From an alpha proteobacterium SCGC AAA536-G10 (lineage in GTDB: Bacteria > Pseudomonadota > Alphaproteobacteria > Puniceispirillales > Marisalimonadaceae): a DNA stretch of 64,000 nucleotides. Shown piece after piece: positions 1 through 64,000 of this stretch (position 1 is its first letter; each line of letters opens with the position of its first letter). The notes under the pieces are model-generated. The model was not told the origin of the DNA. It was given only the letters and a program-made list of their open reading frames with translations, and made no database searches. The position numbers were made by a program, and so were the translations under genes. The stretch lies in the NCBI GenBank assembly GCA_905182395.1, contig CAJJBL010000022.1, positions 281 through 64,280 on the forward strand. Reading direction: 5' to 3'.

Positions 1-1300
1 CCTCTGTAAATACTTAGCGTAGCAATTTCTGGAGGAGCAACACCTTTTAAGTAGAACAAGGCAAACCCAAATGGGGGAGTAAGAAATGATGTTTGCAAAT
101 TTATAGCCATTAATACTAAAAACCATATCATTGTTTCTTTTCTTCCATCAAGGCCTGTCAATTGTGTTACATGATCTCCAAAATCAAGAAGAAGAACCAA
201 TGGAGCAAAAATTGGAAGAATAATTAATGTTATCTCCACCCAATCAAGAAAGAAACCCAGAATAAATGTCATACCCATTAATAAGAATAACAATCCCCAT
301 GAACCCAATCCTGCTTTTTCAATTAACTCTTCAACTATATAGTCTCCACCCAGTGATCTAAATACATAAGCAAAACAAGTAGCACTTATAATAATCAAAA
401 ATACCATTGAAATAGTCAGACCTGAAGAGTGCATAACACTCCTAAGCATTGGAAAAGTAAATTTACCTCCTATAACTGCAAGCATAGTTGCACCAAAAGC
501 ACCAACTGCTCCAGCTTCACTAGGAGTTGCCCACCCAAGAAGAATAGATCCTTTGATTAAAGCTATTAGCGCTACTGGAGGCATGAATGCCTTAAGAACC
601 ATTATTGGTAATTTTCCTTTTTCATATTGCATGTCTTCTTCTTTAATAGAAGGAGCAACTTTTGGATCTACTGAGGCCCAAATAAAAATGAATATTAGAT
701 ACATCAAGGCAAGTGTCAAACCTGGGATTAAGGCACCCATAAATAGATTGCCAACTGAAACCTGCATAATATCAGCCATAATAATTAACATAATACTAGG
801 TGGTATTAGTATTCCTAATGTACCAGAAGCTGCTATAACACCAGTTGCCAAAGCATGACTGTATTTTGCTTTTATCATTGGAGGTAAAGCCAAAGCTGTC
901 ATCATAGTAACAGAGGCTCCAATAATACCAGTCATAGCAGCCAAAACTGTTCCCATAACCGTAACTGACATAGCTAAACCACCAGGAACTTTCCGAAGTA
1001 GTATCTGCGTAGTTCTAAGCAAATCATTAGCAATACCACTTCTTTCCATCATGGTTCCCATAAACACAAAGCTTGGTATGGCCACTAAAATGAGATTTTC
1101 TGCTGAAAATCCCCAAATTCTAGGTACAAAGTTAAAAAATTCTGCAAATCTAAAAACTCCAAACATATAACCTATAAAACCATAGGTTATAGCAACACCA
1201 CCAAGTATAAAACCAACAGGATACCCTATGAAAAGTAAGACACCCATCGTCACAAACATAAAAATAGGTAAATATTCAATTATTATTTCAACAAAATGCA
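1..1300 (-). CDS. dctM: TRAP transporter large permease subunit DctM (C-terminal end cut by window edge)
   Basis: Not in ORF track (no stop inside window). Own minus-strand translation from ATG at 1300-1298 gives MHFVEIIIEYLPIFMFVTMGVLLFIGYPVGFILGG...AIPSFVFMGTMMERSGIANDL...GILIPPSIMLIIMA..., apparently open to position 1. Typical polytopic DctM; lies downstream of dctP/dctQ. Confidence 0.85.
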
Positions 1301-1783
1301 TTACTGCCCCCACGCTTTATTTTTATTATTGTTAATTTCGTTATTTTCATTATATTTTTGCCATCCGACAATTTTTATTACTCTCCAACCATATTTGACT
1401 GACAACATAAAAAGGCAAACAAAAATAGTTAGAGGTAAAATAGATGCTTTAGCTATAAGAGCTTCATAAAAACTAATACCAATTATAATAGATGGACCAA
1501 ATGAGATTAAATAAGAAGAAATTAAGTCATTCTTTCTTACTACTCCAAAAATTGATCCTATAACTCCTAGGGAGGCAACTAACCATAATAAGTAAATTAT
1601 ATTATTAGTATCAAAAAAAGTTAATGTAGCTGCGAGAGCTATAATTCCAAATAGACTTCCAACAAAAATACCATAAGCAACTAACTCATATTGAGATTGA
1701 GCTAAAGTCAAGTCTTTAGCTTTAGTCAAATATGGTGTTTTTTGTTTATCAAACACATATCCTGGAACTTTTGAAAACCACAT
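1301..1783 (-). CDS. small polytopic membrane protein encoded between dctQ and dctM (unknown function)
   Basis: 160-aa ORF with about 4 hydrophobic segments. Its stop codon (1303-1301) directly abuts the dctM ATG (1300-1298), implying co-translation with the TRAP operon. Confidence 0.5.
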   Translation of the reverse strand: MWFSKVPGYVFDKQKTPYLTKAKDLTLAQSQYELVAYGIFVGSLFGIIALAATLTFFDTNNIIYLLWLVASLGVIGSIFGVVRKNDLISSYLISFGPSIIIGISFYEALIAKASILPLTIFVCLFMLSVKYGWRVIKIVGWQKYNENNEINNNKNKAWGQ

Positions 1784-1814
1784 AATTTATCTCGCAAAAG
1801 CGGGCTGAGTTAAT

Positions 1815-2456
1815 TTATTTTTTTTCATCGTAATCAAGTATCATAAGATCTAATTTCTTTTTATTATCACCCCAAATAACAGCTATTAATTGTATCATTA
1901 CTGACACCCCTCCTAAGAATAGGAAGAAACAACCAACTGGTAGGAATGTTTTAATAATCCATCTATTACTTAACCCAACTAATGAGGCCGAAACTTCATT
2001 AATTTGATAAGAGTCAATTGTGTAGATTACAGCAAAATACATACAAACAAGAGTAAAGGGCAACATAAAGAATATATTACCAAAAAATTCAACCATAGCT
2101 TTTGTTTTAAATTTCATATTTTCTCGAATAAAATCAACTCTAACATGTCTGTTATGAGTGTAACCCATCCCAAGAACTAAGCAGAAAACTGCTGTGTGAA
2201 GATGCCATTCCATCTCCTGCATTAATGTAGACTCAAAGAAAGAACCAAAATTGGCAACCATATATACTTGTATCCAAATTAATTTTCTAGCTACTACATC
2301 CCACATTGTTATTAAAACCAGAGGAACTAAAAGCCATGTACCTGCTCGTCCAACTCTATTTACAAGCTCTCGTAGCTTTTCACTAATTGAAATAAGACCT
2401 TCCATATTTTTTTCTGTAAGAGCCGCCATAATTTTTCCCCAGTCATGATTTAACAA
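1815..2456 (-). CDS. dctQ: TRAP transporter small permease subunit DctQ
   Basis: 213-aa 4-TM protein between the DctP-type binding protein and DctM. Start may be the internal Met at 2429. Confidence 0.75.
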   Translation of the reverse strand: MLNHDWGKIMAALTEKNMEGLISISEKLRELVNRVGRAGTWLLVPLVLITMWDVVARKLIWIQVYMVANFGSFFESTLMQEMEWHLHTAVFCLVLGMGYTHNRHVRVDFIRENMKFKTKAMVEFFGNIFFMLPFTLVCMYFAVIYTIDSYQINEVSASLVGLSNRWIIKTFLPVGCFFLFLGGVSVMIQLIAVIWGDNKKKLDLMILDYDEKK

Positions 2457-2522
2457 GTATAGTTTTAAATAAACGTTTAACTTATTAAATATAATAATTC
2501 AATTATTTTTTAGAAAAATAGA

Positions 2523-2558
2523 AAACATCACACCTATATTTAAATAGGTGTGATGTTT
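2523..2558 (-). terminator. intra-operon stem-loop (attenuator/terminator) between dctP and dctQ
   Basis: Perfect 15-bp inverted repeat AAACATCACACCTAT / ATAGGTGTGATGTTT with a 6-nt loop, 8 nt after the dctP stop. On the minus strand it is followed by a T-rich run (TTTTCTATTTTT). Confidence 0.5.
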
Positions 2559-2565
2559 ATATTAT

Positions 2566-3630
2566 TTAGTATTTCACGCCTTGCTTTAAATAAGCTTTGC
2601 TAGACCAAATTTGGTAATCGTCTCTAAAAGCATTATAGCTAGCAGTAATTTCTTTAAACAAAGGATCTGAAGCAGATTTTTCTTCTACAACTTCATCCCA
2701 AGCTTTTTTAAACTTAGAAATTTCTGAATCAGGCCAGGTAACAAATGTTACGCCCTTACTTTCAAGTTCACGCATAGCTGGAACTTGTTTAGCATCAGAT
2801 CTAACAAGAGCCCACCAAGCAGTGGATTCACATGCTGTAGAAATAACACTTTTTTGTGTTTTTGTTAAACCATTCCAAGCTTTCTTATTTAACAATAACT
2901 CTCCAATTGATGTCTGCTGATGCCATCCAGGGAAATAGTTAAATTTAGCTAATTGGTAGAAACCATAACTTAAGTCATGAGTAGGCATTGAAAATTCAGT
3001 TGCATCAATAACACCTTTTTCAAGAGCTGGATAAATATCTCCACCAGCTAAAAGCTGTGTTGAAACACCAAGCTTACTCATTACCATTGCACCAAGTCCA
3101 AAGAAACGCATCTTCATTCCTTTTAACTCTTCAACATTGTTGATTTTCTTACGAAACCAACCTGAAGTTTCAGGAGCATGCACTAAACAGTTAAGAGGTT
3201 TAAGGCCATATTCACCATAAATTCTATCTTTTAACTGATTTCCGCCGCCATATTCCATCCAACCAACATACTCACTTGCACCTGGACCAAAAGGAACAGC
3301 TGTAAAATATGAAACTGCAGGAATTTTTCCAGCATGATAACCAGGTGTTGTATAACCTGCATCTACTGCACCATTCTTAACAGCATCCCAAACTTCTAAT
3401 GAAGGTACAAGAGCGTTTGGCTCATGGAACCTTAATTGCACATCACCACCTGAGATTTCTTTTACTTTATTTGAAAAGTAAACAGCTGCTTCACCATTAA
3501 TGGCAACTTGGCTTCCCCAAGTACTTTGCATCTTCCAACGTAATTTCTCAGCTGCGTTTACTGATACCGCCATAAGACTAGTTGTAGCAATAGCTACAGC
3601 GCCTATAAATAGGCTAGATTTGAATTTCAT
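2566..3630 (-). CDS. dctP: TRAP transporter periplasmic solute-binding protein, DctP family
   Basis: 354 aa with signal peptide (MKFKSSLFIGAVAIATTSLMAVSVNA). Length and sequence are typical of DctP-type SBPs; operon context with dctQ and dctM. Confidence 0.85.
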   Translation of the reverse strand: MKFKSSLFIGAVAIATTSLMAVSVNAAEKLRWKMQSTWGSQVAINGEAAVYFSNKVKEISGGDVQLRFHEPNALVPSLEVWDAVKNGAVDAGYTTPGYHAGKIPAVSYFTAVPFGPGASEYVGWMEYGGGNQLKDRIYGEYGLKPLNCLVHAPETSGWFRKKINNVEELKGMKMRFFGLGAMVMSKLGVSTQLLAGGDIYPALEKGVIDATEFSMPTHDLSYGFYQLAKFNYFPGWHQQTSIGELLLNKKAWNGLTKTQKSVISTACESTAWWALVRSDAKQVPAMRELESKGVTFVTWPDSEISKFKKAWDEVVEEKSASDPLFKEITASYNAFRDDYQIWSSKAYLKQGVKY

Positions 3631-3890
3631 AGAATTCCTCCCTAGTATTGTAATTAAAGATTATATCTAAGTTCATTAATTATTCCCCAAAATATTAATC
3701 CGACTAAAAGAAACAAAACGTTTCTCAATTAGCTCACATCTTCTCAATTATTTCAATAAAGGCAAGCAAAATTAGCAAATATATCAATTTTTTTTAATAT
3801 TATAATGATATCTGAAGCCATGCTTAATATTTTTTATACTTTGGAAATACTATTTTTTAATTTCTTTTAAATATATAACTTTAGTACAGG

Positions 3891-4703
3891 CTAAAGGTCG
3901 TCATAATGACCAGCAGAAGCAAAGTAACCTCCATGAGTAGTAACAAGAGGATCTTTAGGGTCAACAAAACCTTTTTGTTCAACAACCTTACTTCTAAAAT
4001 GTTCAGCATTATCCTCAGGTTTAAAACCTATATGATTCGCATATTTATTATCAATTAAAATTGAGTCGTTATTAGAAACTCCAAAAATAATAGAATGCTC
4101 AACATTTGAAGAATTCATACAAGCCTTAATTAAGCTTCTTAAATCATTATAGCTTAGCCAAGTAGACAGCACTCTTTCATCTTTTGGCTCAGCTAAAGAT
4201 GAATAAATTCTTATTGAAACGGTTTCAATTTTATATTTGTCCCAGTAATATTGAGCTAACGTTTCTCCAAAAACCTTTGACACACCGTAATTGCTATCTG
4301 GCCTTGGCATCATCTTATTATCAACAACATGTGATCTAGGATAGAAACCAACTGTATGAACAGAACTTGCCCATATAATTCGTTTAACATTATTTTTTCG
4401 ACATCCTTCGTATAAATTATACATACCTATTATATTCGAGTTCAAAACATTATTCCATGAACCTTCAATACTTTGGCCTCCCATATGAACAACACAGTCA
4501 ATATTTTTTGTTAATTCCAGCATTTCACTTTCATTAGATAATTCAGCTTGAATAACCGTCTCATTTTCAAATTTTTTATTTAAAGCTGCTTTATCTGATA
4601 TTCTAAGCACCTTACATGACATTGAAAGAAATTCTCTTAACTCCTCTCCTAAAGCACCCGCAGCCCCAGTTAATAATATGTTATTATATTTAAAATTAGA
4701 CAT
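3891..4703 (-). CDS. NAD-dependent SDR, uronate dehydrogenase (Udh)-like
   Basis: 270 aa. LLTGAAGALG Rossmann motif, VHMGG, NIIGMYNLYE, ASSVHTVGFYP, YGVSKVFGE, LSTWLSYNDL and GFKPEDNAE closely track my recollection of Agrobacterium/Pseudomonas Udh. Confidence 0.6.
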   Translation of the reverse strand: MSNFKYNNILLTGAAGALGEELREFLSMSCKVLRISDKAALNKKFENETVIQAELSNESEMLELTKNIDCVVHMGGQSIEGSWNNVLNSNIIGMYNLYEGCRKNNVKRIIWASSVHTVGFYPRSHVVDNKMMPRPDSNYGVSKVFGETLAQYYWDKYKIETVSIRIYSSLAEPKDERVLSTWLSYNDLRSLIKACMNSSNVEHSIIFGVSNNDSILIDNKYANHIGFKPEDNAEHFRSKVVEQKGFVDPKDPLVTTHGGYFASAGHYDDL

Positions 4704-4713
4704 CTTTATCTCC

Positions 4714-5595
4714 TCAATTTATTTGCTTCTTTACGTGCTCTCTCCAAAATGTAAATAACCCAGCTGAAATTACTATTGCTGAACCTATAACAACTTCCTG
4801 CTCTAACTTTTCATCAAATATCAAAACTCCAATAATAGAAACAAAAACCAACTGAAGATAAGTAAAAGGTTGAAGTAAGGAAGCTTCACTGACTTTAAAT
4901 GCCTTAGTCATCAAATAATGTCCTGCAGTTCCCAAGCAACAAACAATTAATATCCAAATCCAGTCATAATTATTTATAGTTGTATAAAAAAATGGACCTA
5001 TAAAAGTCAGTAAAATAAAACCAGTAAGACCTGTGTAAAACATAGTTGTATCAGCACTATCTTCTCTGGATACATATCTTGTTAAAATTTGATAAACAGC
5101 AAAGGCAAATGCGCAACCAAGAGCAATTAGTGATAAGGGATCAAATACTTTGGTCCCTGGCCTCAATATAATTAAAATTCCTATAAATCCTATTAAAATT
5201 GCAGTCCATCTTTTCCAACCAACTTTTTCATTCAAAAAAACTACAGACAATGCAGCTACGATAAGTGGGCAACTAGCAAAAATAGCATGCGTCTCTATCA
5301 AACCTATTTTTAAAAAAAGATAATGCGCAAAACACATTTCAACAGCTAAAATCGATCCTCGAATAAGCTGAATATATTTGTATTTACTTCTGGAAACCAA
5401 AATAACACTTTTATTTTTTTGACTATTTATCAAAATTACAAATGAAAATAAAAACAAATACCTAAACATATTTATTGTTATTACATTATAATAATCAGTT
5501 AAATATCTAGTAAAACCATCCATTAATGAAAGAAAAAAAATGGCAGATACCATAAATAAAACACCAGTGGCGTTTGATGATTTTGGAAAACTCAT
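4714..5595 (-). CDS. EamA/DMT-family transporter
   Basis: 293 aa, about 10 TM helices, two EamA-like halves. Confidence 0.75.
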   Translation of the reverse strand: MSFPKSSNATGVLFMVSAIFFLSLMDGFTRYLTDYYNVITINMFRYLFLFSFVILINSQKNKSVILVSRSKYKYIQLIRGSILAVEMCFAHYLFLKIGLIETHAIFASCPLIVAALSVVFLNEKVGWKRWTAILIGFIGILIILRPGTKVFDPLSLIALGCAFAFAVYQILTRYVSREDSADTTMFYTGLTGFILLTFIGPFFYTTINNYDWIWILIVCCLGTAGHYLMTKAFKVSEASLLQPFTYLQLVFVSIIGVLIFDEKLEQEVVIGSAIVISAGLFTFWREHVKKQIN

Positions 5596-5619
5596 ACTAC
5601 CCTTTTAAATTAAAAAAAA

Positions 5620-6501
5620 TTAATAAAAATCCATTGTTTCATTTATACCTTTTTCTAAACTTGTATATTGAAATTCTTTAAAAAGCTCTTTTGGGCTTCC
5701 TCCTAATATCTCATCTACAACTGGTAATGCATCCCCTTTAATTGATATATTTGCATGAGGAATTTGGTTTTTGATTATATTAGTAAAGTTTTTTACACTT
5801 GTCGTAATTCCATTGATATTTATTGTATTCGCTCCCAAAGGACTTTTGTCTAAAGATAGTTTTACTAAACTTGCAACATCCTCCACATAGACAAAACCAG
5901 CGCTTCCTGAAAAGTTAACACTAAATGAAGTCCCTTCCTTAGCTGCCTTACAAGCTAAAGTTACACCGGCAGTACCTCCAACTTCTCTTCCTGGTCCATA
6001 TATAACAAATGGACGTATACCAATGCTTGAAATTTTATTTTCCAGAAAATAAGCTCTGGCTATACCTTCAACTGCTAATTTATAAGATCCATAATGAGTT
6101 TCAGGAAAAGGCAAATATTTATCCTTTTGTCCAAAAACACCAGCACTGCTGGCATAAACAACAAATGATATGCCATGATCCTTTACTGCCTCAAAAACAT
6201 TTATTGCACCAAGAATATTTACTTGCGCTCCTAAAATAGGGTTTTTACTACAATCTGGTGTCATTAAGCCTGCAAGGTTTATGACGTAATCCATTTTATT
6301 AATAGAGGAGAGAACTTGCTCATAATTAGTGACGTCACCAGTAATAAATTTTACTTGTGAAAATTTATCTCCTATTAGTTTTTTAAGAAGATAATTATCA
6401 ATTTTTAAATCAAATACAGTAACATTATAATCACTTTCAATCAGTTTTTTTACTATCCAACTACCAAGAAAGCCTGCTCCCCCAAAAACAATAACATTCA
6501 T
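5620..6501 (-). CDS. NAD-dependent epimerase/dehydratase family protein
   Basis: 293 aa; N-terminal VFGGAGFLGSWIV Rossmann motif; YGSYK catalytic-type YxxxK. Confidence 0.7.
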   Translation of the reverse strand: MNVIVFGGAGFLGSWIVKKLIESDYNVTVFDLKIDNYLLKKLIGDKFSQVKFITGDVTNYEQVLSSINKMDYVINLAGLMTPDCSKNPILGAQVNILGAINVFEAVKDHGISFVVYASSAGVFGQKDKYLPFPETHYGSYKLAVEGIARAYFLENKISSIGIRPFVIYGPGREVGGTAGVTLACKAAKEGTSFSVNFSGSAGFVYVEDVASLVKLSLDKSPLGANTININGITTSVKNFTNIIKNQIPHANISIKGDALPVVDEILGGSPKELFKEFQYTSLEKGINETMDFY

Positions 6502-6504
6502 TGA

Positions 6505-7476
6505 TTATTTTCTCCCTAAAACCATAGATTTTGCTGCCTTCCCAATTTCTTTAATACAATCCATTGATTTAGGAAAATGTTTTGAATTTGATAAAAAGCC
6601 GTGAATTTGTCCTGGATATAATTTATATGAAACTTTGTTTCCAAAAAACTCTAATCTTTTTTTATAGGCTATTCCCTCATCTAATAATGGGTCTAATCCA
6701 GCTGCAAAAATATATGTTTCAGGCATGTTTTCTAAATTAGGAGCAAATAAAGGCGAAGCTTCCCAATTCAAAGCTTGAACTTTATTTTCTAAATAGTGAT
6801 TGATAAAATACTCCATAGTTTTGTATGTTAGTGTCATTCCATCTAAAGCAATATCCATTGATCTCATTGATAAGGTTAAATCAACGCACGGGTATATTAG
6901 AATCTGCCCTTTAATTGGCATTGCTTTATTCTGCGCAGAGTTGATCGCGAGGACTGTAGCTAAATTACCCCCTGCACTATCACCACATACAAATATATTT
7001 TTAAGGTCTAAATTTAACTCTTTACTATATACTGAAAGCGATTGAAGCACGTCTTTTGCTTCACTTAAAGCAATAGGAAATTTATTTTCTGGCGAAAGGC
7101 TATAATCAACTGCAACCACAACCATTTCTGATTCTATACATATTGAACGACAAGTATAATCGTGAGTGTCTAAGTTTCCCATGACGAACCCGCCCCCATG
7201 AAAAAAAATAATTACAGGAGTTTTAGTGTTAGTTTTATATTTCTGAGGAAAATAAAATCTTAAATGTATATTTTTATTGTCTTTACTCAATATTTCTAAA
7301 TTTTTTGTTTGGAATATCTCTGGTGATATCAAGTTATCTATTTTTAGCTGATTTATTCTTTCTTTTCTCAATTTATCCGGAGACAAAGTATGATGGAGCT
7401 TAGCGTTAGAGTTAAACCTGTTTTGTATAAATAGTTTTGTTTCAGCATCTATGTTCATAAATTTATCTTTTCTCAA
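6505..7476 (-). CDS. alpha/beta hydrolase fold-3 (hormone-sensitive-lipase family) esterase
   Basis: HGGGF oxyanion motif (FFHGGGFVMG), GDSAGG nucleophile elbow, C-terminal HGF. Confidence 0.75.
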   Translation of the reverse strand: MRKDKFMNIDAETKLFIQNRFNSNAKLHHTLSPDKLRKERINQLKIDNLISPEIFQTKNLEILSKDNKNIHLRFYFPQKYKTNTKTPVIIFFHGGGFVMGNLDTHDYTCRSICIESEMVVVAVDYSLSPENKFPIALSEAKDVLQSLSVYSKELNLDLKNIFVCGDSAGGNLATVLAINSAQNKAMPIKGQILIYPCVDLTLSMRSMDIALDGMTLTYKTMEYFINHYLENKVQALNWEASPLFAPNLENMPETYIFAAGLDPLLDEGIAYKKRLEFFGNKVSYKLYPGQIHGFLSNSKHFPKSMDCIKEIGKAAKSMVLGRK

Positions 7477-7566
7477 ACTAAAAAATATAGTTTACTGAGT
7501 ACATCTTTTTTTTCAAATATAATAATTTAAATTAAAGTAACAGAGCAATATAAATTGGGGGATAAA

Positions 7567-8448
7567 ATGAGTAAACTTAAAGGGGTTATCGCGCCTTTCA
7601 CCACGGCATTTAAACAAGATGGATCAATTGATCTTAATTTAGTAAAGCCACAAGTTGATTGGCTAATTAACAATGGAGTTCACGGCTTAGCCGCTGGTGG
7701 AAGTACTGGAGAAGGACATGTTCTAAATAGGGATGAATATGTTTCTTTAATGGAAAAAACATCAGAAGCTATTGATAATAGAGTTCCATTGGTTGCCGGA
7801 ATAATTGCAAACTCTACTGCTGAGGTAATAGCTCGTGGAAAATCAGTAAAGCCTCTTAATGTTGCCGCTCTTCAGATAACTCCTCCTAGCTACCTATTCA
7901 GGCCAGACGACGATGCTATGGTGAAACACTTTCAAGAGATTCATGAAGCATGTCAAATACCTATTCTAATATATAACGTGGTTCCGTGGTGTTATTTATC
8001 TCCTGATTTACTTTTAAGAATTATGGATGAAGTTCCAGGTGTATTAGGCGTCAAACAAAGCGCAGGAGATATGAAACTTTTTGCTGATTTAATAAGAAGA
8101 GCTAAACCAGAAAATATGATTTTTAGCGCTGTTGATGCACTTCTTTATTCTTCATATCAACTGGGTGCCCCAGGATCAATTGCAGCTATACTGACTGCCG
8201 CTCCAGGACCTTCAGTTAAACTCTGGGAAGCTGTAATTAAAGAAGATTGGTTAACTGCACGTGATCTTCATGAGCGTTTAATGCCCTTATGGGATGCTAT
8301 AGGTTTAGATAACATGCCCTCGCTTTGTAAATATGCGCAAAACCTACAAGGACTTGAAACAGGGTTTGCAAGAAGACCAACCTCCCCAGCAACGGACAAA
8401 CAAAAAGAGGTAGTTAAATCTGCATTAATTAACTTAAATTTAATTTAA
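7567..8448 (+). CDS. DapA/N-acetylneuraminate-lyase family class I aldolase/dehydratase (possible KdgD-type)
   Basis: GVIAPFTTAF...GVHGLAAGGSTGEGHVL...IYNVP-like motifs of the DHDPS family. ORF track starts at TTG 7555; ATG at 7567 preferred. Confidence 0.75.
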   Translation: MSKLKGVIAPFTTAFKQDGSIDLNLVKPQVDWLINNGVHGLAAGGSTGEGHVLNRDEYVSLMEKTSEAIDNRVPLVAGIIANSTAEVIARGKSVKPLNVAALQITPPSYLFRPDDDAMVKHFQEIHEACQIPILIYNVVPWCYLSPDLLLRIMDEVPGVLGVKQSAGDMKLFADLIRRAKPENMIFSAVDALLYSSYQLGAPGSIAAILTAAPGPSVKLWEAVIKEDWLTARDLHERLMPLWDAIGLDNMPSLCKYAQNLQGLETGFARRPTSPATDKQKEVVKSALINLNLI

Positions 8449-8504
8449 TTTAATTTAATTTAAAGAAAATAAAAAAATGGGATGAAAAAATAGGAAAAAA
8501 TAAA

Positions 8505-9464
8505 ATGAAAGAAATTTATCCTAAACCTACTAAATCTCTGGCAATAGCAAAAAGTGACTTGAAAAAATGGGGATACTGCCTTCTAGAAGATGCTATTCCA
8601 AATAAATTAAATAAATTAGCAATAGCTAGATTAGTAGAACAAGCCAAAGCAGAGAAACATTTAAATTTAGCTTATGAAGATGGAAGCAAATCTAAAAAAT
8701 GGGGTGATTTTGACATCAATGATTCAAACGCTGGAGTTAATCAAAGAGTATGGATGCTTCCCAATAAAGGAAAAGTTTTCTTAGATTTTTTACAAAATCA
8801 TAATTACATGAAATGTCTGGAAAACATAGTAGGTAATGAATTTATAGTTTCTAGCTTTAGTGCTAATATAGCAAAACCAGGAGGGGTTCCTATGGAACTT
8901 CACACCGATCAATGGTGGATGCCTGATCCAGTAAAAAGAGAAATAGATTTTCTTCCTGTTGGTTCTATGAGCAGAAAAGTTTTTGATTTTCAAATTAACG
9001 ATAAAATTTTAAGTAACGATGACTTAATTTCAAGACCTGTAGTTTCTAATGTATTAATAATGTTAAATGGAATGAGCAAAGAAAATGGCGGAACCTTAAT
9101 CGTTCCAGGATCACATTTATTTGGGCGACATCCTGACAAAGAATTAGATCAAGATATTAAAACTATATCAGCAGAAGGGCCTCCTGGATGCGCTATAATT
9201 ACAGATGGCAGGTTATGGCATGGAACTGGAGCAAATATAAGCAATCAAGATAGATTAGCTATTCTTATTACATTTTGTGGCCCTCAGTTCAGACCCCAAG
9301 AAAACTTTACAATAGGTATTAAAAAAGATGTATTTCCTTCCCTTACAGAATTTCAAAAAGAACTTCTCGGCTTTAAAGTATGGAATGGTTATGGAAGAAC
9401 AGGAAACCCTACAGAAAAATTTATTGATATTGAAGATGATTTAATTGGTGAACTAAAAATTTAA
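8505..9464 (+). CDS. phytanoyl-CoA dioxygenase (PhyH) family Fe(II)/2-oxoglutarate oxygenase
   Basis: HTDQ (HxD) motif, GGTLIVPGSH, RLWHGTGAN distal His region. Confidence 0.7.
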   Translation: MKEIYPKPTKSLAIAKSDLKKWGYCLLEDAIPNKLNKLAIARLVEQAKAEKHLNLAYEDGSKSKKWGDFDINDSNAGVNQRVWMLPNKGKVFLDFLQNHNYMKCLENIVGNEFIVSSFSANIAKPGGVPMELHTDQWWMPDPVKREIDFLPVGSMSRKVFDFQINDKILSNDDLISRPVVSNVLIMLNGMSKENGGTLIVPGSHLFGRHPDKELDQDIKTISAEGPPGCAIITDGRLWHGTGANISNQDRLAILITFCGPQFRPQENFTIGIKKDVFPSLTEFQKELLGFKVWNGYGRTGNPTEKFIDIEDDLIGELKI

Positions 9465-9529
9465 AACTATTGCTTATATCTAATTTAGCGATCATATATT
9501 TTATACTATAAATTTAACCGGCTCTTACA

Positions 9530-10750
9530 ATGAATTTTATTCTTCAAAATGCTAGGTGGCTAGCCGCAACGGCTTTGCTTTATTTTTGTTCATCCTTTGG
9601 ACAAACTTTTTTTATTTCTTTGTTTGCCGGCGAAATAAGAGAAGCATTTAATCTATCTCATGGTGACTGGGGATTTATTTATTCTGGAGGCACATTAGCT
9701 TCAGCTATAGCTATGCTTTGTTTTGGGGGCTATGTAGATAAATATAAAATCTCTTTAAATATTAAAATAGTTGTAATTTCACTAAGTTTAATTTGTTTAG
9801 CTATGACTTTTGTAAAGCAAGTTTGGATTTTACCTTTTATTATTTTTGGCCTTAGGTTTTTTGGACAAGGAATGCTTATACATATCCCTGCTGTAGCAAT
9901 TGGAAAATGGTACGGTAAGAATAAAGGAAAAGCATTATCTTTATCTATAATGGGATTTTCTATAGGAGAAGCTATATTACCAGTTATATTTGTATCTTTA
10001 TTTATATTAATTGGTTGGAGAAATAGTTGGTTAGTGGGCACAATAATATTATTTATAACACTTCCTATTATAATAAATCTTTTATCAAATGAACGAATAC
10101 CTAATAGTTCGCAGGAAAATATAATTGATCAGGTTGGAATGGGATCTAAGCATTGGAAAAGAAAAGAAGTTCTTAAACATTGGGTTTTCTGGTCTGTAAT
10201 TATTCCTTTTCTAATTCCACCTATTTTTTCAACTGCATTTTTTTTCAACATGGTTCATTTAACTGAAATTAAAAATTGGTCATTAATCACTTTCACTTCT
10301 TTATTTCCATTTTATACAGGGATGTCAATTTTAACGACTTTAATTTCAGGTTGGATACTTGATAAGTTTGGCGTTGAAAAAATATTACCTTTTTATCTTC
10401 TGCCTATGGCATTAGGATTGTTAGTTTTTTCATATAGTGACACTTATATGACAGCCGCTATTGGATTTTCTTTTCTAGGTATGACACAAGGGTTAGCTAT
10501 GATGATCGGTGGAACATTTTGGCCAGTTTATTATGGTACAAAAAATTTAGGGTCTGTAAGATCCCTGTCAACTTCTTGCATGGTATTTGGCACAGCAATA
10601 GGTCCTGCTGTAGTTGGAAAACTACTTGATTTTAGTATAAACTATAATTTAATCCTTTTAGGAATGAGCTTTTTAGCTATTATTGCCAGTGTTTCTTTAT
10701 GGTTTATTATGTTAAAAGCACCAGCGTTATTACCTAATAAGAAAAATTAG
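9530..10750 (+). CDS. MFS transporter
   Basis: 406 aa, about 12 TM helices in 6+6 organisation with a central hydrophilic loop. Confidence 0.7.
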   Translation: MNFILQNARWLAATALLYFCSSFGQTFFISLFAGEIREAFNLSHGDWGFIYSGGTLASAIAMLCFGGYVDKYKISLNIKIVVISLSLICLAMTFVKQVWILPFIIFGLRFFGQGMLIHIPAVAIGKWYGKNKGKALSLSIMGFSIGEAILPVIFVSLFILIGWRNSWLVGTIILFITLPIIINLLSNERIPNSSQENIIDQVGMGSKHWKRKEVLKHWVFWSVIIPFLIPPIFSTAFFFNMVHLTEIKNWSLITFTSLFPFYTGMSILTTLISGWILDKFGVEKILPFYLLPMALGLLVFSYSDTYMTAAIGFSFLGMTQGLAMMIGGTFWPVYYGTKNLGSVRSLSTSCMVFGTAIGPAVVGKLLDFSINYNLILLGMSFLAIIASVSLWFIMLKAPALLPNKKN

Positions 10751-10765
10751 AAAGGAGAATTTTAT

Positions 10766-11215
10766 ATGTTAAATGTATATCTATCAGGCGAGATACATAG
10801 TGATTGGAGAAATGAGATAATTAACCTATGTAAAAATGAGAACTTAGAAATTTCTTTTTCTTCTCCAATCACCAATCATGAAGCCTCAGACAATTGTGGA
10901 ATAGACATTCTAGGTCCTGAAGAAAATAATTTTTGGAAAGACAATAAAGGTGCAAAAATTAATTCTATAAAAACAAGAAAAGCAATTAAGGATTGTGACT
11001 TAGTGATTGTTAAATTTGGTGATAAATATAAACAATGGAATGCAGCCTTTGATGCCGGATTTGCTTCAGCTTTAAATAAATCAATAATTGTTATACATAA
11101 CGATGAGCATCAACATGCATTGAAAGAAGTTGATGCTGCAGCATCAGCCGTCGCTAAAGATCAAAACCAAGTTGTAAGAATATTAAAATATATTTTACAA
11201 GGTTCACTTAAATAA
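10766..11215 (+). CDS. YtoQ family protein (nucleoside 2-deoxyribosyltransferase-like fold)
   Basis: VYLSGEIHSDWRNEI ... FGDKYKQWNAAFDAG matches the YtoQ signature as I recall it from Bacillus YtoQ. Confidence 0.65.
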   Translation: MLNVYLSGEIHSDWRNEIINLCKNENLEISFSSPITNHEASDNCGIDILGPEENNFWKDNKGAKINSIKTRKAIKDCDLVIVKFGDKYKQWNAAFDAGFASALNKSIIVIHNDEHQHALKEVDAAASAVAKDQNQVVRILKYILQGSLK

Positions 11216-11277
11216 TAAAAACAAAGATTTGCAATAAATATTTTTAAATATGATTAGTAAAGGACACTAAACAGTAT

Positions 11278-11742
11278 ATGTTTCATATAATTTTATTTAA
11301 TCCAGAAATCCCTCCTAATACTGGAAACATTATAAGACTGGCTGCCAATACCGGAGCTACATTACACTTAATAAGACCTCTTGGATTTAAGTTAGATGAT
11401 AATTCTATGAAAAGGGCAGGATTAGATTATATAAAAAATGCGACAATACGTATTCATGATGACTTTGACTTATGTATAAAATCTATAAAATACAACAATA
11501 TTTATGCATTAACAAAATTTGCTACAAAAACTTATACTGATATAAAATTTTCTTCTAATGACTGTTTTTTATTTGGAAGTGAAACAAACGGTTTACCAGA
11601 AACAATTATTAGTAAAATTAAAAAAGAAAATCTTTTAAGAATACCAATGGTAACCGAAAGTAGAAGCTTAAATTTAAGTAACTCAGTTGCAATAACTATA
11701 TATGAAGCACTAAGACAAAACGCTTATAAAGACCTTATTTAA
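11278..11742 (+). CDS. trmL: tRNA (cytidine/uridine-34 2'-O)-methyltransferase TrmL (SpoU/TrmH family)
   Basis: 154 aa. ILFNPEIPPNTGNIIRLAANTGATLHLIRPLGF and C-terminal LNLSNSVAI knot motif. Confidence 0.85.
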   Translation: MFHIILFNPEIPPNTGNIIRLAANTGATLHLIRPLGFKLDDNSMKRAGLDYIKNATIRIHDDFDLCIKSIKYNNIYALTKFATKTYTDIKFSSNDCFLFGSETNGLPETIISKIKKENLLRIPMVTESRSLNLSNSVAITIYEALRQNAYKDLI

Positions 11743-11767
11743 TATTAATTTTGAAACAAAATTTACA

Positions 11768-12418
11768 ATGAATATTTTTGAATGGTTAACAATTTTTTCT
11801 ATTTGTCTAATTGGTGCAGCTACACCTGGTCCAAGTTTAATTATCATACTTTATATCACTAATACCAAAGGTTTATTAGCAGGTATAATTACGTCTATTG
11901 GCCATGGATTAGGAATTTTTATCTATGCTATTATTTCAATATTAAGCATTAGCTATTTAATAAAAATATCACCTGTCACTATTCAAATAATACAATTATT
12001 AGGAGCATTATTTCTAATTTTTATTGGTTATAAAATTATATTTTTGAAGAATATTGAAGAAAATAATTTTATTAAATATAAAACATCTAAATCATTAATA
12101 GAAAGTTTTTTAATAGGCTTTACCACATCTTTCATTAACCCTAAGGTAATTATATTCTTCTCAGCAATTTTTAGCCAATTCTTAAATCAAGATTATAGTG
12201 TTTATACAAAGTCAGGAATGGCGCTTTTAGCGGGGGGCATAGATACTATTTGGTATATTCTGGCTTCATTCTCAATAACAACCCCAGTTATTAAACATTA
12301 TATTATAGTTAAACAAAAAATTATTTTTATAATTTGCGGATATATTTTAGTATTTCTATCTTTTTGTCTTATGTATCAAACATTAAAAAAATTGTTTTTA
12401 TTTTTTTTTCTCAATTAA
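11768..12418 (+). CDS. LysE/RhtB family amino-acid exporter
   Basis: 216 aa, 6 TM helices, N-terminal GPS motif typical of LysE translocators. Confidence 0.75.
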   Translation: MNIFEWLTIFSICLIGAATPGPSLIIILYITNTKGLLAGIITSIGHGLGIFIYAIISILSISYLIKISPVTIQIIQLLGALFLIFIGYKIIFLKNIEENNFIKYKTSKSLIESFLIGFTTSFINPKVIIFFSAIFSQFLNQDYSVYTKSGMALLAGGIDTIWYILASFSITTPVIKHYIIVKQKIIFIICGYILVFLSFCLMYQTLKKLFLFFFLN

Positions 12419-13795
12419 GTTTTTATCTAAAAATCCATTTGTTTTAGACAACAAGTTATTACCTTGAAAATTAATATCTTCTATTTTAGTCCATCTAATC
12501 GTACTTAAAGAATCACATTTTGGGCAATGCAATTCCCATTTATTATTATTAATACCGCAGGATACACAAAAGTAATTAGCCCCATGCTTGGCGTTTGCAA
12601 CACTTTCAAGATAATTTTTTGTTTTTTCTATATCATTTTGTGAATTAGCTATATCTGACAGAGTTTTATATGCTTTTTTTGTTAATTCTGATTTAGGTAC
12701 TTCATCTAATAATTTATTCGCTTCACCCCATATTTCTTCACTTGCTGCATAAGATGCAATTTCAATTTTTAAATCATTATATATTTTAGATATTGATTTC
12801 TTGTTTAAGAGATCAATAGCTTTTGAAACCCTGGATCCTGAGGTTTTTATATTCCATTTTTTTGATAATTCTAATAAAATTTCAGGATGTGCTGTAATCA
12901 AGAATGCTTTTTCTAAATAATTAACAGCCTTAGTTTTTGACCCTATTCCAGTAATCATATTACATAATGTAATTGCTACTAAAATATGTCCTGGATTTTG
13001 TATAATAGCTTCTTTTAGAAAATTCATTGCAGCCTTTGAATCATTAACTTCAATTAAGTCTAATGCATTTAAATAATTTAAATCTGCAGCTATAAATTTA
13101 TATGTTTGAGTATCAAAATATTTTAAATTTTTTAGGGTTTTAAGATGTTTTAAAGAATTTTTTAAATCCTTTATTTTAGCGTAAGAATAAAATAAAACTT
13201 CTAGAATTTGTTTAGAATTGGGCTCAAACTTAAGAGCTTTTTCACCTTCACTTATAATTTTATTTATATCTGTTTGATCTATTATGGCTTGACGCATTAA
13301 AGCTAGATGGCCAACAAAGGCTGTGGTTGGCTCATCAGTTAAAATTTTAAAATAATTTTGAGAAATATCTTTTTTATTATCTGAACCAACATTAAGATTA
13401 TTCACAACTGTTAAATGATCTTTTAATAATTTACCAAGCTTTTTATCGTTAGTATTTTTAGAGATCAATGCAGCCTCTTTTGCTGCTAAAACAAATTCAC
13501 CATGACTAGCCAGCAAGAAAGCTTTAACTAATTTTTGCTCAACTTTTTCACTGTTTTTTGAATTTAATCTTCTAATTGCTAATTTAGGAATATTAAATAA
13601 TAAAATCCAAATTCTATCTATAAAAACTATTAGCCCAGCCATTATCAACAAGATAAAAATAAATATATCAGTTGAAAGTTCAACCCCCCAACCCATCCAG
13701 TTAATAGTCGTACTTCCTTCTGAACTGGAAATAAAATTTGAGACAAATCCAATAATAATTACAAATATAATTAATTTTAATATTCTAAACATCAC
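12398..13795 (-). CDS. HemY-like N-terminal-domain / TPR protein with C-terminal zinc ribbon
   Basis: Two N-terminal TM helices, TPR-like repeats, C-terminal CxxC...CxxC (CVSCG...CPKCD). Position downstream of hemC-hemD-hemX-like. Confidence 0.65.
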   Translation of the reverse strand: MMFRILKLIIFVIIIGFVSNFISSSEGSTTINWMGWGVELSTDIFIFILLIMAGLIVFIDRIWILLFNIPKLAIRRLNSKNSEKVEQKLVKAFLLASHGEFVLAAKEAALISKNTNDKKLGKLLKDHLTVVNNLNVGSDNKKDISQNYFKILTDEPTTAFVGHLALMRQAIIDQTDINKIISEGEKALKFEPNSKQILEVLFYSYAKIKDLKNSLKHLKTLKNLKYFDTQTYKFIAADLNYLNALDLIEVNDSKAAMNFLKEAIIQNPGHILVAITLCNMITGIGSKTKAVNYLEKAFLITAHPEILLELSKKWNIKTSGSRVSKAIDLLNKKSISKIYNDLKIEIASYAASEEIWGEANKLLDEVPKSELTKKAYKTLSDIANSQNDIEKTKNYLESVANAKHGANYFCVSCGINNNKWELHCPKCDSLSTIRWTKIEDINFQGNNLLSKTNGFLDKNLIEKKK

Positions 13796-13803
13796 TTATT
13801 CAA

Positions 13804-14688
13804 TCACTTAATATTTTTATTTAATAATTGATCAGCTCTTGAAATATATTCATTAATTGAGCTTTTCCAATTTTCAGGCAACTGCTTTAATAAAGTAATT
13901 ACATTTTTAATATTGCCATTTTTTAATTCTTTTTCTGCTTTTGTAATTAAAGAACGCGGGGAAGAACTTTCCCCAAACTCTCTTAGTTTTAGAACTCCAG
14001 CTAAATAGTTAGTTATTTTATTAAAATAATTAGTTCCTTCTTTTATAATCTCACTATGTGAAGTTAAACCTAAATCTTTTCTCTTTAATAACCTTTCTAT
14101 AATAATATTAGCTTCATTTATCAAAATTTTTTCAATTTCAATTTTATTGTGATTTGATTTAGAAGATTTAGTTAATTTTTCTTTGTCTTCTAATTTTGAT
14201 GTTGTCTCATAAAATCCATCTTTTTTTACAATAGAATTATCATGGCTTAATTGTTCCAGATTATTTTCTTTTTTATCCACTTTAGATAATTTATCTAATA
14301 TGGAATTAATTTTTTTTTGTAATAAAGTATTAACGTTATTCAAATTTTCTAAATCAGAAATAATTTTTTTATTATTGTCTTTTTGAAGATCTATATTTTT
14401 TATATCATCGCTTAAACTAATAAAATCTTGTTTAATTTTATCGAATTCCTTATCCAAAGATTTGTTTGTATTTTCAAAATTATCTAATAGATCATAGAAT
14501 TTAGAATATTCTGAATTTATCTGCTTAGGCATATAAAAATTAGTTATCCAATAAAAAAATAAAATTGAAATAATTACTATAGAAAAACTTAAAAAAAATG
14601 ATCCATAAGTTAATAATCTGAATTTTTTTTCATTGTTAACAGGGCCCATCTCTATAACAGTCTCTTTATCGCTTTTAGAAGTGACCAT
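13804..14688 (-). CDS. HemX-like / candidate alphaproteobacterial Mic60 (mitofilin) homologue
   Basis: 294 aa: one N-terminal TM helix, a long Lys/Asp/Asn-rich coiled-coil and a conserved-looking C-terminal domain. Sits between hemD and the hemY-like gene. Confidence 0.5.
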   Translation of the reverse strand: MVTSKSDKETVIEMGPVNNEKKFRLLTYGSFFLSFSIVIISILFFYWITNFYMPKQINSEYSKFYDLLDNFENTNKSLDKEFDKIKQDFISLSDDIKNIDLQKDNNKKIISDLENLNNVNTLLQKKINSILDKLSKVDKKENNLEQLSHDNSIVKKDGFYETTSKLEDKEKLTKSSKSNHNKIEIEKILINEANIIIERLLKRKDLGLTSHSEIIKEGTNYFNKITNYLAGVLKLREFGESSSPRSLITKAEKELKNGNIKNVITLLKQLPENWKSSINEYISRADQLLNKNIK

Positions 14689-14702
14689 ATTAACTTTCCT
14701 AA

Positions 14703-15449
14703 TTATTTAGTTATCTCTACTATATGGTTTAAGATATCTTTAGTAAAATTTTTCTTAATAACTTCTATACGATTCCAACCTAACGTTTTTGCTTTTTTAG
14801 CAACATTATCACTATTTACAAACACAATTGATTTACTATTAATTTTTTTAAACAAATCATATTTCTTTAAAAGATTCTTTGTAATTAATAAATTTCTTGA
14901 TGAAAGTATAACAAGATTACAATAAACTGCATGAATTAAACTATCTATAGTATCTTTATCTATTACCTCAATTGGAAACATCTTATATGCTTCATAAATT
15001 TCAAGTTTTCTATTATTTATTCTAAGAGCTTCCTGTAAATTAAAACTTCTATCTTTGGCCGCAACCCACAACCCTTGCTCATGAGGCAATGTATTATTTA
15101 CAATTAATTGCATAAGAGACTGTGAATTTCCATCTGCTTGGAAAATATTTTTGTAAAGTGTCTTCTCTAATTTTTCCTTTGTTTCCAACCCTACAGTAAA
15201 AAATTTAATTGTATTTGAAAGATTATGTTGATTGTTTTTTATAAAATTAGTTAATGGATTTATTGCTTTAGGACTAGTTAAGACAAAATAATCAAATTTA
15301 ACTTCGAAGGCATTTGGTTCGTAATAAACCAAACTTACTATAGGTAGAGGTTCAACTAAAATACCTTTTTCTTTTAAGTATTCTGAGTTTAAAAAAGCAT
15401 CTTCTTTTTCACGAAGCACAAATGTTATTGTATTGGACTTATTAGACAA
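14703..15449 (-). CDS. hemD: uroporphyrinogen-III synthase
   Basis: 248 aa, directly downstream of hemC. Weak HemD-like pattern (VLREK..., YFVLTSPKAI); the call rests mainly on synteny. Confidence 0.65.
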   Translation of the reverse strand: MSNKSNTITFVLREKEDAFLNSEYLKEKGILVEPLPIVSLVYYEPNAFEVKFDYFVLTSPKAINPLTNFIKNNQHNLSNTIKFFTVGLETKEKLEKTLYKNIFQADGNSQSLMQLIVNNTLPHEQGLWVAAKDRSFNLQEALRINNRKLEIYEAYKMFPIEVIDKDTIDSLIHAVYCNLVILSSRNLLITKNLLKKYDLFKKINSKSIVFVNSDNVAKKAKTLGWNRIEVIKKNFTKDILNHIVEITK

Positions 15450-15473
15450 AAAAACTCCTAATATTATATAATT

Positions 15474-16388
15474 TTATTGCGCCAATAAATTTTTTCCACC
15501 TTTTGAAACTATTTCTTTTCCTAATTCTTTACCAAGCAAAAAAGCATCTTCCATTAAACCAGATATGCTAGACTTTATAACAACTGTTCCATCTAACTTT
15601 GCTATTGCACCATCTAAGATTAAATTATTATTTTCAGTTACATAGGCGCTTGCAGAAATTGGTGTGCGACAAGAACCATCTAAAAACCCTAGAAAACTTC
15701 TTTCTGCTAAAGTTTCATAATATGTCTTTTTATCATTAATTTCAGCAAGCAAATTATTAATATTTAATTCTAAACTTGTATTTTTAAAATTAGTTGATTG
15801 AATTGCTATTACACCTTGTGAAGATGCAGGTGGTATTATTTCTTTTGGAATGACATGCCCTATATTAATATTTAATCTATCTAGGCCAGCTTTAGCTAAA
15901 ATAATTCCATCAAACTCTCCATTATTTAACTTTGCTATTCTCGTTCCTACATTCCCTCTCAAAAGTTTAATTATCAAATCTGGTCTATATGACTTAGCAA
16001 AAGCAGCTCTTCTAACTGAACTGGTCCCGATAACGGCTCCTTTTGGAAGGTCATCAAATGAACTGTAACCACTTATTAATAGATCACTTCTATCCCCTCT
16101 AGGCAAAACTGCAGAAATAATAGTATTCTGTGCAATTTCTGTTTCCATATCTTTCATGGAGTGAACAGCAATATCTGCTTTATCATTTAAAATAACATTT
16201 TCTAACTCTTTGATAAATAATCCTTTCCCACCAATATCGGCAAGAGATTTTTCTAGAGTTTTATCACCAGAAGTAACTATATCTAATATAGTCGCCTCAA
16301 CATTTTTACCAAGAGCATCTGTTACCAAATCAACTTGTCGAAGTGCTAATTGAGATTTACGTGTAGCTATTTTTATTTTTAATATCAT
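15474..16388 (-). CDS. hemC: porphobilinogen deaminase (hydroxymethylbilane synthase)
   Basis: IATRKSQLALRQ, HSMKDM, GTSSVRR, LRGNVGTR and GSCRTPI motifs. Confidence 0.92.
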   Translation of the reverse strand: MILKIKIATRKSQLALRQVDLVTDALGKNVEATILDIVTSGDKTLEKSLADIGGKGLFIKELENVILNDKADIAVHSMKDMETEIAQNTIISAVLPRGDRSDLLISGYSSFDDLPKGAVIGTSSVRRAAFAKSYRPDLIIKLLRGNVGTRIAKLNNGEFDGIILAKAGLDRLNINIGHVIPKEIIPPASSQGVIAIQSTNFKNTSLELNINNLLAEINDKKTYYETLAERSFLGFLDGSCRTPISASAYVTENNNLILDGAIAKLDGTVVIKSSISGLMEDAFLLGKELGKEIVSKGGKNLLAQ

Positions 16389-16558
16389 TTAAAATTCATT
16401 CATTTTTTATTAAATCAAAGATTTAACAAAGTTAGTTTTAATTAACATTTTAATACTAAATTTAGAAAATCTATTAACCTACAATACTAATTTATATTTG
16501 CTTTACTAGACTTTAACTCTATTTTAGGCTTAAAAAATGGTTAACTTAGGATAAAATC

Positions 16559-17653
16559 ATGCAAAATACTAATCAAAAAATTATTATGGGCATAGAAACA
16601 AGTTGTGACGATACAGCAGTATCTATAATTAGCTCAAATAAAGAAATTTTGTCCAATGTAATTATTAACCAAAACTCTGATTTAGCTAAATATGGAGGGG
16701 TAGTTCCTGAGGTGGCAGCAAGAGCTCATCTTGCACATATAGAAAATGCAGTTAAAGAATCATTAAAAATATCTCAATTAAAAATAAATAACATGGATAT
16801 AATTGCTGCTACTGGAGGACCAGGGTTAATTGGCGGAGTGATTGTAGGCACTGTATTTGGAAAATCATTAGCCATGTCATTAAATGTCCCTTATGTCGCA
16901 GTTAATCATCTTGAAGGACATGCCTTAACAGCTAGATTAACAAACAATATCAAATACCCTTATTTGCTTCTTCTTGTTTCTGGAGGTCACACACAAATCA
17001 TTGCAGTGTTAAAATATGGAAAATATATAAGATTGAGCACAACATTAGATGATGCTGCAGGAGAAACTTTCGACAAAGCTGCTAAAATTCTTGGTATTGG
17101 ATTTCCTGGAGGACCTCAAATAGAAAAAACCGCCCTTAATGGAGATCCAAATAGTTTTAAACTACCAAAACCAATGTATAAATCCAAAAACCCTAATTTT
17201 TCTTTTTCTGGATTAAAGACAGCATTTTCTCAAACTGTTTCAAAGAACAAATTAACAGAAACTTCAATCCAGAATCTTTCTGCTAGTATACAAAAAACTA
17301 TATCCGAATGTTTAGTTGATCGAACAAGAATATCCCTAAAAAGTTTTAAAGAAATAATTGGTCCTGATTTACAAACTCAATTAGTTGTTGCTGGAGGTGT
17401 TGCATCTAATACATTTATACGTCAAGCATTAGAAAAACTTGCCATTGAAAATGATGCTGTTTTTATTGCCCCTCCAATAAATTTGTGCACTGATAATGGT
17501 GCAATGATTGCCTGGGCTGGTTATGAAAAATATAATTTTGAAGGGGAAACTGATTTAAATTTTAAACCAAGGCCCAGATGGCCATTAGATCCTGATGCCC
17601 ATATTAGTAACCCAATAATAAAAAATGTTGGGAAAAAAGGAGTTAAAGCTTAA
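16559..17653 (+). CDS. tsaD: tRNA N6-adenosine threonylcarbamoyltransferase TsaD
   Basis: GIETSCDDTAVS, VPEVAARAH, NHLEGH, LLVSGGHT and GGVASN motifs. Confidence 0.92.
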   Translation: MQNTNQKIIMGIETSCDDTAVSIISSNKEILSNVIINQNSDLAKYGGVVPEVAARAHLAHIENAVKESLKISQLKINNMDIIAATGGPGLIGGVIVGTVFGKSLAMSLNVPYVAVNHLEGHALTARLTNNIKYPYLLLLVSGGHTQIIAVLKYGKYIRLSTTLDDAAGETFDKAAKILGIGFPGGPQIEKTALNGDPNSFKLPKPMYKSKNPNFSFSGLKTAFSQTVSKNKLTETSIQNLSASIQKTISECLVDRTRISLKSFKEIIGPDLQTQLVVAGGVASNTFIRQALEKLAIENDAVFIAPPINLCTDNGAMIAWAGYEKYNFEGETDLNFKPRPRWPLDPDAHISNPIIKNVGKKGVKA

Positions 17654-18637
17654 ATGTCTAAATATTCAAATATATGTTTTTATGGTGGAGGAGCTTGGGG
17701 ACAAGCTCTGTCAATTACCCTAGCTTCACTTGGGCACAAATCAAAGTTAATAGTTTCTGATCAAACAAGAGCAAATGAAATTAATTCTGGAATATCAAGA
17801 AGATTTTCTCAAATAAAGCTAAGTCCTTTGATCACATCATCTGTTAACGCTAAAGAAGTAATCAAGGAAAGTAATTTAGTTTTTATTACTACCGAAAGCA
17901 AAAGAGTAATGAGTGTGATTGAGCAAATAAATTTATTAAATAATAATGAAATTAATATAGTCATAACTTCTAAAGGTTTTGCAAATAAGCATGGAGAAAC
18001 TTTTAATGAAATTATTCAAAATCAATTTCCTACTTTAACAACAGGAATTTTAACAGGGCCAACATTTGCAGATGAAATTGCTAACAATTTTCCTGCCGCT
18101 GCCATTTTAGCTAGTAATCATATAAATTTTGCAAACTCTATATGTAACTTATTTAAAAATTCTTGCCTTAGACTTTACCAAAGTAATGATCCTTTAGGAG
18201 CTTCAATAGCAGGAGCAGTAAAAAATATAATTGCAATTGGTGCAGGTATTATTGAAGGATTAAATCTAGGAGACAATGCCAAAGCAGCTTTAATAACCAG
18301 AGGCATTTCTGAAACATCTAGATTAATAAAATCATCAGGTGGTAATTATGAAACAGCATTTGGTCTTGCAGGCATTGGAGACATGTCTCTAACATGCAGT
18401 GGACCGCATTCTAGAAACATGGCGTATGGTATGCATTTAGTTACAAAAACAAATAAAAATAAGACCTTAGATCTTGTAGAAGGAGTAAATGCTGTAGAAG
18501 CGACTTTAGTATTAGCTAAAAAATTTAATATTGAACTCCCAATTGTAAATGCAATTAATGAAATTTTAAATAAAGAAGGTAATATTAAAGAAATAATACA
18601 TAAACTTTTATCTAGACCTATCAAAAATGAATTCTAA
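17654..18637 (+). CDS. gpsA: NAD(P)H-dependent glycerol-3-phosphate dehydrogenase
   Basis: GGGAWGQAL, KGF, LTGPTFADE, NIIAIGAG, GDMSLTC and SRN motifs. ATG immediately follows the tsaD stop. Confidence 0.9.
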   Translation: MSKYSNICFYGGGAWGQALSITLASLGHKSKLIVSDQTRANEINSGISRRFSQIKLSPLITSSVNAKEVIKESNLVFITTESKRVMSVIEQINLLNNNEINIVITSKGFANKHGETFNEIIQNQFPTLTTGILTGPTFADEIANNFPAAAILASNHINFANSICNLFKNSCLRLYQSNDPLGASIAGAVKNIIAIGAGIIEGLNLGDNAKAALITRGISETSRLIKSSGGNYETAFGLAGIGDMSLTCSGPHSRNMAYGMHLVTKTNKNKTLDLVEGVNAVEATLVLAKKFNIELPIVNAINEILNKEGNIKEIIHKLLSRPIKNEF

Positions 18638-18655
18638 ATTTGGAGTATGAAGAAT

Positions 18656-19074
18656 ATGAGTTTTTGGTTATTTAAATCTGAACCCGAAAAATGGTCATAG
18701 GATGATCAATTAAGAAAAGGTTTATTTGGAGAGTCTTGGGATGGAGTAAGAAACTTTCAAGCCTCAAATAATATGAAATCTATAAAAATTGATGATATAG
18801 GTTTTTTTATCATTTCTCTAAGGAAAAGAAAATTGTTGGAATAGTAAAAGTTATAAAAGAATATTATCCAGATTATACAGACAAAACTAGAAGATTTGGA
18901 ATGGTTGATATAGTGGCAATAAAAGCAACTTTTAATCAAGTAAGTTTAAAAGATATTAAACAAAAAGAAGATTTAAAAGATATACGCCTAATTAAACAAG
19001 GAAAGTTATCTGTCTTATCAATTTCAGATAATGAATGGGAAATAATTCTTAAAATGAGTGAAACAAATATTTAA
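18656..19074 (+). pseudogene. EVE-domain (PUA-like) protein gene, disrupted
   Basis: Translation MSFWLFKSEPEKWS*DDQL...GVRNFQASNNM...DDIGFF then, in the +1 frame, YHFSKEKKIVGIVKVIKEYYPD...KLSVLSISDNEWEII. There is an in-frame TAG at 18698-18700 where EVE proteins have Trp, plus a 1-nt frameshift in the T7 run at 18802-18808. Confidence 0.7.
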
Positions 19075-19089
19075 ATTTTATTCAATTAT

Positions 19090-19461
19090 TCATTTCTCCT
19101 TTTTCTCTTTATGTATAAAGTATAAATTTCTTAAATATATTAATACACCTACAGATTGCCCAGCAATAATAACTGGATCTTGCCTCCATATAGCATATGT
19201 CAACAAGACTAGTCCTCCAGAAATAGAAAAATACCAAAATGCAACAGGTATTACTGAACGACCTGCATTTTCACTACTTAACCATTGAATAATAAAACGA
19301 GTTGCAAATAAAGCCTGCCCACCAAAACCAATAATTATCATGATTTTTTCAGGATGATTATCTAGATAATAACCTAGAAATGGAAACAGAGCCGTTATCA
19401 TTGAGCTAAATAAAACTGCAAATGCTTCAATTTTCAAAGAAAGGTATTCTATCAAATTCAT
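19090..19461 (-). CDS. lipid-A-disaccharide synthase N-terminal (LAB_N) domain membrane protein
   Basis: 123 aa, 3-4 TM helices. GGQALFATRFIIQWLSSE...PVAFWYFSISGG matches the LAB_N signature. Start overlaps the stop of the upstream GT2 gene. Confidence 0.6.
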   Translation of the reverse strand: MNLIEYLSLKIEAFAVLFSSMITALFPFLGYYLDNHPEKIMIIIGFGGQALFATRFIIQWLSSENAGRSVIPVAFWYFSISGGLVLLTYAIWRQDPVIIAGQSVGVLIYLRNLYFIHKEKKEK

Positions 19462-20204
19462 TAATTTTCCTTATTATTACTTATCTCTTGGGAGGTTAAA
19501 TCTTTTGGCATTCTTTTTATTAACCACATAACTCCTAAAATATCAGAAATACCAACTAACAATCTTCCAAAATTAGTATACTTTGAAATCCCTTTTGTTC
19601 TTTCTCTATGATTTACATTGTATTCTAATACCTTCGCACCTTCTCTCAAAGCTAAAGCAGACAAGAATCTATGCATATGATCAAAATAAGGAAGTCTAAT
19701 ATATAAATTTTTGTGAAAAACTTTAATACCACAACCTGAATCAGAATGATTGTCTCTAAGGAGTGACTGCCTACAAAGTCTTGCGAAAGCTGATGCCCAC
19801 AAACGTGATTTGCTATCTTTTCTATTAACTCTAACTCCTCCAATCAATGTTAATTGATTTTTTTGACCCTTTATTAATGCAATCATTTCAGTTAAATCAG
19901 CTGGGTCATTTTGACCATCTCCGTCCAAGGTTGCAATTATATTTGAGTTAGAAAAGCTCACTCCTGTTCTCAGTGCAGCCGATTGTCCTTTACTAGATTT
20001 ATGATTAATAACTCTTAATCTTTTATTAATCTTTAAAATTTCTTTTAAATCTTCTAGTGTGGAATCATTCGATCCATCATTTACATATACTATTTCATAA
20101 TTTAATGCTTCTAATGCATGATCAATTTCTTGGATTAAATTTGCTATATTTCCAGATTCATTTTTTACTGGAACAACAACCGTAATATCTTTATTTAATG
20201 CCAT
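19461..20204 (-). CDS. family 2 glycosyltransferase, polyprenyl-phosphate sugar transferase (ArnC/DPM1-like)
   Basis: VVVPVKNE, YVNDGSNDST and LDGDGQNDP (DxD) motifs. Confidence 0.8.
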   Translation of the reverse strand: MALNKDITVVVPVKNESGNIANLIQEIDHALEALNYEIVYVNDGSNDSTLEDLKEILKINKRLRVINHKSSKGQSAALRTGVSFSNSNIIATLDGDGQNDPADLTEMIALIKGQKNQLTLIGGVRVNRKDSKSRLWASAFARLCRQSLLRDNHSDSGCGIKVFHKNLYIRLPYFDHMHRFLSALALREGAKVLEYNVNHRERTKGISKYTNFGRLLVGISDILGVMWLIKRMPKDLTSQEISNNKEN

Positions 20205-20252
20205 CGTTTTTCATTTATTTCAAAAATTAATTTTAACAAATTAATAGCTTTA

Positions 20253-21977
20253 TTAATATCTAAGGTCAAATAATTGATTTTTAAAAACATGAACTTTAAC
20301 ATGTTTTCCTTTAGCAATATTATATCCTTTAATTATACCTACTTCTTTTATTAACAATTTTAATTCTGAAGCTATGTTTAAGAAATCATCCAATGACTTT
20401 GTTTCAACTAAACCTATATTATTTTTCCCTTCTACCAAAAAAACGGCAACTTCTTCAGGAGTAGATAACATTATATTCCCATTAAGCAAAAAAACTAAAC
20501 TTGGTTCATGATAACCTGTTGCTGCTATGGCATCTGGCTGAATCATTTTAATTTTATTTGCAATTAATTTGCTAGGATATAAATAATCTAATTTAGGAAA
20601 AATAAATTTAAAATTAATAATATTAAATAAAGTTGCAAACCCTATTATTAAAAAAGGTATATTATAAATAATACTTTTAGACTTGTTTCTATAAAGTTTT
20701 GTTTTAATTAATAAAACCATGCTTAGAACAAATATTATTAGGGTAATCATAAAGGCTATAATAGCTGATATTATTATACTAAGATCATGGTTATAATTAA
20801 ATTTAATAGATAAATATAAAATAGCTCCCCCTAACACAACTCCACCTAAACCAAAAAGTGTTGAGAAACTAATAAGGGCTCTTCGAGCCAATTGATTATT
20901 TATATTTTCAATATTTGATTTGAGATGAAATAGGCTGCCTATTGAAAGTATCGCTATGGCAGGGAGAATAGGAAGAGAATAATGAAGTAATTTAGTTGGA
21001 ACTATTTCAATTAAAATCCAAAAAGGAATTATCCAACAAATTAGAAATTGAATAACTATATTACTCTTATTTTTTATAAAAAATATTATTGAACCGGGTA
21101 TAAATATAGCTAATGGCCATAATGTAATAGATAATAGCAACAAGTGTGTTCCAGGCCATGCACCATGTCCTTCTTGACCACTTTTTAGTTTAGAAAAAAA
21201 ATCTTCATTAAATGCTTTTTCAATAAAGAGACCTTGAGTTGAATTATTTATAGCAATAAACCAAGGAAGAATAATAATTGAACAAATAACTATACCTAAG
21301 AGAGGATTTAATAATTTTACTAAAGAAAAATCTTTTCGAAGAAAACAAAAACTTATTAAAGTCAAACCAAATATGATAATAGATAATGGCCCTTTAACTA
21401 AAATACCAAATGAAAATACAATCCAAAAAATTGAAGGAAACCAATACTTAATTTGTTTTGAAGTTCCTTTTTTTAATATTAATTTTAAAAGGTAATATTG
21501 TTGTATACATATCAAAGCTAATAAAGTCGCATCTGTTTTTGCTAAATGTGCCTCACCTATAAAAACAATGCTTGAAGCAAAAAACAGCGTTATTATTATA
21601 GATTGATACAAAGGAAATATTAACCTAGATAACAATCCTACAAAGAAAAGTGATATTATTGAGCTTATTAAAGACGGTATACGAAAGGATGAAATTTCTG
21701 TTTCACCAAAAAATTTAGCAGATAAAGCTTGTATCCAATAAATTCCTACGGGCTTTTTCGCCCTTATTTCATCTTGAAACTTAATATTAATAAAATCATT
21801 GTTTTGTATCATTTGCCTACTTGCTTGTGCAAAGCGAGCTTCGTCACGATCAATCGGTGGCAAAGTATTTTGGCCTACAAAAAGTGCTGTAAAAGACAAA
21901 AAAAATAAAACGCAAATTGTTAAAAAATTAAATTTTCCAATTTCTTTTATATAATTTTTGATATTTAATATTGTCAT
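20253..21977 (-). CDS. ArnT/PMT-like (GT39/GT83) membrane glycosyltransferase
   Basis: 574 aa, more than 10 TM helices. First periplasmic loop carries DRDEARFAQASRQM (the DE..R motif of ArnT-like enzymes). Confidence 0.75.
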   Translation of the reverse strand: MTILNIKNYIKEIGKFNFLTICVLFFLSFTALFVGQNTLPPIDRDEARFAQASRQMIQNNDFINIKFQDEIRAKKPVGIYWIQALSAKFFGETEISSFRIPSLISSIISLFFVGLLSRLIFPLYQSIIITLFFASSIVFIGEAHLAKTDATLLALICIQQYYLLKLILKKGTSKQIKYWFPSIFWIVFSFGILVKGPLSIIIFGLTLISFCFLRKDFSLVKLLNPLLGIVICSIIILPWFIAINNSTQGLFIEKAFNEDFFSKLKSGQEGHGAWPGTHLLLLSITLWPLAIFIPGSIIFFIKNKSNIVIQFLICWIIPFWILIEIVPTKLLHYSLPILPAIAILSIGSLFHLKSNIENINNQLARRALISFSTLFGLGGVVLGGAILYLSIKFNYNHDLSIIISAIIAFMITLIIFVLSMVLLIKTKLYRNKSKSIIYNIPFLIIGFATLFNIINFKFIFPKLDYLYPSKLIANKIKMIQPDAIAATGYHEPSLVFLLNGNIMLSTPEEVAVFLVEGKNNIGLVETKSLDDFLNIASELKLLIKEVGIIKGYNIAKGKHVKVHVFKNQLFDLRY

Positions 21978-22044
21978 ATATACATAAACTCAAATTTTTG
22001 ATTAAGAAATAACATAATTTAAAAATAATGTTATAATTTTTATA

Positions 22045-23541
22045 TTGGATACAAAAAATACTGTAGGGAATAAAATGGAATATAATTTTGAAAAAAAAAT
22101 AATTGGTTTTTGTGATAATAAAAAAATACCCTCTATTCCTCTATATATAATAAAGGATCTTAAAAATATAAATACTAATAAACTAATCTCTGCAGAGCAA
22201 AAAACATTTTTACAATCAGCTTTTTTATTAGAAAAAGGTTTTTTTGGATTTTTCCCAGATTTAAATAATAATGTTGGAGGAGCTGTCGCGGTAATTGAAA
22301 ACTCTAATCAACCTCGAAAAAGTATAATTGATCAAGCAGCAAAATTATCATCAAAGCTTCCTATAAAAAAATGGACCATTAAGTTTATTGACAAACAAAC
22401 TGAAGAAGAGATATACGATTTTTTACTTGGTTGGGGACTTAGTTTTTATAAATTCAACATCACAGATAACATAAAAAATAAGAGTTTAAATAATTCATTA
22501 TGTATTAATCAAATTAAAAATATACTTGATAAAAATAAATGGCAGCAATGTATTGCTGAATTAAAAAGTATTTTTATTACAAGAGACTTAATTAATTTAC
22601 CTCCAAATATTTTAACTCCTTTAAATTATGAAAAAATTATTAATAATTGTTTAAAGAAATTTTCTCCTAAAATAACAACATATAAAGGGAAATCTCTTGA
22701 AAAAAATTTCCCTCTCATTGATTTTGTTGGTCGTTCATCTGAAAATAAACCTGTGTTTTTAGATATAACTTGGAGTAAAAATAAAAAAAATAATTATCCA
22801 AATATAACATTGATAGGTAAAGGGGTTACTTTTGATAGTGGAGGGTTGGATCTAAAACCTTCAAATAGTATGATGTTAATGAAAAAAGATATGGGAGGCA
22901 GTGCTATAGCATTTGGGATAGCACACACTTTAATGAGTATAGGTTGCCCAATTAATTTAAGGCTTCTACTTCCACTTGCAGAAAACTCGGTTTCTGATCG
23001 CTCTATGAGACCTTTAGATATTTTATTTTCACGAAATAAAACTCCAGTAGAGATTGGTAATACAGATGCAGAAGGAAGGTTATTGTTAGCAGACACTCTT
23101 ACTTTTAGCCAAGAAACAGAAAGTAAAACTGATTTTATTATAGATTTTGCAACTTTAACTGGTGCAGCAAGAGTTGCATTAGGTACAGAGTTACCTGCAC
23201 TTTTTACTAACAATAAAAAATTAGGAAAAAGAATTATTGATGCCGGAATCCAAAAAGTCGATCAAATGTGGGAATTACCTTTATTTGAACCATACGAAAG
23301 ATTTTTAGATAATAAATATGATGCAATAAGTAGTACAGGTTCCTCTAATACTGGCGGAGCAATTACTGCCGCTTTATTTTTAAAAAAATTTATTAAACCA
23401 GAAACAAATTGGATACATATTGATTTAATGGCATGGAATGTTTCCGGACGACCTGGTTTTCCTGAAGGTGGAGAAGCAATGGGATTAAGAAATATAGTTA
23501 ATATGATTGTAAATTATTGTAATGATACTAATAAAAATTAA
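22045..23541 (+). CDS. M17 family leucyl aminopeptidase
   Basis: GKGVTFDSGG, MKKDMGGSA and NTDAEGRLLLAD motifs. Start uncertain (TTG 22045 or ATG 22075). Confidence 0.85.
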   Translation: MDTKNTVGNKMEYNFEKKIIGFCDNKKIPSIPLYIIKDLKNINTNKLISAEQKTFLQSAFLLEKGFFGFFPDLNNNVGGAVAVIENSNQPRKSIIDQAAKLSSKLPIKKWTIKFIDKQTEEEIYDFLLGWGLSFYKFNITDNIKNKSLNNSLCINQIKNILDKNKWQQCIAELKSIFITRDLINLPPNILTPLNYEKIINNCLKKFSPKITTYKGKSLEKNFPLIDFVGRSSENKPVFLDITWSKNKKNNYPNITLIGKGVTFDSGGLDLKPSNSMMLMKKDMGGSAIAFGIAHTLMSIGCPINLRLLLPLAENSVSDRSMRPLDILFSRNKTPVEIGNTDAEGRLLLADTLTFSQETESKTDFIIDFATLTGAARVALGTELPALFTNNKKLGKRIIDAGIQKVDQMWELPLFEPYERFLDNKYDAISSTGSSNTGGAITAALFLKKFIKPETNWIHIDLMAWNVSGRPGFPEGGEAMGLRNIVNMIVNYCNDTNKN

Positions 23542-23545
23542 ATAT

Positions 23546-24337
23546 TTATTTTAAAATTGATAACGCTGATTTATAAATATTTTTGTTATTAGACGCCAAA
23601 ACAGAAATGGAACCTTCTTTGTTTGAAGCTAGTGATAATTCACTTCCTTGCCAATCAGTTATTTTTATACCTTGCGTCTGAAGAATGGGTACAAGAGGAA
23701 TAATGTCATATAATGCAAGTCCTTCTTCAACAACTAAATCTAAATTACCATTAATTAACAATATATAATTATGACAATCTCCAGACCATATATGACTTTT
23801 AGTATTTAATAATATTTCTTTATATTTCTTTTTGCCTAGATCCGAAAACAGACTGGGAGAAGTAGAAGCAACAGTAGCTTGTGATAGATTATTATGAATA
23901 GATACTCTTGATTCAAAATCGTTTTTATTTAAATAACACCTTTTACCATAACCAAGCCATCTTTCATCTAACGCTGGAAAATCAGCAAGACCAATAATTG
24001 GCATACCTTTAAAGGCCAGGCCAATTAAAGTACCCCATAAAGGTCTTCCAATTATATAACTCCTGGTTCCATCAATAGGATCTATAATCCAAGTATAGTC
24101 GGATGCATTATTTTGTGATTCATTTTCCTCTGCAATTATATTATGATTAGGAAATTTTTCTTTTATTAGGTTAATAATTACTTTTTCAGCGTTTATATCA
24201 TACTGTGTAACAGGACTTCCATCCTCTTTACCTATAACTTGATGAGATAAGTTAAAGCCAGTCATTGTAATTTTTTTTGCACTGTCAGCTAACAAATAAA
24301 TGAATTCTGAAATCTCTGTTAATTCAGTTTCATTCAT
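23546..24337 (-). CDS. inositol monophosphatase family protein (possibly HisN-type histidinol-phosphatase)
   Basis: IIAEE and WIIDPIDGTRSY motifs; 263 aa. Confidence 0.8.
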   Translation of the reverse strand: MNETELTEISEFIYLLADSAKKITMTGFNLSHQVIGKEDGSPVTQYDINAEKVIINLIKEKFPNHNIIAEENESQNNASDYTWIIDPIDGTRSYIIGRPLWGTLIGLAFKGMPIIGLADFPALDERWLGYGKRCYLNKNDFESRVSIHNNLSQATVASTSPSLFSDLGKKKYKEILLNTKSHIWSGDCHNYILLINGNLDLVVEEGLALYDIIPLVPILQTQGIKITDWQGSELSLASNKEGSISVLASNNKNIYKSALSILK

Positions 24338-24376
24338 TTAAAATAACCTTTGTTTAACAACAAAAAACTATATTTT

Positions 24377-24916
24377 TTACTGGCCAGGAAGAGGTACAGG
24401 CTTATTAGATTTTGTCCTTAACCAAGCTATTAAGTTGGCTCTATCATTTGTTTTGGTTAAGCCAGCGTAGTTCATTTTTGTACCCTTAACATATTCTTTA
24501 GGCTTGTATAAAAATTTATTTAATTCCTCATAAGACCATTGACCTGACATTGCCAAAAAAGCTTTTGAATATGCAAACTCTGCTTTAGCTTGTTCGCGTC
24601 CGATAATATCATATAAATTTGGACCTACTTTATTAGCTCCTCCAGATTCAAATCCATGACAAGCTGAACATTTTTTTGCAACTTTTTGACCTGCCTCAAT
24701 ATTAGCTCCTGATAACATTGCAAGTATTGGCTCAATAACAGTAACACTAACCTCTTTTATTGCATTAGCAGCATTATCAGGCACCTCTATTGGGTATGCA
24801 TTGCTTATAGATGTGTTTGGATGAACTAAAAAACTACCTAATTTACCAAAACCTAATATTAATAAACCTCCACATAGAATAGCTGCGGCTATTTTGTTAA
24901 ACTTCAGTGCGTCCAT
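24377..24916 (-). CDS. membrane-anchored class I c-type cytochrome (CycM-like)
   Basis: N-terminal TM anchor, CSACH haem-binding motif, distal Met region (KMNYAGL). Confidence 0.8.
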   Translation of the reverse strand: MDALKFNKIAAAILCGGLLILGFGKLGSFLVHPNTSISNAYPIEVPDNAANAIKEVSVTVIEPILAMLSGANIEAGQKVAKKCSACHGFESGGANKVGPNLYDIIGREQAKAEFAYSKAFLAMSGQWSYEELNKFLYKPKEYVKGTKMNYAGLTKTNDRANLIAWLRTKSNKPVPLPGQ

Positions 24917-25057
24917 AAACTTACCGATCTAATAAAAAATTTGAATAACTAATCCAATATTTACATGCAAGATTGTGATACTTCAAGTATAATTATTTTA
25001 AAATATAATTATTTGTCATTTTTTTTAAATAATAGAAATATTATGTATGAATTTTAA

Positions 25058-25855
25058 TTGATAAAGATAAAATTAAAAATTATAAGGAATTTAGCATTGG
25101 ACTTTTCAGACTTCATAATCATAATCCCAGCTAGAATTGGTTCCACACGCCTACCTAACAAGCCTTTGTTAGAAATAAAAGGTGTCCCAATGATTCTTCA
25201 TGCTTATAACAGTGCTAAAAAAGCCAATTTAGGTACTCCAATCATAGTTGCAACAGATGATCATAAAATTGCAAATGTAGTAAATGAAAGTGGTGGAATA
25301 GCTATTATAACCTCAAACAATCATGTGAGTGGATCAGACAGAATTTACGAAGCTATAGAAAAGTATGACCCTGAAATGAAATTTAAAAAAATAATTCACT
25401 TACAAGGAGACCTTCCAAATATATCTGGTGAATTAATTAAAAATTTAGCAAAAATTATTAAAGATGACAAAAAAGATATAGCAACAGCTGTCGTTAAAGC
25501 AACACCTGATGAGTTAGACGATCCATCCATAGTTAAAGTAGCTATAGCTTTTGGGAAAGATAATCCAAAATTAGGTGATATAGGAAGAGCAATATATTTT
25601 AGTAGAGCTTGTATACCCACAGGATCTTTAGATGTTTGGCATCATATTGGTATCTATGCTTGGAAAAGAAATATCTTGAAAAAATTTATTACCTTACCAG
25701 CATCTCCTTTAGAAAAATTAGAAAAATTAGAACAACTAAGAGCAATAGAATCCCGTATAGACATTCATGCTATTATAACATCTGAACATCCAATAGGAGT
25801 TGATACAGAACTAGATCTTAAAAAAGCAGAAAAATATTTCAACGACTTTACTTAA
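25058..25855 (+). CDS. kdsB: 3-deoxy-manno-octulosonate cytidylyltransferase (CMP-KDO synthetase)
   Basis: IIIPARIGSTRLPNKPL, VATDD, SGSDR and LQGDLP motifs. No in-frame ATG near the conserved N-terminus; start is TTG 25058 or TTG about 25096. Confidence 0.85.
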   Translation: MIKIKLKIIRNLALDFSDFIIIIPARIGSTRLPNKPLLEIKGVPMILHAYNSAKKANLGTPIIVATDDHKIANVVNESGGIAIITSNNHVSGSDRIYEAIEKYDPEMKFKKIIHLQGDLPNISGELIKNLAKIIKDDKKDIATAVVKATPDELDDPSIVKVAIAFGKDNPKLGDIGRAIYFSRACIPTGSLDVWHHIGIYAWKRNILKKFITLPASPLEKLEKLEQLRAIESRIDIHAIITSEHPIGVDTELDLKKAEKYFNDFT

Positions 25856-25911
25856 ATTTTCATATAATATTATAAAGAGTAAAAATAGAAATAAAAATAC
25901 AAGAGAGTTAT

Positions 25912-26763
25912 ATGATCAGTCAAAAACAAGATAAATTAGTTGTAGCCTTTCAAGGTATGCCTGGCGCGTATTCTAATATAGCTTGTGAAGCTTATTTTAA
26001 TGAAATTACAACCTTACCATGTAACTCATTTGAAGACATGCTCAAAACTACAAAAAAAGGAATATCTGATTATGCTATGGTACCAGTAGAAAATTCTTTA
26101 GCTGGAAGAGTAGCAGATATTCATCATTTGATACCTGAAAGTGGACTTTTTATAATAGGAGAACATTTTCAAAGAGTTAATCACCAATTATTAGGCCTTC
26201 CGAACACAAAAATTGAAGATCTGAAATCAGTAAAAAGTCATGCTCAGGGATTGGCTCAATGTAGAAAAGTGCTTAATAAATTTAACTTAACTCCTATACA
26301 ACATATCGATACCGCTGGAGCAGCAGAAGAAATTTTTAGAATTGGAGATCCTACAATAGGAGCTATTGCATCAAAAATGGCTGCTGAAATATATGGTTTG
26401 TCCATATTAAAAGAAAATATAGAAGATGCAGAACATAATACGACTAGGTTTCTTATAATGGCAAAGAAACCTATAATGCCACCCATAGATATTCAAACAA
26501 CTGTTACAACTATAATCTTTGAAGTAAGATCAGTTCCAGCGGCCTTGTATAAAGTTCTGGGAGGATTTGCAACTAATGGAATTAATCTTACTAAACTTGA
26601 GAGCTATATTGGCGGAAAAGAAATGAATGCTGCCCGTTTCTATGTAGATGCAGAGGGGCATCCTGAGACAGTTTCAATGAAAAATGCATTAGAAGAGATG
26701 CATTTTTATAGCGAACCTAATTCTGTAAAAATTATAGGTACTTATTCAAGAAAGAAAAAATAA
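25912..26763 (+). CDS. pheA: prephenate dehydratase
   Basis: VAFQGMPGAYS, PVENSLAGRV and TRF motifs plus a C-terminal ACT domain. Confidence 0.85.
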   Translation: MISQKQDKLVVAFQGMPGAYSNIACEAYFNEITTLPCNSFEDMLKTTKKGISDYAMVPVENSLAGRVADIHHLIPESGLFIIGEHFQRVNHQLLGLPNTKIEDLKSVKSHAQGLAQCRKVLNKFNLTPIQHIDTAGAAEEIFRIGDPTIGAIASKMAAEIYGLSILKENIEDAEHNTTRFLIMAKKPIMPPIDIQTTVTTIIFEVRSVPAALYKVLGGFATNGINLTKLESYIGGKEMNAARFYVDAEGHPETVSMKNALEEMHFYSEPNSVKIIGTYSRKKK

Positions 26764-26826
26764 AATCTTAAATAAAAGTTTTAGAATTTCTTGCAAATAT
26801 CAAATATTTATAACATATATATTAAT

Positions 26827-26914
26827 GAAGGGTCACACGGACGTAATTCTTGCCAATCCGGTCAGGTCCGAAAGGAAGCAGCCGTAACAATGATAGCGGG
26901 TTGTGCGGCCCTTC
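26827..26914 (+). ncRNA. ffs: signal recognition particle RNA (4.5S / small bacterial SRP RNA)
   Basis: Contains the near-invariant domain IV motif GGTCAGGTCCGAAAGGAAGCAGCC. GAAGGG at 26827 pairs with CCCTTC at 26909-26914 to close a long hairpin, followed by a T-run. It is a GC-rich patch in AT-rich DNA, in the conserved position just upstream of dnaX. Confidence 0.8.
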
Positions 26915-26921
26915 ATATTTT

Positions 26922-28589
26922 TTGCAAAATTTAAATACGAGATCTCAAATTAATAATATTAATGAACAAATAAATTATAGAGTTTTGGCTCGCAAATATA
27001 GACCCATTGATTTTAAAGAATTAATTGGCCAAGACACTCTTGTAAAAACATTACAGAACTCACTAAGTAAAGGTCGCTTAGCTCATGCATTTTTATTAAC
27101 AGGAATTAGAGGTGTAGGAAAAACAACAACTGCAAGAATTATAGCTAAAGCCCTAAATTGTATTGGTGAAGGAAATAATACAGAACCAACTTTTGAAATA
27201 TGTAACAAGTGTTCTCCATGCCGGTCTATTAATAAAGGTAACTTCCTAGATGTTATAGAAGTTGATGCAGCAAGTAGAACTGGAGTTGATGGTATTAGAG
27301 AAATTATTGATGCAGTTATGTACTCACCTAATGATGGCAGATATAAAGTCTATATCATTGATGAAGTTCATATGTTATCAAATGCAGCTTTTAATGCTTT
27401 GTTGAAAACACTTGAAGAACCTCCTGAAAATGTAAAATTTATATTTGCTACTACTGAGATAAGAAAAATACCAGCTACAATTATTTCCAGATGTCAGAGA
27501 TTTGATTTACAAAGAGTAAATATTGAAATCTTAACTACACATTTAGAAAAAATTTGTAAGCTAGAAAATATTTTCTTTGAACAAGATGCTATCCATCAAA
27601 TATGTAAAGCAAGTGAAGGTTCCGTTAGAGATTCATTATCATTGTTAGATCAAGCAGCTTCTTTATGTAACGATAATATTAAAGATGAAATTGTAATTAA
27701 TATGCTAGGACTAAATGGATATGAAAATAACATCAAACTAATTGAACTTTGTCTTTTAAGCGATTGTAGTGAAGCCTTAAAAGTTTACGATAAAATATTA
27801 TATAATGGCATACAACCTATTCAATTAATAAATAATCTTCTCGAAGTATGTCATTACGCATCAAAACTTAATGTTATAAAAGTTGACAATAGTTTATCAG
27901 AATCATTCCAGAAAACTATACTAAACTTATCTTCATATGGTCTTCCTAAACTTGTAAGATTATGGCAAATATTAATAAAAGGAATTGAAGAGTTAAGATA
28001 CGCTCCAAGTGAATATCAAGCAGGATCAATGATCATAATTAAATTATGTTATGCTTCTTCATTACCAGATCCAGGTGAACTAGTAAAAAAAATTTCTAAT
28101 ACTAAATCCTCAGATAAACAAAATATTAATGAATTTAATAGTAATAATAATAATAATAATAATAATACGGATATTTCAAATATAGAAAAAAAATTGATTA
28201 AAAATGCTGCTGATCAAATTATAGAATACGAAAATCCCAAAAACTTTGATGCAATGTTAAAAACATTACTAAAAAACAAAGAAGTTTTACTCCATGCTCA
28301 AATAGTTAATAATGCTCATTTAGTAAAATACGAAGAAGGATTTATTGAAATAAGATTAAAAGAAAATACTAATACTGAAATTATAAAAAGCTTATCTTTA
28401 GCTCTAGAAAAACTAACTAATATTAAATGGATAGTAAAACTATCCACTCAAGAAGGAGATAAAACAGTAACAGAAAAAAAGAATATTGAGAATAATAAGA
28501 TAGAAGATAATATTAAATTAAATACTAACGTTGCAGAAGTTTTCAAACATTTTCCAGAGGCTGAAATAACCTCTATTAAAAATATTTAA
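26922..28589 (+). CDS. dnaX: DNA polymerase III subunit tau/gamma
   Basis: YRVLARKYRP, GIRGVGKTT (Walker A), zinc module CNKCSPC, IIDEVHML and SRCQRF. The ORF-track start at 26850 overlaps the SRP RNA, so the start is moved to the first in-frame TTG after ffs. Exact start unresolved. Confidence 0.88.
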   Translation: MQNLNTRSQINNINEQINYRVLARKYRPIDFKELIGQDTLVKTLQNSLSKGRLAHAFLLTGIRGVGKTTTARIIAKALNCIGEGNNTEPTFEICNKCSPCRSINKGNFLDVIEVDAASRTGVDGIREIIDAVMYSPNDGRYKVYIIDEVHMLSNAAFNALLKTLEEPPENVKFIFATTEIRKIPATIISRCQRFDLQRVNIEILTTHLEKICKLENIFFEQDAIHQICKASEGSVRDSLSLLDQAASLCNDNIKDEIVINMLGLNGYENNIKLIELCLLSDCSEALKVYDKILYNGIQPIQLINNLLEVCHYASKLNVIKVDNSLSESFQKTILNLSSYGLPKLVRLWQILIKGIEELRYAPSEYQAGSMIIIKLCYASSLPDPGELVKKISNTKSSDKQNINEFNSNNNNNNNNTDISNIEKKLIKNAADQIIEYENPKNFDAMLKTLLKNKEVLLHAQIVNNAHLVKYEEGFIEIRLKENTNTEIIKSLSLALEKLTNIKWIVKLSTQEGDKTVTEKKNIENNKIEDNIKLNTNVAEVFKHFPEAEITSIKNI

Positions 28590-28626
28590 TTAATAATATT
28601 TGGATAAAATATCGGAAAAATTAAAA

Positions 28627-29220
28627 ATGTCAGAACAAATTCTTGAAAAACTAATTAAAAAAGTATCAAGACTTCCAGGTCTAGGACCAAGATCATCAAG
28701 ACGAGTGGTATTGCATTTACTAAAAAATAAAGAAAAATATCTTCTACCTCTAATTAATGATTTATCTCAAGTAGCTGATAATATAAAAAGTTGTAATGAG
28801 TGTGGAAACTTAGATCAAGATGATGTCTGTGAAATTTGCAAAAATCCACTCAGAAAAAATAATTTAATTTGTGTTGTAGAAACAGTGGCAGATTTATGGG
28901 CATTAGAAAGAACTCAAGTATATGAAGGAAAATATCATATATTGGGAGGTGTTCTTTCGGCGATAGATGGAATAAATCCAGAACAGTTAAATATTAATTC
29001 ACTTGAAAGCAGATTAAAAAAACAAAATTGTACTGAAGTTATTATAGCTATATCCGCTACACTTGATGGACAAACAACAGCTCATTATATTGCTGATAGA
29101 CTGAATACTTTTAATATTAAAATTACTAGACTGGCACATGGAGTGCCTATAGGTGGAGAACTTGATTTTCTTGATGATGGAACTATTGCTCAAGCATTAA
29201 AAGCTAGAAATGAAATGTAA
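28627..29220 (+). CDS. recR: recombination protein RecR
   Basis: LPGLGPRSSRR helix-hairpin-helix, C4 zinc finger CNECGN...CEIC, Toprim domain. ATG at 28627 preferred over TTG 28600. Confidence 0.9.
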   Translation: MSEQILEKLIKKVSRLPGLGPRSSRRVVLHLLKNKEKYLLPLINDLSQVADNIKSCNECGNLDQDDVCEICKNPLRKNNLICVVETVADLWALERTQVYEGKYHILGGVLSAIDGINPEQLNINSLESRLKKQNCTEVIIAISATLDGQTTAHYIADRLNTFNIKITRLAHGVPIGGELDFLDDGTIAQALKARNEM

Positions 29221-29223
29221 AAC

Positions 29224-30288
29224 TTATTCTATTTTTTTCTTTTGATTGATCTCGATTATTTTTTCATCAATATCTATGGATGTTATAACATCACCTCTAT
29301 TTTCAATTTTCCTTTGCGAAATTTTAATATCATCTAAATCTTTTCGTGCTAAATCAAAATGTTTGTCTAACTTAAAAACTCTGTCTGCCAATAAATTTAA
29401 ATCTATTATTAATTTTCGAACTTCAATTTGAATTTTACCCGCAGTTTGACTCATCGTTACATCTCTTAAAATTGCTCTTACTGTATGCAAGAGAAGCATC
29501 AAGTTATCAGGACCAGCCATGTAAACTTTTTTAATTCTGCTTTCATTAACTAGCTTAGGAAATCTTATATTTATTTCTGAATAAATAGACTCACTTGGCA
29601 AAAACATAATTGCTGAATCAGCTGTTTCACCAGGCAAAATATATTTTTCAGAAATATCTTTAATATGCTTTTGAACTGCATTATGAAATAATTTAAGATA
29701 ATTATTTTTATCTTGTTCATTTGAAGCGCCTACAAACTTTTTATAATCTTCTAAAGGAAATTTTGAGTCTATACAAATAGGACCAGGTGGCTCAGGCATT
29801 TTAACTATACAATCAACTCGATTGTTGGATGAAAGAGTATATTGAAACTGATATGCATTTTGTGGAAGAGCATCTTTAACTATGTTTTCAAGTTGAACTT
29901 CTCCAAATGCTCCTCTTAATTGTTTATTTGATAAGATATTTTGCAAGTCATTAACTTGATTTGATAGAGCACTTATATTTTCTTGGGCTCTATCAATAAT
30001 AGCCAACCTTTGATGCATTTCTGTCAATGATTTTTGAGTAGTTTCTGTTTGATGGGTTAAGCTATTACCTAAAGAAGAACCAAAACTACCAAGTCTCTCT
30101 TCTATAGATTGACTCATCTGCAAAACAGCACCTTTTAATTCTAAAATTTGATTTATTTCTTCTCTTTCAGAACCATTTGAAAAGTTTTTATTATTTTTAT
30201 TGTCAAAATACATTTTGCATATTTGATAAACAAGAATTAACAAAAGTATAAAAGATATAAATAATATTAAAATATATTGAAAATTCAT
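29224..30288 (-). CDS. rmuC: DNA recombination protein RmuC
   Basis: N-terminal TM helix, coiled-coil, and RGAFGEVQLENI..., IDSKFPLE and MFLPSESIY motifs. Confidence 0.8.
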   Translation of the reverse strand: MNFQYILILFISFILLLILVYQICKMYFDNKNNKNFSNGSEREEINQILELKGAVLQMSQSIEERLGSFGSSLGNSLTHQTETTQKSLTEMHQRLAIIDRAQENISALSNQVNDLQNILSNKQLRGAFGEVQLENIVKDALPQNAYQFQYTLSSNNRVDCIVKMPEPPGPICIDSKFPLEDYKKFVGASNEQDKNNYLKLFHNAVQKHIKDISEKYILPGETADSAIMFLPSESIYSEINIRFPKLVNESRIKKVYMAGPDNLMLLLHTVRAILRDVTMSQTAGKIQIEVRKLIIDLNLLADRVFKLDKHFDLARKDLDDIKISQRKIENRGDVITSIDIDEKIIEINQKKKIE

Positions 30289-30379
30289 TTCAACTCCAAT
30301 TGTCTTTAGCTATAATATGACAAATTGATTAGTAATTCACTATGATTTAATTAAATATTAATTAGGATAAAATATACGC

Positions 30380-30940
30380 ATGAGTATTAGAGAAATAATT
30401 AGAGTACCAAATCCATTTTTAAAAATTGTAGCTAAACCAGTTAGCATCATTAATGATAGCATTCTTGGTCTTCTAGATGATATGTTAGAAACAATGTATA
30501 ATGCAAATGGAATTGGCCTAGCTGCAACACAAATCTCTGAAGATAAAAGACTAATTGTTATGGATTGCGGCAAGGTAGATTTCAATGAAGACGACATGAC
30601 AGAAGAAGAGTATAACGATAAAATTAAAGATATTGAACCACAACCAATCAAGATGATTAATCCTCAAATAATCCATTCAAGCCTTAACTTAACTGAAAGA
30701 GAAGAAGGCTGCTTATCAATTCCTGGTTATAATGCTCAAGTAAAACGACCAGATACAATAACAGTTAATTATATTGATGAAAATAAGAACGAGATTGCTC
30801 TTGAAGCTGGTGGTCTTCTTGCTACTTGTATTCAGCATGAAGTTGACCATTTAAATGGCGTTCTATTTATTGATCATATTTCTAGATTAAAAAGAGAAAT
30901 TATTTTAAGAAAAGCGATTAAAGAATTTACCACTGATTAA
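30380..30940 (+). CDS. def: peptide deformylase
   Basis: GIGLAATQI, EGCLSIPG and QHEVDHLNG motifs. Carries an acidic insertion between motifs 1 and 2. Confidence 0.9.
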   Translation: MSIREIIRVPNPFLKIVAKPVSIINDSILGLLDDMLETMYNANGIGLAATQISEDKRLIVMDCGKVDFNEDDMTEEEYNDKIKDIEPQPIKMINPQIIHSSLNLTEREEGCLSIPGYNAQVKRPDTITVNYIDENKNEIALEAGGLLATCIQHEVDHLNGVLFIDHISRLKREIILRKAIKEFTTD

Positions 30941-30964
30941 TAAATATAAAAATGCGAGGAATAA

Positions 30965-31900
30965 TTGAACATAGTATTTATGGGAACTCCAGATTTTGCC
31001 GTTCCAACTTTAGAGTTATTATCCAAACATCACAATATTTTAGCTGTTTACTCTCAACCTCCTCGACCTAATGGACGTGGACTGATTGTTAAAGAATCAC
31101 CAGTTCAAAACTTTGCCAAAAAACTTAACATTAAAACCATTACTCCATTTTCATTAAAAACTGATGAAACATATATAGAATTTAAAAACCTAAACCCAGA
31201 TATTGTAGTGGTAGTAGCTTACGGAATAATTTTACCTTCTAATTATCTTGAAACTCCAAAATATGGCTGCATTAATGGTCATGCAAGCTTACTACCAAGG
31301 TGGAGAGGAGCGGCTCCTATACAAAGAGCAATTGAGTTTGGTGACAAAGAAACTGGTTCATGCGCAATGTTAATGGAAAAAGGTATGGATACAGGTCCAG
31401 TTATTTTATATAAAAAAATTAATATTGATCAGGAAGATACATTCATAACTCTGCATGATAAACTTTCAACTTTAACAGCCAAATCTCTTCTTGAAGCTAT
31501 TAAAGGATATACAGAAGGTAGCATTTTACCAAACCCACAAATTGAACATGGTATTAAATATGCTAAAAAAATTGAAAAAACAGAATCTCAATTAGATTGG
31601 TCATTATCTTCGCAAATGATTTATAATAAAATTAGAGCATTGCATCCCTTTCCAGGAACTTATACAAATGGATCTTTTGGATTATTAAAAATAATAAAAG
31701 CTCATGTAATTAATGAAAATCATAATATGATTCCTGGAACAATAATTGATAATAAAGATAAACTAATTGTTGCCTGCGGTGAAAATTCAAGTATTGAAAT
31801 AACCGAAGTACAAAAGCCAGGGAAAAAAACAATTTCAACCTCAGCTTATTTAAGAGGAGTTCAACTTAATATTGGTGAAAAACTTGGAAATACAAAATAA
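30965..31900 (+). CDS. fmt: methionyl-tRNA formyltransferase
   Basis: VFMGTPDFAVP, HASLLPRWRGAAPIQRAI and the C-terminal domain. TTG start. Confidence 0.9.
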   Translation: MNIVFMGTPDFAVPTLELLSKHHNILAVYSQPPRPNGRGLIVKESPVQNFAKKLNIKTITPFSLKTDETYIEFKNLNPDIVVVVAYGIILPSNYLETPKYGCINGHASLLPRWRGAAPIQRAIEFGDKETGSCAMLMEKGMDTGPVILYKKINIDQEDTFITLHDKLSTLTAKSLLEAIKGYTEGSILPNPQIEHGIKYAKKIEKTESQLDWSLSSQMIYNKIRALHPFPGTYTNGSFGLLKIIKAHVINENHNMIPGTIIDNKDKLIVACGENSSIEITEVQKPGKKTISTSAYLRGVQLNIGEKLGNTK

Positions 31901-32720
31901 ATCAAAGTTTGCATTATTAATTGAATATAACGGTAAAAATTTAGTAGGTTGGCAAAAACAAGATAATAGAATGTCTGTTCAAGGCTCTATTGAAAATGCT
32001 GCTAAAGCAATATTTAATGATGACTTTCAAATTCAAGGTGCAGGTAGAACAGACGCTGGAGTGCATGCAATAGGTCAAGTTGCTCATATAAATCTTCCAT
32101 TTGGCCATCAACTAACATCAAAGCATCCTTTTTATTTAATTTCTGCTTTTAATTCATTATTACGAGAAACAAACATAAGAATTATATCTGTAAAACCTGT
32201 AAGTTCCGATTTTAACGCACGTTTTAGTGCTATTAAACGTTATTATAAATATAGAATATTATGTCGTGCTGCTCCACCAGGGTTAGATAAAGGTAAAGTT
32301 TGGCATTTTAGGAAAAATTTAAACATAGAATTAATGGAACAAGGTGTAAAATATATTATTGGACAACATGATTTTACAAGTTTTCGAACGTCTAAATGTC
32401 AAGCAAAATCTCCTATTAGAACTTTAGATGACATTACTTTTTCTAGGGTCAATCATGAAATAATAATGAATGTTAAAGCAAAAAGTTTTTTACATAGTCA
32501 AGTAAGAATTATAGCAGGCACTATTGTGAAAATTGGAGAAGGTATATGGGATCCATCACATATTAAAACTATACTAAGTTCTAAAGATCGAACTGTAGCA
32601 GGACCTACCGCACCAGCCGAAGGATTGTATCTAGAAAAAATTGATTATCCTAAAGAATTGTTAGATGATAATTGGCCAATTATATATGACGCAAATTCTA
32701 AAATAGATTTAAAAGGATAA
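31872..32720 (+). CDS. truA: tRNA pseudouridine(38-40) synthase TruA
   Basis: GWQKQ, GAGRTDAGVHA, RYYKY and FLHSQVR motifs. Start uncertain; it overlaps the fmt 3' end. Confidence 0.85.
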   Translation: MVKNLEIQNKSKFALLIEYNGKNLVGWQKQDNRMSVQGSIENAAKAIFNDDFQIQGAGRTDAGVHAIGQVAHINLPFGHQLTSKHPFYLISAFNSLLRETNIRIISVKPVSSDFNARFSAIKRYYKYRILCRAAPPGLDKGKVWHFRKNLNIELMEQGVKYIIGQHDFTSFRTSKCQAKSPIRTLDDITFSRVNHEIIMNVKAKSFLHSQVRIIAGTIVKIGEGIWDPSHIKTILSSKDRTVAGPTAPAEGLYLEKIDYPKELLDDNWPIIYDANSKIDLKG

Positions 32721-33290
32721 AGATAAAGCTCTTGATAACATTCCTAAACCTGCTTCTGAAGCAACTGATAGAAATATCATTCCAGTAGCCCCCCATCCAG
32801 TTAATCCAACCTCTTCTTTCCCTATTCTCCACAAAGAAAAAGTAACCCATATAACAAGACCTAAACTAAAAAAAACAAAGATAGAGGGTGGCAAAAATAA
32901 TCCCAATACTGCAAAAGATAACATTATGATTGCTTGAAATGATTGTACCCAATTAAATGGAATAATAAATTTATAAAAAGCTTCTGGCTTTCCAATTTTT
33001 TCAAATATGAAATTCACTATTATTGAAAATAAACAAATATCTATAACTGTAATTAAAAGCAGACGAGGAAGTATTCCATTTTGCATATCTCCGTCAATAT
33101 TTGCCTTAAGGCCATAAGAAGCCAATATAGATACAACAGCGTTTATAAAAAAAACAATCCAGCAGCTATCCCAAAAACCATTTTTATTTAATTGAAATAC
33201 ATTATTCACTCTATCTTTCTTAGACATAAATCTAAAAGCTGAGATCATACCTGCTTTAAAAGCCATTGGATGAGGCGGAGGATTAATCAC
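32709..33290 (-). CDS. hypothetical polytopic membrane protein
   Basis: 193 aa, about 5 TM helices. Overlaps the dapE start by 8 nt (translational coupling). No recognised family. Confidence 0.45.
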   Translation of the reverse strand: MINPPPHPMAFKAGMISAFRFMSKKDRVNNVFQLNKNGFWDSCWIVFFINAVVSILASYGLKANIDGDMQNGILPRLLLITVIDICLFSIIVNFIFEKIGKPEAFYKFIIPFNWVQSFQAIIMLSFAVLGLFLPPSIFVFFSLGLVIWVTFSLWRIGKEEVGLTGWGATGMIFLSVASEAGLGMLSRALSLSF

Positions 33291-34449
33291 TAGCGTTTAC
33301 TCCAAAAAAATTATATAAAAATTGATTATAGATTTTTGTTAAATTCAACACGTCACTTACTTCAACATGTTCGTCTATTTTATGCATTGTTTTTCCTACT
33401 AAACCAAATTCTATAACAGGAGAAATTTTTGTTATAAATCTGGCATCTGAGGTGCCTCCAGATGTAGATTTATCTGGAGTTAAGTTCATAATTTTTTTTA
33501 TTGCGCTTTCTAACGTTGATTTAAGATAATCATCACTAGTTAGGAATGGTTCTGCATTACAAAAGAAATCAAACTGATAATTATTTGTTATTGAGTTAAA
33601 ATGATTTATCAACATTTTTTCTAAGGACACTTTTGAATGCAAAGTGTTATACCTTATATTGAACTGTGCTTTTGCTATTTCTGGTATTACATTGGTAGCT
33701 GTATTATTTACATCTATCGTTGTAATCATAGCAGTGCTAGGTTGAAAATTAATTGTACCTTCATCTAAAGATATTTTTGAGATGGGCTCTAACATTTTTA
33801 TTAAAGTATTTATAGGATTATCTGCTAAATGTGGATACCCTACGTGACCTTGTATTCCTTTAACCGTCAATGAACCAGAGAAACTACCTCTTCTACCAAT
33901 TTTTATAGTATCTCCCATTTTATCTACATTTGTAGGTTCTCCAACAATGCATCCACTTATAATTTCAGAGTTATTATCTAACCATTCAACTACTTTTTTA
34001 GTTCCATTTATAGCTTTTCCTTCTTCATCACTTGTTATTATTAATGAAATACTTCCAGTCTCTAGAATAGCTGAATTATTTTCTAGAAAAATTGAAACTG
34101 CCGCTATAAAAGCAGCAATCCCAGATTTCATATCAGCGGCTCCTCGTCCCCATATTTTATCGTCCTTTACTTCTCCTGAAAATGGATGAATTGACCAGTT
34201 ATTTATATTTCCTGTGGGGACAACATCAACATGGCCTGCAAAACAAATATTTGGTTCCATAATTCCAATTCTAGCATATAAATTTTCTACTTTGTCATCA
34301 CCCTCTCCAAAATCAAGTCTTGTGCAATTAAAACCTAAAGGCTCTAAATATGATATTATTATATCTAAAGAGCCTGCAGATTCAGGAGTTATACTTTCAC
34401 ATCTAATTAACTCTGATGTGAGCTTGATAGGATTTATTTGCTTAGACAT
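33283..34449 (-). CDS. dapE: succinyl-diaminopimelate desuccinylase
   Basis: M20 peptidase motifs: FAGHVDVVP, WGRGAADMKSG, SDEEG and GGTSDARF. Confidence 0.85.
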   Translation of the reverse strand: MSKQINPIKLTSELIRCESITPESAGSLDIIISYLEPLGFNCTRLDFGEGDDKVENLYARIGIMEPNICFAGHVDVVPTGNINNWSIHPFSGEVKDDKIWGRGAADMKSGIAAFIAAVSIFLENNSAILETGSISLIITSDEEGKAINGTKKVVEWLDNNSEIISGCIVGEPTNVDKMGDTIKIGRRGSFSGSLTVKGIQGHVGYPHLADNPINTLIKMLEPISKISLDEGTINFQPSTAMITTIDVNNTATNVIPEIAKAQFNIRYNTLHSKVSLEKMLINHFNSITNNYQFDFFCNAEPFLTSDDYLKSTLESAIKKIMNLTPDKSTSGGTSDARFITKISPVIEFGLVGKTMHKIDEHVEVSDVLNLTKIYNQFLYNFFGVNASD

Positions 34450-34461
34450 AAAATACCTGAT

Positions 34462-35322
34462 TTAATCTCTTAATAATTCATTAACAGAAGTTTTTGATCG
34501 TGTCTGTTCATCTACTTTTTTTACAATAACTGCGCAATAAAGACTTGGGCCTTGCTTACCATCTGGCAATGCTTTTCCTGGAAGAGATCCTGGGACAACA
34601 ACTGAATAAGCAGGGACTCTTCCAATAAAAATCTCTCCAGAACTTCTATCAATAATTTTAGTTGACGCTCCAATAAAAACGCCCATTGACAAAACAGCTC
34701 CTGTTTCAATTACGACACCTTCTGCAACTTCAGATCTAGCCCCAATAAAACAATTATCCTCAATTATAACTGGACCTGCTTGGATAGGCTCTAACACACC
34801 TCCTATTCCTGCTCCTCCAGATATATGAACATTTTTCCCAATTTGCGCGCAGGATCCTACGGTCGCCCATGTGTCAATCATACTTCCAGTATCTACGTAT
34901 GCTCCTATATTAACAAAAGAAGGCATTAGAACAACACTAGGAGCTATATAAGCAGAATGTCTAACTACACATCCTGGGACGGCTCTAAATCCTGCAGATT
35001 TAAATTCTTCTTTACTCCATCCAGAAAATTTAGATGGAACTTTATCCCACCAATTAGTTGGACCTTTATTTGAACTCTGAGGACCTCCAGTTATAATATC
35101 CATATCATTTAATTTAAAAGATAATAAAACAGCTTTTTTTAACCATTGATTAACTTTCCATTGGCTTTTTCCTAAAGGCTCTGCAACTCTTAATTCTCCT
35201 TTATCTAAATAATTTAAAGCTGAATTAATTGCTTCCTTAACTTCACCAGAAGTATTTGGATTAACATCCTCATTATTATCAAAAACTCTTTCAATTATTA
35301 CTTTAATATCTTCAAAAATCAT
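34462..35322 (-). CDS. dapD: 2,3,4,5-tetrahydropyridine-2,6-dicarboxylate N-succinyltransferase
   Basis: Left-handed beta-helix hexapeptide repeats; [40 protein letters not shown]. Confidence 0.9.
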
Positions 35323-35360
35323 TATATTATCCTTTATTAAATTTAATTATTTATTAATTC

Positions 35361-36080
35361 TTAGTTTTCAGTCATATCATTTAAAATAGTTTTAATATCT
35401 GAACCGATGAAATCTATATACTGGTGGAACGTTTTAGCCTCTTCCAAATTAAAATCATTGTCAATCCATACTGTGCTAACACCTAATTCATTAGCGGGCT
35501 TTAAATTTCTAGCTGTATCTTCAAAAAAAATGCTTCTTTTTATTTTATTACCATCTAATCCAAATTTGGCTATCATCATATCATATGATTTATAATCTGG
35601 CTTAGCTATGTAATTGGAGTCTTTAATATCAAAAATAATTTCAAATTCTTCTAATATCCCCATTGACACTAGTATATTTTTGGCATGATCGTAAGACGCA
35701 TTAGTATAAATAAACTTTTGTCCTTTAATTTTTTTTAAAAGAGTTTTTAGCTCATAATCTTTTTTTAAATCATAAAAATCAACATCATGAACATATTTTA
35801 AAAAAGGCTCAGGATCCATTTTTTTTTCAATCATTAATCCTCTTAATGTTAAACCATATTTTTTATACATTTCCTTTTGTAAATTTAAAGCATCAGTAAA
35901 CTCAATATCAAAAAAATTAACAATATATTCGGTCATTCTTTCTGAAATTCTTCTAAATAGACCAAGATTATAATCATAAATAGTATTATCTAAATCAAAT
36001 ATCCAATAATCATATTGCAACATAAAATTTTTGTAATCATGTTTAGCTTTATTGTAAAATGACGCCTGATCAATAGTCAT
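35361..36080 (-). CDS. HAD-superfamily pyrimidine 5'-nucleotidase-like hydrolase
   Basis: WIFDLDNTIY (DxDxT) motif I, TNA motif II, FFEDTARN motif III/IV. Confidence 0.7.
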   Translation of the reverse strand: MTIDQASFYNKAKHDYKNFMLQYDYWIFDLDNTIYDYNLGLFRRISERMTEYIVNFFDIEFTDALNLQKEMYKKYGLTLRGLMIEKKMDPEPFLKYVHDVDFYDLKKDYELKTLLKKIKGQKFIYTNASYDHAKNILVSMGILEEFEIIFDIKDSNYIAKPDYKSYDMMIAKFGLDGNKIKRSIFFEDTARNLKPANELGVSTVWIDNDFNLEEAKTFHQYIDFIGSDIKTILNDMTEN

Positions 36081-36082
36081 AA

Positions 36083-36997
36083 TTAATTATGATTTTTTCT
36101 AATAATAGTACCAACACCATGCTCGGTAAACAATTCTAATAATAGCGAATGTGAAATTCTACCATCCATTATTACCGCCGCCTCAGCTCCACCTTCAACA
36201 GCTTCAATACAGGTTTTTAACTTTGGAATCATACCTCCAATAACAACTTTACTATTTATTAGTTCTAATGATTCATTAATTGTTAATTCAGGAATCAAAT
36301 TACCATCTTTATCAAGAACACCCGCTACATCAGTTAACATTATCATTCGCGAAGCCTTCATAGCAGCTGAAATAGCACCCGCTGCTGTGTCTGCATTAAT
36401 ATTATATGTTAACCCGTCTATTCCAATTCCAACTGGAGCTATTACTGGTATCATCTTTTCACTTATAAGCGCGTTAATAACTTGAGGGTCAATTTTTTCT
36501 GGAACACCAACAAAACCCAAATCTATTGCTTTTTCAACATTAGAATCTGTGTGTTGGTCTATATTTAATAATCTTTTGGCCGTAATAAGTTTTCCATCTT
36601 TTCCAGAAATACCAACAGCCTTTGCTCCAGCATTTGAAATTGCAGTTACAATTGATTTATTAGTTACTCCGCATAAAACCATTTCAACAACGTCTATCGT
36701 TGCTGAATCCGTTACTCTAAGGCCATCAATAAATTCAGTTTCAATTTTTAATTTTGCAAGCATTTCTCCTATTTGAGGCCCCCCTCCATGAACTACTATT
36801 GGCAACATTCCAACTTGTTGCAACAGAACAATGTCTTCTGCAAAACTTGCAACATATTCTTTTTTTCCCATAGCATTGCCACCAAACTTAACTACAATTA
36901 CTTTGTTCGCATACCTTTTCATAAAAGGAAGTGTCTCAGTAAGGAGTTCAGCTTTTTGGAGCCATTCAGCTTGTATTTTTTCTTTATTTTTATCCAA
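36083..36997 (-). CDS. argB: acetylglutamate kinase
   Basis: VVKFGGNAM, VVHGGGPQI, GLRVTD and NINADTAAGAI motifs. Confidence 0.9.
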   Translation of the reverse strand: MDKNKEKIQAEWLQKAELLTETLPFMKRYANKVIVVKFGGNAMGKKEYVASFAEDIVLLQQVGMLPIVVHGGGPQIGEMLAKLKIETEFIDGLRVTDSATIDVVEMVLCGVTNKSIVTAISNAGAKAVGISGKDGKLITAKRLLNIDQHTDSNVEKAIDLGFVGVPEKIDPQVINALISEKMIPVIAPVGIGIDGLTYNINADTAAGAISAAMKASRMIMLTDVAGVLDKDGNLIPELTINESLELINSKVVIGGMIPKLKTCIEAVEGGAEAAVIMDGRISHSLLLELFTEHGVGTIIRKNHN

Positions 36998-37087
36998 TGA
37001 TTTAAGCCAATTACATAATTAATTTCAATAAATAATATCACACAATTTATAAAATTTTATTATTTTATTAATTTTTTTATTAATTTT

Positions 37088-37723
37088 TTAAGATAGACTT
37101 GCTAAATAAGTACGCAGTAGAGGAATGCCTTCAGTCTTCAAACTTGAGGTCACTATAATTTCTGGATATGCAGCAGGATGAGAAGATATTATTTTGGTGG
37201 TTTTATCTTTAATATTCTCTATTTCTTCGCTCGTTAATTTATCAGCTTTAGTTAATATAACAATCCAACTGACAGCTGCTTTATCAAGCTCTTTCATAAT
37301 TAATTCATCATAAACCCCTACGCCTCTTCTTGAATCAATTAACAAACATATAGTTCTTAATGAAGGCCTACCTTTTAAATATTTTACAGTTAATGATGTC
37401 CATGATTGAATATCTTTTTTGGGAGCTTTAGCATAACCATATCCTGGTAAATCAACTAATCGAAGTTTTGTAATATTATATTCAAGTTGAAAAAATATTA
37501 ATTGTCTTGTTCTACCAGGAGTTTGACTTGTTCTAGCCAAAGTTTTTCTATTAGTTAATGCGTTTACAAGAGAGCTTTTTCCGACATTTGAACGTCCCGC
37601 AAACGCAATCTCATAACAGTCCTCATCTGGAACAGCATTGGAATTGACTGCGGCAGCTATAAACTTACATTCGCCTGAAAATAACTTACGAGCTTTTTCA
37701 ATTTCCAAATCTTCATATATCAA
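37088..37723 (-). CDS. engB: ribosome biogenesis GTP-binding protein EngB/YsxC (YihA)
   Basis: GRSNVGKSSLVNAL (G1), DLPGYGYA (G3), TKADK (G4). Confidence 0.9.
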   Translation of the reverse strand: MIYEDLEIEKARKLFSGECKFIAAAVNSNAVPDEDCYEIAFAGRSNVGKSSLVNALTNRKTLARTSQTPGRTRQLIFFQLEYNITKLRLVDLPGYGYAKAPKKDIQSWTSLTVKYLKGRPSLRTICLLIDSRRGVGVYDELIMKELDKAAVSWIVILTKADKLTSEEIENIKDKTTKIISSHPAAYPEIIVTSSLKTEGIPLLRTYLASLS

Positions 37724-37736
37724 CTTTAAAACTTTC

Positions 37737-39467
37737 TTATTTAGTCTTTTTTTTCATACCATTCATTATTAACCATTGCTGACAAATGGAAAGCAAATTA
37801 TTCCATGTCCAATATATAACGAGACCTGCAGGGAAAGTTGCTAATAAAAATGTGAAAGCAACTGGCATCCATGCAAAAATTTTAGCCTGAATAGGGTCAG
37901 GTGGAGTTGGATTTAAACGTTGTTGCAAAAACATTGTTACACCCATTAATAATGGCCAAACTCCAAGATTTAAAAAGTCAGGAAATATAGATGTACTATA
38001 AGGCAGCAATCCAAATAGATTAAGTACACTAGTTGGATCGGAAACAGAAAGGTCTTTTATCCATCCGAAAAAAGGTGTTTGCCTCATTTCTATAGACACA
38101 AATAAAACTTTATAAAGAGCAAAAAATACTGGTATTTGCACTAGAATTGGCAAACAACCTGCAGCAGGATTTACCTTTTCTTTTTTATATAAAGCCATCA
38201 TTTCCTGATTAAGTTTTTGCCTATCATCTCCTACTCTTTCTCTCAACTTTTGTATTTCAGGAGAAAGATTTCTCATTTTTGCCATGCTCTTGTATGACTT
38301 ATTAGCTAAAGGAAAAAACACAAGCTTAACAGCTACTGTAATAGCTAAGATGGCTAATCCAAAATTACCTAAATATCCATATGCCCATGAAAGAGCATAG
38401 AAAAATGGTTTTGTAAGAAAATAGAACCACCCAAAATCAATTGCTAAATCAAAATGCTTTATATTGAATCGTTCTTCATAATCATCAAATAACACCAACC
38501 TTTTAGCGCCCGCAAAAGTTCTAGCTAAAAACTCGCCTTGCGATTTAGAATTGATTTTAATAGCTTGTCCAAGAAAATCAGTTTGAAACTCACCTCCATT
38601 GGAATTTAAATGCCTATATGTAAAGTTATAATTTTCCTTTTGATCAGGCAATAAAGCTGTCATCCAGTATTTGTCAGTAAGACCTATCCAACCACCCGAT
38701 TCTATAGGCTTAATGTTTATGCCTTTCCTTCCTGCATCTTTTAAATCATCATAGCTTTTTTCTGATAACGTTCCGTCAAAAACACCAAGAGGACCTTCAT
38801 GCAACACAAAGAATTTAGTTGTTTCTGGCTCTCCCGTTCTTCTTATCAATCCGTATGGATATAATGAAATAGAATTTTTTGAGTTATTTTGTACTCTTTG
38901 ATTTACTGTAAACATAAACGTATCATCTACACTTATATCTTGAAAAAACAAAACTCCCTCACCATTATCCCATGATAAAGTGATATTAGTTTCAGGAGTT
39001 AAAATTTCTTTTGAGGATTTCCATAAAGTATTCCCATTAGGAACCTTTATACCATCAGGGCTACTCCAACCAAATTCAACAAAATAGGGATTTCTTTCAT
39101 TTGATTTTAATAAGAAATTTATTTGCTTACTGTCTGGCTCAATAGTTTCTCTATATTGAGTTAAGGTTACATCATCAATTCTTGCTCCTCTTAACGATAT
39201 AGACCCAGAAACTTCCTTACTCATTACAGAAACTCTAGGCACAGCCTTTGTTTCCACTATTTTACTATTATCCGAATTTAATATTCCGCTATTTTCGTTA
39301 GATGGAATTGGTATATTAGAACTATCGTTAGTATTTTTAGAAATACTTTCTTTTTGCATCAGATCCTGATTAACGTTATTAACATCACCAAAGAGCAATT
39401 GATAACCAATTAATACAGCCATGGATAAAGAAATTGCTGCAACTAAATTTCGGGTTTCTGGATTCAT
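37737..39467 (-). CDS. yidC: membrane protein insertase YidC
   Basis: 576 aa: N-terminal TM helix, large periplasmic P1 domain, and a C-terminal 5-TM core with PLANKSYKSMAKM, GCLPILVQIPVFFALY and QQ motifs. Confidence 0.9.
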   Translation of the reverse strand: MNPETRNLVAAISLSMAVLIGYQLLFGDVNNVNQDLMQKESISKNTNDSSNIPIPSNENSGILNSDNSKIVETKAVPRVSVMSKEVSGSISLRGARIDDVTLTQYRETIEPDSKQINFLLKSNERNPYFVEFGWSSPDGIKVPNGNTLWKSSKEILTPETNITLSWDNGEGVLFFQDISVDDTFMFTVNQRVQNNSKNSISLYPYGLIRRTGEPETTKFFVLHEGPLGVFDGTLSEKSYDDLKDAGRKGINIKPIESGGWIGLTDKYWMTALLPDQKENYNFTYRHLNSNGGEFQTDFLGQAIKINSKSQGEFLARTFAGAKRLVLFDDYEERFNIKHFDLAIDFGWFYFLTKPFFYALSWAYGYLGNFGLAILAITVAVKLVFFPLANKSYKSMAKMRNLSPEIQKLRERVGDDRQKLNQEMMALYKKEKVNPAAGCLPILVQIPVFFALYKVLFVSIEMRQTPFFGWIKDLSVSDPTSVLNLFGLLPYSTSIFPDFLNLGVWPLLMGVTMFLQQRLNPTPPDPIQAKIFAWMPVAFTFLLATFPAGLVIYWTWNNLLSICQQWLIMNGMKKKTK

Positions 39468-39574
39468 TTTATCTCACTTAAATTTTACTTATTTTATTAA
39501 AAGCTAATATAATTTTAAAAACTATATGTATTTACATTAAAGATCCAATATTTCAAAGGTATGAAAAAAATAAT

Positions 39575-39799
39575 TCACTTTATAGGATCATAGTCACTCT
39601 TTCCCCATGGATGACATTTAATAATTCTTTTTATCCCTAACCATGTTCCTTGCGTAAAACCAAACTTCATTATTGATTCTTTGGTATACTCTGAACATGT
39701 AGGCAAAAATCTACAGTTATTGCCTAAAAAAGGCGATATAAGATATTTATAGAAATTAATTAAAGTTAATGCGAAATATGTAAGAGCTTTATTTATCAT
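39575..39799 (-). CDS. yidD: membrane protein insertion efficiency factor YidD
   Basis: YKYLISPFLGNNCRFLPTCSEY...CHPW signature. Overlaps the rnpA stop by 4 nt. Confidence 0.88.
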   Translation of the reverse strand: MINKALTYFALTLINFYKYLISPFLGNNCRFLPTCSEYTKESIMKFGFTQGTWLGIKRIIKCHPWGKSDYDPIK

Positions 39800-40137
39800 A
39801 ATCTATTCAAACAATTTTTCATTTCATTTTTTAAATTAACAAATGAAGCTTTTATTAAACTTGCTTTTGCTATTAAAACATAACTATTACCATTTTCAAA
39901 ACTAGATATATCATTTTTTAGAAAAAGTGATATCAACGATCTCATTCGCCTTTTTGCTCTATTTCGATTGACAGCGTTACCTATTCTTTTAGTAGCCGTA
40001 AAACCAAATCTTACATTTGATATTTCGTTATTTGAATCTTTGTTTTTTTGAAGGATAAAGTTGTTGGTATAATATTTTTTACCAAATTTATTAGATGAAA
40101 TAAAATCTTTTCTTTTTTTTAAAGTTTCAATTTTCAT
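39796..40137 (-). CDS. rnpA: ribonuclease P protein component
   Basis: 113 aa, basic; RFGFTATKRIGNAVNRNRAKRRMR (RNR motif). rpmH-rnpA-yidD-yidC synteny. Confidence 0.85.
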   Translation of the reverse strand: MKIETLKKRKDFISSNKFGKKYYTNNFILQKNKDSNNEISNVRFGFTATKRIGNAVNRNRAKRRMRSLISLFLKNDISSFENGNSYVLIAKASLIKASFVNLKNEMKNCLNRL

Positions 40138-40204
40138 CTAATATTTCCATTTATAAATAATAATAAAGATATATAGAAAAAATTTAATGTGAATATTTTA
40201 TGTT

Positions 40205-40339
40205 CTAAGCAGACAGTCTTTTTCTACCTTTAGCTCTTCTACTACGAATAACATTCCTTCCACCAACAGTAGAAATCCTACTTCGGTATCCATGTCTTCT
40301 TTTTCTTACTAAATTACTTGGTTGAAATGTACGCTTCAT
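40205..40339 (-). CDS. rpmH: 50S ribosomal protein L34
   Basis: Below the ORF-track cut-off. Own translation: [44 protein letters not shown] (44 aa), the canonical L34 sequence. Confidence 0.92.
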
Positions 40340-40420
40340 GTTTACTCTGTATTTACATACAGCCTCTTTATTTAATTCATTGATGCTTATTAGACACTTT
40401 GTATTAAATAGTCAATATGA

Positions 40421-40918
40421 TTATTTTTTAGCTCTTTCGAAAATTGTAGGAGCTGGCTTCATTTCCATATCCCATGGAAAATATATCCAAGTGTCTTGAG
40501 AAACTTCTGTTATAAATGTATCAACTTGTTCTCTGCCACTTGGTTTAGCATAAACAGTGGCATAATGTGCATCAGGTAAAGTTAATCTGATCGACTTAAT
40601 GGTTTCTCCTGTATCTACAAGATCATCAACTATTAGCCAATTTTTCCCAGTTCCTGCAGCAGTAGCGTCTTTCAAAACATTAACTGAGCCTTTACTTTTT
40701 TTATTATATGACTTAACGCAAACAGTATCTATTAACCTTATATCTAATTCTCTTGCAACTATCGCAGCAGGCACCAAACCACCTCTTGTGACTGCGACGA
40801 TACCTTTAAAAGTATTCATCTCAAGTAATCTCCAAGCTAATGCTCTGCTATTCCTATGGAGTTCTTCCCAAGAAACAGGAAAAGATTTATCATAATTACT
40901 ATTAACCATATTACCCAC
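40421..40918 (-). CDS. gpt: xanthine-guanine phosphoribosyltransferase
   Basis: 165 aa. SWEELH..., [11 protein letters not shown] and the [16 protein letters not shown]-binding motif. Confidence 0.85.
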
Positions 40919-40980
40919 TAAAACTATTTAAAGATTTCTAATACACTATTATAATACTGATTTATAATATTTATTTTCTT

Positions 40981-41020
40981 ACTTGCTTATAATTATTTAT
41001 ATAGATAATTATAAGCAAGT
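40981..41020. repeat. 40-bp near-perfect palindrome between the gpt promoter region and tRNA-Arg
   Basis: ACTTGCTTATAATTAT-TTATATAG-ATAATTATAAGCAAGT: 16-bp perfect arms (19 of 20 if extended), 16 nt upstream of the tRNA 5' end. Confidence 0.6.
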
Positions 41021-41035
41021 AAAATTTAAAAATAA

Positions 41036-41112
41036 GCGCTCGTAGCTCAGCTGGATAGAGCACTAGACTACGAATCTAGGGGTCAGGAGTTCGAATCTTC
41101 TCGAGCGCACCA
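41036..41112 (+). tRNA. tRNA-Arg (anticodon ACG)
   Basis: 77-nt cloverleaf folded by hand: acceptor GCGCTCG/CGAGCGC, D-arm GCTC/GAGC, anticodon arm CTAGA-CTACGAA-TCTAG, T-arm AGGAG-TTCGAAT-CTTCT, encoded CCA. Confidence 0.92.
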
Positions 41113-41215
41113 TTTTTTTAATTTAATATCAATAAGTTAGAAAAATAGAAACTTAACTCACCTCAGTAAATACTCAGTTTTGTCATAGATTTGACTCAAT
41201 AAAACGAGTCGAATC

Positions 41216-42200
41216 ATGGGATGCATGAGAAAAAGAGGTAAATCTTGGAATGCTCAAGTAAGAGTATCTGGTTGGAGAACTTTTACTAAATCATTTAAAA
41301 CAAAATTAAGTGCTACAGAATGGGTTGCGAATTTTGAAAAAGAACTTCGTTCTAAACCTATTCCAAAGAAAGATATTAAAAATTTAAAGTTAAAAAATTT
41401 ATTTAATAAATATAAATTAGAAATTCTTCCTAAGTTAAAAAGTTATAAAATCGTTTCTTATAAATTAATAAATTTGTCTAGATTATGGTTAGGAGATATT
41501 GTTGTTATAAATTTAACAAAAAGATATTTAGAACAGTTTTGTGAAGACAGAAAATTAAAGGTTCAAGAAGGCACTGTTAAATCCGAATTGATGCTAATTA
41601 AAAGAATTTTTAAAATTGCAATTGATAAATGGAATTATGGAATACCTTTTGATGCCTTTAGTGGACATGAAATTCCTTCCTCTCACAAACCAAGAAATCG
41701 AAGAGCATCTAAAGAAAAATCAACAACTCTTATATTCAATACAGAAAAACAAAAAAACAAATACATCTCCATTATCATTCAGTTTGCTGTTGAAACTAGT
41801 ATGAGAAGATCAAAGATACTTAAACTAACTTGGAACTATATAAACTTAGAGACTAGAATTGCCTCTCTGTATGACAATAAGAATGGAGATGATGGACACA
41901 TTCCATTAACTAAAACTGCTATAAAATTATTATCTGATCTTACTCAGTCATCTGAGTTTGTATTTCCAATATCTGCTAATTGTTTAAGACTTGCATGGGA
42001 GAGATGTAGATATAAATCCAATATCAAAGGATTAAGATTCCACGATTTAAGACATGAGGCAGTTTCAAAATTTTTTTGAAATGGGATTATCTGTTCCAGA
42101 GGTTGCATTGATATCTGGTCACAAAGAAGTAAGTCAATTATTTAGATATACTCATTTAAAACCAGAGAATTTGATTGCTAAATATTCAACTATTTTTTAA
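41216..42200 (+). pseudogene. tyrosine recombinase / phage-type integrase, frameshifted before the catalytic Tyr segment
   Basis: N-terminus MRKRGKSWNAQVRVSGW; catalytic R (ETSMRRSKILKLTW) and HDLRH. The ORF stops at 42079 inside a T7 run (42071-42077). The +1 frame continues EMGLSVPEVALISGHKEVSQLFRYTHLKPE..., carrying the GH and the nucleophilic Tyr, to the stop at 42198-42200. Confidence 0.8.
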
Positions 42201-42550
42201 TGTATCAATCATGGAAAATAAATGAAATTTACAAAGTTTATAGAATATTACAAATGGTTCAAAACTAATTTTCCAACTTTAAAAGAATTGGAAAGAAAGC
42301 AGTTGGAAAAAAAACTAAAAGAATTGAAAAAGTAAAAATACAAGTAACATAACAATATTCCCAAACAACAAAGTACTATCACCAAATAAATTTTATGATG
42401 AGATTGCAAAGTCTGTTAATGACAAACTTAAACAATCAAAAAATGAAACCTTTGGTGCATTAAAAGAAACAGATGATAAATTGAATTTGCCTTGGGGAAC
42501 TTTATTTGAGATGTCTGGATATGCAGATTATTTTGAATCAATATATGAAG

Positions 42551-42694
42551 ATGGTGATGATTAATCTCATTTTAGGAATAATACTCTGCATGATTGTGAT
42601 AAAATACAATCAAGAAATAGTTCAATTTTTAATTGTATCTGGTAATATAGATTCTTTAATCACTTATTTACATAGTCTTAAAGAAACCAAATGA
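42551..42694 (+). CDS. small single-TM protein (island module gene 1; paralogue at 51850)
   Basis: MVMINLILGIILCMIVIKYNQEIVQFLIVSGNIDSLITYLHSLKETK. Conserved copy in island 2. Its stop overlaps the next ATG (ATGA). Confidence 0.45.
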   Translation: MVMINLILGIILCMIVIKYNQEIVQFLIVSGNIDSLITYLHSLKETK

Positions 42695-42861
42695 ATACTA
42701 AAGTTCCTTGTCCATATTGTAGTAGTCCAAAAGGATTTATCTATGTTCAGTCACACTACCAATGTTTGACTTGTAAGAGAGTTGTTGACGACTGTTGTGG
42801 TGGTGAAACTGTTCAATGTATAGTTCCAGTCATGACGTCAAAAAAACTAGAGATAGAATAA
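42691..42861 (+). CDS. small zinc-ribbon protein (56 aa)
   Basis: Below the ORF-track cut-off. MNTKVPCPYCSSPKGFIYVQSHYQCLTCKRVVDDCCGGE...: CxxC...CxxC. ATGA overlap with the upstream ORF, and the next ATG directly follows its stop. Confidence 0.5.
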   Translation: MNTKVPCPYCSSPKGFIYVQSHYQCLTCKRVVDDCCGGETVQCIVPVMTSKKLEIE

Positions 42862-43149
42862 ATGAGTGAGAATTTTCATTATCTAAAACAACCAATCCCA
42901 TTAGATTCTGTTTATGAAATCAAGTATTTCACAAAAGGATTTCAAGTAGATTGGAGAGATATAGGTAATGAAGGTCATTGTCCTATAAAAATTACTTATA
43001 AGGAAAATACTTTAATTGTTCATTGGAAAAATGATAGTCAATTTGGAGAAATGATTACTCATTTTGAAATTGAAGATGATGCTAACAATAATCCAATGAA
43101 TATTCTAAACCTGTTGAACTCACAGTTTAATTTGGAATGGAAAGAGTAG
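42862..43149 (+). CDS. hypothetical protein
   Basis: 95-aa ORF, tightly packed in the same-strand module. No recognised family. Confidence 0.45.
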   Translation: MSENFHYLKQPIPLDSVYEIKYFTKGFQVDWRDIGNEGHCPIKITYKENTLIVHWKNDSQFGEMITHFEIEDDANNNPMNILNLLNSQFNLEWKE

Positions 43150-43162
43150 GTTTGAATAAATT

Positions 43163-43399
43163 ATGTATTTTAAGAAAAACCATCCATGTGAAGAATGTAA
43201 TCTTCCATTCAAGACTGTCTGGAGTTGCAAGAGGACATTTGAAGATAAGGAATGGATTTTACTTTGTTATAACTGTATTCGTTATTTCAAACATCTGAAT
43301 AGGTGGAGATTTAAAACAAGACTTCAAAACATCAAAGGCTTTAAATGGTGTAGAATAAATCCGACTAAACTTGAATTACCTTTGTATGAAGTTAACTAA
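43163..43399 (+). CDS. small Cys-rich (zinc-finger-like) basic protein; decayed paralogue at 52217
   Basis: 78 aa with CEEC...C...CYNC. A second, pseudogenised copy supports that this is a real gene. Confidence 0.5.
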   Translation: MYFKKNHPCEECNLPFKTVWSCKRTFEDKEWILLCYNCIRYFKHLNRWRFKTRLQNIKGFKWCRINPTKLELPLYEVN

Positions 43400-43563
43400 T
43401 CCAGTGCGATATAGTTGGAAAAATTAAAAAAAGTATTGTACCCAAAACTAATAAAGTAATTTTAAACTTTTTCATGTAAAGTAAATAAATCCAGCAATAA
43501 GTAAGATCCAAAATAGAGTTTCCACACTCATCACTTTATAAAATAATTTAAGTTCTTGTCTCA

Positions 43564-44070
43564 TTAAATTTTATTTTTTTTAGGTTTGTTATTATGACTA
43601 TTTTGATACTTTTCAGATAATTGATTCATATTTTTAAAAAAATCAATTTCTGAAAATGCCTCACACATTCTAAGATTGTGTGTTTCAGTTTTTATTATAT
43701 TCATTTTGCTTAGATTTAAAGTTTTTCTATTTAATTCATAAGCGTAAACATTTAGACTATCTCTATAAGTCCATTTGATTTTATTTTCATCTGTAGAAAA
43801 CCTTTTTTTCTTTCGAAGAGTTGTTTGATTATTCTCACTTACTTTTATATCATCACCAATTTTACTGATATAATATATTGCTACTTTATTATTTTTAAAA
43901 TGAAATCCTATTTCAGTTGGTTTTTTACTAGGTATATATGAAGAAGGATCTATATGATCTAACTTGCAATCTAAACACTCACAAACAATTCCCTTACCAT
44001 CTACACTTCCTAAAGACGGAAAGGAATGAAGTAAGAAGATAATAGTTACTAATATAATTTTTTTATTCAT
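43564..44070 (-). CDS. hypothetical secreted protein
   Basis: Signal-peptide-like MNKKIILVTIIFLLHSFPSLGS when started at the Met at 44070. No recognised family. Confidence 0.45.
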   Translation of the reverse strand: MNKKIILVTIIFLLHSFPSLGSVDGKGIVCECLDCKLDHIDPSSYIPSKKPTEIGFHFKNNKVAIYYISKIGDDIKVSENNQTTLRKKKRFSTDENKIKWTYRDSLNVYAYELNRKTLNLSKMNIIKTETHNLRMCEAFSEIDFFKNMNQLSEKYQNSHNNKPKKNKI

Positions 44071-44413
44071 GCTCTCCACCTTTATCATTAGGATCTAACT
44101 CTATTCTCTTTCCTTGATAATAAATTGCACGACTTCTACTGGGAGTATAATATCCGCCAAAAAATTTTGGTTTTCTTTTTGCAGTTTCAAAAGTTGCAAC
44201 TGTAATAGCAATAGCACCCAATAAAAGAATATGTAGAACTGTTGTTATTCCAAATATCCACATACTGGTAAAATAAAATGAAAACATAATGCACCACATC
44301 CATGCCAAGATTTGCATTATCATATGTCTAGTATTTGTATCTGGAATATTTTTAAGTGGATTTTTATTATGATTCATAACAAAAGACCAATTATCAAAAA
44401 TGAATTTTTGCAC
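44063..44413 (-). CDS. hypothetical 2-TM membrane protein
   Basis: 116 aa, two hydrophobic helices. Overlaps the start of the downstream secreted-protein gene. Confidence 0.45.
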   Translation of the reverse strand: MQKFIFDNWSFVMNHNKNPLKNIPDTNTRHMIMQILAWMWCIMFSFYFTSMWIFGITTVLHILLLGAIAITVATFETAKRKPKFFGGYYTPSRSRAIYYQGKRIELDPNDKGGEHE

Positions 44414-44862
44414 TTAATCTCCATTAATATTGATTATATAAATTTTATTGTTAATTATTGTATGAAATACTTAGTATAATTATTCATTATGTAATTCTTA
44501 ATTTTGGAGTAGTTCCATACACCAATAAAAGAAATTAGCGCAAAAAGAAAAGGTGATAATAAACTGGATGAAGAACCTATACACATAATTTTATTATAAT
44601 TTATTTTTTCTTAATTACAAGACAGTTTCTTTAACTATTTTAATTGAACTTTAAAAGCATAATAGTTACGTAGATTATGTCTGTTAATATTTTAAAAGAA
44701 AATAATAATTCATAAAATACTCAAATGAGATATTTTGAAATAAACAGAAAATATGAACAATTGTTACCTAACAAGAATTTGTAAATATCCAAATGAATTC
44801 AATATTCATAATAGTAGTTTTAAAATAATTAATTAAGAAAAAAATACAGAAATATTAATATA

Positions 44863-45105
44863 ATGACTTTTAAGTATAATAAATTAAACGCTATATGTAT
44901 GTGGTGTAAAAGAAAAAGAAATCCTCATCCTGATTACAAAAATGAAACTATACCAACAAAAATATTCATGAGTGAAAAAGGTAGACAAATTGAACTCTGT
45001 TTTAGTTGTTATGAGGATGATAAATTTCAATCAAATAATATTGAATTTAAGAAAAACTTAGATTTTAAATTTGAAACAATGACACTTTTAAAACTATTAT
45101 CCTAA
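44863..45105 (+). CDS. small Cys-rich protein (CxxC...CxxC)
   Basis: 80 aa; CMWCKRK...CFSCYEDD zinc-ribbon-like spacing. Confidence 0.4.
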   Translation: MTFKYNKLNAICMWCKRKRNPHPDYKNETIPTKIFMSEKGRQIELCFSCYEDDKFQSNNIEFKKNLDFKFETMTLLKLLS

Positions 45106-45420
45106 CAATATTGAGATATTTTACTACTTACAATTATTTTATATAAAGTATCATCATAATAGTTATATATATTGAAAACAAATAAACTGACAAAACAAAC
45201 TCAATATTAAAGTAATTTAATCATACGATAAGTTTGAAGTTGTTTTTTAAGAAAATGCATCTGGATTTACTTCAAATATTAGATTATTAAATCGTTTGGA
45301 AACTATAAAGCAGACTAGAATAAAAAGCTGATTAATGAGAGTGTTCTTTTTATAAGAACTCTTCGCTAAATCAGTAAAAATTGAATAACATTAAACGCAT
45401 ATATAAAAAAGGTGTTTGCC

Positions 45421-45702
45421 ATGGAAAAAAAACTTTCTAGTGTTCAAAAAAAAGCATTACGAAAAAAAGGATACTCACTAAAACCTGTTGTCATGATCGG
45501 TCAGCACGGTCTTACAGATGCTGTTCTTGCTGAGATTGATACCGCTCTCAATGCTCATGAACTGATTAAAGTTCGTATCAGAGGAGCAGATAAAAATAAA
45601 CGAACTGAGCAATTTACAAAAATTGAACACCAGTTGAATGCCGAGGTAGTGCATCAAATTGGTGGGATTACTGTCTTGTACCGACCTACAACCGCTCTTT
45701 AA
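45421..45702 (+). CDS. yhbY: YhbY/CRM-domain RNA-binding protein
   Basis: LSSVQKKALRKKGYSLKPVVMIGQHGLTDAVLAEIDTALNAHELIKVRI...VLYRP parallels E. coli YhbY. Visibly G+C-richer than its neighbours. Confidence 0.8.
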   Translation: MEKKLSSVQKKALRKKGYSLKPVVMIGQHGLTDAVLAEIDTALNAHELIKVRIRGADKNKRTEQFTKIEHQLNAEVVHQIGGITVLYRPTTAL

Positions 45703-45706
45703 AAAA

Positions 45707-45777
45707 CAATGATATCCAAAGAAAAATATCAATTACTCTTTACCTTTAATAATCATTTCGATTAAACTATGAGTATG
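45707..45777 (+). repeat. junction element copy 1 (A-part truncated, B-part complete)
   Basis: ..ATGATATCCAAAGAAAAATATCAATTACTCTTTACC-18 nt-TAAACT-ATGAGT-ATG. -35-like 45739-45744, -10-like 45763-45768, ATG 45775. Confidence 0.8.
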
Positions 45778-46251
45778 AAAAAATTATTCGTTATATTATC
45801 ATTTTTAATTTCAATCACCTGTCTGTCATCACAAAGTTGGGCATTGAAAGAAAAATGGTTTCCCACAGATAAACCAAATTGCCTTGTTTGGAATTCAGAT
45901 CCTCAACCAGAAGAAACTGTTAAGTGGTCAGGAGAATGTTTGAATGGAAAAGTCAATGGTATCGGCACTTTATCATGGTCAATTGGAGATCAGTATATAG
46001 GTGAATACAAAAATGGTAACATGAATGGACAAGGGACTTATAGTTGGCAAAAGGGAGACCAATACACAGGTGAGTGGAAAAATAATCATATATATGGACA
46101 AGGTACTTTTACTTTTGTAAATGGAGATAAATTTGAAGGTGAATGGAAAGATGATCTGATGCATGGACAAGGAACTTATACTTTTGTAAATGGTAAAAAA
46201 ATAGAAGGTATATGGGAAAATGGAAAAAAAGTAGAAGTGACTAAAACCTAA
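45769..46251 (+). CDS. secreted MORN-repeat protein
   Basis: Signal peptide MKKLFVILSFLISITCLSSQSWA (from ATG 45775). About 5 tandem YxGEWKNGxxxGxG MORN repeats. Confidence 0.75.
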   Translation: MSMKKLFVILSFLISITCLSSQSWALKEKWFPTDKPNCLVWNSDPQPEETVKWSGECLNGKVNGIGTLSWSIGDQYIGEYKNGNMNGQGTYSWQKGDQYTGEWKNNHIYGQGTFTFVNGDKFEGEWKDDLMHGQGTYTFVNGKKIEGIWENGKKVEVTKT

Positions 46252-46304
46252 TCTATAAACTAAGATATTATCTAATCAATTAATCCTAAGAGTTAAAAAC
46301 TTGA

Positions 46305-46700
46305 ATGCCTAACACTTCAGAAGATATAGTCTATAAACACCATAACGCAATTAATACTCAAGATGAACGAGAATATCTCGATAGCGTAAAGTTTCCTTTT
46401 ACCTATCAGAATTATAATGGTGTTTCTATCACAATTAAAGATGAAGAAGACTATAGAACTAATTATCAAATGCCATGGGATATAATAAAGGATACTGAAT
46501 CAAACTGGTCCCATACGGAAATGGATAAAATTGAAGAAGTGGCACGTTCCAATTCGTCTGTGGTTTTTAAACTTTTAATGAGAAGAATAAATAAATCAGG
46601 CAATACAGATCTCATTATTCAAGTGATTTGGATTGCTGTCTCTACACAAGGGAAATGGGGTATCCAATTTAGGCATAACCTTGGTATTCCTACCCCTTAA
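46305..46700 (+). CDS. hypothetical protein
   Basis: 131-aa ORF filling the cassette. No recognised family. Confidence 0.4.
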   Translation: MPNTSEDIVYKHHNAINTQDEREYLDSVKFPFTYQNYNGVSITIKDEEDYRTNYQMPWDIIKDTESNWSHTEMDKIEEVARSNSSVVFKLLMRRINKSGNTDLIIQVIWIAVSTQGKWGIQFRHNLGIPTP

Positions 46701-46711
46701 AATGGAAATAC

Positions 46712-46750
46712 AAAAACTAATCTGTAAACCATGATAGTATCCAGAGAAAA
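46712..46750 (+). repeat. junction element copy 2 (A-part; B-part degenerate up to about 46797)
   Basis: AAAAACTAATCTGTAAACCATGATAGTATCCAGAGAAAA, 12 nt after the upstream stop. Confidence 0.75.
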
Positions 46751-46860
46751 CCATTAATTATTTTTTAACAATAATAACTACTCTAATTAAACTTAGATAT
46801 ATTTATAATTAACAAGTATCAACAGCAATATCATCTCAGTTTTTAAAATAAGGATATAGT

Positions 46861-47211
46861 ATGTCTTTTTTTATTATAAAGATTTTTATAACTGCAATAT
46901 TAATTGTATCAATAAGTGAAATTGCAAAATTTAATGACCGATTAGGTGGAATTATTGGTGCAATGCCTATAACAACATTTTTAATTTTATTTTGGTTGTA
47001 TTATGAAAATAGTTCTTTAGAAAAAATTTCTAATCATATGTCATATACTTTGTTATATGTCATACCAACATTGCCAATGTTTATAACTTTTCCTTACTTC
47101 ATAAATAAATTTGGATTTTATATATCAATAATTCTAAGTATTATATTAACAATTTTATTTGTAATTATAGTACATATTATTTCTAAGAAATTTGGATATA
47201 AATTAATATAA
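46861..47211 (+). CDS. hypothetical 4-TM membrane protein
   Basis: 116 aa, strongly hydrophobic. Confidence 0.45.
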   Translation: MSFFIIKIFITAILIVSISEIAKFNDRLGGIIGAMPITTFLILFWLYYENSSLEKISNHMSYTLLYVIPTLPMFITFPYFINKFGFYISIILSIILTILFVIIVHIISKKFGYKLI

Positions 47212-47255
47212 TAAGATTACTAACAATTTTGCTAAAAAGATGATATGGAGTAAAA

Positions 47256-47498
47256 TTATTTATTTTTAGAAATTTTTAATTCTTTTTTAATTTTTTCTTC
47301 TAAATGTCCTATCATTATTCTTCTCATATACTCTGCTCTTGCTAAATCAGTAAAAGAGTATTCTCTTATATCCTCATTACTAATTCTAATAGAAAAGTTA
47401 TAAAAAGCACCACTCTTTTTTATAGTTGAAGCACTGCCAGAAGCGATTTTATTAGGACTTACAAGTGCGCCAAATTTAGTTTCAATTATATTTGTCAT
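47256..47498 (-). CDS. hypothetical 80-aa protein, paralogue A (second copy at 56138-56374)
   Basis: About 66 of the first 75 residues are identical to the 56138 ORF by hand alignment. Strong GAGGAG Shine-Dalgarno 7 nt upstream of the ATG on the minus strand. Confidence 0.6.
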   Translation of the reverse strand: MTNIIETKFGALVSPNKIASGSASTIKKSGAFYNFSIRISNEDIREYSFTDLARAEYMRRIMIGHLEEKIKKELKISKNK

Positions 47499-47570
47499 AA
47501 AATTATCTCCTCACAACATTTCTATATATTATAATATCAAATAATAAATTTAATCAATGTTTATAATATT

Positions 47571-47984
47571 TTAAAAATTAATCGTTTCTATAAGTAATTG
47601 AATTGAAAAAACTACGAGACTTAAATAAGTAAATAACATTCCAGAAATTCTTAAAAAAGGATTTGATTGGTAAAACGCAAAACAAATTGCATGTGCCAAT
47701 CTTCCATATGAGAAAACTAGACTAATTACTAATAGATAGTTAAAAGAAGATTTTCCTGTAATTTCTAAAATCAATAAAAGGATCAAGAAAATGGGAGTGT
47801 ATTCAGAAAAGTTTCCGTGTGCTCTAACATTTCTTTGTAACTTTTCCTCTGATATTTCTTTGTCCATTTTAAAAAGTAGTTTCATAACAGGACTACCCCT
47901 TAAATACCCAATACGAAATGATAAAAACAAATAAAATAAAGTAAAAATTGATGCAAAAATTGGAGTTAATGTAAGAGTGTTCAC
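47571..47984 (-). CDS. MAPEG-family membrane protein
   Basis: 137 aa, 4 TM helices; RAHGNFSEYTPIFL and GRLAH motifs typical of MAPEG/YecN. Confidence 0.65.
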   Translation of the reverse strand: MNTLTLTPIFASIFTLFYLFLSFRIGYLRGSPVMKLLFKMDKEISEEKLQRNVRAHGNFSEYTPIFLILLLILEITGKSSFNYLLVISLVFSYGRLAHAICFAFYQSNPFLRISGMLFTYLSLVVFSIQLLIETINF

Positions 47985-48063
47985 TATTTATCTAACTAAT
48001 TAAAATTTAATTTTAATACTTTCTTTATCTCAAAATATTATACATTTACAAAGAAGCGTAGTC

Positions 48064-48148
48064 AAAACCTAATATATAAACAACAATAGTATCTGATGAG
48101 AAATATCAATTACTCTTTAACTTTTATTTTGATTAAACTATGAGTACA
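48064..48148 (+). repeat. junction element copy 3 (full; 6-nt deletion in the promoter spacer; ATG decayed to ACA)
   Basis: AAAACCTAATATATAAACAACAATAGTATCTGATGAGAAATATCAATTACTCTTTAAC-12 nt-TAAACT-ATGAGT-ACA. Confidence 0.75.
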
Positions 48149-48219
48149 AATTTTATTTTTAACTATTCATTGCTATGGTTTTTAAAGTTTTTTAAATTCT
48201 TGCTAATTAAAGAAAGAAG

Positions 48220-48600
48220 TTGAATATATTGATTGCTGATATTGTATTAATATTTCATTTTGGCATTGTTATTTTCATAACATTTGGTTTATTTTTAATA
48301 CCAATTGGTTACAAATTTGGTTGGATTTGGATTAAAAATTTAAAATTAAGAATATGTCATTGTGGAATGATTATTTTTATTACTTTAGAAACGTTATTGG
48401 GAATTACTTGCCCACTGACTTCTATAGAAAATAATTTACGTGGAATTAATATGTCTACGTCATTTATATCTTATTGGATTAATCAAATTATTTATTGGAA
48501 TTTCCCGACCCAATTTTTTATCATTTTATATTCTATTATATTAGTATGGACTTTATTGATGTGGAAACTCTTTCCACCTATGATTAAAAATAGTGTTTAA
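48220..48600 (+). CDS. DUF2784-like membrane protein
   Basis: ADIVLIFHFGIVIFITFG...GITCPLTSIENNLRG resembles the DUF2784 pattern (..CPLT.LE..LR). TTG start. Confidence 0.5.
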   Translation: MNILIADIVLIFHFGIVIFITFGLFLIPIGYKFGWIWIKNLKLRICHCGMIIFITLETLLGITCPLTSIENNLRGINMSTSFISYWINQIIYWNFPTQFFIILYSIILVWTLLMWKLFPPMIKNSV

Positions 48601-48627
48601 AACCTCACTATCATAAAATGATAAGTA

Positions 48628-48717
48628 AAGACTAATCTATAAATTTAATAAGCATCATTAGATGAATTTCAATTACACTTTACCTTTTTAAACTATTTTG
48701 ATTAGACTATGTATATG
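48628..48717 (+). repeat. junction element copy 4 (full)
   Basis: AAAGACTAATCTATAAA...TTTCAATTACACTTTACC-18 nt-TAGACT-ATGTAT-ATG. -35-like 48679-48684, -10-like 48703-48708, ATG 48715. Confidence 0.8.
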
Positions 48718-49614
48718 AAAAATAAAGATTGGATATTAGTGATTTTACTTGGTCTCTTTTGGGGATCAAGTTTCTTTTTTGTTGAGATGCTTTTAAAGTA
48801 TCTAAGTCCCTTTATGATCGTTTATCTTAGAGTGTCAATTGCATCTATTTTTTTAATTGTGTTTATAATCATTCGAGGTACTAAATTTAAACTATCACTC
48901 AAAAACCTTTTTAATCTTTTTATAATGAGTTTATTGAATAACATTTTTCCTTTTCTTCTTATAACTTTTGGTCAACAAACTACGACAGGCGGTTTAGCAT
49001 CAATTTTAAATGCAAACACATCTTTTATTGGAATACTTTTAGCATCATTATTTTTACCTCTAGAGCGACTAAATTTTTATAGATTAATAGGAGTTTCAAT
49101 TGGAGTTTTAGGAGTAATAATCGCTATTGGTTATCAAAATATTATTCAATTAAATGATGATGATTTAGGTAAATATTTAATTTTAATTGCCACCCTTTCA
49201 TATGGTTTTGCAGGAGTATGGGGAAAATTAAAACTACAAAATTTTACTCCTATTATCGCTGCCACAGGTATGTTAACAATGAGCACTATAATTCTTACTC
49301 CATACGCTTTTACAATGCACTTAGAAGAAATATATTCTTTAAACTTTTTTATTCTTAAATATGCATTTGTTTTTGCAATAATTTGCTCGGTATTTGCTTA
49401 TTTTTTATATTTTAAAATACTTGAAAGTGCAGGAGCAGGAAATCTATTAATTTGTACTATAATTATTCCTCCTTCATCAATCTTCCTAAATGCTTTTATA
49501 TTAGATCAAATTATTACTTTTAATGAATGTTTGGGATTAATAATCATTATATTAGGTCTAATTATATTAGATGGTCGCTTAATAAACAAACATACCCCCA
49601 CCTCCCAAAAATGA
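48715..49614 (+). CDS. EamA/DMT-family transporter
   Basis: About 10 TM helices, two EamA halves. Start taken at the element-borne ATG 48715 (ORF track: 48709). Confidence 0.75.
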   Translation: MKNKDWILVILLGLFWGSSFFFVEMLLKYLSPFMIVYLRVSIASIFLIVFIIIRGTKFKLSLKNLFNLFIMSLLNNIFPFLLITFGQQTTTGGLASILNANTSFIGILLASLFLPLERLNFYRLIGVSIGVLGVIIAIGYQNIIQLNDDDLGKYLILIATLSYGFAGVWGKLKLQNFTPIIAATGMLTMSTIILTPYAFTMHLEEIYSLNFFILKYAFVFAIICSVFAYFLYFKILESAGAGNLLICTIIIPPSSIFLNAFILDQIITFNECLGLIIIILGLIILDGRLINKHTPTSQK

Positions 49615-49615
49615 C

Positions 49616-49659
49616 AAAAAAACTCAACCTATAAAATACGATAGTATCCAGAGATAAAT
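49616..49659 (+). repeat. junction element copy 5 (A-part only)
   Basis: AAAAAACTCAACCTATAAAATACGATAGTATCCAGAGATAAAT begins 2 nt after the EamA stop, then diverges into unrelated, G+C-richer sequence. Confidence 0.75.
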
Positions 49660-49810
49660 TTTCTAAGTGGGAAGGGTTCTATTCGCGCTATTTATCTTCT
49701 TATTCTTTATATTATTAAATCAATTGAAGTATTAATTAATTTTAAATATTATTTTCTGTATATAAGAATAGAGAATTAAGATAAATAAAATATAAATTAT
49801 TGGATAGAGC

Positions 49811-50257
49811 ATGGATAAACAAAACTTATTTGACAAATATGGTGGTGTACCAACTATTAAAGCGATATTAGAAAAATTTTATAAAGATTTATTAAGTCTT
49901 AGATGGACAAGAAAAATGTTTGTAAATGTTAATATGGATAAACTTATATTACATCAAATTCAATTTGTTAGTTTTGCCATGGGTAAACCAGAAAGTGAAT
50001 TTGATGATAAAAGATTAAGAGAAGGTCATGCAGGTCTGGGAATAACGGAAGCACAATTCTAAGAAACAGTTGGTATACTAGTAAAAGTTCTTACAGACTT
50101 CAAAGTTAAGTTTGATGACGTCAAAACTATAGGTGATGCTATAAACACTAAGAAACATTTAATAGTAAATGTCCCAGGAATTAAAAAATCAGCCAAAAAA
50201 GTATTAAAAAAATTAAGAGAAAAAGAAAAATACAATAATACAAAACTTATTTTATAG
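49811..50257 (+). pseudogene. group I truncated haemoglobin (trHbN-like) with in-frame TAA
   Basis: LFDKYGGVPTIKAILEKFYKDLL...HQIQFVSFAMG...LREGHAGLGITEAQF-TAA(50060-50062)-ETVGILVKVLTDFKV... The globin fold continues in the same frame after the stop, down to TAG at 50255-50257. Confidence 0.7.
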
Positions 50258-50271
50258 TTAATCTTATTTGT

Positions 50272-50455
50272 AGAACTGCCAGTAAGTATTAATCATCCAA
50301 TATCAACTAAAGATGTAACTTCAAAATGTTTCTTAGATATGTTGTCAGTCTTTTCAGAGTTTGAAACTAATTTAAGAAAAGAAAGACAGATGGAAGGCAT
50401 TACAAAAGAATTGGATATTGGTCGTGCAAATGTTTATCCTGCATTGGAGGTTTAA
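50272..50455 (+). pseudogene. serine recombinase (resolvase/invertase) remnant
   Basis: ..INHPISTKDVTSKCFLDMLSVFSEFETNLRKERQMEGITK-ELDIGRANVYPALEV*. This is the end of the catalytic domain and E-helix fused to the last helix of the HTH. No N-terminal catalytic Ser region. Confidence 0.6.
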
Positions 50456-50709
50456 TATTAAAAGAGTAGGTAATGATTGCACATCTGTCTATCATTCATA
50501 GTAGTGTTAAATTCTAAAATAATGGAAAAGAAATGCATAAAACAATAAAAATAATTATCGGTACCGTTCTCATCATATACATTGTTCTGGTTGTTATGCA
50601 GTTAACAGGAATAAGTTTATTTTAAGAAGTAATAGTTACTAATTAATATAAACCAGAAGTGTTAAAATTAAGAAATTATTAATCCCCTACTGCTTAAAAC
50701 TGACAACTA

Positions 50710-50799
50710 GAAACTAATCTATAAATCACGATATTATCTAGAAAGAAATATCAATTACTCTTTACCTTTAATATGTATTTTGATTAAACTTTGACAATG
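50710..50799 (+). repeat. junction element copy 6 (full)
   Basis: GAAACTAATCTATAAATCACGATATTATCTAGAAAGAAATATCAATTACTCTTTACC-18 nt-TAAACT-TTGACA-ATG. The ATG at 50797 opens only a 13-codon ORF. Confidence 0.8.
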
Positions 50800-51020
50800 A
50801 CAAAATATCTTAAAAATAACCTCAGTTTAGTTATATAATTTCACCCAACTTAATATAACAATTTGAAACAAGAGAATTTTACATACAAATCTAGGAAAAA
50901 AGTTTGATAGAAATGTTCTAAAGATGATGAATTATCTAAAGAAATTTTTAAAAGGTTAAAAAGAAACTATTGGGAAAAAGTAGATTTAGATAGAGAAGTT
51001 CATAAGTATATAAAATAATT

Positions 51021-51536
51021 ATGTTTAGGAAAGGTTTAGACACTATGGGAATGATGAGAAGTAGATACATACCACATTGTTGTTTTGTATATTTGACTGA
51101 AGAATTAAAATATCTAACCACAATAACTAAATGTGATGAGGAATGGATTAGAAATGATATGGAAAATGTAGAAGAATTTAAAAGAAGAATTGAAAGTGGC
51201 GAAATGTTTGAAGATGAAATACACCCATATGAAATAAGTCAAAAAGGAGATGATTTTTACCTTTATGAATGTGAACCAATTAAAAATGAAAGGTATAAAG
51301 AATTACTACAAAAGTATGGAAAATTAGAAGAATACATTAATGAAGAAAAACCTATTGATGTATTTTTTGGAATTGGAGAAGGTAGAATCTATGTTGAAGA
51401 GGGTAAGTTTAATACCAAAGAAGAAGGAGGGTCACATATCTATGATGAAAATGGTTATGGAACAGAAAATCCAAAATATAGATTTACAAAATTAAAAAAA
51501 ACGGAAAAATTATTTAGAAAAGTTAGATTAGGTTAA
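51021..51536 (+). CDS. hypothetical acidic protein
   Basis: 171-aa ORF. No recognised family. Confidence 0.4.
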   Translation: MFRKGLDTMGMMRSRYIPHCCFVYLTEELKYLTTITKCDEEWIRNDMENVEEFKRRIESGEMFEDEIHPYEISQKGDDFYLYECEPIKNERYKELLQKYGKLEEYINEEKPIDVFFGIGEGRIYVEEGKFNTKEEGGSHIYDENGYGTENPKYRFTKLKKTEKLFRKVRLG

Positions 51537-51537
51537 A

Positions 51538-51587
51538 CAAAAACCTAATCTATAAACCACGATAGTATCCAGAGAGAAATATTAATC
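51538..51587 (+). repeat. junction element copy 7 (A-part only), last element before the island 1 right end
   Basis: CAAAAACCTAATCTATAAACCACGATAGTATCCAGAGAGAAATATTAATCA, directly after the stop at 51534-51536. Confidence 0.8.
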
Positions 51588-51700
51588 ATACACCAATTAA
51601 ATGCCCTCAGATTGTCACACAGATTTGACACAGTAAGGCAATAAAAGGTACTATTATTCAATAATAAATCTTTAAGAAAATAAGGGTTTAAAGGGGTCAA

Positions 51701-51762
51701 CTGGATAGAAAACTAGACTACGAATCTAGAAGGAAGGAGTTAGAATTTTCTCTAACGCACCA
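51701..51762 (+). pseudogene. degenerate partial copy of tRNA-Arg (att direct repeat; D-loop to CCA)
   Basis: CTGGATAGAAAACTAGACTACGAATCTAGAAGGAAGGAGTTAGAATTTTCTCTAACGCACCA versus tRNA 41051-41112: 52/62 identical by hand alignment. The 5' acceptor half is missing and the T-arm and acceptor pairings are broken. Confidence 0.8.
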
Positions 51763-51849
51763 TTTCTGATTATTTTTTTACAAAACTAAATCTTCAATTT
51801 AGAACTTTATTTGATATGTCTTTAAGAACAGATTATTTTAAAGGAATAT

Positions 51850-52006
51850 AATGAGATGGTCATGATTAGTTTTTATTTTACTTTTAGGAATTATTCTTTG
51901 TTTAATTATAATAAATTATAATCAAGAAATAGTTCAATTCTTAATTGTATCTGATAATATAGATTCGTTAATCAACTATCTACAGAGTTTTAAAGAAACC
52001 AAATGA
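51850..52006 (+). CDS. small single-TM protein (paralogue of 42551-42694)
   Basis: MRWSWLVFILLLGIILCLIIINYNQEIVQFLIVSDNIDSLINYLQSFKETK. Same ATGA stop/start overlap with the next ORF as in island 1. Confidence 0.45.
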
Positions 52007-52200
52007 AATATAAAACACTAGAAGAAATACAAAAAAATTCCGTATGGATAAAGTTACAATCTCATGGCACTGAAAAAGAACAACTTGATAAACAATTCTT
52101 GTCTCTTACAGAAGATGAAAAGATTGTTGCAATTGACTTATTTGAGTCTTTGAAAGTTGTGATGGAAAATGTCCTTAAAGAAAAGAAAACTCATCATTAG
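52003..52200 (+). CDS. hypothetical protein
   Basis: 65-aa ORF translationally coupled (ATGA) to the small TM gene. Confidence 0.4.
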   Translation: MKYKTLEEIQKNSVWIKLQSHGTEKEQLDKQFLSLTEDEKIVAIDLFESLKVVMENVLKEKKTHH

Positions 52201-52216
52201 ATAGTATCAATTTATT

Positions 52217-52457
52217 ATGTATTTTAAAAAAAAAATATTTATGTGAAAACTATAATTTTCCTTTTAAGACTGTTTGGAATTGTAGGAAGACGATCGAGGA
52301 GAAAAACTAGATATTACTTTATTATAACTATATCCGTATTTTTAAACATCAATATCGATGGCGATGCAAATCTCAATTACAAAATATAAAAGGATTTAGG
52401 TGATGCGTATTAAGTCCTTCTAAAATGAAATTATCACTATATGAAATCAATGTTTAA
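52217..52457 (+). pseudogene. decayed copy of the Cys-rich gene 43163-43399
   Basis: Nucleotide-level alignment along the whole gene. Frame disrupted in the 5' A-run, Trp codons changed to TAG and TGA, and three Cys TGT codons changed to TAT. Confidence 0.7.
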
Positions 52458-52592
52458 TCTTGCTCTTCTTTGGAAGATACAAAAGTATATCAGATATATC
52501 TGTTATTTTATTATTATTGTAATGATGATTTTAATATGGATTAAATTGTCTTCTCAAATTTAATTTGAGATGTAATAAGTTAATTTATTTTC

Positions 52593-53177
52593 TTATTGAG
52601 TTTTATCATCTTTTATTTTCAAAATTGGATTATGAATCCACAAGCTTATTTTTCTAAAATATAACCAATTAAAAAGTAATATAGTTAAAGACATCATTAG
52701 AAAAATAATAAGAGTAAAGTTAGGAGCAATTTGTCTATTAAAAACTAACTCGTTACTTTCTATATAATGCAGAATTAATAAGATAAAATATAGCAAGGAC
52801 ATAAAAATACAAAAAATTGATAGAATTCTACTTATTCTAAACTTAAAGTTACTCTTGTTTAAAATGTTATCAGAGTATGTCTTTTTATTAATCCATAAAT
52901 AGACACTTCCAAAAGTAACCCAATTAATTAGGGTAATAATAAAAATGGATACAATTATATCAATGGTTAACCCAAGTATGTACTGAATAAATAAGTAGTC
53001 ACCAATTTTTTTAGAAAAGTTATCAATATATGAGTTAACAAACATAATTGTTTTTAAAACAATTAAAACTAATAACATTAAAGGAATCAAACGACTCATT
53101 CTAAATAAAAATATTGTCATTTTTAAATCATAATCAAAAAAGAAAAAAAACTTAACTAAAAAATAATATCTATCCAA
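52593..53177 (-). CDS. hypothetical polytopic membrane protein
   Basis: 194-aa ORF, 4-5 TM helices. The true start is probably an internal Met. Confidence 0.45.
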   Translation of the reverse strand: MDRYYFLVKFFFFFDYDLKMTIFLFRMSRLIPLMLLVLIVLKTIMFVNSYIDNFSKKIGDYLFIQYILGLTIDIIVSIFIITLINWVTFGSVYLWINKKTYSDNILNKSNFKFRISRILSIFCIFMSLLYFILLILHYIESNELVFNRQIAPNFTLIIFLMMSLTILLFNWLYFRKISLWIHNPILKIKDDKTQ

Positions 53178-53344
53178 TCTTTTTCTAATCGTTTTTGATT
53201 TTAGATAATCAGTTTGTATATTGAATATGATTTTTTAAAAAAATATGTCATATTTACATAGTACTAATTAAAATAGTCAAAAATTAATGTTAATTTTTTA
53301 TAATTTAATTGTATTAAAAGTTAGAAATTTTCTAAAGGAAATAC

Positions 53345-53524
53345 ATGGGTACTAGTAATAAAAAGTTTCAAGTTATCTACGATGGAGATTGCGTCATATA
53401 TAAGTTTGAAACAAGAAAAGAAGCAGAAGAATATATGGATGGCTGGAAAGGGAATAACTTAGTATTTCCTCTTCTCACTATTAAACAACGTTTACCAGCA
53501 AGTGGTTTAGGAATATTCATATAA
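53345..53524 (+). CDS. hypothetical small protein (59 aa)
   Basis: Below the ORF-track cut-off: MGTSNKKFQVIYDGDCVIYKFETRKEAEEYMDGWKG... It is the only open frame in an otherwise empty 850-nt stretch. Confidence 0.3.
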   Translation: MGTSNKKFQVIYDGDCVIYKFETRKEAEEYMDGWKGNNLVFPLLTIKQRLPASGLGIFI

Positions 53525-53723
53525 AATTAAATGAACCTATTACTGGTCATGACAGAGTTTTAATAATTAGTTATAATCACTTATTAGATAAAAGACCGTA
53601 AACTCTAGATGCAAATGAAACACTATAGGAGATCCTAAGAAAGTTAAATGTGTCTCATTACATTGGTGTATTAAATGATCAAATGGTAATATATTAAAAT
53701 TAAATTTTATTACTGGAGTTACA

Positions 53724-53897
53724 ATGGATTTTAAATATGCACAAAGTTGGTTATTAGGAGTTGTTTGTTTTATCTATGGTATTTATAGAATTATTGGTGG
53801 AACAAATGAAACATTTAATTGGGTAGATGTTGCTGCAATAATAGGATTTTGCTATTCAATATATGTAACAAAAATTGCAGGTTCAAAAGAGAAATAA
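53724..53897 (+). CDS. hypothetical small 2-TM protein (57 aa)
   Basis: Below the ORF-track cut-off: MDFKYAQSWLLGVVCFIYGIYRIIGG...AAIIGFCYSIYVTKI. Confidence 0.3.
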   Translation: MDFKYAQSWLLGVVCFIYGIYRIIGGTNETFNWVDVAAIIGFCYSIYVTKIAGSKEK

Positions 53898-54029
53898 GTT
53901 TAAAAAAACATACTCCCATTTTTCTATTTATAAAAATAATTAGATTTTATTAAGTGTTATTTGATAAACAGTGAGTATGAAAATATATATTGGTTTTAAA
54001 ACTATTTTTTTTATAATAGAAAATGAATA

Positions 54030-54227
54030 ATGTCATCAAATGAACAAACTATAACATGTCACTTTTGTTTTGAAACCTTTGAAATTGATCTAGGAATAGA
54101 CCAAAATTTTAGTGGCCATAACACTGAGATCTTTGACTGTGCAATATGTTGTAATCCTAACAAGGTAGACACTGAAATTTATGATGGCGAAGTTAGTTCT
54201 GTAACTGTTAACGATGGAAACGAATAA
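54030..54227 (+). CDS. CPXCG-motif cysteine-rich protein
   Basis: ITCHFCFETFEIDL...EIFDCAICCNPNKV: the two-Cys-pair layout of the CPXCG family. Confidence 0.6.
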   Translation: MSSNEQTITCHFCFETFEIDLGIDQNFSGHNTEIFDCAICCNPNKVDTEIYDGEVSSVTVNDGNE

Positions 54228-54253
54228 AAAGACCTCAATATTATAAACTTTTA

Positions 54254-54340
54254 CAAAAATCTAATCTAACAATCACGATAGTTTCCAAAATTAAACATCA
54301 ATCTTATCTTTACCTCTTACAACTATTTTAATTAAAAAAC
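54254..54340 (+). repeat. junction element copy 8 (full, diverged)
   Basis: CAAAAATCTAATCTAACAATCACGATAGTTTCCAAAATT...ATCTTTACC-18 nt-TAAAAA. -35-like 54309-54314. Confidence 0.7.
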
Positions 54341-54505
54341 ATAAAATAATTAGAAATAGATCGTGTAATTATTTATCTTTGATTTAAGAATTAGATTATG
54401 TACGATGATGATAAAACAGAAATATTAAATGTAACGCATGTTAATAATTCAAATTTGGATTAATCTAACTATTAAAAATTAAACAAGATAATTAGGAGTA
54501 ATTTA

Positions 54506-54814
54506 ATGTCAATTTCACTTCAAGTGTTATACCCAATAACAGAAACAACAAACTTTGATTATGATTATTATTTTTCTAAACATATGAAACTTGTAAAAGA
54601 TACGTTTGGCGACCATTTAGATGATACCCTTGTTATAAAAGGTATTGCTGGTGGACCTGATAAAACTCCAGCATATTACGCTATTGCAACGATGATTTTC
54701 AAAAATCAATCCGCTATGGATTTAGCGTTATCAGGAGCAAGCCCCGTACTTGAAGATATTCCAAATTTTACTAATACGGAACCAGTTATGTTAATAGGCG
54801 AGGTCGTATCCTAA
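54506..54814 (+). CDS. EthD-domain protein (TIGR02118-like)
   Basis: 102 aa. LQVLYPITETTNFDYDYYFSKHMKLV...AIATMIFKNQSAMDLAL...FTN pattern of the EthD family. Confidence 0.6.
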   Translation: MSISLQVLYPITETTNFDYDYYFSKHMKLVKDTFGDHLDDTLVIKGIAGGPDKTPAYYAIATMIFKNQSAMDLALSGASPVLEDIPNFTNTEPVMLIGEVVS

Positions 54815-54918
54815 TTTGTTATATAAACCTAGAATGATCAAATTTTATGCATTTATAATATCAATGATAATTAAACTAATTTAGTTTCAAACATAACCAA
54901 TGGATAAGTTAACTTATA

Positions 54919-55401
54919 TTAATATTTTAGTATAAAGTAAGAACAAATTAATATTGTTATGACAGTTATAGAAAGCGATCTTCTTAAGAAAATATACCAA
55001 TTAGGAAATAACAAAATTTTATTATAAAATTCATCTACTAACTGACAAATCAAATATCCTAATGATAAAATTATTAAACTAATTCTTTTATCAATTAATA
55101 AAGTTACTATGCCTAGAAGCGCAGGTGTGATTGACCAAATCAACATAAAAATTTTAAATTGATTTGTAAAAGCATTCATTTTGTTTTGATTTAATATTAT
55201 ACCCCAATAGACACTTCCTAAAAAAGTTAAAATGATTACACCATAATTTTTAGGAATGTTAATAGGAAAAATAAGGTTTTCTTGGTTAAACCATAAATCT
55301 AATAATCCAATAATAAATGGAATTAGTCCCATAAAGCCAAGTAAAATAATTGTCTTTTCATAACTCTTTAATTGATAAATATTATTGATTAGTTTTTTCA
55401 T
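54919..55401 (-). CDS. DUF3429-like membrane protein
   Basis: 160 aa, about 5 TM helices; LLGFMGLIPFI N-terminal signature. Confidence 0.5.
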   Translation of the reverse strand: MKKLINNIYQLKSYEKTIILLGFMGLIPFIIGLLDLWFNQENLIFPINIPKNYGVIILTFLGSVYWGIILNQNKMNAFTNQFKIFMLIWSITPALLGIVTLLIDKRISLIILSLGYLICQLVDEFYNKILLFPNWYIFLRRSLSITVITILICSYFILKY

Positions 55402-55560
55402 ATTGAAATCTACTGAATTTATTATCTACTACTATAAAGTTTTTTAGAAAGTTATTTATTTAATCAGATAGAAAAATAACAGAATAATAATCAATAGTAA
55501 CGAAAAATTTATCCAAACATAGCGCTAAATCGTAATACTAATTTCTTCAAAAATGATAAT

Positions 55561-55652
55561 CAAAATCTAATTAGAGATAAACATTGTTTCTAGACTTAAA
55601 TATTAATCTTATCTTTACCTTTCTCAATCATTTTGATTAAACTATGAGTATT
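55561..55652 (+). repeat. junction element copy 9 (A-part diverged, B-part complete, ATG decayed to ATT)
   Basis: CAAAATCTAATTAGAGATAAACATTGTTTCTAGAC...ATCTTTACC-18 nt-TAAACT-ATGAGT-ATT. -35-like 55614-55619, -10-like 55638-55643. Confidence 0.75.
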
Positions 55653-55702
55653 AAAAAAAGTATAAGTTGAATATCTATTTTCGCGCTTTGGAGAATTATA
55701 TT

Positions 55703-55870
55703 ATGAGCAAACAGACTATAGGTTGGATAATAGTTGGTAGTTGTTTACTATGGGGTTTGTTAAGAGCTGGAGATTTGGTTGAACCTAATTTTGTTATAAA
55801 TTTTTTAGCAATTGGGGGTTTTTGTTTAGGAATTCACTTAACAAAAAATAATGAAGATAAAGAAGAATAA
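55703..55870 (+). CDS. hypothetical small 2-TM protein
   Basis: MSKQTIGWIIVGSCLLWGLLRAGD...FLAIGGFCLGIHL. ATG at 55703 preferred over the TTG at 55667. Confidence 0.35.
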   Translation: MSKQTIGWIIVGSCLLWGLLRAGDLVEPNFVINFLAIGGFCLGIHLTKNNEDKEE

Positions 55871-56137
55871 TTGTCGTCAATCATAGAATGATAGGTAAAT
55901 TATTATGGATAAAGAATCTCAAGAAAAACTTCGTACTTGGTGGGATGATGGAGACAGTAAATTAAAAAAATCTCTGTATATTTTTTTATGTCTGCAAATA
56001 CTTTTAGGAATTATCTGGTTTATTGAATATATTTTCATATAAAATAAGTTCATATTAAAACAAAAACAATCAACACTTAATCTTTAACCAATAACAGCAA
56101 ATATAATATCAATTATTCTTAAATTTTATAATTGTTT

Positions 56138-56374
56138 TTACTTAGGTTTTTTTATTTCTTTTTTAATTTTTTCTTCTAAATGTCCTATCATTATTCTTCT
56201 CATATACTCTGCTCTTCCCAAATTAGTAAAAGAATATTCTCTTATGTCATCATTACTAATTCTAATAGAAAAGTTATAAAAAGCACCATTCTTTTTTATG
56301 CTTGAAGCACTCCCAGAAGCAATTTTATTAGGACTTACTAGTGTACCAAACTTGGTTTCAGTTATGTTTGCCAT
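56138..56374 (-). CDS. hypothetical 78-aa protein, paralogue B (see 47256-47498)
   Basis: MANITETKFGTLVSPNKIASGSASSIKKNGAFYNFSIRISNDDIREYSF...; GGTG/AGAGGTG SD-like sequence upstream. Confidence 0.6.
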   Translation of the reverse strand: MANITETKFGTLVSPNKIASGSASSIKKNGAFYNFSIRISNDDIREYSFTNLGRAEYMRRIMIGHLEEKIKKEIKKPK

Positions 56375-56493
56375 AAAAATTACACCTCTATATAGTATTA
56401 ATTATTAATCTAATATTAAAAATTAAATTAAATCAAACATAATCTCTATCAAGGTAAATATTGTAAGCTTTAATATAAGCAAATATTTTTGAT

Positions 56494-56547
56494 TGATAAT
56501 ATTACTTGTTTACCTTACGCAACTATTTTGATTAGACTGTTAATATG
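56494..56547 (+). repeat. junction element copy 10 (B-part only)
   Basis: ..GATAATATTACTTGTTTACC-18 nt-TAGACT-GTTAAT-ATG. -35-like 56509-56514, -10-like 56533-56538. The ATG at 56545 is the ORF start. Confidence 0.75.
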
Positions 56548-56817
56548 TTAATCTTAATCAAAGAGCTCTCTAAAAATGAATATGAAATTATAGTTAACTC
56601 GGACACTTCAACTAAACATATTGTTACTTTAACAGATATAGTTTATCAAAAATTTACTAATGAAAAGATTACTAAAAAGGAACTTTTGGACTTTAGTTTT
56701 AAATTTCTATTAGAAAGAGAACCTAACACTTCAATCCTTTCTTTTTTTGAATTAAAAATCATTACAAGATATTTTCCTGAATATGAAGTGAGCATTAAAA
56801 AATGGTGTGGGTTTTGA
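56545..56817 (+). CDS. hypothetical protein
   Basis: 90-aa ORF beginning at the element-borne ATG. Confidence 0.45.
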   Translation: MLILIKELSKNEYEIIVNSDTSTKHIVTLTDIVYQKFTNEKITKKELLDFSFKFLLEREPNTSILSFFELKIITRYFPEYEVSIKKWCGF

Positions 56818-57043
56818 AATAAATTTAATATGATCAAAGCAGTTAAATATGATAGAAAACTAGAGTTTGATTTAACTGTTTATAGTACATTGAAGGATGA
56901 ACTTATGAATGATGATGATAAAAAAAATTGGTGGTACTGGGTAGCAACGTATGCATGTATCTCATTAGTATTATTTGGTATTTTTTCTATTTATGTAACT
57001 ATCAATTAAAAATTAATAAAAATATATCTCCTTCAAAGTAGAT

Positions 57044-57135
57044 AACTAAGTTTCATTCTGTAAATGACGATAGTATTAAAAATTAAGTACCAAACACTCT
57101 ATCTTCTCGATCTATTTCAATTAATTTAAAACTAT
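57044..57135 (+). repeat. junction element copy 11 (strongly degenerate)
   Basis: ..AACTAAGTTTCATTCTGTAAATGACGATAGTATTAAAAATTAAGTACCAAACACTCTATC... retains the CGATAGTAT core and ACTCT. Confidence 0.45.
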
Positions 57136-57245
57136 AAATATTTTCATAAAGTAATAATATTTAATATTTTATTTATTAAAATTTATATCTTTATTTGATT
57201 TTTTTAAAAATCATGTAACCTAATACTTTGTTATAAGGAGTTAGG

Positions 57246-57638
57246 ATGAAATTAATAAAATTAAATTATATTTTTTTCTTCTTAATTTTTTTTTCAATTA
57301 ATGCAATTGCTCAAGGACCTACTTCAGGTATACTTTGCAAAAACTTAAAAAACACAGTCTCTCTTGAATTTGTATTTAAAAGTAATGAGGATGAAATATT
57401 TGCAAATGCTTTCAAAAGGGTAAATGGTAAATTTATTAAAGTTGGTAAAGTTGTAGGACAAAAGCCATCATCATTTATACTTTTTGAAGATAAATACGCA
57501 TATCTCGGCATTGATTTTGCTTGGCATTTAGATAAAGTTACCAAAAATCTCAAACCTATTATTTTAAGTGAAGGGACTATTAAAATGGGTGCAATGCCTG
57601 AGACATTGTCCTGTATTAGTAAAAATTTTTGGTATTAA
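57246..57638 (+). CDS. hypothetical secreted protein
   Basis: Signal peptide MKLIKLNYIFFFLIFFSINAIAQG. AAGGAG Shine-Dalgarno 6 nt upstream. Confidence 0.5.
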   Translation: MKLIKLNYIFFFLIFFSINAIAQGPTSGILCKNLKNTVSLEFVFKSNEDEIFANAFKRVNGKFIKVGKVVGQKPSSFILFEDKYAYLGIDFAWHLDKVTKNLKPIILSEGTIKMGAMPETLSCISKNFWY

Positions 57639-57690
57639 ATAAAAAGAATTAATTAACTAAACATTTACTTACTAAGTATTGTTCTTTTAA

Positions 57691-57748
57691 AGAAAAGTAT
57701 CAATTATCCTTTGCCTACCATAATCATTTTGATTAAACTGTGATTATA
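57691..57748 (+). repeat. junction element copy 12 (B-part only)
   Basis: AGAAAAGTATCAATTATCCTTTGCC-18 nt-TAAACT-GTGATT-ATA. -35-like 57710-57715, -10-like 57734-57739. Confidence 0.7.
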
Positions 57749-57781
57749 AAAAACTAGTTTTTAGAATATTAAGATTATTTA

Positions 57782-58054
57782 ATGAATTTTAAAGATGGTG
57801 AAGAAGCAGCGGAAAAAGAAATTAAAGAAAACGGTTTTGATATTAATTTATGGAATGAGTTTTTAGAAAATCCTGACGATTTTAATAAACTTTTTAGTAA
57901 ATTATTAATAGGTCAATCTGACAATTTTATCCAAGGTTATAGGAGTTATTACAGTTCTTATTCATTATGGGCAGATACAAAAGCATATAGAAACAACCTT
58001 CCTTTTTGGAGAACACCATGGAAAAAAACAAAGAAACCATTAAATGAAATATAA
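57782..58054 (+). CDS. hypothetical protein
   Basis: 90-aa ORF, 42 nt downstream of the element's -10-like box. Confidence 0.4.
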   Translation: MNFKDGEEAAEKEIKENGFDINLWNEFLENPDDFNKLFSKLLIGQSDNFIQGYRSYYSSYSLWADTKAYRNNLPFWRTPWKKTKKPLNEI

Positions 58055-58106
58055 CAATAAATTAGTTAATTTAAGAATAATTTAGATATCTTATAAATAA
58101 ATTATT

Positions 58107-58649
58107 TTACTCAATAAACTCTATTTCTTGAATATACAATTCTGCTAAATGATCTCTTCCAAAAGCAACTAAACCTATTGATGTAATATTTTGAGGATTA
58201 ATTGTTTTAGATAAAAAGGAACCTGATCTCTTAAATTCTCTAATTGGTAGCTTTATTTCCTTATAATCTTCCTCAACATTGAAATCTAATTGATAATATT
58301 GCCATGGGAAAAATGTTCCGGTTGTTCTTATATGTACAAAATATTTTTGATTATTGCCTTTAGCAATTACTTTAATAAATTGAGATTTACTTAAATTAAT
58401 ATCATTAAGTTTTCTACGAATTTGAATAAATCCACCATTATTTTTTGTGGAAACCTTACCAGAAATATAGGCAAAGTTTTTATTATCTTTAGAATTAAAA
58501 AAAACTTTACCTGATGAAATTCCACCCATCACCTTATCAGAAACAAAAGACCATTTTTCTGGATTTTGAAAATTATCTTTTAAAATTGTGTCAGAATAAG
58601 ATTGAGTGATCATAACTAATAAAAAAACTGTTGTTGTGAGAATGTACAT
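58107..58649 (-). CDS. secreted CIA30-domain protein (complex I intermediate-associated protein 30 family)
   Basis: Signal peptide, then WSFVSDKVMGGISSGKV...STKNNGGFIQIRR, the CIA30 signature. Confidence 0.6.
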   Translation of the reverse strand: MYILTTTVFLLVMITQSYSDTILKDNFQNPEKWSFVSDKVMGGISSGKVFFNSKDNKNFAYISGKVSTKNNGGFIQIRRKLNDINLSKSQFIKVIAKGNNQKYFVHIRTTGTFFPWQYYQLDFNVEEDYKEIKLPIREFKRSGSFLSKTINPQNITSIGLVAFGRDHLAELYIQEIEFIE

Positions 58650-58712
58650 TCTATATTAATTAACTAAAATTTAATAATTATCAAATAAAATTATTTTCTT
58701 AATAGGTTATAG

Positions 58713-58910
58713 ATGAGCAATTGGAAAACAGATTTTGAAGTTAAGTTCCATTTACACTTTGAACATCATAATGGAAGACAAGAAAAAAAATATAATTCTT
58801 TAATTGTAGAAGCAGAATCTGAAGAAAAAGCAAAAGAAATAGTTTTTTATCAATATGAAAATAGTAGTTTTTTAGTAATTGATGAAGTTAAAAAATTATG
58901 GAAATACTGA
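58713..58910 (+). CDS. hypothetical protein
   Basis: 65-aa ORF. Its stop is immediately followed by junction element copy 13. Confidence 0.35.
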   Translation: MSNWKTDFEVKFHLHFEHHNGRQEKKYNSLIVEAESEEKAKEIVFYQYENSSFLVIDEVKKLWKY

Positions 58911-58986
58911 TTTATAAATCCTAATAGTATCTATGGTGCAATATCAATTTCTCTTTAGCTTATATTATTTTGGTTAAACTTTAATA
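58911..58986 (+). repeat. junction element copy 13 (full but diverged; 15-nt promoter spacer)
   Basis: TTTATAAATCCTAATAGTATCTATGGTGCAATATCAATTTCTCTTTAGC-15 nt-TAAACT. Confidence 0.65.
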
Positions 58987-59015
58987 AGTTTATTTATAAT
59001 ATTTTATTGATTTTA

Positions 59016-59561
59016 CTAATTTGAACGAATACCCCATTTCTGATATTTTATAAGCGCATCACTACAAAATTGAAATGAAAGATTTCTAATAAGATGCAAA
59101 GGTGAACCTCCCCTACCTTTTCTGGATTCTCCTTGAGAAACTGTCAGGCATAATTTTTTATTTTCAATCAGACTGACACTACCATTACTCAAAAATATAA
59201 ATTTCTGAGCATCTCCTAAATTACAATTCTTTAAAGATAAACTTCCGGGCATGACAACGGATAAAACTTCCATACAGACGTTGAATCCAGAAAGAAAAAA
59301 CTCATTATTCATTATTCTTTTTCTATCAAAACTTTGATCTATTGCGATACTTCCTTCATACGAATAACAGGTATGAGCCTGAACCCCTCTATTAGTTTTT
59401 GCTCGTGATTTATAACCTTTTATATCAATACAATAACCTCTTTGGTCATCAATTTGATTGATCAGGTAAACTTCTACTAATTCACCAACAGTTTCACTTC
59501 TTACAATATTTGGTAAAATAAATATCAAAGCGGTTAATAATATGAGTAAGTTTTTTTTCAT
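59016..59561 (-). CDS. hypothetical secreted Cys-containing protein
   Basis: Signal peptide MKKNLLILLTALIFILPNIVRSE and several Cys pairs. No confident family. Confidence 0.45.
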   Translation of the reverse strand: MKKNLLILLTALIFILPNIVRSETVGELVEVYLINQIDDQRGYCIDIKGYKSRAKTNRGVQAHTCYSYEGSIAIDQSFDRKRIMNNEFFLSGFNVCMEVLSVVMPGSLSLKNCNLGDAQKFIFLSNGSVSLIENKKLCLTVSQGESRKGRGGSPLHLIRNLSFQFCSDALIKYQKWGIRSN

Positions 59562-59838
59562 TATTCATTCTCTCTCAAATGATTTTTTCTAATGTATAAG
59601 AGGTTTACTAAAGGTGCTAATAACCAAAGTATTGCCGAACCCCATAAGATTAAACTTTCTGGAAAACTATGACTAATGAAGTATCCAAAAAATAATAATA
59701 TAAGAAGGACATTTAGTACGATTGTAATATTCTTTAAAGTAATATTAATATCCTATTACAATTTTTATACAAACTACCTCACAATCAAAATCTGATAAAC
59801 TTTTATTTGAACCTATTTAGTAAAATATTAGAATAAAA

Positions 59839-60390
59839 CTATGAAAAGTTTACTGATACAATTAAAGATGAATTGTTATTAATAGGACTGTTGACATCTT
59901 TACTAACACGATGAAAGTTGATGTTATTATTTGCATTACTATTGAGTATATCTTCACCATCTAGATAACGAGATATTTCAATATCTTCTAATAAGACTGG
60001 TTGTCGATGATGAATATGATTGATCGCATCTATTGAACTGCGAGTAAGTATCAGACAACCAATTTCATTATAAAGACCTGCAAAAATATGTGATGAACAA
60101 TAGTGATAGTAAGGAATTTTTTCTTTATCTTTTCTTTGCCATTCATACCAGCCATTATGAAATATTACACATCGTTTAGTATTCCTAAAGGAAGTTTTCT
60201 CATACATTGTTTCAGAACGACAGTTTATAAGATTCATGTTTTTCTTCCAGGAGGGTGCATATGACCATTTCATCAAACATACATTATCTTTAGTTTTAAC
60301 CGGAATCAATTGTGAAGGTGCCACGTTATACGATGACTCATACTTAAGACCAAACATATCGTTAGAGGAAATTACAAACCGACCACACAT
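59839..60390 (-). CDS. SOS-response-associated peptidase (SRAP/YedK, HMCES-like abasic-site sensor)
   Basis: MCGRF N-terminus (the catalytic Cys2 requires a start at the Met at 60390, not 60408); YNVAPSQ, WYEW and HHRQPV motifs. Confidence 0.8.
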   Translation of the reverse strand: MCGRFVISSNDMFGLKYESSYNVAPSQLIPVKTKDNVCLMKWSYAPSWKKNMNLINCRSETMYEKTSFRNTKRCVIFHNGWYEWQRKDKEKIPYYHYCSSHIFAGLYNEIGCLILTRSSIDAINHIHHRQPVLLEDIEISRYLDGEDILNSNANNNINFHRVSKDVNSPINNNSSLIVSVNFS

Positions 60391-60427
60391 AACAATATAA
60401 TAACTCACTCCCCTTAAAACAGATAGA

Positions 60428-60519
60428 TAAAAACTAATCTATAAATGCAATAAGTATCAAGAGCAATATATCAATTACTCTTAACCTTTCTAATCTATTT
60501 TGATTACACTATAAGTATG
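60428..60519 (+). repeat. junction element copy 14 (full) lying between two minus-strand genes
   Basis: TAAAAACTAATCTATAAATGCAATAAGTATCAAGAGCAATATATCAATTACTCTTAACC-18 nt-TACACT-ATAAGT-ATG. The ATG at 60517 opens only a 23-codon ORF antisense to the 3' end of the 560-aa gene. Confidence 0.8.
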
Positions 60520-60531
60520 AAGAAACCTTTT

Positions 60532-62214
60532 TTAATAAAAGAATCTTCTTTTAACAGTTGTTTGTTGTCTGACACTACTTCCATTTAAATTTGGGAAAAT
60601 AAATTGATCTGCTGATAATCTAAACATATATCTATTGTTTATTGTTATTGGTGTTAAATCCATTCTTATTGAATGTTTTTTATCTAACGCATATTCTTTT
60701 TTGTTTTGTTCTTTTAACATATCTGAAACGTAAGGTATAAATTTGTATAACAAATCTGATTGTCCTGCTTTTAATATGTATCCAATTTTTTTTGAATTTT
60801 TATTGCAGTATTTTTTTGCACTCATATAGAAGTAATCAAACACTCCGTCTAAATTGATAAATTGAGTAATATCTTTAATAGGATATTTTTGATCATTTAC
60901 TGCTTTTTTTCTAAAACCATCCACAAATTTGAAACAAGATTGCATTGCAAATATATCAACTACATTTAAAAATCGATAGTCTGCAAGAATAACATTTTGA
61001 GGAGTTGCAATGATTTCTTCTTTACTCATTGAACTAGTTGCAAATAAAATTTTATCTTTCTTTACTTTGAATTCACCAATACAAGTATAAAACTCATCAA
61101 AGAAAGTTGGGTTTTCCATTTGCCCTTTAGTCAACCATTTATCTTCTAAAATTTTTTCTGCTTCATCATCTTGTACCTTACAATATTTTTTAATAATAAA
61201 AGATGAAATGAACCAACCTAAACGAACTGCAGTAAATTTAGATAATGAGTATGAAAAACTATTCCCTGCTTGATAAATTAGACTATATTGATTGTCTAAT
61301 GTTATCCCTTTTCTTATTGGTTCTCCTTTAGGAACTTTAAATGAACGATAAACTGTCAGATATTCATCATCTCCAACATTATTAAAAATAGTTTTAGTCC
61401 AAAAATCAGTTATTGGAAATTTGCTTGATTTATCTACAAGAGAATCTTTAAACTCACCATTATTCATTGAACTATTTAAGGTTTCATTTAATTGTAATCT
61501 TTCTTCAAATGGAATATCTAATCTTCCATAACGAGCAAAAGTTTTGTCTGTAAAGTATTTACTTTGAATTGTAAAAATCCATTCAAATATGTGCCAGAAC
61601 ATTCTATTGTCAGTAATTAAATGTTCAAGTTCCTCAAACCATTTAAAAATATATAATGGCATTTCTAATGTTTCATTTGCGTCCATTTTATGTGTATGAA
61701 TATTCCATCTATATTTTGAAAATAAAAAAAACAAACAAGTATCAATATAACTCAGAGTTACTTCACCATCTTCAACGCCTGTATTACTTCCATGATGTAT
61801 TTCTAATGGGTTAAGGTAACCAAAAGATTTTAAAAACCATTCCATCATTTCTTTTGAAGTATTAGTTTTTTTTATGTTTTGATCAAATTCATTTATTGGA
61901 ACGTATTGAAAAAAGTATTTTATATTAAAAAAAGGAGTTCCATCTTTATTAGTTTTTTTCCAAACTTGTTTTTCTTGTTCTTTTATTTTATCAAGTTTTA
62001 TTTTTTTCTCTAATTCTTTTGCTTTAAATGCGTCTCGTTTTTCCCATTTTGTACGAATAGGTTCTTCAAGTTTCCAAACAACTGAATCATACAAAGATGG
62101 AAAATTATTTTTAATTGCTTTTTTTTCTTCATAGTTTTTTTTACCAAGAGAAATTTTTTTTATTATTTCAATTGCTTCTTTATTATCCATTTTTAGAATA
62201 TTCCATATTGACAT
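60532..62214 (-). CDS. large orphan protein (560 aa)
   Basis: Long uninterrupted ORF, the largest in the island. N-terminal Lys/Glu-rich coiled-coil region. No family recognised by eye. Confidence 0.55.
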   Translation of the reverse strand: MSIWNILKMDNKEAIEIIKKISLGKKNYEEKKAIKNNFPSLYDSVVWKLEEPIRTKWEKRDAFKAKELEKKIKLDKIKEQEKQVWKKTNKDGTPFFNIKYFFQYVPINEFDQNIKKTNTSKEMMEWFLKSFGYLNPLEIHHGSNTGVEDGEVTLSYIDTCLFFLFSKYRWNIHTHKMDANETLEMPLYIFKWFEELEHLITDNRMFWHIFEWIFTIQSKYFTDKTFARYGRLDIPFEERLQLNETLNSSMNNGEFKDSLVDKSSKFPITDFWTKTIFNNVGDDEYLTVYRSFKVPKGEPIRKGITLDNQYSLIYQAGNSFSYSLSKFTAVRLGWFISSFIIKKYCKVQDDEAEKILEDKWLTKGQMENPTFFDEFYTCIGEFKVKKDKILFATSSMSKEEIIATPQNVILADYRFLNVVDIFAMQSCFKFVDGFRKKAVNDQKYPIKDITQFINLDGVFDYFYMSAKKYCNKNSKKIGYILKAGQSDLLYKFIPYVSDMLKEQNKKEYALDKKHSIRMDLTPITINNRYMFRLSADQFIFPNLNGSSVRQQTTVKRRFFY

Positions 62215-62537
62215 TAAAGATAAAAAATATTTCTAGCAATCTTTACAACTTCTATATTTTTTTCTCTTTTATTTTTACTTTGTGTTTTGCTAATGATGAT
62301 CTATATCAAAAAAATAAAATTAATAATTATAAAAAAAAGTTAATTAATAAAAATCTTTTAATTAATACGACTGGAATATATGAGGAATACCTTAATAAAA
62401 GTTCTGTTGATTTATTTTTAATTGTAATAACAAACCAAAAAAATAAAAATTAATCTATTATAAAGATAATTACAAAAAACCAATCTATCCTATTTGTTCT
62501 ATTACATTGCAACGTTGGTTTCAAATAATTTCTGCTC

Positions 62538-62575
62538 TATATAAACCTAATATCGTTATTTTGATAAACTCTTAG
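62538..62575 (+). repeat. possible last, fragmentary junction element copy
   Basis: TATATAAACCTAATATCGTTATTTTGATAAACTCTTAG resembles the fused ends of the element (..CTATAAAC..ATTTTGATTAAACTATGAG). Confidence 0.35.
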
Positions 62576-62618
62576 TTATTTGTTAAACATCATTAATGTT
62601 TAAATATTTTAATTTAAG

Positions 62619-63083
62619 TTAATATAACCAACTTTTAAGTTCTTCGTTTTCTAGATTAAATTTCTCTAACAACCTTTTAACTACATCACCAATAGAAACA
62701 ATTCCTATCAATAAATCTTTTTCTAATATTGGGATATGTCTAATTTTATTAATTGTCATTATCTTCATTAACTCATTGGATTGAATATTTGTATTACAAG
62801 TTATAACTTTATAAGTCATGATAGAGTTAATAAACATTTGGGAAAAATCTATTTTTTTATTTTCAGACATTTTATGAATAATATCTCTTTCTGAAATAAT
62901 CCCGCATAATTTCATTTTATTATTTATTACTGGCAAAGCTCCTATTTTATTTTCAGATAATAATTTTATAGCATCATAAACAGTTTGATTTTCATTAATT
63001 GAAATAACTTTTCTTGTTAAAATTTTTGATATTAAGTTGTTTTCATTCTCTGAAGTCATTACTTCCTCCAATAAAATATACAT
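62619..63083 (-). CDS. CBS-domain pair protein
   Basis: Two CBS repeats (..IGALPVINNKMKLCGIISERDII.. and ..IRHIPILEKDLLIGIVSIGDVVK..). Start possibly at the Met at 63059. Confidence 0.75.
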   Translation of the reverse strand: MYILLEEVMTSENENNLISKILTRKVISINENQTVYDAIKLLSENKIGALPVINNKMKLCGIISERDIIHKMSENKKIDFSQMFINSIMTYKVITCNTNIQSNELMKIMTINKIRHIPILEKDLLIGIVSIGDVVKRLLEKFNLENEELKSWLY

Positions 63084-63232
63084 TATTAGTAAACAAATAT
63101 GTCAATTTTACTGCAATTAGATAACTAATCAGAATAATTTACAACACATCTTAAATATTTAACGATCCACAACTATTATGGTTACAAAAGATTTTGATAG
63201 AAAATTCTATTAAAAAGAAATAAATTCAAAAT

Positions 63233-63865
63233 ATGAAACTGATAATTGCCACCCCTAGTCCATTCGCTCGAAAAGCAAGAGTAGCTTTGCTTGAAAAGAA
63301 AATAGATTTTGAAGAAATTGTAGATGTTCCTTGGAATCAAAACACATTAACTAAGGGTATAAATCCCCTAGGAAAGATACCAGTTCTTATTCAAGATAAT
63401 CATGAGCCTTTATTCGACAGTAAATTAATCGTCCAATACTTAGATTGCTATAAACCACACCCTCTAATGTATCCTGAAAATCCTGAGGAAAATATCTCAG
63501 CACGGTTAATTGAAACTGTTGCGGATGGGGTATGCGATGCAATAGTTCTAGTATTTCTTGAAAATGCAAGAAAAGAGATGTTAAGGAGCAAAGACTGGAT
63601 TAAAAGACAAGAGAGAAAAATATTTGAAGGTGTAAAATATCTTTCTTATCATCTTAAAGGCAAAAATTATTTTGTAGGAAGCTCTTTTAATATTGCAGAT
63701 ATCTGTGGATATTCCTGTTTAGAATATATAGATCTTAGATTTCCTAAGTTTGAATGGAGAAGTGATTTTCCAAATTTAGAAAAATATTGGATTTTTCATA
63801 AAGATAGGCAATCATTGAAAAAAACAAAGCCAATAGCTCAGATCATAGAACCTTTAGAAGATTAA
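63233..63865 (+). CDS. glutathione S-transferase family protein
   Basis: 210 aa. N-terminal thioredoxin-like domain (SPFARKARVALLEKKIDFE...GKIPVL) and a helical C-terminal domain. Confidence 0.8.
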   Translation: MKLIIATPSPFARKARVALLEKKIDFEEIVDVPWNQNTLTKGINPLGKIPVLIQDNHEPLFDSKLIVQYLDCYKPHPLMYPENPEENISARLIETVADGVCDAIVLVFLENARKEMLRSKDWIKRQERKIFEGVKYLSYHLKGKNYFVGSSFNIADICGYSCLEYIDLRFPKFEWRSDFPNLEKYWIFHKDRQSLKKTKPIAQIIEPLED

Positions 63866-64000
63866 AAAAATTTATAAAATTAAATCTAAATTGCTTTAAG
63901 TTTATAATATTTAAGTATATTTTATGTACTATTCTATATTACTTTAATGTGTTGTAATGTAGTTCTAAAATTAAACTGTAATAATTAAAATAATAACGGA

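Follow-up and report, generated by a model that had tools for sequence, protein, structure and literature searches.

Tandem accretion at tRNA genes is a well-known way in which genomic islands grow, and the ICESt1/CIME arrays of Streptococcus thermophilus are a model of it. In Prochlorococcus, islands are assembled from tycheposons, small cargo elements flanked by full and partial tRNA copies. Tycheposons target seven tRNAs, share an att block of "typically around 40" nt, need not contain a replication module and have relatives in Alphaproteobacteria (Hackl et al., bioRxiv 10.1101/2020.12.28.424599). Tandem accretion at tRNA and tmRNA genes has also been described for the ssrA islands of Dehalococcoides (PMC3146451), the Asn-tDNA islands of Klebsiella (PMC4891358) and CGI48 of Shewanella (PMC8978831). 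The additive flexible island at a tRNA-Lys of 'Ca. Methylopumilus' contains recurring 20-bp tRNA-end repeats (PMC10872708).

Here we compare these systems with a locus in a 64,000-nt stretch of a low-GC SAR116 genome (the window, to which all positions refer). SAR116 bacteria are among the abundant clades of surface seawater. A SAR116 pangenome paper describes a variable region of the O-antigen type only and does not mention integrases; tandem island accretion at a tRNA had not been described before in this clade.

Results

The tRNA gene and its partial copy

ARAGORN finds a single tRNA in the window, a tRNA-Arg(ACG) that forms the left end of the island (Table 1). No second ACG isoacceptor was found in the assembly, and the gene is 100% identical in four relatives (G003, G007, G013 and G017). 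Genomes are labelled G and loci L. The first-pass annotation of the window had described a repeat of this tRNA, from the D loop to the CCA, some distance downstream, and our realignment reproduced its count of identical positions. In a repeat search, 41047-41115 pairs with 51697-51765 at 84% over 69 nt (repeat D12), and BLAST of the copy against the whole assembly gives E=5.8e-14. Homology extends 5' to 51697 (TCAA versus TCAG). The annotation had also stated that the 5' acceptor half is missing and that pairing in the T arm and acceptor is broken. In our alignment tRNA positions 1-11 are absent, C57A alters the T loop and the acceptor stem has two changes in its 3' strand. Of the 10 changes in total, 8 lie 3' of the anticodon stem-loop part, which is itself unchanged. 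Neither ARAGORN nor the Rfam tRNA model at E≤10 calls a functional second tRNA at 51.7 kb.

Table 1. Features of the tRNA-Arg(ACG) island in the window.
Feature	Position	Strand	Basis
attL, functional tRNA-Arg(ACG)	41036..41112	+	ARAGORN; Rfam tRNA 66.4 bits
att identity block within attL	41051-41112	+	tRNA positions 16-77
Left (P') arm, element 1	41113..41215	+	alignment of 13 left ends
Tyrosine integrase pseudogene, element 1	41216..42200	+	PF00589 7.6e-15; three-frame translation
Post-integrase module, element 1	42506..43399	+	ORF list
Element 1 cargo	43400..51536	.	Pfam; repeat families D1-D8; nhmmer
Right (P) arm, element 1	51537..51700	+	alignment of 8 right ends
attR, non-functional copy of tRNA positions 16-77	51701..51762	+	52/62 identical
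Remnant of older related element	51763..52451	+	blastn, tblastn
Older cassette array	52452..64000	.	Pfam

We searched the whole assembly for a third att copy. With blastn-short (E up to 50) and with an nhmmer profile that combined arm and core, only the two known sites and the TCG isoacceptor came up; Rfam at E≤10 found none. A distal att that would close the second island was found neither on C22, nor at the end of contig C122, nor in relatives. An exact-pattern scan of viral contigs for the left half of attR/attP gave 0 matches and no attP-bearing contig.

The annotation considered the repeat unusually long. Its length of 62 nt stands, but it is a trait of the low-GC SAR116 lineage of this integrase family rather than an oddity of the locus: the att block measures 62-66 nt in low-GC SAR116 elements, compared to about 45 nt in a distant member, L065, where a 45-48-nt block runs from the anticodon loop to the CCA of a tRNA-Arg(CCG). 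The crossover position is bracketed and would most probably lie within the anticodon stem-loop.

A broken integrase with conserved arms

An integrase gene does follow the intact 77-nt tRNA-Arg, as the annotation had proposed, starting 104 nt past the CCA on the same strand. However, it is a pseudogene in the present genome. The ORF at 41216-42079 covers the N-terminal 287 codons. Its frame is lost through an extra T in a T7 run (42071-42077), and the remaining 41 codons of the C terminus are read in the +1 frame as far as approximately 42200. The catalytic Arg...His-x-x-Arg...Tyr arrangement of tyrosine recombinases is present, with HDLRH in frame and GH...RYTH, which contains the catalytic Tyr, beyond the frameshift. 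Four relatives (G013, G017, G021 and G004) have intact 327-aa orthologues, and the G003 integrase is broken differently, by several lesions. An intact orthologue matches the phrog_1 integrase at 5.5e-54. The best matches are generic temperate-phage integrases with 33-35% identity over the full length, and scores against Xer-like models are far under their cut-offs. The element 1 integrase is thus a tyrosine recombinase of the ordinary phage type.

The integrase lies approximately 105 nt 3' of a tRNA-Arg (ACG, CCG or TCG) in 21 of 26 loci. Between genera it has diverged (~79% nt) to a similar extent as the core genes on either side, so part of this distribution could reflect long vertical inheritance with occasional loss rather than frequent transfer.

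The P' arm contains an IHF-consensus-like sequence (ATCAATAAGTTA, 41128-41139), a candidate IHF site, followed by degenerate tandem arm-type repeats at 41175-41199 (CAGTTTTGTCATAGATTTGACTCAA; family consensus CAGTTTTGACACAGATTTGACACAG) with 5 changes among 34 otherwise near-invariant positions. The P arm comprises half a junction repeat (51537-51587), arm-type repeats (51608-51633) of which the first copy has 2 changes, and a conserved AATAAATCT.T.AGAAAATAAGGGTTTAAAGGGG that runs into the core. Tandem TTTGACACAG repeats precede attR and also lie between the tRNA and the integrase start. A shared TTTGACACAGATTTGACACAG is kept in the right and left arms even beside integrases that are ~50% identical; the right-end alignment takes in one element whose integrase is only 50% identical. 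The arm-type repeats are likely bound by the integrase. Preceded by the conserved arm of the integrase element family, the partial tRNA copy is a true attR.

Gene content of element 1

Element 1 spans 41113-51762 (10,650 bp). Its post-integrase module encodes a 62-aa transmembrane ORF, a 56-aa zinc ribbon, a 95-aa ORF and a 78-aa Cys-rich ORF, for which Pfam, PHROG and NCBIfam return no family match. The cargo includes YhbY/CRM, MORN, MAPEG, DUF2784, an EamA transporter, a truncated globin and orphans. From 45668 onward, the genes are spaced by ~110-nt same-strand junction repeats, which are strand-locked and occur nowhere else in the genome. The A/B boundary of this junction element bears the same 12-13-mer (AATATCAATTAC) as the element left arm.

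A 65+64-aa gene pair is conserved in the other five elements compared and is the sole shared non-integrase content of the elements compared. It is absent from element 1. The pair has no Pfam, PHROG or NCBIfam match, although the sequence pattern of the 64-aa protein gives the impression of a ribbon-helix-helix protein.

Occupied, integrase-free and stacked sites in relatives

The same 62-nt attR occurs in five other low-GC SAR116 genomes, where it bounds elements of 4.9-7.1 kb. It is found with the element-specific A at position 15 in G003, G013, G017 and G021 and also at the integrase-anchored loci L052, L056, L057 and L061, some of these being the same contigs. Across these genomes and loci, attR lies 4.9-10.6 kb from the tRNA.

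A search of related genomes for empty-site alleles, as the annotation had suggested, identified precise integrase-free sites in G007 and G019. The sequence 3' of the G019 tRNA is that found 3' of the G013 attR, and the sequence 3' of the G007 tRNA is that found 3' of attR in G021, L057, L088 and L098. The two T-stem alleles of G017 differ, being GGAG/CTTC in the working tRNA and GGGG/CCTC in attR. The latter is the allele of the integrase-free G019, whose left flank is the same as that of G017, indicating that the element supplies the 3' part of the tRNA.

Stacked arrangements also occur. L073 contains two successive truncated integrases with att copies, and in G002:C89 attR is followed by an element left end. 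The present genome (G000) and its sister species (G003) have the whole tandem layout in common, at 88-93% identity. The island occupies a conserved gpt-tRNA-Arg position in at least three genera; it measures 17-23 kb in four genus-g2 genomes with both flanks mapped and at least 23 kb here.

The DNA beyond attR

The first-pass annotation held that the post-integrase module recurs after the tRNA copy without an integrase. Indeed, 42497-42695 is 80% identical to 51802-52007, and 43160-43390 is 71% identical to 52214-52445. The remnant has lost the P' arm, the integrase and about 1.36 kb. It keeps a copy of the transmembrane ORF (~51802-52007), a 65-aa ORF (52003-52200) and a pseudogene of the 78-aa Cys-rich (zinc-finger) gene (52224-52451) in which there are two in-frame stops and three cysteines are lost. 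In the metagenome contigs L087, L089 and L097, the same module lies 3' of attR, and between the two stands what is left of an element left end (TTTTTAATATCAAAAAGTTAAAAGAAT); this truncated P' end directly adjoins attR. These similarities support the view that the DNA after attR is a truncated older relative of element 1 whose integrase was lost.

An older element extending from 51763 onward, as the annotation had it, is borne out for ~0.7 kb of decayed remnant. The rest looks like an older cassette array. Its genes include EthD, DUF3429, CIA30, a ricin-type lectin, SRAP, a 560-aa orphan, CBS, GST and others. The array runs to the contig end, 970 nt past the window, and by homology with G007 the core right flank lies on contig C122; the junction between array and core is thus unassembled. 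Homologues of the array genes are shuffled inside the same island of other genera, in which the array abuts the tRNA or attR directly, without the remnant module. Because no distal att copy occurs in the assembly or in relatives, the far boundary and single-element origin of the second island are unproven. A CIME is an integrase-less remnant that keeps an att site on each flank. The second island has one on the proximal side only (attR), and with no surviving distal att the remnant does not qualify as a cis-mobilisable element.

Discussion

We consider it very probable that this island grew by tandem accretion, through site-specific recombination into tRNA-Arg(ACG). The successive integrations into one tRNA proposed in the annotation are supported by the conserved right arm, the 62-nt attR in relatives, the integrase-free alleles and the truncated relative after attR. 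A family of small (5-10 kb) cargo-carrying integrative elements of low-GC SAR116 encodes the phage-type tyrosine integrase. In the history that we propose, their circular attP would have three parts. The P arm would hold a tandem pair of TTTGACACAG arm-type sites, the core would be a tRNA copy of 62-66 nt that extends from the D loop to the CCA, and the P' arm would combine an IHF-like site with the same pair of arm-type repeats, immediately 5' of int. Upon recombination, the element copy would replace the 3' part of the tRNA, creating attL and a working tRNA, and the previous 3' part would move to the far end as attR.

The order of events at this locus can be proposed along the same lines. 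An older element would already have been in place and have shed its P' arm and integrase. A related second element would then have entered the tRNA, pushing the remnant outward, in an integration that would predate the G000/G003 divergence. Since then element 1 has been immobilised as well: the integrase carries the +1 frameshift, both arm-site sets are mutated and the small gene pair is missing. The attR has drifted, and most of its changes (8 of 10) fall in the part from which excision would restore the tRNA. The annotation's picture of a younger element beside an eroding older one is correct for the decayed remnant, but the younger element is itself old and immobilised. Element 1 is a fossil too. 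Because the sister species G003 shares the insertion, the integrase is frameshifted and the arm sites have mutated, an excised circle is unlikely here. Excision now would likely give a damaged tRNA. We rejected the stronger idea of a tRNA destroyed by excision, as the rebuilt hybrid is still recognised by ARAGORN; it is probably impaired.

Element 1 could nevertheless still be mobile, and the array dynamic, if the T7 frameshift were an assembly error or were bypassed by +1 slippage on UUU_UGA. Only one T has been added, within a homopolymer; the zero frame closes with TTT TTT TGA, from which a +1 slip leads exactly into the conserved ...RFFEMGLS..., and attR retains its anticodon stem-loop sequence. 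However, changes have accumulated in the repeats of both arms, the 65+64-aa pair of the other elements is missing, and the sister species has the same insertion with an integrase broken independently and more heavily. Excision would also leave a rebuilt tRNA whose cloverleaf is 8.4 kcal/mol less stable and which lacks the conserved C of the T loop. On balance, continued mobility is very improbable.

We also find it hard to believe that a single integration occurred beside a pre-existing non-mobile variable region, with the module after attR arising as an internal duplication of element 1 genes. The second island of the present genome does lack an integrase, P' arm and distal att, and in other genera the array sits next to the tRNA or attR without the module. 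Yet the module copies are 71-80% identical compared to 88-93% for G000-G003 orthologues, so that such a duplication must predate the species split. The recognisable truncated left end before the module in L087, L089 and L097 and the stack of truncated integrases in L073 also argue against it. Plain duplication of the tRNA gene followed by decay, with no mobile element, would explain why the copy is tRNA-derived and on the same strand, but is already contradicted by the data and has practically no chance of being correct. In every genome the copy starts at tRNA position 12/16, invariably behind the same conserved arm and its integrase-type repeats, and it goes with the integrase, being absent where the integrase is absent.

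Tandem accretion at tRNA-Arg(ACG) proceeds here as in the tycheposon islands of Prochlorococcus. Both involve a streamlined marine host, an inward-facing tyrosine integrase at the island tRNA and niche-type cargo (here small transporters and enzymes). In contrast, tRNA-Arg(ACG) is not among the seven Prochlorococcus targets, and the SAR116 att block exceeds the roughly 40 nt of tycheposons. The tycheposon hallmarks (primase, helicase, polymerase and excisionase) were found neither in element 1 nor in the elements of G003, G013, G017, G021 and L057. Other tandem-accretion islands similarly place a new element beside a resident, partly deleted relative, leaving internal att copies and integrase-less remnants; unlike them, the SAR116 locus has no conjugation or mobilisation genes. 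The Methylopumilus island resembles it in being anchored at a tRNA, in keeping its position from genus to genus and in its filling of small accessory genes and recurring tRNA-end repeats. The SAR116 repeat is three times longer, and its integrase family, both att arms and integrase-free alleles can be explicitly defined.

Temperate-phage integrases, for example that of Ralstonia phage Anchaing, are 33-35% identical over the full length. Phage Anchaing has, approximately 130 nt 5' of int and oriented as here, a tRNA 3' fragment from the anticodon stem to the CCA. Integration of the phiRSA1 type uses tRNA-Arg(CCG) with a 45-nt core. Unlike these phages, the SAR116 elements have no phage structural or replication genes, and in low-GC SAR116 the identity block is extended 5' to the D loop.

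The island is not an integron: with the integron-integrase model the score is 32 bits, far below the cut-off of 265, and RNAalifold of 22 junction repeats gave no consensus structure, ruling out an attC-like hairpin. A looser possibility, which we think rather unlikely, is that the island is an integron-like cassette platform, with cassettes swapped between the array and integrase elements at the junction element. If true, integrase elements would shuttle cassette sets between cells.

The locus reveals no new mechanism. It shows that low-GC SAR116 genomes, like those of Prochlorococcus, possess an accretion hotspot anchored at a tRNA. With explicit sequence definitions of the integrase family, the 62-nt core and both arm sites, these elements become trackable in metagenomes and testable biochemically.

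A partial tRNA-Arg copy marks the right end of an integrated element

In the 64-kb window (contig C22:281-64280 of a low-GC SAR116 genome, Puniceispirillales), ARAGORN calls a single tRNA, tRNA-Arg(ACG). The core genes engB, yidC, rnpA and gpt lie upstream of the island at this tRNA, and G+C is about 29-33% in the core and 23-29% in the island. The first-pass annotation had proposed that a decayed copy of the tRNA lies at 51.7 kb, and we obtained the same 52/62 identity that it had counted by hand, over tRNA positions 16-77. The surrounding direct repeat is 84% identical over 69 nt, and the second copy is recovered with E=5.8e-14 against the whole 1.43-Mb assembly (123 contigs, 85% complete), in which a search found no third att copy. 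Positions 1-11 are gone from the partial copy, which also has a C57A change in its T loop and two altered positions in the 3' strand of the acceptor stem. It escapes both ARAGORN and, even at E<=10, the Rfam tRNA model. It is not a gene. The ORF that follows the intact tRNA, described as an integrase, indeed belongs to the Phage_integrase family.

We compared the gpt-tRNA-Arg region of 12 relatives and 26 integrase loci. In 21 of the 26 loci a tRNA-Arg gene precedes the integrase by about 105 nt (ACG in 11, CCG in 8, TCG in 2). A copy of tRNA positions 16-77 occurs 4.9-10.6 kb downstream of an intact tRNA in the sister species G003, in three other relatives (G013, G017, G021) and in loci L052, L056, L057 and L061, some of which are the same contigs as those of the named genomes. 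In all cases the copy is preceded by ...AATAAATCTGTGAGAAAATAAGGGTTTAAAGGGGTCAA|CTGGATAGAGC..., where the G at tRNA position 15 has given way to an A specific to the element. The motif CAGATTTTGACACAGATTTGACACAGTAAGGCAG, which lies some 85 nt upstream of the core, is kept even beside a 50%-identical integrase (L067). This tandem repeat recurs, with its orientation unchanged, about 60 nt after the CCA and about 15-20 nt before the int start codon, where it is kept down to 49-54%-identical integrases (L065, L071). Judging by position and conservation, the TTTGACACAG tandem repeats are putative arm-type sites on the P arm (the right end before the copy) and the P' arm (between tRNA and integrase), in what would be a lambda-like att layout. 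The left arm also contains an IHF-like WATCAANNNNTTR-type motif. Because the copies in relatives share one preceding sequence and conserved arm repeats, plain duplication of the tRNA gene is ruled out. The copy is the attR of the element that begins behind the intact tRNA, hereafter element 1.

Coordinates of features in and around the tRNA-Arg island
Feature	Position	Strand	Remark
tRNA-Arg(ACG)	41036-41112		
Direct repeat	41047-41115; 51697-51765		
Element 1	41113-51762		
AATATCAATTAC, left arm	41125-41139		
IHF-like motif, left arm	41128-41139		
Integrase ORF	41216-42079		
Frameshift context	42065-42082		TTT TTT TGA
T7 run	42071-42077		one extra T
Repeated module, block 1	42497-42695; 51802-52007		80% identity
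Repeated module, block 2	43160-43390; 52214-52445		71% identity
attR	51701-51762		partial tRNA copy
Junction repeat, ~110 nt	45668, 46692, 48059, 48607, 49621, 50689, 51531, 54261, 55551, 57689, 58900, 60409	+	12 copies
AATATCAATTAC, junction-repeat A/B boundary	45725-45736; 48102-48113; 50747-50758		
G000/G003 indels	48143-50711; 58984-60429		

Integration exchanges the 3' part of the tRNA

A comparison with relatives for empty sites revealed integrase-free alleles in two genomes. In G019 the tRNA is followed by the same 60 nt as attR in G013, and in the complete genome G007 it is followed by the DNA that comes after attR in G021, in L057 and in the metagenome contigs L088 and L098. The left flank is identical in G017 and G019. 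The T stem reads GGGG/CCTC in the G019 tRNA, GGAG/CTTC in the working tRNA of G017 and GGGG/CCTC in the attR of G017. The 3' part of the working tRNA was delivered by the element and, because the element supplies this part, integration swaps the T-stem allele. The allele pattern therefore places the crossover between positions 15 and 53. Working tRNA-Arg(ACG) genes carry two T-stem alleles tied by compensatory changes (L056/G017 versus G019; also L057 and L061).

The att repeat had been singled out as unusually long. At 62-66 nt it is long against the typical length of about 40 nt (Hackl et al.), yet within the known kind, and it is not peculiar to this locus: at a tRNA-Arg TCG gene (L069) positions 12-77 are likewise repeated. 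At CCG genes the repeat covers positions 17-69+ in L071 and only 30/33-77, the classical anticodon-loop-to-CCA block, in L065. The 5' extension to the D loop is a trait of the low-GC SAR116 lineage and not a local anomaly.

In seven metagenome contigs (L087, L089, L093, L094, L096, L097, L099), attR equals the tRNA at positions 16-44 and is about 30% decayed at 45-77. Although the search pattern that selected this set demanded an intact left half of attR, 39 unchanged positions beside such decay make uniform drift impossible. The hybrid sites suggest that an old att copy served new elements as recombination site, or that an element was lost when two att copies recombined. Taken with the G017/G019 alleles and the extents of the repeated blocks, they confine the probable crossover to the anticodon stem-loop (28-44). 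The sequence CTAGA-CTACGAA-TCTAG in this stem-loop is symmetric and shaped like a tyrosine-recombinase core.

Element 1 and its predecessor are both decayed

Recurrence of the post-integrase module beyond attR had also been claimed, and two blocks do recur there, with no integrase left. The DNA directly behind attR is homologous to the sequence from 42497 onward, without the P' arm and the integrase and with about 1.36 kb also missing. In the second copy of a 78-aa Cys-rich gene, two in-frame stops interrupt the reading and Tyr has replaced three cysteines. An internal duplication of the element-1 module would also yield two copies, and is contradicted by L087, L089 and L097, where the remnant (homologue of 52003-52345) after attR is preceded by the left-end stump TTTTTAATATCAAAAAGTTAAAAGAAT. 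The module is therefore the leftover of a second element. Successive integrations at one tRNA, as first proposed, are supported by this remnant, the attR sites and arms of relatives, and the integrase-free alleles. Other stacks occur in L073, a contig of SAG AG-911-J10 with two successive left ends whose integrases are cut down to 66 and 31 residues, accompanied by att copies, and in G002:C89, where an element left end follows attR; another contig of the same SAG (L059) holds an intact tRNA-integrase pair.

Element 1 is a fossil too. The T7 run in its integrase gene aligns with TTCTTT in G003, and the C-terminal 41 codons, including the catalytic Tyr, continue in the +1 frame. The context resembles a prfB-type shift site, where slippage of tRNA-Phe by +1 ahead of the stop would bring back the conserved FFEMGLS reading. 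However, the arm sites are mutated as well (five of 34 positions in the P' arm repeats, two in the first P-arm repeat), and the G003 orthologue is broken differently, by a stop, a deletion and frame changes; we consider slippage less likely than decay. The whole layout, with attR flank and remnant, is also present in G003 at 88-93% identity, so the second integration is older than the species split.

Decay of element 1 also extends to attR, with changes at 2/29 positions in 16-44 and 8/33 in 45-77 (Fisher p=0.09). The most drifted side is the one that rebuilds the tRNA on excision. The rebuilt hybrid is still called by ARAGORN, with cloverleaf stability down by 8.4 kcal/mol and the conserved T-loop C lost. 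We infer that excision would now be costly for G000, the genome studied here, in which case accretion would be a ratchet.

Three relatives, G021 (L042 2101-2134), G004 (L045) and G020 (L051 5615-5654), have a second type of insertion, which lies 5' of this tRNA. A fragment of tRNA positions 1-35/40 and the upstream flank are displaced by 2-9 kb, and the inserts contain no integrase. By eye, their ORFs resemble a P-loop kinase and a sulfotransferase in G021, and a 1626-aa helicase/restriction-like protein and a regulator in G020.

A cassette array with junction repeats fills the rest of the island

Past about 52.45 kb the island is a cassette array that is not recognisably element-derived. In other genera this island holds homologues of the SRAP, CIA30, GST, EthD and DUF3429 genes in shuffled order, and the array there directly abuts the tRNA or attR. 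Contig C22 ends 970 nt beyond the window, and homology with G007 puts the core right flank on contig C122, at its end. The minimum extent of the island is therefore 41113 to about 64250, and its distal junction is unassembled. In two same-genus MAGs the assembly breaks within the tRNA, at position 55 or from position 23 (G001:C15 end, G002:C96 end, G002:C125 start), as is expected where an att repeat has more than one copy.

Across 45668-60536, junction repeats divide single genes and keep one strand whatever the gene orientation. They are confined to the tRNA-Arg island in the whole assembly, and in G007 every full-length copy falls inside the homologous island; two other matches there are weak and partial. 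RNAalifold gave no consensus fold. Both G000/G003 indels are bounded by these repeats. At the boundary of their A and B parts stands AATATCAATTAC, whose likeness to the element's left arm reaches a local alignment score attained by 14/2000 shuffles. Intact elements likewise have the motif in their left arm, about 13 nt past the CCA, and L096 and L091 have it immediately ahead of the right arm; the left-arm occurrence fits the IHF consensus WATCAANNNNTTR.

The integrase family and its relation to known islands

An intact orthologue (327 aa) matches the phrog_1 integrase at 5.5e-54 and scores far under the cut-offs of the Xer and integron integrase models. AG-390-L20 and AG-892-O16 are examples of relatives with intact integrases. 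The integrase is 33-35% identical, over its full length, to those of temperate Ralstonia and Pseudomonas phages. In Ralstonia phage Anchaing a tRNA 3' fragment, oriented as here, precedes int by about 130 nt, the same attP-int layout. L060 (CAJIZD010000003.1), titled a Planktomarina MAG (Rhodobacterales), has the SAR116-type tRNA-Arg(ACG) at 100% and the integrase at 88%; we take it for SAR116 DNA that was probably mis-binned, not for a transfer.

Among six elements compared, the integrase is the sole common content. A 65+64-aa gene pair without family matches is present in five and missing from that of G000. Variable cargo includes DsrE, an auxin-efflux-like permease, a LAGLIDADG/intein-like protein and DUF6994, and G000 carries YhbY, MORN, MAPEG, DUF2784, EamA and a truncated globin. 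The G017 element (L040) has a 374-aa ORF with LAGLIDADG/Hom_end and weak intein-splicing similarity.

In Prochlorococcus islands, tRNAs act as seeds and incoming elements drive their predecessors outward, with degenerate integrases and partial tRNAs as relics (Hackl et al.). The SAR116 stack fits this accretion model. In the SAR116 elements compared, neither the hallmark replication or mobility genes of tycheposons nor phage or transfer genes were found, and element 1 is not filed as a tycheposon. A literature search found no substantive joint treatment of tycheposons and SAR116, and a SAR116 pangenome paper treats only a glycosylation island, with integrases absent from its text and this locus undescribed. 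Dehalococcoides, Klebsiella and Shewanella provide further documented cases of tandem accretion at tRNA or tmRNA genes. The mechanism is thus ordinary and known; what is new is the host and the integrase lineage.

Follow-up and report, generated by a model that had tools for sequence, protein, structure and literature searches.

A recurring same-strand junction element between gene cassettes in tRNA-Arg(ACG) islands of SAR116 bacteria

A genuine junction element recurs between the gene cassettes of a tRNA-linked array in a bacterium first taken for SAR11/Pelagibacterales, which is in fact a low-GC SAR116 (Puniceispirillales) bacterium. The balance of the evidence tips towards this element being a composite portable regulatory junction that heads gene cassettes in SAR116 tRNA-Arg(ACG) islands. 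It appears to act as a common expression signal and as a homology patch for gene gain, loss and reshuffling. The array in the window (the whole 64,000-nt stretch of DNA that was analysed) is a fixed, decaying relic rather than an active system.

The family was recovered by a direct-repeat search and by an nhmmer profile built from seven seed copies. A second nhmmer profile was made from 104 copies that all come from other genomes or metagenomes, and is thus independent of the window. It gave 14 matches there (E from 3.2e-31 to 1.7e-5), spanning 45682-60546 and starting at 45682, 46238, 46675, 48060, 48591, 49587, 50673, 51536, 54254, 55527, 56501, 57690, 58902 and 60397. Every match lies on the + strand. 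Neither profile matched the window anywhere beyond 45.7-60.5 kb, and 30 dinucleotide-preserving shuffles of the whole window yielded zero matches with E < 0.01. The same-strand repeat of the preliminary description is therefore real, and most of the copies on its list stand. The weak copy listed at 62538 does not: it was missed by both profiles, consists of two short matches only, AAACCTAAT and ATTTTGATAAACT, and could be no more than a collapsed relic. A degenerate copy at 57025-57123 (+) is weak, with E = 0.0013 in the window-derived profile and E = 0.32 in the independent one, and an A fragment at 46238 had gone unlisted. The element is also longer than the ~90 nt first given: it measures ~125 nt and is extended on the 5' side by the C-rich TTAAAACTGACAACC.

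Two modules make up the element: a 5' A part, which is unstructured, C-rich and G-poor, and a 3' B part, the last ~60 bases, which is promoter-like and ends at a start codon. The A part has the layout CCC-TTAAAACTGACAACC-AAAACCTAATCTATAAACCAC-GATAGTATCCAGAGAG-AAATATCAATTA and carries stop codons in all three frames; no other block of the element is as conserved as the non-palindromic 22-nt core of A. The B part comprises a -35-like TCTTTACC, an 18-nt spacer that is free in sequence and fixed in length, a -10-like TAGACT or TAAACT (TANNNT) and, 7 nt past it, a conserved ATG that no Shine-Dalgarno sequence precedes in the consensus. Across 113 unique full copies the B blocks show 0.77-0.92 identity to the consensus and the 8-nt spacer core 0.51-0.56, values inflated, and only partly controlled, by the finding of related loci through exact patterns inside the element. 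Among 14 orthologous copies upstream of a GFA-like gene, identity is 0.92 in the -35 block and 0.97 in the -10 block, against 0.80 at third codon positions and 0.61 in the spacer. A generic sigma-70 scan gives no information in DNA this rich in AT (137 sites, 138.5 expected), and the B consensus, with 8 of 12 hexamer matches, lies under its threshold. Judged by geometry alone, B would be a sigma-70-type promoter; with the conserved ATG so close behind its -10-like block, expression of many cassettes would then be from leaderless or near-leaderless mRNAs. The A part may conceivably insulate each unit from the one upstream, as a rut-like region of Rho-type termination or as a protein-binding platform; its 22-nt core is conserved beyond what a rut site would need.

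In the window, all copies being on the + strand, the modules survive to differing degrees. Copy 1 (45682-45777, E = 9.5e-22) has a degenerate A and an intact B, whose ATGs at 45769 and 45775 open a MORN gene; the A fragment noted above lies at the end of that gene (46238-46274, E = 1.7e-5, repeat family D7). Copy 2 (46675-46797, E = 8.1e-17) has a good A and a degenerate B, with the next gene starting at 46861, and copy 3 (48060-48151, E = 1.7e-18), followed by a DUF2784 gene, has lost 6 nt from its promoter spacer. In copy 4 (48591-48717, E = 2.2e-15) the ATGs at 48709 and 48715 open an EamA gene, the stop codon of which falls within the 5' end of an A-only copy (49587-49661, E = 2.2e-9). The best copy of the window, copy 6 (50673-50798, E = 3.2e-31), opens only a 7-codon ORF at its own ATG, a 171-aa gene beginning at 51021. 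The right end of the first island unit is marked by a near-perfect A-only copy (51536-51587, E = 5.9e-16).

Further along, copy 8 (54254-54336, E = 2.8e-8) has a degenerate B and precedes an EthD gene; it has an ortholog in a Caspian MAG locus, L011, as do copy 9 (55527-55647, E = 3.3e-13; L011:1662) and a B-only copy (56501-56547, E = 8.3e-8; L011:2588) whose ATG at 56545 opens a 90-aa ORF. In another B-only copy (57690-57761, E = 1.2e-10) the ATG has become ATA and the gene starts at 57782. Copy 13 (58902-58984, E = 5.6e-8), which minus-strand genes follow, and copy 14 (60397-60518, E = 5e-20), whose ATG opens a 7-codon ORF only, are the left and right edges of a module missing from L011. 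A long ORF thus opens at the element's own ATG in only three B-containing window copies (MORN, EamA and the 90-aa ORF). In the rest the gene starts 30-225 nt further on or has been lost. The genes first named by eye in the array (MORN, MAPEG, DUF2784, EamA, truncated globin, EthD, DUF3429, CIA30 and SRAP) agree with Pfam.

The array sits in tandem tRNA-integrating islands at tRNA-Arg(ACG), as a partial repeat of the tRNA and a frameshifted tyrosine integrase show. The attachment-site tRNA (41036-41112, +; ARAGORN, Rfam) has the orientation of all element copies, and it also adjoins elements in the same orientation in L020, L031, L035, L043 and L046. Although the preliminary description reported no integrase, a tyrosine integrase pseudogene adjoins this tRNA at 41216-42200 (+), made up of a 287-aa ORF (41216-42079; PF00589, profile positions 13-137 of 172) and a C-terminal ORF of 48 aa that lies in a different frame. 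Intact homologues measure 327 aa; the window's integrase is 79-84% identical to the full-length ones in L031, L035 and L040, with whose C-termini the 48-aa ORF aligns. The 287-aa call recurs in seven of the eight related contigs whose retrieved locus has the complete gene, and in the remaining contig, L058, the integrase is split further into ORFs of 192 and 92 aa. Against an integron-integrase model it scores 34 bits where the cutoff is 265, which bears out the claim that the array is not a classical integron. At the far end of the first unit, the A-only copy runs into an island-end sequence ('C part', 51588-51700, +) of repeated TTGACACAG motifs resembling arm sites, conserved in L031, L110, L074 and L154; a similar motif occurs at 41160-41200, downstream of the intact tRNA. 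The same junction of A and arm sequence is present in those four loci and in L028 and L037. A partial, degenerate tRNA-Arg copy follows (51701-51765, +; 84.6% over 65 nt to tRNA positions 16-80, E = 9e-9), and this attachment-site repeat is the border between two tandem island units.

Beyond the window, ~250 copies are found across 128 other SAR116 genome and metagenome loci, never on mixed strands. A scan of 185,579 species genomes with a B-part pattern returned 38 loci, 24 of them confirmed by profile and all of these from low-GC SAR116-type genomes. The metagenome scan, which used an A/B junction pattern that does not match the window, returned 107 loci, 104 of which hold 203 copies; none of the 58 multi-copy loci has copies on both strands. 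Of the copies that include a B part, 188 in all, 133 have, no more than 120 nt away, a + strand ORF of 40 aa or longer; its ATG falls at one model position in 80 and at an alternative ATG 6 nt upstream in 8. These downstream ORFs belong to 55 unrelated families, and the upstream stop codons, from 52 families, are spread from -59 to +33. For about half of the copies containing B, the long ORF opens somewhere other than at the element's ATG.

This distribution bears on whether the element could be a non-autonomous transposable element of MITE, REP or BOX type, inserted repeatedly between genes. There are indeed many dispersed intergenic copies of similar length, and metagenome contigs often break at them (36 of the 203 copies lie at contig edges). 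We nonetheless regard transposition as extremely improbable: the 3' end coincides with the start codons of 55 gene families, which would not be expected from random insertion, the opposite strand is never used, no further copy occurs elsewhere in the 64-kb window, no target-site duplications were seen, and terminal inverted repeats are lacking. Nor is any pairing conserved on either strand; DNA folding z-scores range from -0.83 to +1.27 and no attC-like fold is present, in agreement with the earlier judgement on both MITEs and attC sites. Integron, MITE and CRISPR, the last already dismissed in the preliminary description, were rejected as candidates, since the points of truncation vary widely and a conserved hairpin is lacking.

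A second possibility is that B is no promoter and that the whole element acts at the RNA level in longer transcripts, whether as an intercistronic 5' UTR on which ribosomes load with no need of a Shine-Dalgarno sequence, as a processing site or as an antitermination signal. The unstructured, C/A-rich A part is like ribosome standby sites and rut sites, the conserved ATG has no Shine-Dalgarno sequence before it, and CTCTTTA in B resembles the boxA core. In addition, a 58-nt homologue of the A part occurs in Methylophilales phage Melnitz and in one IMG/VR contig, where it is placed between a consensus sigma-70 promoter (TTGACA-N17-TATAAT/TATACT) and, directly after it, a start codon. Being downstream of the promoter, this A-like sequence is therefore transcribed in the phages; such a position, in the 5' UTR, fits poorly with a simple upstream-operator role and would allow one at the RNA level. 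Against this reading, two conserved blocks about a spacer of fixed length and free sequence, with the ATG 7 nt past TANNNT, have the geometry of a promoter. B-only copies, which start at the -35-like block or slightly upstream, stand singly before genes outside arrays, and the minus-strand genes between co-oriented copies argue against one long sense transcript. We therefore consider an RNA-level role of the whole element rather unlikely.

Returning to the composite junction, comparison of loci points to cassettes changing places at the element. Of the 20 element-headed gene families that occur two or more times, 9 have at least two different upstream neighbours (six for the GFA-like gene, four for GST and four for the 90-aa family). 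In the window, copies 58902 and 60397 enclose Ricin-like and SRAP genes; at this place, a three-way alignment shows, L011 has a single hybrid copy, its 5' part like 58902 and its 3' part like 60397. L035 and L037 differ by a deletion between two A parts. The 171-aa gene and its A part are followed by the island end in the window and by B and a MORN gene in L023, L094, L119, L132 and L146, homology stopping at model position 57. Endpoints are scattered: A-only copies end at model positions 43-84 and B-only copies start at 26-62. In a global synteny-breakpoint test, left HSP ends fell inside elements in 33% of cases against roughly 14% expected, a modest excess, and right HSP ends showed no enrichment there.

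Because all cassettes have the same ~125 nt in the same orientation, the copies would serve as portable homology, and RecA-type recombination between them could delete, insert and re-order cassettes. Homologous recombination between copies is feasible, since copy pairs have exact runs of at least 25 nt in common in L110 (7 of 10 pairs), L114 (3 of 6) and L026 (3 of 10), and we infer that recombination was homologous rather than site-specific. Of the two explanations first offered, a portable homology block for cassette swapping is accordingly favoured, cassette order varying between genomes with breakpoints inside elements; a recognition sequence or scar of a cassette-accretion mechanism is disfavoured by the scattered truncation points and by a 3' half built like a promoter that is joined to the start codon. 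Homologous recombination gives no account of how a new gene first gains the element exactly at its ATG.

A related proposal is a dedicated cassette-capture system whose recombination site would be the element itself or just its A core. Such a system would share the logic of integrons, with a linear site rather than a folded attC, and a recombinase would insert or excise cassettes there. Such a site would fit the strict co-orientation of copies in 58 multi-copy loci, the very conserved, non-palindromic 22-nt A core, the elements bounding cassette-sized indels and the tyrosine recombinase always found near the tRNA. It would also fit the A-only copy kept at the island terminus by arm-like sequence and tRNA repeat in at least six lineages, and an imperfect inverted repeat, GATAGTA...AAATATC around CAGAGAG, that can be read off the sequence. 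However, the A-only and B-only endpoints define no common junction, the GFA-like cassette has an element on its left side only, and the element's junction is exact with the start codons downstream and loose with the genes upstream. The integrase, moreover, is of a generic tRNA-targeting type and not IntI, its own site is the tRNA 3' half, unlike the element, and in the window's population it is frameshifted throughout. Dedicated capture at the element thus seems unlikely.

The copies might instead simply be paralogous leaders, a family passed down vertically that plays no part in gene flux. Within the window's own population this holds: the island is 99.5-99.9% identical, with gene order unchanged, among contigs of many samples. 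Private changes are common to orthologous copies of the window and L011, indicating no homogenisation, and only 1 of 105 window copy pairs still has 25 identical bases in common. Between species it is already contradicted, as the same element-headed genes have different neighbours, hybrid copies mark indels, and the unrelated downstream genes show that their common 5' region did not arise by gene duplication. Positions are therefore fixed in the population, as the preliminary description would have had it for a plain inherited leader, and cassette variation occurs only between species; as a general explanation, inheritance alone is very unlikely.

Among known systems, integrons (IntI, attI, attC) resemble the SAR116 array in having small, unrelated, mostly co-oriented genes with a recurring site between them, a tyrosine recombinase gene at one end and content that differs among relatives. 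Unlike attC, the SAR116 site is conserved in sequence and not in fold, and its junctions have no fixed position. It belongs 5' of the gene it precedes and is promoter-like, whereas integron cassettes are mostly promoterless, and the recombinase is a tRNA-targeting integrase co-oriented with the array, not IntI. In context, the island matches tycheposons and other islands of their kind, the tRNA-targeting integrative islands of streamlined marine bacteria (Hackl et al., bioRxiv 10.1101/2020.12.28.424599): both have an inward-facing tyrosine recombinase adjoining a tRNA, tandem units delimited by partial tRNA repeats, and a cargo of niche genes in a genome without classical mobile elements. No replication module was seen in the SAR116 island, in contrast to tycheposons, and the words 'promoter', 'intergenic' and 'direct repeat' never occur in the main text of that preprint. 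Putative mobile promoters, or promoter reuse (Nijveen, Matus-Garcia and van Passel 2012, PMC3575422), likewise place near-identical 5' regulatory regions before non-homologous genes and across taxa; the SAR116 element differs in forming a co-oriented array clustered in one island type, in its extra conserved upstream module and in copies that coincide with rearrangement breakpoints.

The promoter-early stem-loop (PeSL) mobile regulatory cassettes of T4-type phages (Arbiol et al. 2010, PMC2839356; Comeau et al. 2014, PMC4122927) are the parallel that the favoured reading draws on. The SAR116 element lies in an island of a cellular chromosome and not in a phage, lacks a stem-loop or terminator hairpin, has no Shine-Dalgarno sequence but an ATG at the predicted transcription start, and has a long, sequence-conserved upstream module where PeSLs have an AT-rich tract; it has no sequence similarity to coliphage PeSLs. 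In both, however, short composite intergenic motifs in one orientation occupy the most plastic genome region, stretch from the stop codon of the preceding gene to the start of a small gene that is often an orphan, and carry a sigma-70-like promoter (predicted in SAR116). Breakpoints of indels and replacements fall within the motifs in both, with homologous recombination held responsible, so that recombination between SAR116 copies would parallel that between the promoter/terminator cassettes of T4-type hyperplastic regions. The likeness extends to the phages themselves: in a T4-like marine phage, the A-part homologue is found next to an early promoter of PeSL-like type.

A direct-repeat search over 44-64 kb of the window returned overlapping repeat families at the positions where a preliminary description had claimed about 15 same-strand junctions between gene cassettes. 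A nhmmer profile built from seven clear copies gave 14 matches with E < 0.01, all on the + strand between 45.7 and 60.5 kb, and nothing better than E = 1.7 in the rest of the 64 kb. In order to remove circularity, we built an independent profile from 104 copies, all of them from other genomes and metagenomes. This profile recovered 14 window copies (E from 3.2e-31 to 1.7e-5) plus a weak copy at 57025, and when it was run on thirty shuffles that preserve the dinucleotides of the window (28.5% G+C), no match reached E < 0.01. On these two grounds the repeat family is real. Most of the coordinates first proposed were found again, as were the gene assignments, with which Pfam agrees; a fragment at 46238 had been missed, the copy placed at 62538 was not recovered, and the element measures about 125 nt in a 113-copy alignment rather than ~90 nt. 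No Rfam family was found at the elements, either at gathering thresholds over the whole window or in E-value mode over 45.5-60.7 kb. The window also carries a bacterial small SRP RNA gene (26826-26918; RF00169, 51 bits), which is unrelated to the element.

The consensus of 113 unique full copies reads CCC TTAAAACTGACAACC AAAACCTAATCTATAAACCAC GATAGTATCCAGAGAG AAATATCAATTA in its 5' half and CTCTTTACCTT - 8 variable nt - TATTTTGATTAGACTGT - 4 variable nt - ATG in its 3' half. We divide it into a 5' module, A, and a promoter-like 3' module, B. B is defined by two conserved blocks, TCTTTACC and ATTTTGATTAGACT, separated by a spacer that is fixed in length and free in sequence (0.51-0.56 identity to the consensus). 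TTTACC, taken as a -35 block, lies 18 nt from TAGACT/TAAACT (TANNNT), taken as a -10 block, and the conserved ATG starts 7 nt after the latter; in the window it stands, for example, at 45775, 48715 and 56545. Judged against the established geometry of sigma-70 promoters and leaderless genes, we strongly infer that B would be a promoter for leaderless mRNA. A generic scan for consensus promoters and terminators gave the same result as shuffles, being non-discriminating in AT-rich DNA. TANNNT stands at -12 in 2 of 39 core genes of the window, and neither profile found any B-like sequence in the window outside the island, which marks B as an island-specific signal and not the general promoter of this genome.

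As the loci were fished with patterns that lie inside the element, we re-measured conservation on 40 copies matching neither search pattern. Identity to the consensus was 0.91 for the 22-nt A core CAAAACCTAATCTATAAACCAC, which was in no search pattern, 0.78 for the -35 block, 0.77 for the -10 block and 0.51 for the spacer. Among 14 orthologous copies upstream of one and the same gene, the -35 and -10 blocks stood at 0.92 and 0.97, A at 0.82, the spacer at 0.61 and third codon positions, by an ungapped estimate, at 0.80. The A module is rich in C and poor in G (19 C and 6 G in 72 nt) and, as read from the sequence, contains stop codons in all three frames. RNAalifold found no conserved pairing in A on either strand, and single-strand DNA folding was no better than that of shuffles (z from -0.83 to +1.27).

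Several smaller features accompany the modules. An imperfect palindrome, AGAG.AAT-N4-ATT.CTCT, spans the A/B junction just upstream of the -35-like block (AGAGAGAAATATCAATTACTCT; about -59 to -37 from the ATG) and is the only small hairpin that recurs in the single-strand folds; it could be an operator for a dimeric protein. In a variant of the element, found at L026:2925, L031 (oriented 4788), L047:1549, L077:2508 and L120:666 among the related loci, the stretch between A and B has gained a small hairpin (CCCAACTTGGG or CCTAGGTTGGG) with a T-run behind it, possibly an added terminator. At 51524-51552 of the window, the 3' end of a 171-aa gene (TAGATTAGGTT) and the start of the next A (AACCTAATCTA) are inverted complements, so that the two form an 11-bp hairpin; the same gene end occurs in eight related loci.

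To see what the element is joined to, we scanned metagenomes with an A/B-junction pattern chosen so as not to match the window, which gave 107 loci of about 28% G+C with 203 copies. Fifty-eight of these loci hold several copies, and none has copies on both strands. Counting the window and all loci, the B part is present in 188 copies, and for 133 of these an ORF of 40 aa or more is found on the + strand within 120 nt. The ATG falls at one position of the element profile in 80 of these 133 ORFs, and an alternative ATG 6 nt upstream is found in eight more. The ORFs downstream of B copies belong to 55 unrelated families. Upstream + strand stop codons are scattered from -59 to +33 relative to the element start, in 52 families, which rules out a fixed upstream stop codon. 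Upstream genes on the minus strand begin anywhere from 20 to 240 nt away, and A is thereby excluded as a divergent promoter for them. The fixed ATG, set against the scattered stops, indicates that the element is joined precisely to its downstream side and loosely to its upstream side. Truncated copies also occur: those with B alone begin at the -35-like block and stand before genes outside arrays as well, and those with A alone follow genes, including a conserved copy at the island terminus beside the att region.

A degenerate pattern of the B part matched 38 loci in 185,579 species genomes, and the profile confirmed 24 of them, all low-GC and from 'SAR116 cluster' single-cell genomes, SCGC AAA536-K22, Candidatus Levibacter (Puniceispirillales) and similar MAGs; the remaining 14 matches are unrelated pattern noise. 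A gpt-like core protein of the window is ~80% identical to its counterparts in SAR116 single-cell genomes. Both results point to SAR116 and not to SAR11, as had initially been assumed. The core genes yidC, rnpA and gpt flank the island, which identifies the host DNA as a bacterial chromosome.

Contrary to the initial statement that no integrase was present, a tyrosine integrase (PF00589; 41216-42079, or through 42200 with its C-terminal piece) follows tRNA-Arg(ACG) at 41036-41112. Both genes are co-oriented with the array, and the first copy follows the tRNA gene at a distance of 4.5 kb; in five other SAR116 species tRNA-Arg likewise flanks copies and points the same way as they do. A partial, degenerate tRNA copy (51701-51765; 84.6% identity over 65 nt) is followed by diverged homologues of the post-integrase sequences, with 51802-52007 80% identical to 42497-42695 and 52214-52445 71% identical to 43160-43390. 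The 17 kb is thus made up by the cargo of two tandem island units, the second of them lacking an integrase. The integrase beside a tRNA gene and the displaced partial tRNA copy are those of a tRNA-targeting integrative island. Many such islands have, in the stretch from the integrase to the first element, genes for several small Cys-rich (CxxC...CxxC) proteins that match no Pfam family (42691-42861, 43163-43399 and 44863-45105 in the window; also L020, L046 and others), and these are candidate DNA-binding or regulatory proteins of the island. A ~310-nt duplication (47251-47557 and 56127-56436; 84-85% identical) carries paralogous minus-strand genes of 78-80 aa in two different cassettes.

Between species, cassettes have been rearranged. 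The preliminary description had asked whether syntenic islands carry different genes, and this is so between species, where gene sets at the tRNA-Arg locus differ, but essentially not within the population of the window, which is collinear. Twenty element-headed gene families were seen at least twice, and in nine of these the gene occurs with two or more different upstream neighbours. The window carries Ricin-like and SRAP genes flanked by copies 58902 and 60397; at this place the syntenic Caspian MAG locus holds a single hybrid copy, which resembles 58902 in its 5' part and 60397 in its 3' part. Two further related loci (L035 and L037) differ by a deletion that runs from one A part to another. 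In the window the 171-aa gene and its A lead into the island end, whereas five other loci continue with B and a MORN gene, and homology around this A part stops at model position 57. In these cases indels and replacements between relatives have their breakpoints within the element. For synteny breakpoints we relied on such curated cases, as in global BLAST the enrichment of HSP ends in elements was weak and is confounded by redundancy and by the element's own conservation. Among the metagenome copies, 36 of 203 lie at contig edges, the effect that repeats with variable flanks have on assemblies.

These rearrangements support one of the mechanisms first put forward, in which the element is a portable homology block. 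The other, a recognition sequence or scar of cassette accretion, is unsupported, as truncation points are scattered: A-only copies end anywhere in model positions 43-84 and B-only copies begin anywhere in 26-62, with no preferred junction. A well-conserved GFA-like cassette has the element on its left side only. Where arrays are less decayed, most pairs of copies have over 25 identical bases in common, a length that is enough for RecA. Six contigs have an element at both ends and none of them shows the terminal overlap of a circular contig. Given the scattered ends, the left-only boundary of the GFA-like cassette and an integrase that targets tRNA, we regard homologous recombination between copies as more likely than a dedicated site-specific system. 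A degenerate tRNA att repeat was also considered as the origin of the element and is ruled out, since there is no similarity to tRNA-Arg.

The array in the window itself is a fixed, decaying relic. Just 1 of its 105 copy pairs shares at least 25 identical bases, and several copies have lost their gene or ATG. Contigs from many samples, retrieved by exact-protein look-ups, match the island at 99.5-99.9% identity and are collinear with it; they represent one abundant, nearly clonal population with one order, and no sister strain with different cassettes was found among them, nor did a gpt look-up for sister strains give a match. Within this population there are only pseudogene-level differences, and the island is undergoing pseudogenisation. 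The truncated globin (49811-50062, 83 aa) is intact at 148 aa in four 99.8%-identical loci (L051, L052, L053 and L056), and the MAPEG gene and a 116-aa membrane gene are broken or uncalled in some same-population contigs. The integrase has a frameshifted C-terminus (287 + 48 aa against 327 aa in relatives). The same 287-aa call recurs in seven of the eight related metagenome contigs whose retrieved locus has the complete gene, and the eighth (L058) has it split further, so the island is probably immobile in the population of the window. One same-population contig, L057, follows the window up to 50408, a point outside any element, and then diverges. What comes after the globin relic is replaced there (L057:11700-14279) by an HTH_7 gene, a formyltransferase, an A-only copy of the element and, for a second time, the post-integrase genes; the stretch ends in an inverted copy of window 50509-50638; this variant could be an inversion or an assembly chimera.

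The A module is also found in phages. BLAST of the consensus against GenBank phages (2.3 Gb) matched the T4-like Methylophilales phage Melnitz (Kyanoviridae; MZ577095.1 73038-73068, equivalent to L166:2501-2531) with E = 6e-4, and a 25-base pattern of the 5' A core retrieved one IMG/VR contig (L167, UViG_3300017706_001250). In both, a ~58-nt A homologue, preceded by a C-tract, lies between a consensus TTGACA-N17-TATAAT/TATACT promoter and the start codon. In Melnitz a phage gene for tRNA-Arg(ACG), the tRNA species targeted by the SAR116 island, lies 325 nt downstream of the homologue. No second A copy was seen in the ~55 kb of Melnitz scanned, and BLAST gave one place per record. Viral contigs gave no match to the B part or to the central A part, and a plasmid collection gave no match to the element; phage homologues thus exist for the A module alone, each in single copy. 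A accompanies B in islands, stands by itself at island ends and lies in the 5' UTR of a phage, and it is thus a separable module. It may act at the RNA level, as a termination/rut region, a standby site or a processing site. The shared module hints at traffic of regulatory DNA between SAR116 islands and T4-like marine phages.

Streamlined marine bacteria (SAR11, SAR116 and Prochlorococcus) have very large flexible gene pools and almost no classical mobile elements, and our finding bears on how their islands acquire and reshuffle genes. It seems improbable to us that SAR116 islands have a previously undescribed way of building cassettes, in which foreign or new genes would be joined exactly at their start codon to a standard 125-nt head and expressed without a leader, with the A core CAAAACCTAATCTATAAACCAC recognised by a protein or RNA for capture, exchange or control; this would be a sequence-guided counterpart of the integron, common to cells and phages. 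Homologous recombination between copies remains our preferred reading. Any gene placed behind a standard regulatory head would become expressible, and the head would supply ~100 nt of homology, which would be a simple mechanism. The element is in addition a practical marker, since one profile picks SAR116 island cassettes out of metagenomes, and it explains the assembly breaks at these cassettes.

Comparison with known systems separates the element from several repeat classes, and here the preliminary description was right on each count. It is not part of a classical integron, whose tyrosine recombinase carries an IntI-specific insertion: the full-length island integrase reaches 34.2 bits on TIGR02249, the integron-integrase model (cutoff 265), and matches generic Xer/phage integrase models only. 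Integron attC sites are imperfect R''-L''/L'-R' palindromes of low sequence conservation that fold as single strands and recombine at one fixed position, whereas the element is conserved in sequence, shows no conserved fold and is truncated at many model positions. A CRISPR array has repeats of ~25-40 nt and non-coding spacers of similar length, while these copies are ~100-125 nt long, 0.5-2.7 kb apart and separated by protein-coding genes. MITE, REP and BOX repeats, which are marked by terminal inverted repeats or palindromes, by both orientations and by target-site duplications, are excluded by the lack of conserved pairing and by the single orientation of copies in all 58 multi-copy loci.

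Searches of the literature, including SAR11/SAR116 island papers and the tycheposon preprint, turned up no account of the element, and a regulatory head of PeSL type (promoter-early stem-loop cassettes of T4-type phages) in a cellular island is not described in searchable papers. PeSLs fill the role of regulatory head and homology in T4-type phages, and the element resembles them in having the breakpoints of indels and replacements inside it (PMC2839356; PMC4122927). PeSLs have a sigma-70-like promoter immediately upstream of the gene; in the element the two conserved blocks, the free spacer of fixed length and the ATG 7 nt after TANNNT may correspond to one. PeSLs also have a stem-loop, whereas the element has no conserved or unusually stable hairpin apart from the CCCAACTTGGG insert in a few copies. 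They sit in hyperplastic regions of T4-type phages and the element in a bacterial chromosome, and there is no sequence relationship between the element and coliphage PeSL motifs. The element is therefore not a PeSL member, although it behaves like one, and through its A module the islands are connected with the phages from which PeSL promoter/terminator cassettes were described. The island is of the tycheposon kind of tRNA-targeting island (bioRxiv 10.1101/2020.12.28.424599). Tycheposons are marked by integrases of their own tyrosine-recombinase clade and by a replication module; genes for a primase, helicase or polymerase were not seen in the island. In its behaviour the element is like putative mobile promoters, in which a similar upstream region precedes non-homologous genes (PMC3575422), with a highly similar sequence standing here before 55 non-homologous families.

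Follow-up and report, generated by a model that had tools for sequence, protein, structure and literature searches.

Leaderless transcription is recognised by a Pribnow box located 6-8 nt from the start codon. This accepted signature is widespread in Actinobacteria and Deinococcus but uncommon among Proteobacteria, of whose genomes 5.6% were assigned to 'group C' of the GeneMarkS-2 classification (PMC6028130). In group C promoters the -10 box lies 6-8 nt before the ATG and leaves no room for a Shine-Dalgarno (SD) sequence, while SD-leadered genes occur in the same genome (PMC6028130). Arrays of mobile genes are known from integrons. In the large VCR arrays of Vibrio, mostly co-oriented cassettes of one or two genes are separated by a conserved repeat, and a tyrosine recombinase is located at the end of the array. 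Integron cassettes are usually described as promoterless, and they depend on one array promoter; transcription from promoters within large Vibrio arrays has been studied (PMC2945992). Flexible tRNA-linked islands and tycheposon-like integrative elements are known from marine picoplankton (10.1101/2020.12.28.424599). Their features include a position adjacent to a tRNA gene, a tyrosine recombinase, a partial tRNA repeat left by tandem integrations, and small cargo genes.

A locus in the 64,000-nt stretch of DNA analysed here (the window) shares features with each of these systems. Its cassettes are mostly co-oriented, contain one or two genes and recur in different neighbourhoods, with a conserved junction element between them and a tyrosine recombinase at the end. 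The junction consists of an upstream A core and a downstream B module, in which a -10-like box is often followed, after 6 nt, by an ATG. Unlike in group C genomes, this signal is one homologous module of ~45 nt on mobile cassettes and not a genome-wide habit; it also differs from group C promoters in having a conserved -35 box and a conserved inter-box sequence, in a proteobacterial host. Unlike in integrons, the junction has no attC-like hairpin or dyad, its shared core being unstructured and C-rich. No IntI is recognisable either, as the sole recombinase reaches 29 bits with the XerA/integron-integrase model, for which the cut-off is 220, and matches only the generic Phage_integrase family of Pfam, and about half of the cassettes carry one standardised promoter-like module. 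A literature text search for the junction repeat sequence found no paper.

A tRNA-linked island of gene cassettes

The GC content of the window is ~30% over the first 41 kb, which contain core genes including those for YidC, the RNase P protein and the SRP RNA, and ~25% from 41 kb on. A tRNA-Arg (ACG) gene at 41036-41112 is the attachment point of the island, and the tyrosine recombinase of 287 aa at its head (41216-42079) is not recognisable as an integron integrase. At 51697-51765 a partial copy of the 3' part of the tRNA-Arg gene, 84% identical to it, marks the boundary between two tandem integrated elements; like all features described below, unless stated otherwise, these three are on the plus strand. 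In other metagenomic contigs unrelated DNA precedes the sequence from position 41096 onward, which lies inside the 3' end of the tRNA. Together, the tRNA-Arg gene, its partial copy and the contig break at 41096 identify the region as a tRNA-linked island of tandem integrated elements.

Among reference genomes, the repeat is matched almost exclusively in low-GC SAR116 single-cell genomes and MAGs, together with the cultured Ca. Levibacter sp. The host is a low-GC marine SAR116 (Ca. Levibacteraceae-like) bacterium, abundant in the ocean. A cultured relative exists, the Levibacter family is named after its low GC content of 31.4%, and the paper describing Ca. Levibacter makes no mention of cassettes or integrons (PMC12421898). 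Ten long contigs in the population comparison are ~99.7% identical to the window, which hence leaves almost no cassette-level contrast for variation of the island. A phage origin of the repeat was also considered and rejected, since neither the A nor the B pattern is present in the viral contig collection.

Geometry and conservation of the B module

The original prediction had listed eight pairs of a TTTACC-like and a TAAACT-like hexamer with 18 nt between them, five of them followed after 6 nt by an ATG. All eight pairs are present in the window, as are the ATGs at 45775, 48715, 50797, 56545 and 60517. The pattern TTKRCC-N18-TAVAMW matches seven sites (45739, 48679, 50761, 54309, 55614, 56509 and 57710), compared to a mean of 1.2 in the shuffled window, with none of 100 shuffles reaching seven. 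The eighth pair, TTAACC at 60481 and TACACT at 60505, was found in repeat family D5 and then re-found separately. Three copies had been missed: a ninth one with the 18-nt spacing at 46764/46788 (TTTAAC/TAAACT), and two with a shortened spacer at 48115-48139 and 58953-58980.

The spacing was evaluated across genomes in two ways. Reference genomes were scanned for CTTTACC followed, after a gap of 8-12 nt, by ATTTYGATTARACT. Each of the ~26 genuine matches, in low-GC SAR116, had a gap of 10 nt, corresponding to 18 nt between the hexamers, and the five matches with other gaps all occurred in unrelated organisms and contexts. The metagenome scan was queried with the neighbouring A part and not with B, which avoids circularity and left the B side of the 138 distinct junctions unselected. 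When hexamer pairs were sought in all loci by a fuzzy search with gaps of 4-16 nt, 112 of the 138 distinct pairs showed the canonical spacing; the remainder are nearly all chance matches in unrelated sequence, and real exceptions are rare and off by 1 nt (17 or 19 nt). The fixed spacing over a variable spacer sequence, first noted in the eight window copies, therefore extends to related genomes and marine metagenomes, with 112 distinct copies. Loss of the 18-nt spacing on alignment of more copies from other genomes had been named in the original prediction as an outcome that would refute it; with more than 100 further copies aligned, the spacing was kept.

Conservation along the module was determined from 61 distinct copies picked solely by the 7 nt to the left of the -35 box. 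It is ~0.8 for CTTTACC, drops to 0.4-0.7 over the next 9-10 nt of the spacer and returns to ~0.8 in TATTTTGATTA. The positions of the -10-like box reach T.79, A.82, A.52, A.79, C.51 and T.82; the following 6 nt lie between 0.35 and 0.65, and then A.80, T.77 and G.56 are found. The full anatomy of the module is thus ATCAATTACT, CTTTACC, 10 variable nt, TATTTTGAT, TARACT, 6 nt with the consensus GTGAGT, and A-T-(G). Its conserved blocks follow in the order -35-like box, TATTTTGAT, T-A-n-A-n-T and A-T-(G), with a box of the form TARACT or TARAAT in ~100 of the 112 copies. In one subfamily the A core is set off from the -35 box by ~20 additional nucleotides, among them the palindrome CCCAAGTTGGG, and the -35/18/-10/6 layout is unchanged. 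Hence, the constraint acts inside B and not relative to the A core, which is what a two-box promoter predicts.

The hexamers were also compared to those of a sigma-70-type promoter. The -10 hexamer resembles TATAAT, with T-12, A-11 and T-7 all in place. TTTACC matches TTGACA at four of six positions, with the G of TTG replaced by a conserved T. This G is the most conserved position of sigma-70 -35 boxes, and it is retained in the TTGC-type boxes upstream of the SRP RNA and tRNA-Arg genes in the window. The T-A-n-A-n-T box and the constrained 18-nt spacing, within the 16-18 nt of sigma-70-type promoters, fit the proposed -35/-10 pair, while the -35 box departs from the consensus. Conservation in B peaks in the TATTTTGAT between the hexamers, at the level of the boxes; compared to a textbook extended -10, its TG is shifted upstream by one base. 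When the AT-rich island (25% GC) was scanned with a generic sigma-70 consensus, 144 promoter-like sites were obtained compared to 152 expected from shuffles, which is no excess; hexamer resemblance therefore carries little weight and the case rests on comparative constraint. Contig ends at the predicted start site are scattered and show no pile-up, as expected of assembly breaks at repeats.

In our view, the B module is best explained as a promoter from which leaderless or short-leader mRNAs arise, and this explanation is probably correct. Each mobile gene cassette of the tRNA-Arg-linked flexible island would then begin with B as its promoter module, and RNA polymerase would start on the conserved A 7 nt past the box (+7) or no more than 1-2 nt away from it. 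In ~45% of the copies this A would be the first base of the ATG of the gene, yielding an mRNA with neither a 5' leader nor an SD sequence, on which initiation would have to use the 5'-terminal AUG. In most other copies the module would act on a gene located a median of 39 nt downstream, often with its own SD sequence. Unlike the geometry, the conservation, the gene starts and the linkage, which can be read from the alignments, a transcription start at the +7 A, leaderless translation and the sigma factor involved are what we infer.

The departure of the -35 box from the consensus raises the question of which sigma factor would be used. B might be a promoter for an alternative sigma factor, or might need a common activator or repressor bound to TATTTTGAT or to the A core, in which case all cassettes would form one regulon. 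Pointing in this direction are the conserved, non-consensus CTTTACC, where the RNA genes of the window have TTGC-type boxes, and the conservation of TATTTTGAT to the same degree as the boxes. Furthermore, TARACT-N6-ATG is missing from the 41 kb of core genes, one chance match aside; on the same grounds, B was rejected as a general housekeeping promoter of the lineage. However, the T-A-n-A-n-T box and the 18-nt spacing fit a sigma-70-type geometry, the distance from A to B is variable, which speaks against a fixed activator site in A, and domain and profile searches of the island ORFs identified no gene for a sigma factor or regulator. We therefore regard an alternative sigma factor or a common activator or repressor as rather unlikely.

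Gene starts downstream of the module

If B is a leaderless-type promoter, the ATG 6 nt past the box should be the start of a gene. Three of the ATGs in the window had been proposed as real gene starts, and each of them opens a substantial reading frame. The module at 45739-45777 (TTTACC at 45739, 18 nt, TAAACT at 45763, 6 nt, ATG at 45775) leads into a MORN-repeat protein of 158 aa (45775-46251) with the signal-peptide-like N-terminus MKKLFVILSFLIS. The module at 48679-48717 (TTTACC, 18 nt, TAGACT, 6 nt, ATG at 48715) leads into an EamA-family transporter of 299 aa with the N-terminus MKNKDW (48715-49614). The third (56509-56547; TTTACC, 18 nt, TAGACT, 6 nt, ATG at 56545), which has no A core upstream, opens an ORF of 90 aa (MLILIKELSKNEYEI..., 56545-56817), whose relatives at other loci likewise begin at the +7 ATG of a B module. 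The two remaining ATGs open short ORFs only and count against the leaderless reading. In the module at 50761-50799 the ATG at 50797 is followed by 13 codons, and a 171-aa gene begins at 51021, 224 nt downstream. In the module at 60481-60519 (TTAACC, 18 nt, TACACT, 6 nt) the ATG at 60517 is followed by 23 codons, which run antisense into the stop of a 560-aa ORF on the minus strand (60532-62214).

Among the 112 distinct copies, 65 (58%) have an ATG exactly 6 nt past the box. ATG is the sole common start codon at this position, GTG being present in one copy, and ATA (15 copies) and ATT (7) rank next among the triplets. Of 60 complete ORFs that open at the +7 ATG, 45 reach 45 codons or more, the longest 699; in copies lacking this ATG the frame closes after a median of ~6 codons. 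A 699-aa MORN-like gene with such an ATG, at position 4091 of locus L033, belongs to the cultured Ca. Levibacter sp. Uisw_134_01. The ORFs have ~40 distinct N-termini, many of them signal peptides with MKK followed by a hydrophobic stretch, and belong to at least 14 unrelated families, including MORN, MORN_2, EamA, GST, cupin, MaoC dehydratase, Nmad3, T5orf172 and GIY-YIG. Several of them have a Pfam domain that begins within residues 1-5, as in the examples of GST, Nmad3 and T5orf172, whose matches run from residue 3. ORF lengths, N-termini and domain starts all support the +7 ATG as a genuine start, in many unrelated families.

A start further upstream is constrained by the module itself. 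Four codons before the ATG, the TAA or TAG within TARACT provides an in-frame stop, so that the N-terminus could be extended by two codons at most and a longer one is ruled out. The public gene calls for MORN (45769) and EamA do start two codons upstream of the +7 ATG. GTG, TTG or ATG is present at the -2 codon in 21 of 50 copies with a +7 ATG and in 24 of 63 without; as it is about equally frequent in both, this codon can be assigned to the GTGAGT consensus of the module and does not signal a start. Under the leaderless model, the public starts of both genes would be two codons too early. No SD-like 4-mer occurs in the 20 nt upstream of the +7 ATG, which are occupied by the conserved module, in agreement with the earlier statement that there is no room for an SD sequence. 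Whatever the 5' end of the transcript, the +7 ATGs must hence be translated without an SD sequence. An obvious SD motif is also missing from about half of the core genes in the window, so the lack of one is not unusual in this genome.

Copies with other triplets, such as ATT at 55650 and ACA at 48146, were correctly located in the original prediction, which took them for decayed. Most of them are not. In 49 distinct copies without a usable +7 ATG the module is kept and an ORF of at least 40 codons follows, with a median of 39 nt from the predicted start site to the ORF. An SD-like 4-mer (AAGG, AGGA, GGAG or GAGG, 5-17 nt before the first start codon) is present in 15 of the 49, compared to 7.7% of random 13-mers (p = 2e-6), and in 26 of the 49 when in-frame alternative starts are allowed. 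Three such cases are found in the window. The module at 46764-46793 (TTTAAC, 18 nt, TAAACT, no ATG at +7) is followed by a gene at 46861-47211 with an AAGGA motif, that at 54309-54338 (TTTACC, 18 nt, TAAAAA) by a gene at 54506-54814 preceded by TAGGAG, and that at 55614-55652, with ATT at +7, by an ATG at 55703 preceded by TGGAGA and opening a 55-aa product. A further module at 57710-57739 (TTTGCC, 18 nt, TAAACT) has ATA at +7, and a 90-aa ORF begins at 57782, 36 nt downstream. Truly degenerate copies are those at 48115-48139, with a spacer short by 5 nt and ACA in place of the ATG, and at 58953-58980, with a shortened spacer and no ATG, which faces the 3' ends of minus-strand genes.

The preserved geometry and the SD-bearing leaders make the module a general promoter-like unit with a leaderless and a short-leader mode. 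The leaderless promoter as first proposed agrees with all sequence-level predictions that were tested, but has to be supplemented by a leadered mode and a non-consensus -35 box. In the 61 copies the A and T at +7/+8 are more conserved than the G, which fits a preferred initiating purine.

These data also bear on a role of B in translation alone. As the cassettes are arranged head to tail and have no hairpin terminators, read-through transcription is possible, and B could be an SD-independent initiation region whose AU-rich stretch recruits ribosomes, for example via protein S1, on a polycistronic mRNA of the array. The co-orientation of the cassettes, the conserved AT-rich stretch immediately before the ATG and the many core genes without a clear SD sequence would all be compatible with this. 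Against it, ~49 copies keep the full geometry without a start at +7, their genes lying a median of 39 nt downstream and often carrying an SD sequence. A CTTTACC located 30 nt upstream and a strict 18-nt spacing would have no role in a translation signal, and the A and T at +7/+8 rank above the G in conservation. The split between leaderless and leadered use would be hard to explain for a translation signal and easy for a promoter, and we consider a pure translation signal unlikely.

A working promoter would show how an abundant, genome-streamlined ocean bacterium expresses newly acquired genes. An expression signal of only ~45 nt on each cassette would make it independent of both an upstream promoter and a ribosome-binding site, a design that differs from integrons with their single array promoter, and leaderless translation would be part of a mobile-gene strategy in a proteobacterium. 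The module is also a candidate natural minimal expression part.

Linkage to the downstream gene and the A core

The proposed portability of the module was examined by comparing all pairs among 100 junctions. When the downstream gene is shared and the upstream gene differs, the identity of B is 0.85, whereas it is 0.39, the background level, when the upstream gene is shared and the downstream gene differs. Cassettes accordingly recur in different neighbourhoods, 24 pairs sharing the downstream but not the upstream sequence and 49 pairs showing the reverse. Similarity to the upstream partner stops at +35 to +40 of the A core, just past GAGAGAAATATC. As B identity tracks the downstream gene, B is the 5' end of the downstream cassette and hence portable, travelling with its gene as had been claimed. 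The alignments indicate that the cassettes exchange within or at the end of the A core. The module thereby defines a cassette boundary, which can be used for mining the flexible gene pool of the lineage from metagenomes.

The A part has a consensus of about (ACMCCCA)CYCCCTYAAAACTGACAACCAAAAC-CTAATCTATAAACCACGATAGTATCCAGAGAGAAATATC and is longer and far more conserved than B, with a mean pairwise identity of 0.93. An example directly upstream of a B module is CTAATCTATAAAtCACGATAtTATCtAGAaAGAAATATC at 50714-50752. Other A cores in the window start at about 45692 (degenerate), 46248, 46717, 48069, 48632, 49623, 51545, 54261, 55568 (degenerate), 58907 and 60434. The distance from one A core to the next has a median of 1.27 kb and a range of 0.44-3.7 kb. 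B follows 76 of 143 distinct A cores (53%) and is missing from 67 (47%); B modules also occur at loci without any A core nearby. The ORFs upstream of such B-only copies (L021, L033) are unrelated to the integrase of the window, so that B is not always found beside an integrase.

Neither single folds nor an alignment fold revealed a hairpin or consensus structure in the A part on either strand. Folded as single-stranded DNA, three junctions performed no better than shuffles on both strands, and the alignment fold of 60 junctions gave 0.0 kcal/mol for the plus and -1.2 for the minus strand. Together with a recombinase that is not IntI-like, these folds led us to reject an integron/attC reading of the junction. 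Known RNA families were likewise rejected for the junction, with no Rfam match to it at the gathering threshold in the window and none at E <= 1 on a 300-nt junction. Two further candidates failed on the number of junctions: the C-tract pairs with upstream sequence to form a hairpin or terminator in only 19 of 117, and A5, when read on the minus strand, fits an SD or start signal for minus-strand genes in only 15 of 106. Beyond a 6-nt CTAATC/GATTAG pair there are no terminal inverted repeats at the junction. Correia elements of Neisseria are dispersed short repeats that also give -35/-10-like boxes to an adjacent gene. They are MITEs with terminal inverted repeats and target-site duplications and insert on their own, whereas B has no inverted repeats, is hence not a MITE, and moves with its gene as part of a cassette.

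The 6-nt pair raises the possibility that the blocks of B are recombinase sites, part of an att- or attC-like site with CTAATC in A and its inverted counterpart GATTAG in B, and that cutting and joining of the cassettes fix the distance to the ATG incidentally. CTAATC opens the A part and GATTAG occurs in TAGACT variants of B; the two are indeed reverse complements ~70 nt apart. The array is cassette-like in its spacing, and a tyrosine recombinase heads the island. However, the exchange breakpoints lie to the left of B, nearly half of the A cores have no B and some B modules no nearby A, and the A-to-B distance shifts by 20 nt. With no dyad or hairpin in single folds or the 60-copy alignment, and a recombinase far below the cut-off for an integron integrase, a recombination site is an improbable explanation of B. 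That B is a functionless, slowly decaying remnant of a repeat spread with the cassettes is very improbable: all copies are clearly homologous and several in the window are degenerate, but conservation is in blocks and not evenly decayed, the variable spacer has almost no indels, the +7 ATG is a real gene start in unrelated families, and the 58953 copy, with its short spacer, no ATG and minus-strand genes only, fits a constraint that is lost where no co-oriented gene follows.

With B as a promoter module and the A core as the site of exchange, the array could tentatively be viewed as a gene-capture system of low-GC SAR116. It would be integron-like in layout, with a conserved, unstructured, C-rich exchange core of ~45-70 nt in place of an attC hairpin and IntI; about half of the one- and two-gene cassettes would bring a standardised promoter starting on the ATG, and the core would double as a Rho-type insulator. 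Any captured gene could then be expressed without an array promoter or a ribosome-binding site. Stop codons of the upstream genes are mostly located 27-60 nt before the A core, which is hence mainly 3' untranslated sequence. The bases from -30 to +14 of the A part contain 30% C and 3.6% G, compared to 12.6% C and 13.2% G in the island. Rut sites are unstructured stretches of ~60 nt or more behind a stop codon that are rich in C and poor in G. The A part resembles them in composition and may serve as a Rho-type terminator or insulator between cassettes.

Tandem integrative elements at the tRNA-Arg gene

The island consists of tandem integrative elements at the tRNA-Arg site (41036-41112, 41216-42079 and 51697-52014). 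The second element is marked by a partial copy of the tRNA, 84% identical and located within 51697-52014, as well as by an integrase-proximal remnant, with 51783-52014 being similar to 42478-42702. In three metagenomic contigs (L160, L164, L165), unrelated DNA precedes the sequence from 41096 onward.

A direct repeat of 281 nt, 85% identical, is found at 47251-47531 and 56127-56407. Both copies contain a minus-strand ORF of ~80 aa (47256-47498 and 56138-56374), and the repeat looks like a duplicated small gene common to both tandem elements. Immediately 5' of the tRNA-Arg gene, a 40-nt near-perfect palindrome (ACTTGCTTATAATTAT...ATAATTATAAGCAAGT; 40980-41020) overlaps the likely promoter of this gene.

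Composition and variants of the cassette junctions

The conserved junction sequence, the A core, is markedly rich in C and poor in G, as is the stretch just before it (A5). Across 119 distinct copies in loci L005-L154 from other genomes and metagenomic contigs (example in the window, 50690-50752), the core plus the preceding 30 nt contains 30% C and 3.6% G, compared with 13% C and 13% G in the island. The stretch is unstructured, and all three frames carry stop codons within the A core. Judged by its base composition, it resembles a Rho utilisation site.

Variant forms of the junction also occur. One subfamily (L037, L064, L072, L084, L101, L120, L130, L139, L140) carries ~20 nt of extra sequence between the A core and the promoter-like B module at the 5' end of the downstream cassette. 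The insert begins with CCCAAGTTGGG, a palindrome that precedes AATTTT and may be either a dyad for protein binding or a minimal terminator. In a further class (L056, L068, L071, L088, L116) the A core continues into AAAACACCCTACCCCC..AAACTGACAAAG, a repeat of the A5-like motif (CCCC-TAAAACTGACAA), and no B module follows.

At 51524-51552, the last bases of the 171-aa gene (AGATTAGGTTAAAC) pair with the first bases of the next A core (CTAATCT) as an inverted repeat of 11 bp, and a terminator scan picks it up on the minus strand. In L036, L114, L124 and L128, gene end and A core are arranged in the same way.

Start sites and cargo downstream of the B module

Public gene calls (L156-L165) place the starts of the MORN and EamA genes at 45769 and 48709, the ATG directly after the -10-like box, which precedes the conserved ATG by two codons. 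As the codon at the called start is not constant across copies (GTG, GTA, TTG, ATA and others), both calls probably include 2 residues too many. Among the cargo starting at the +7 ATG, located exactly 6 nt past the -10-like box, are the Nmad3, T5orf172/MUG113 and GIY-YIG nuclease families (L053, L103, L105), which are frequently associated with mobile DNA or with defence against phages.

Around 60517-60585 an intact B module with its +7 ATG points at a convergent 560-aa gene whose stop codon is only 15 nt distant, an arrangement kept in other genomes (L005, L109). This module could give rise to an antisense RNA or to expression of a peptide of 23 codons.
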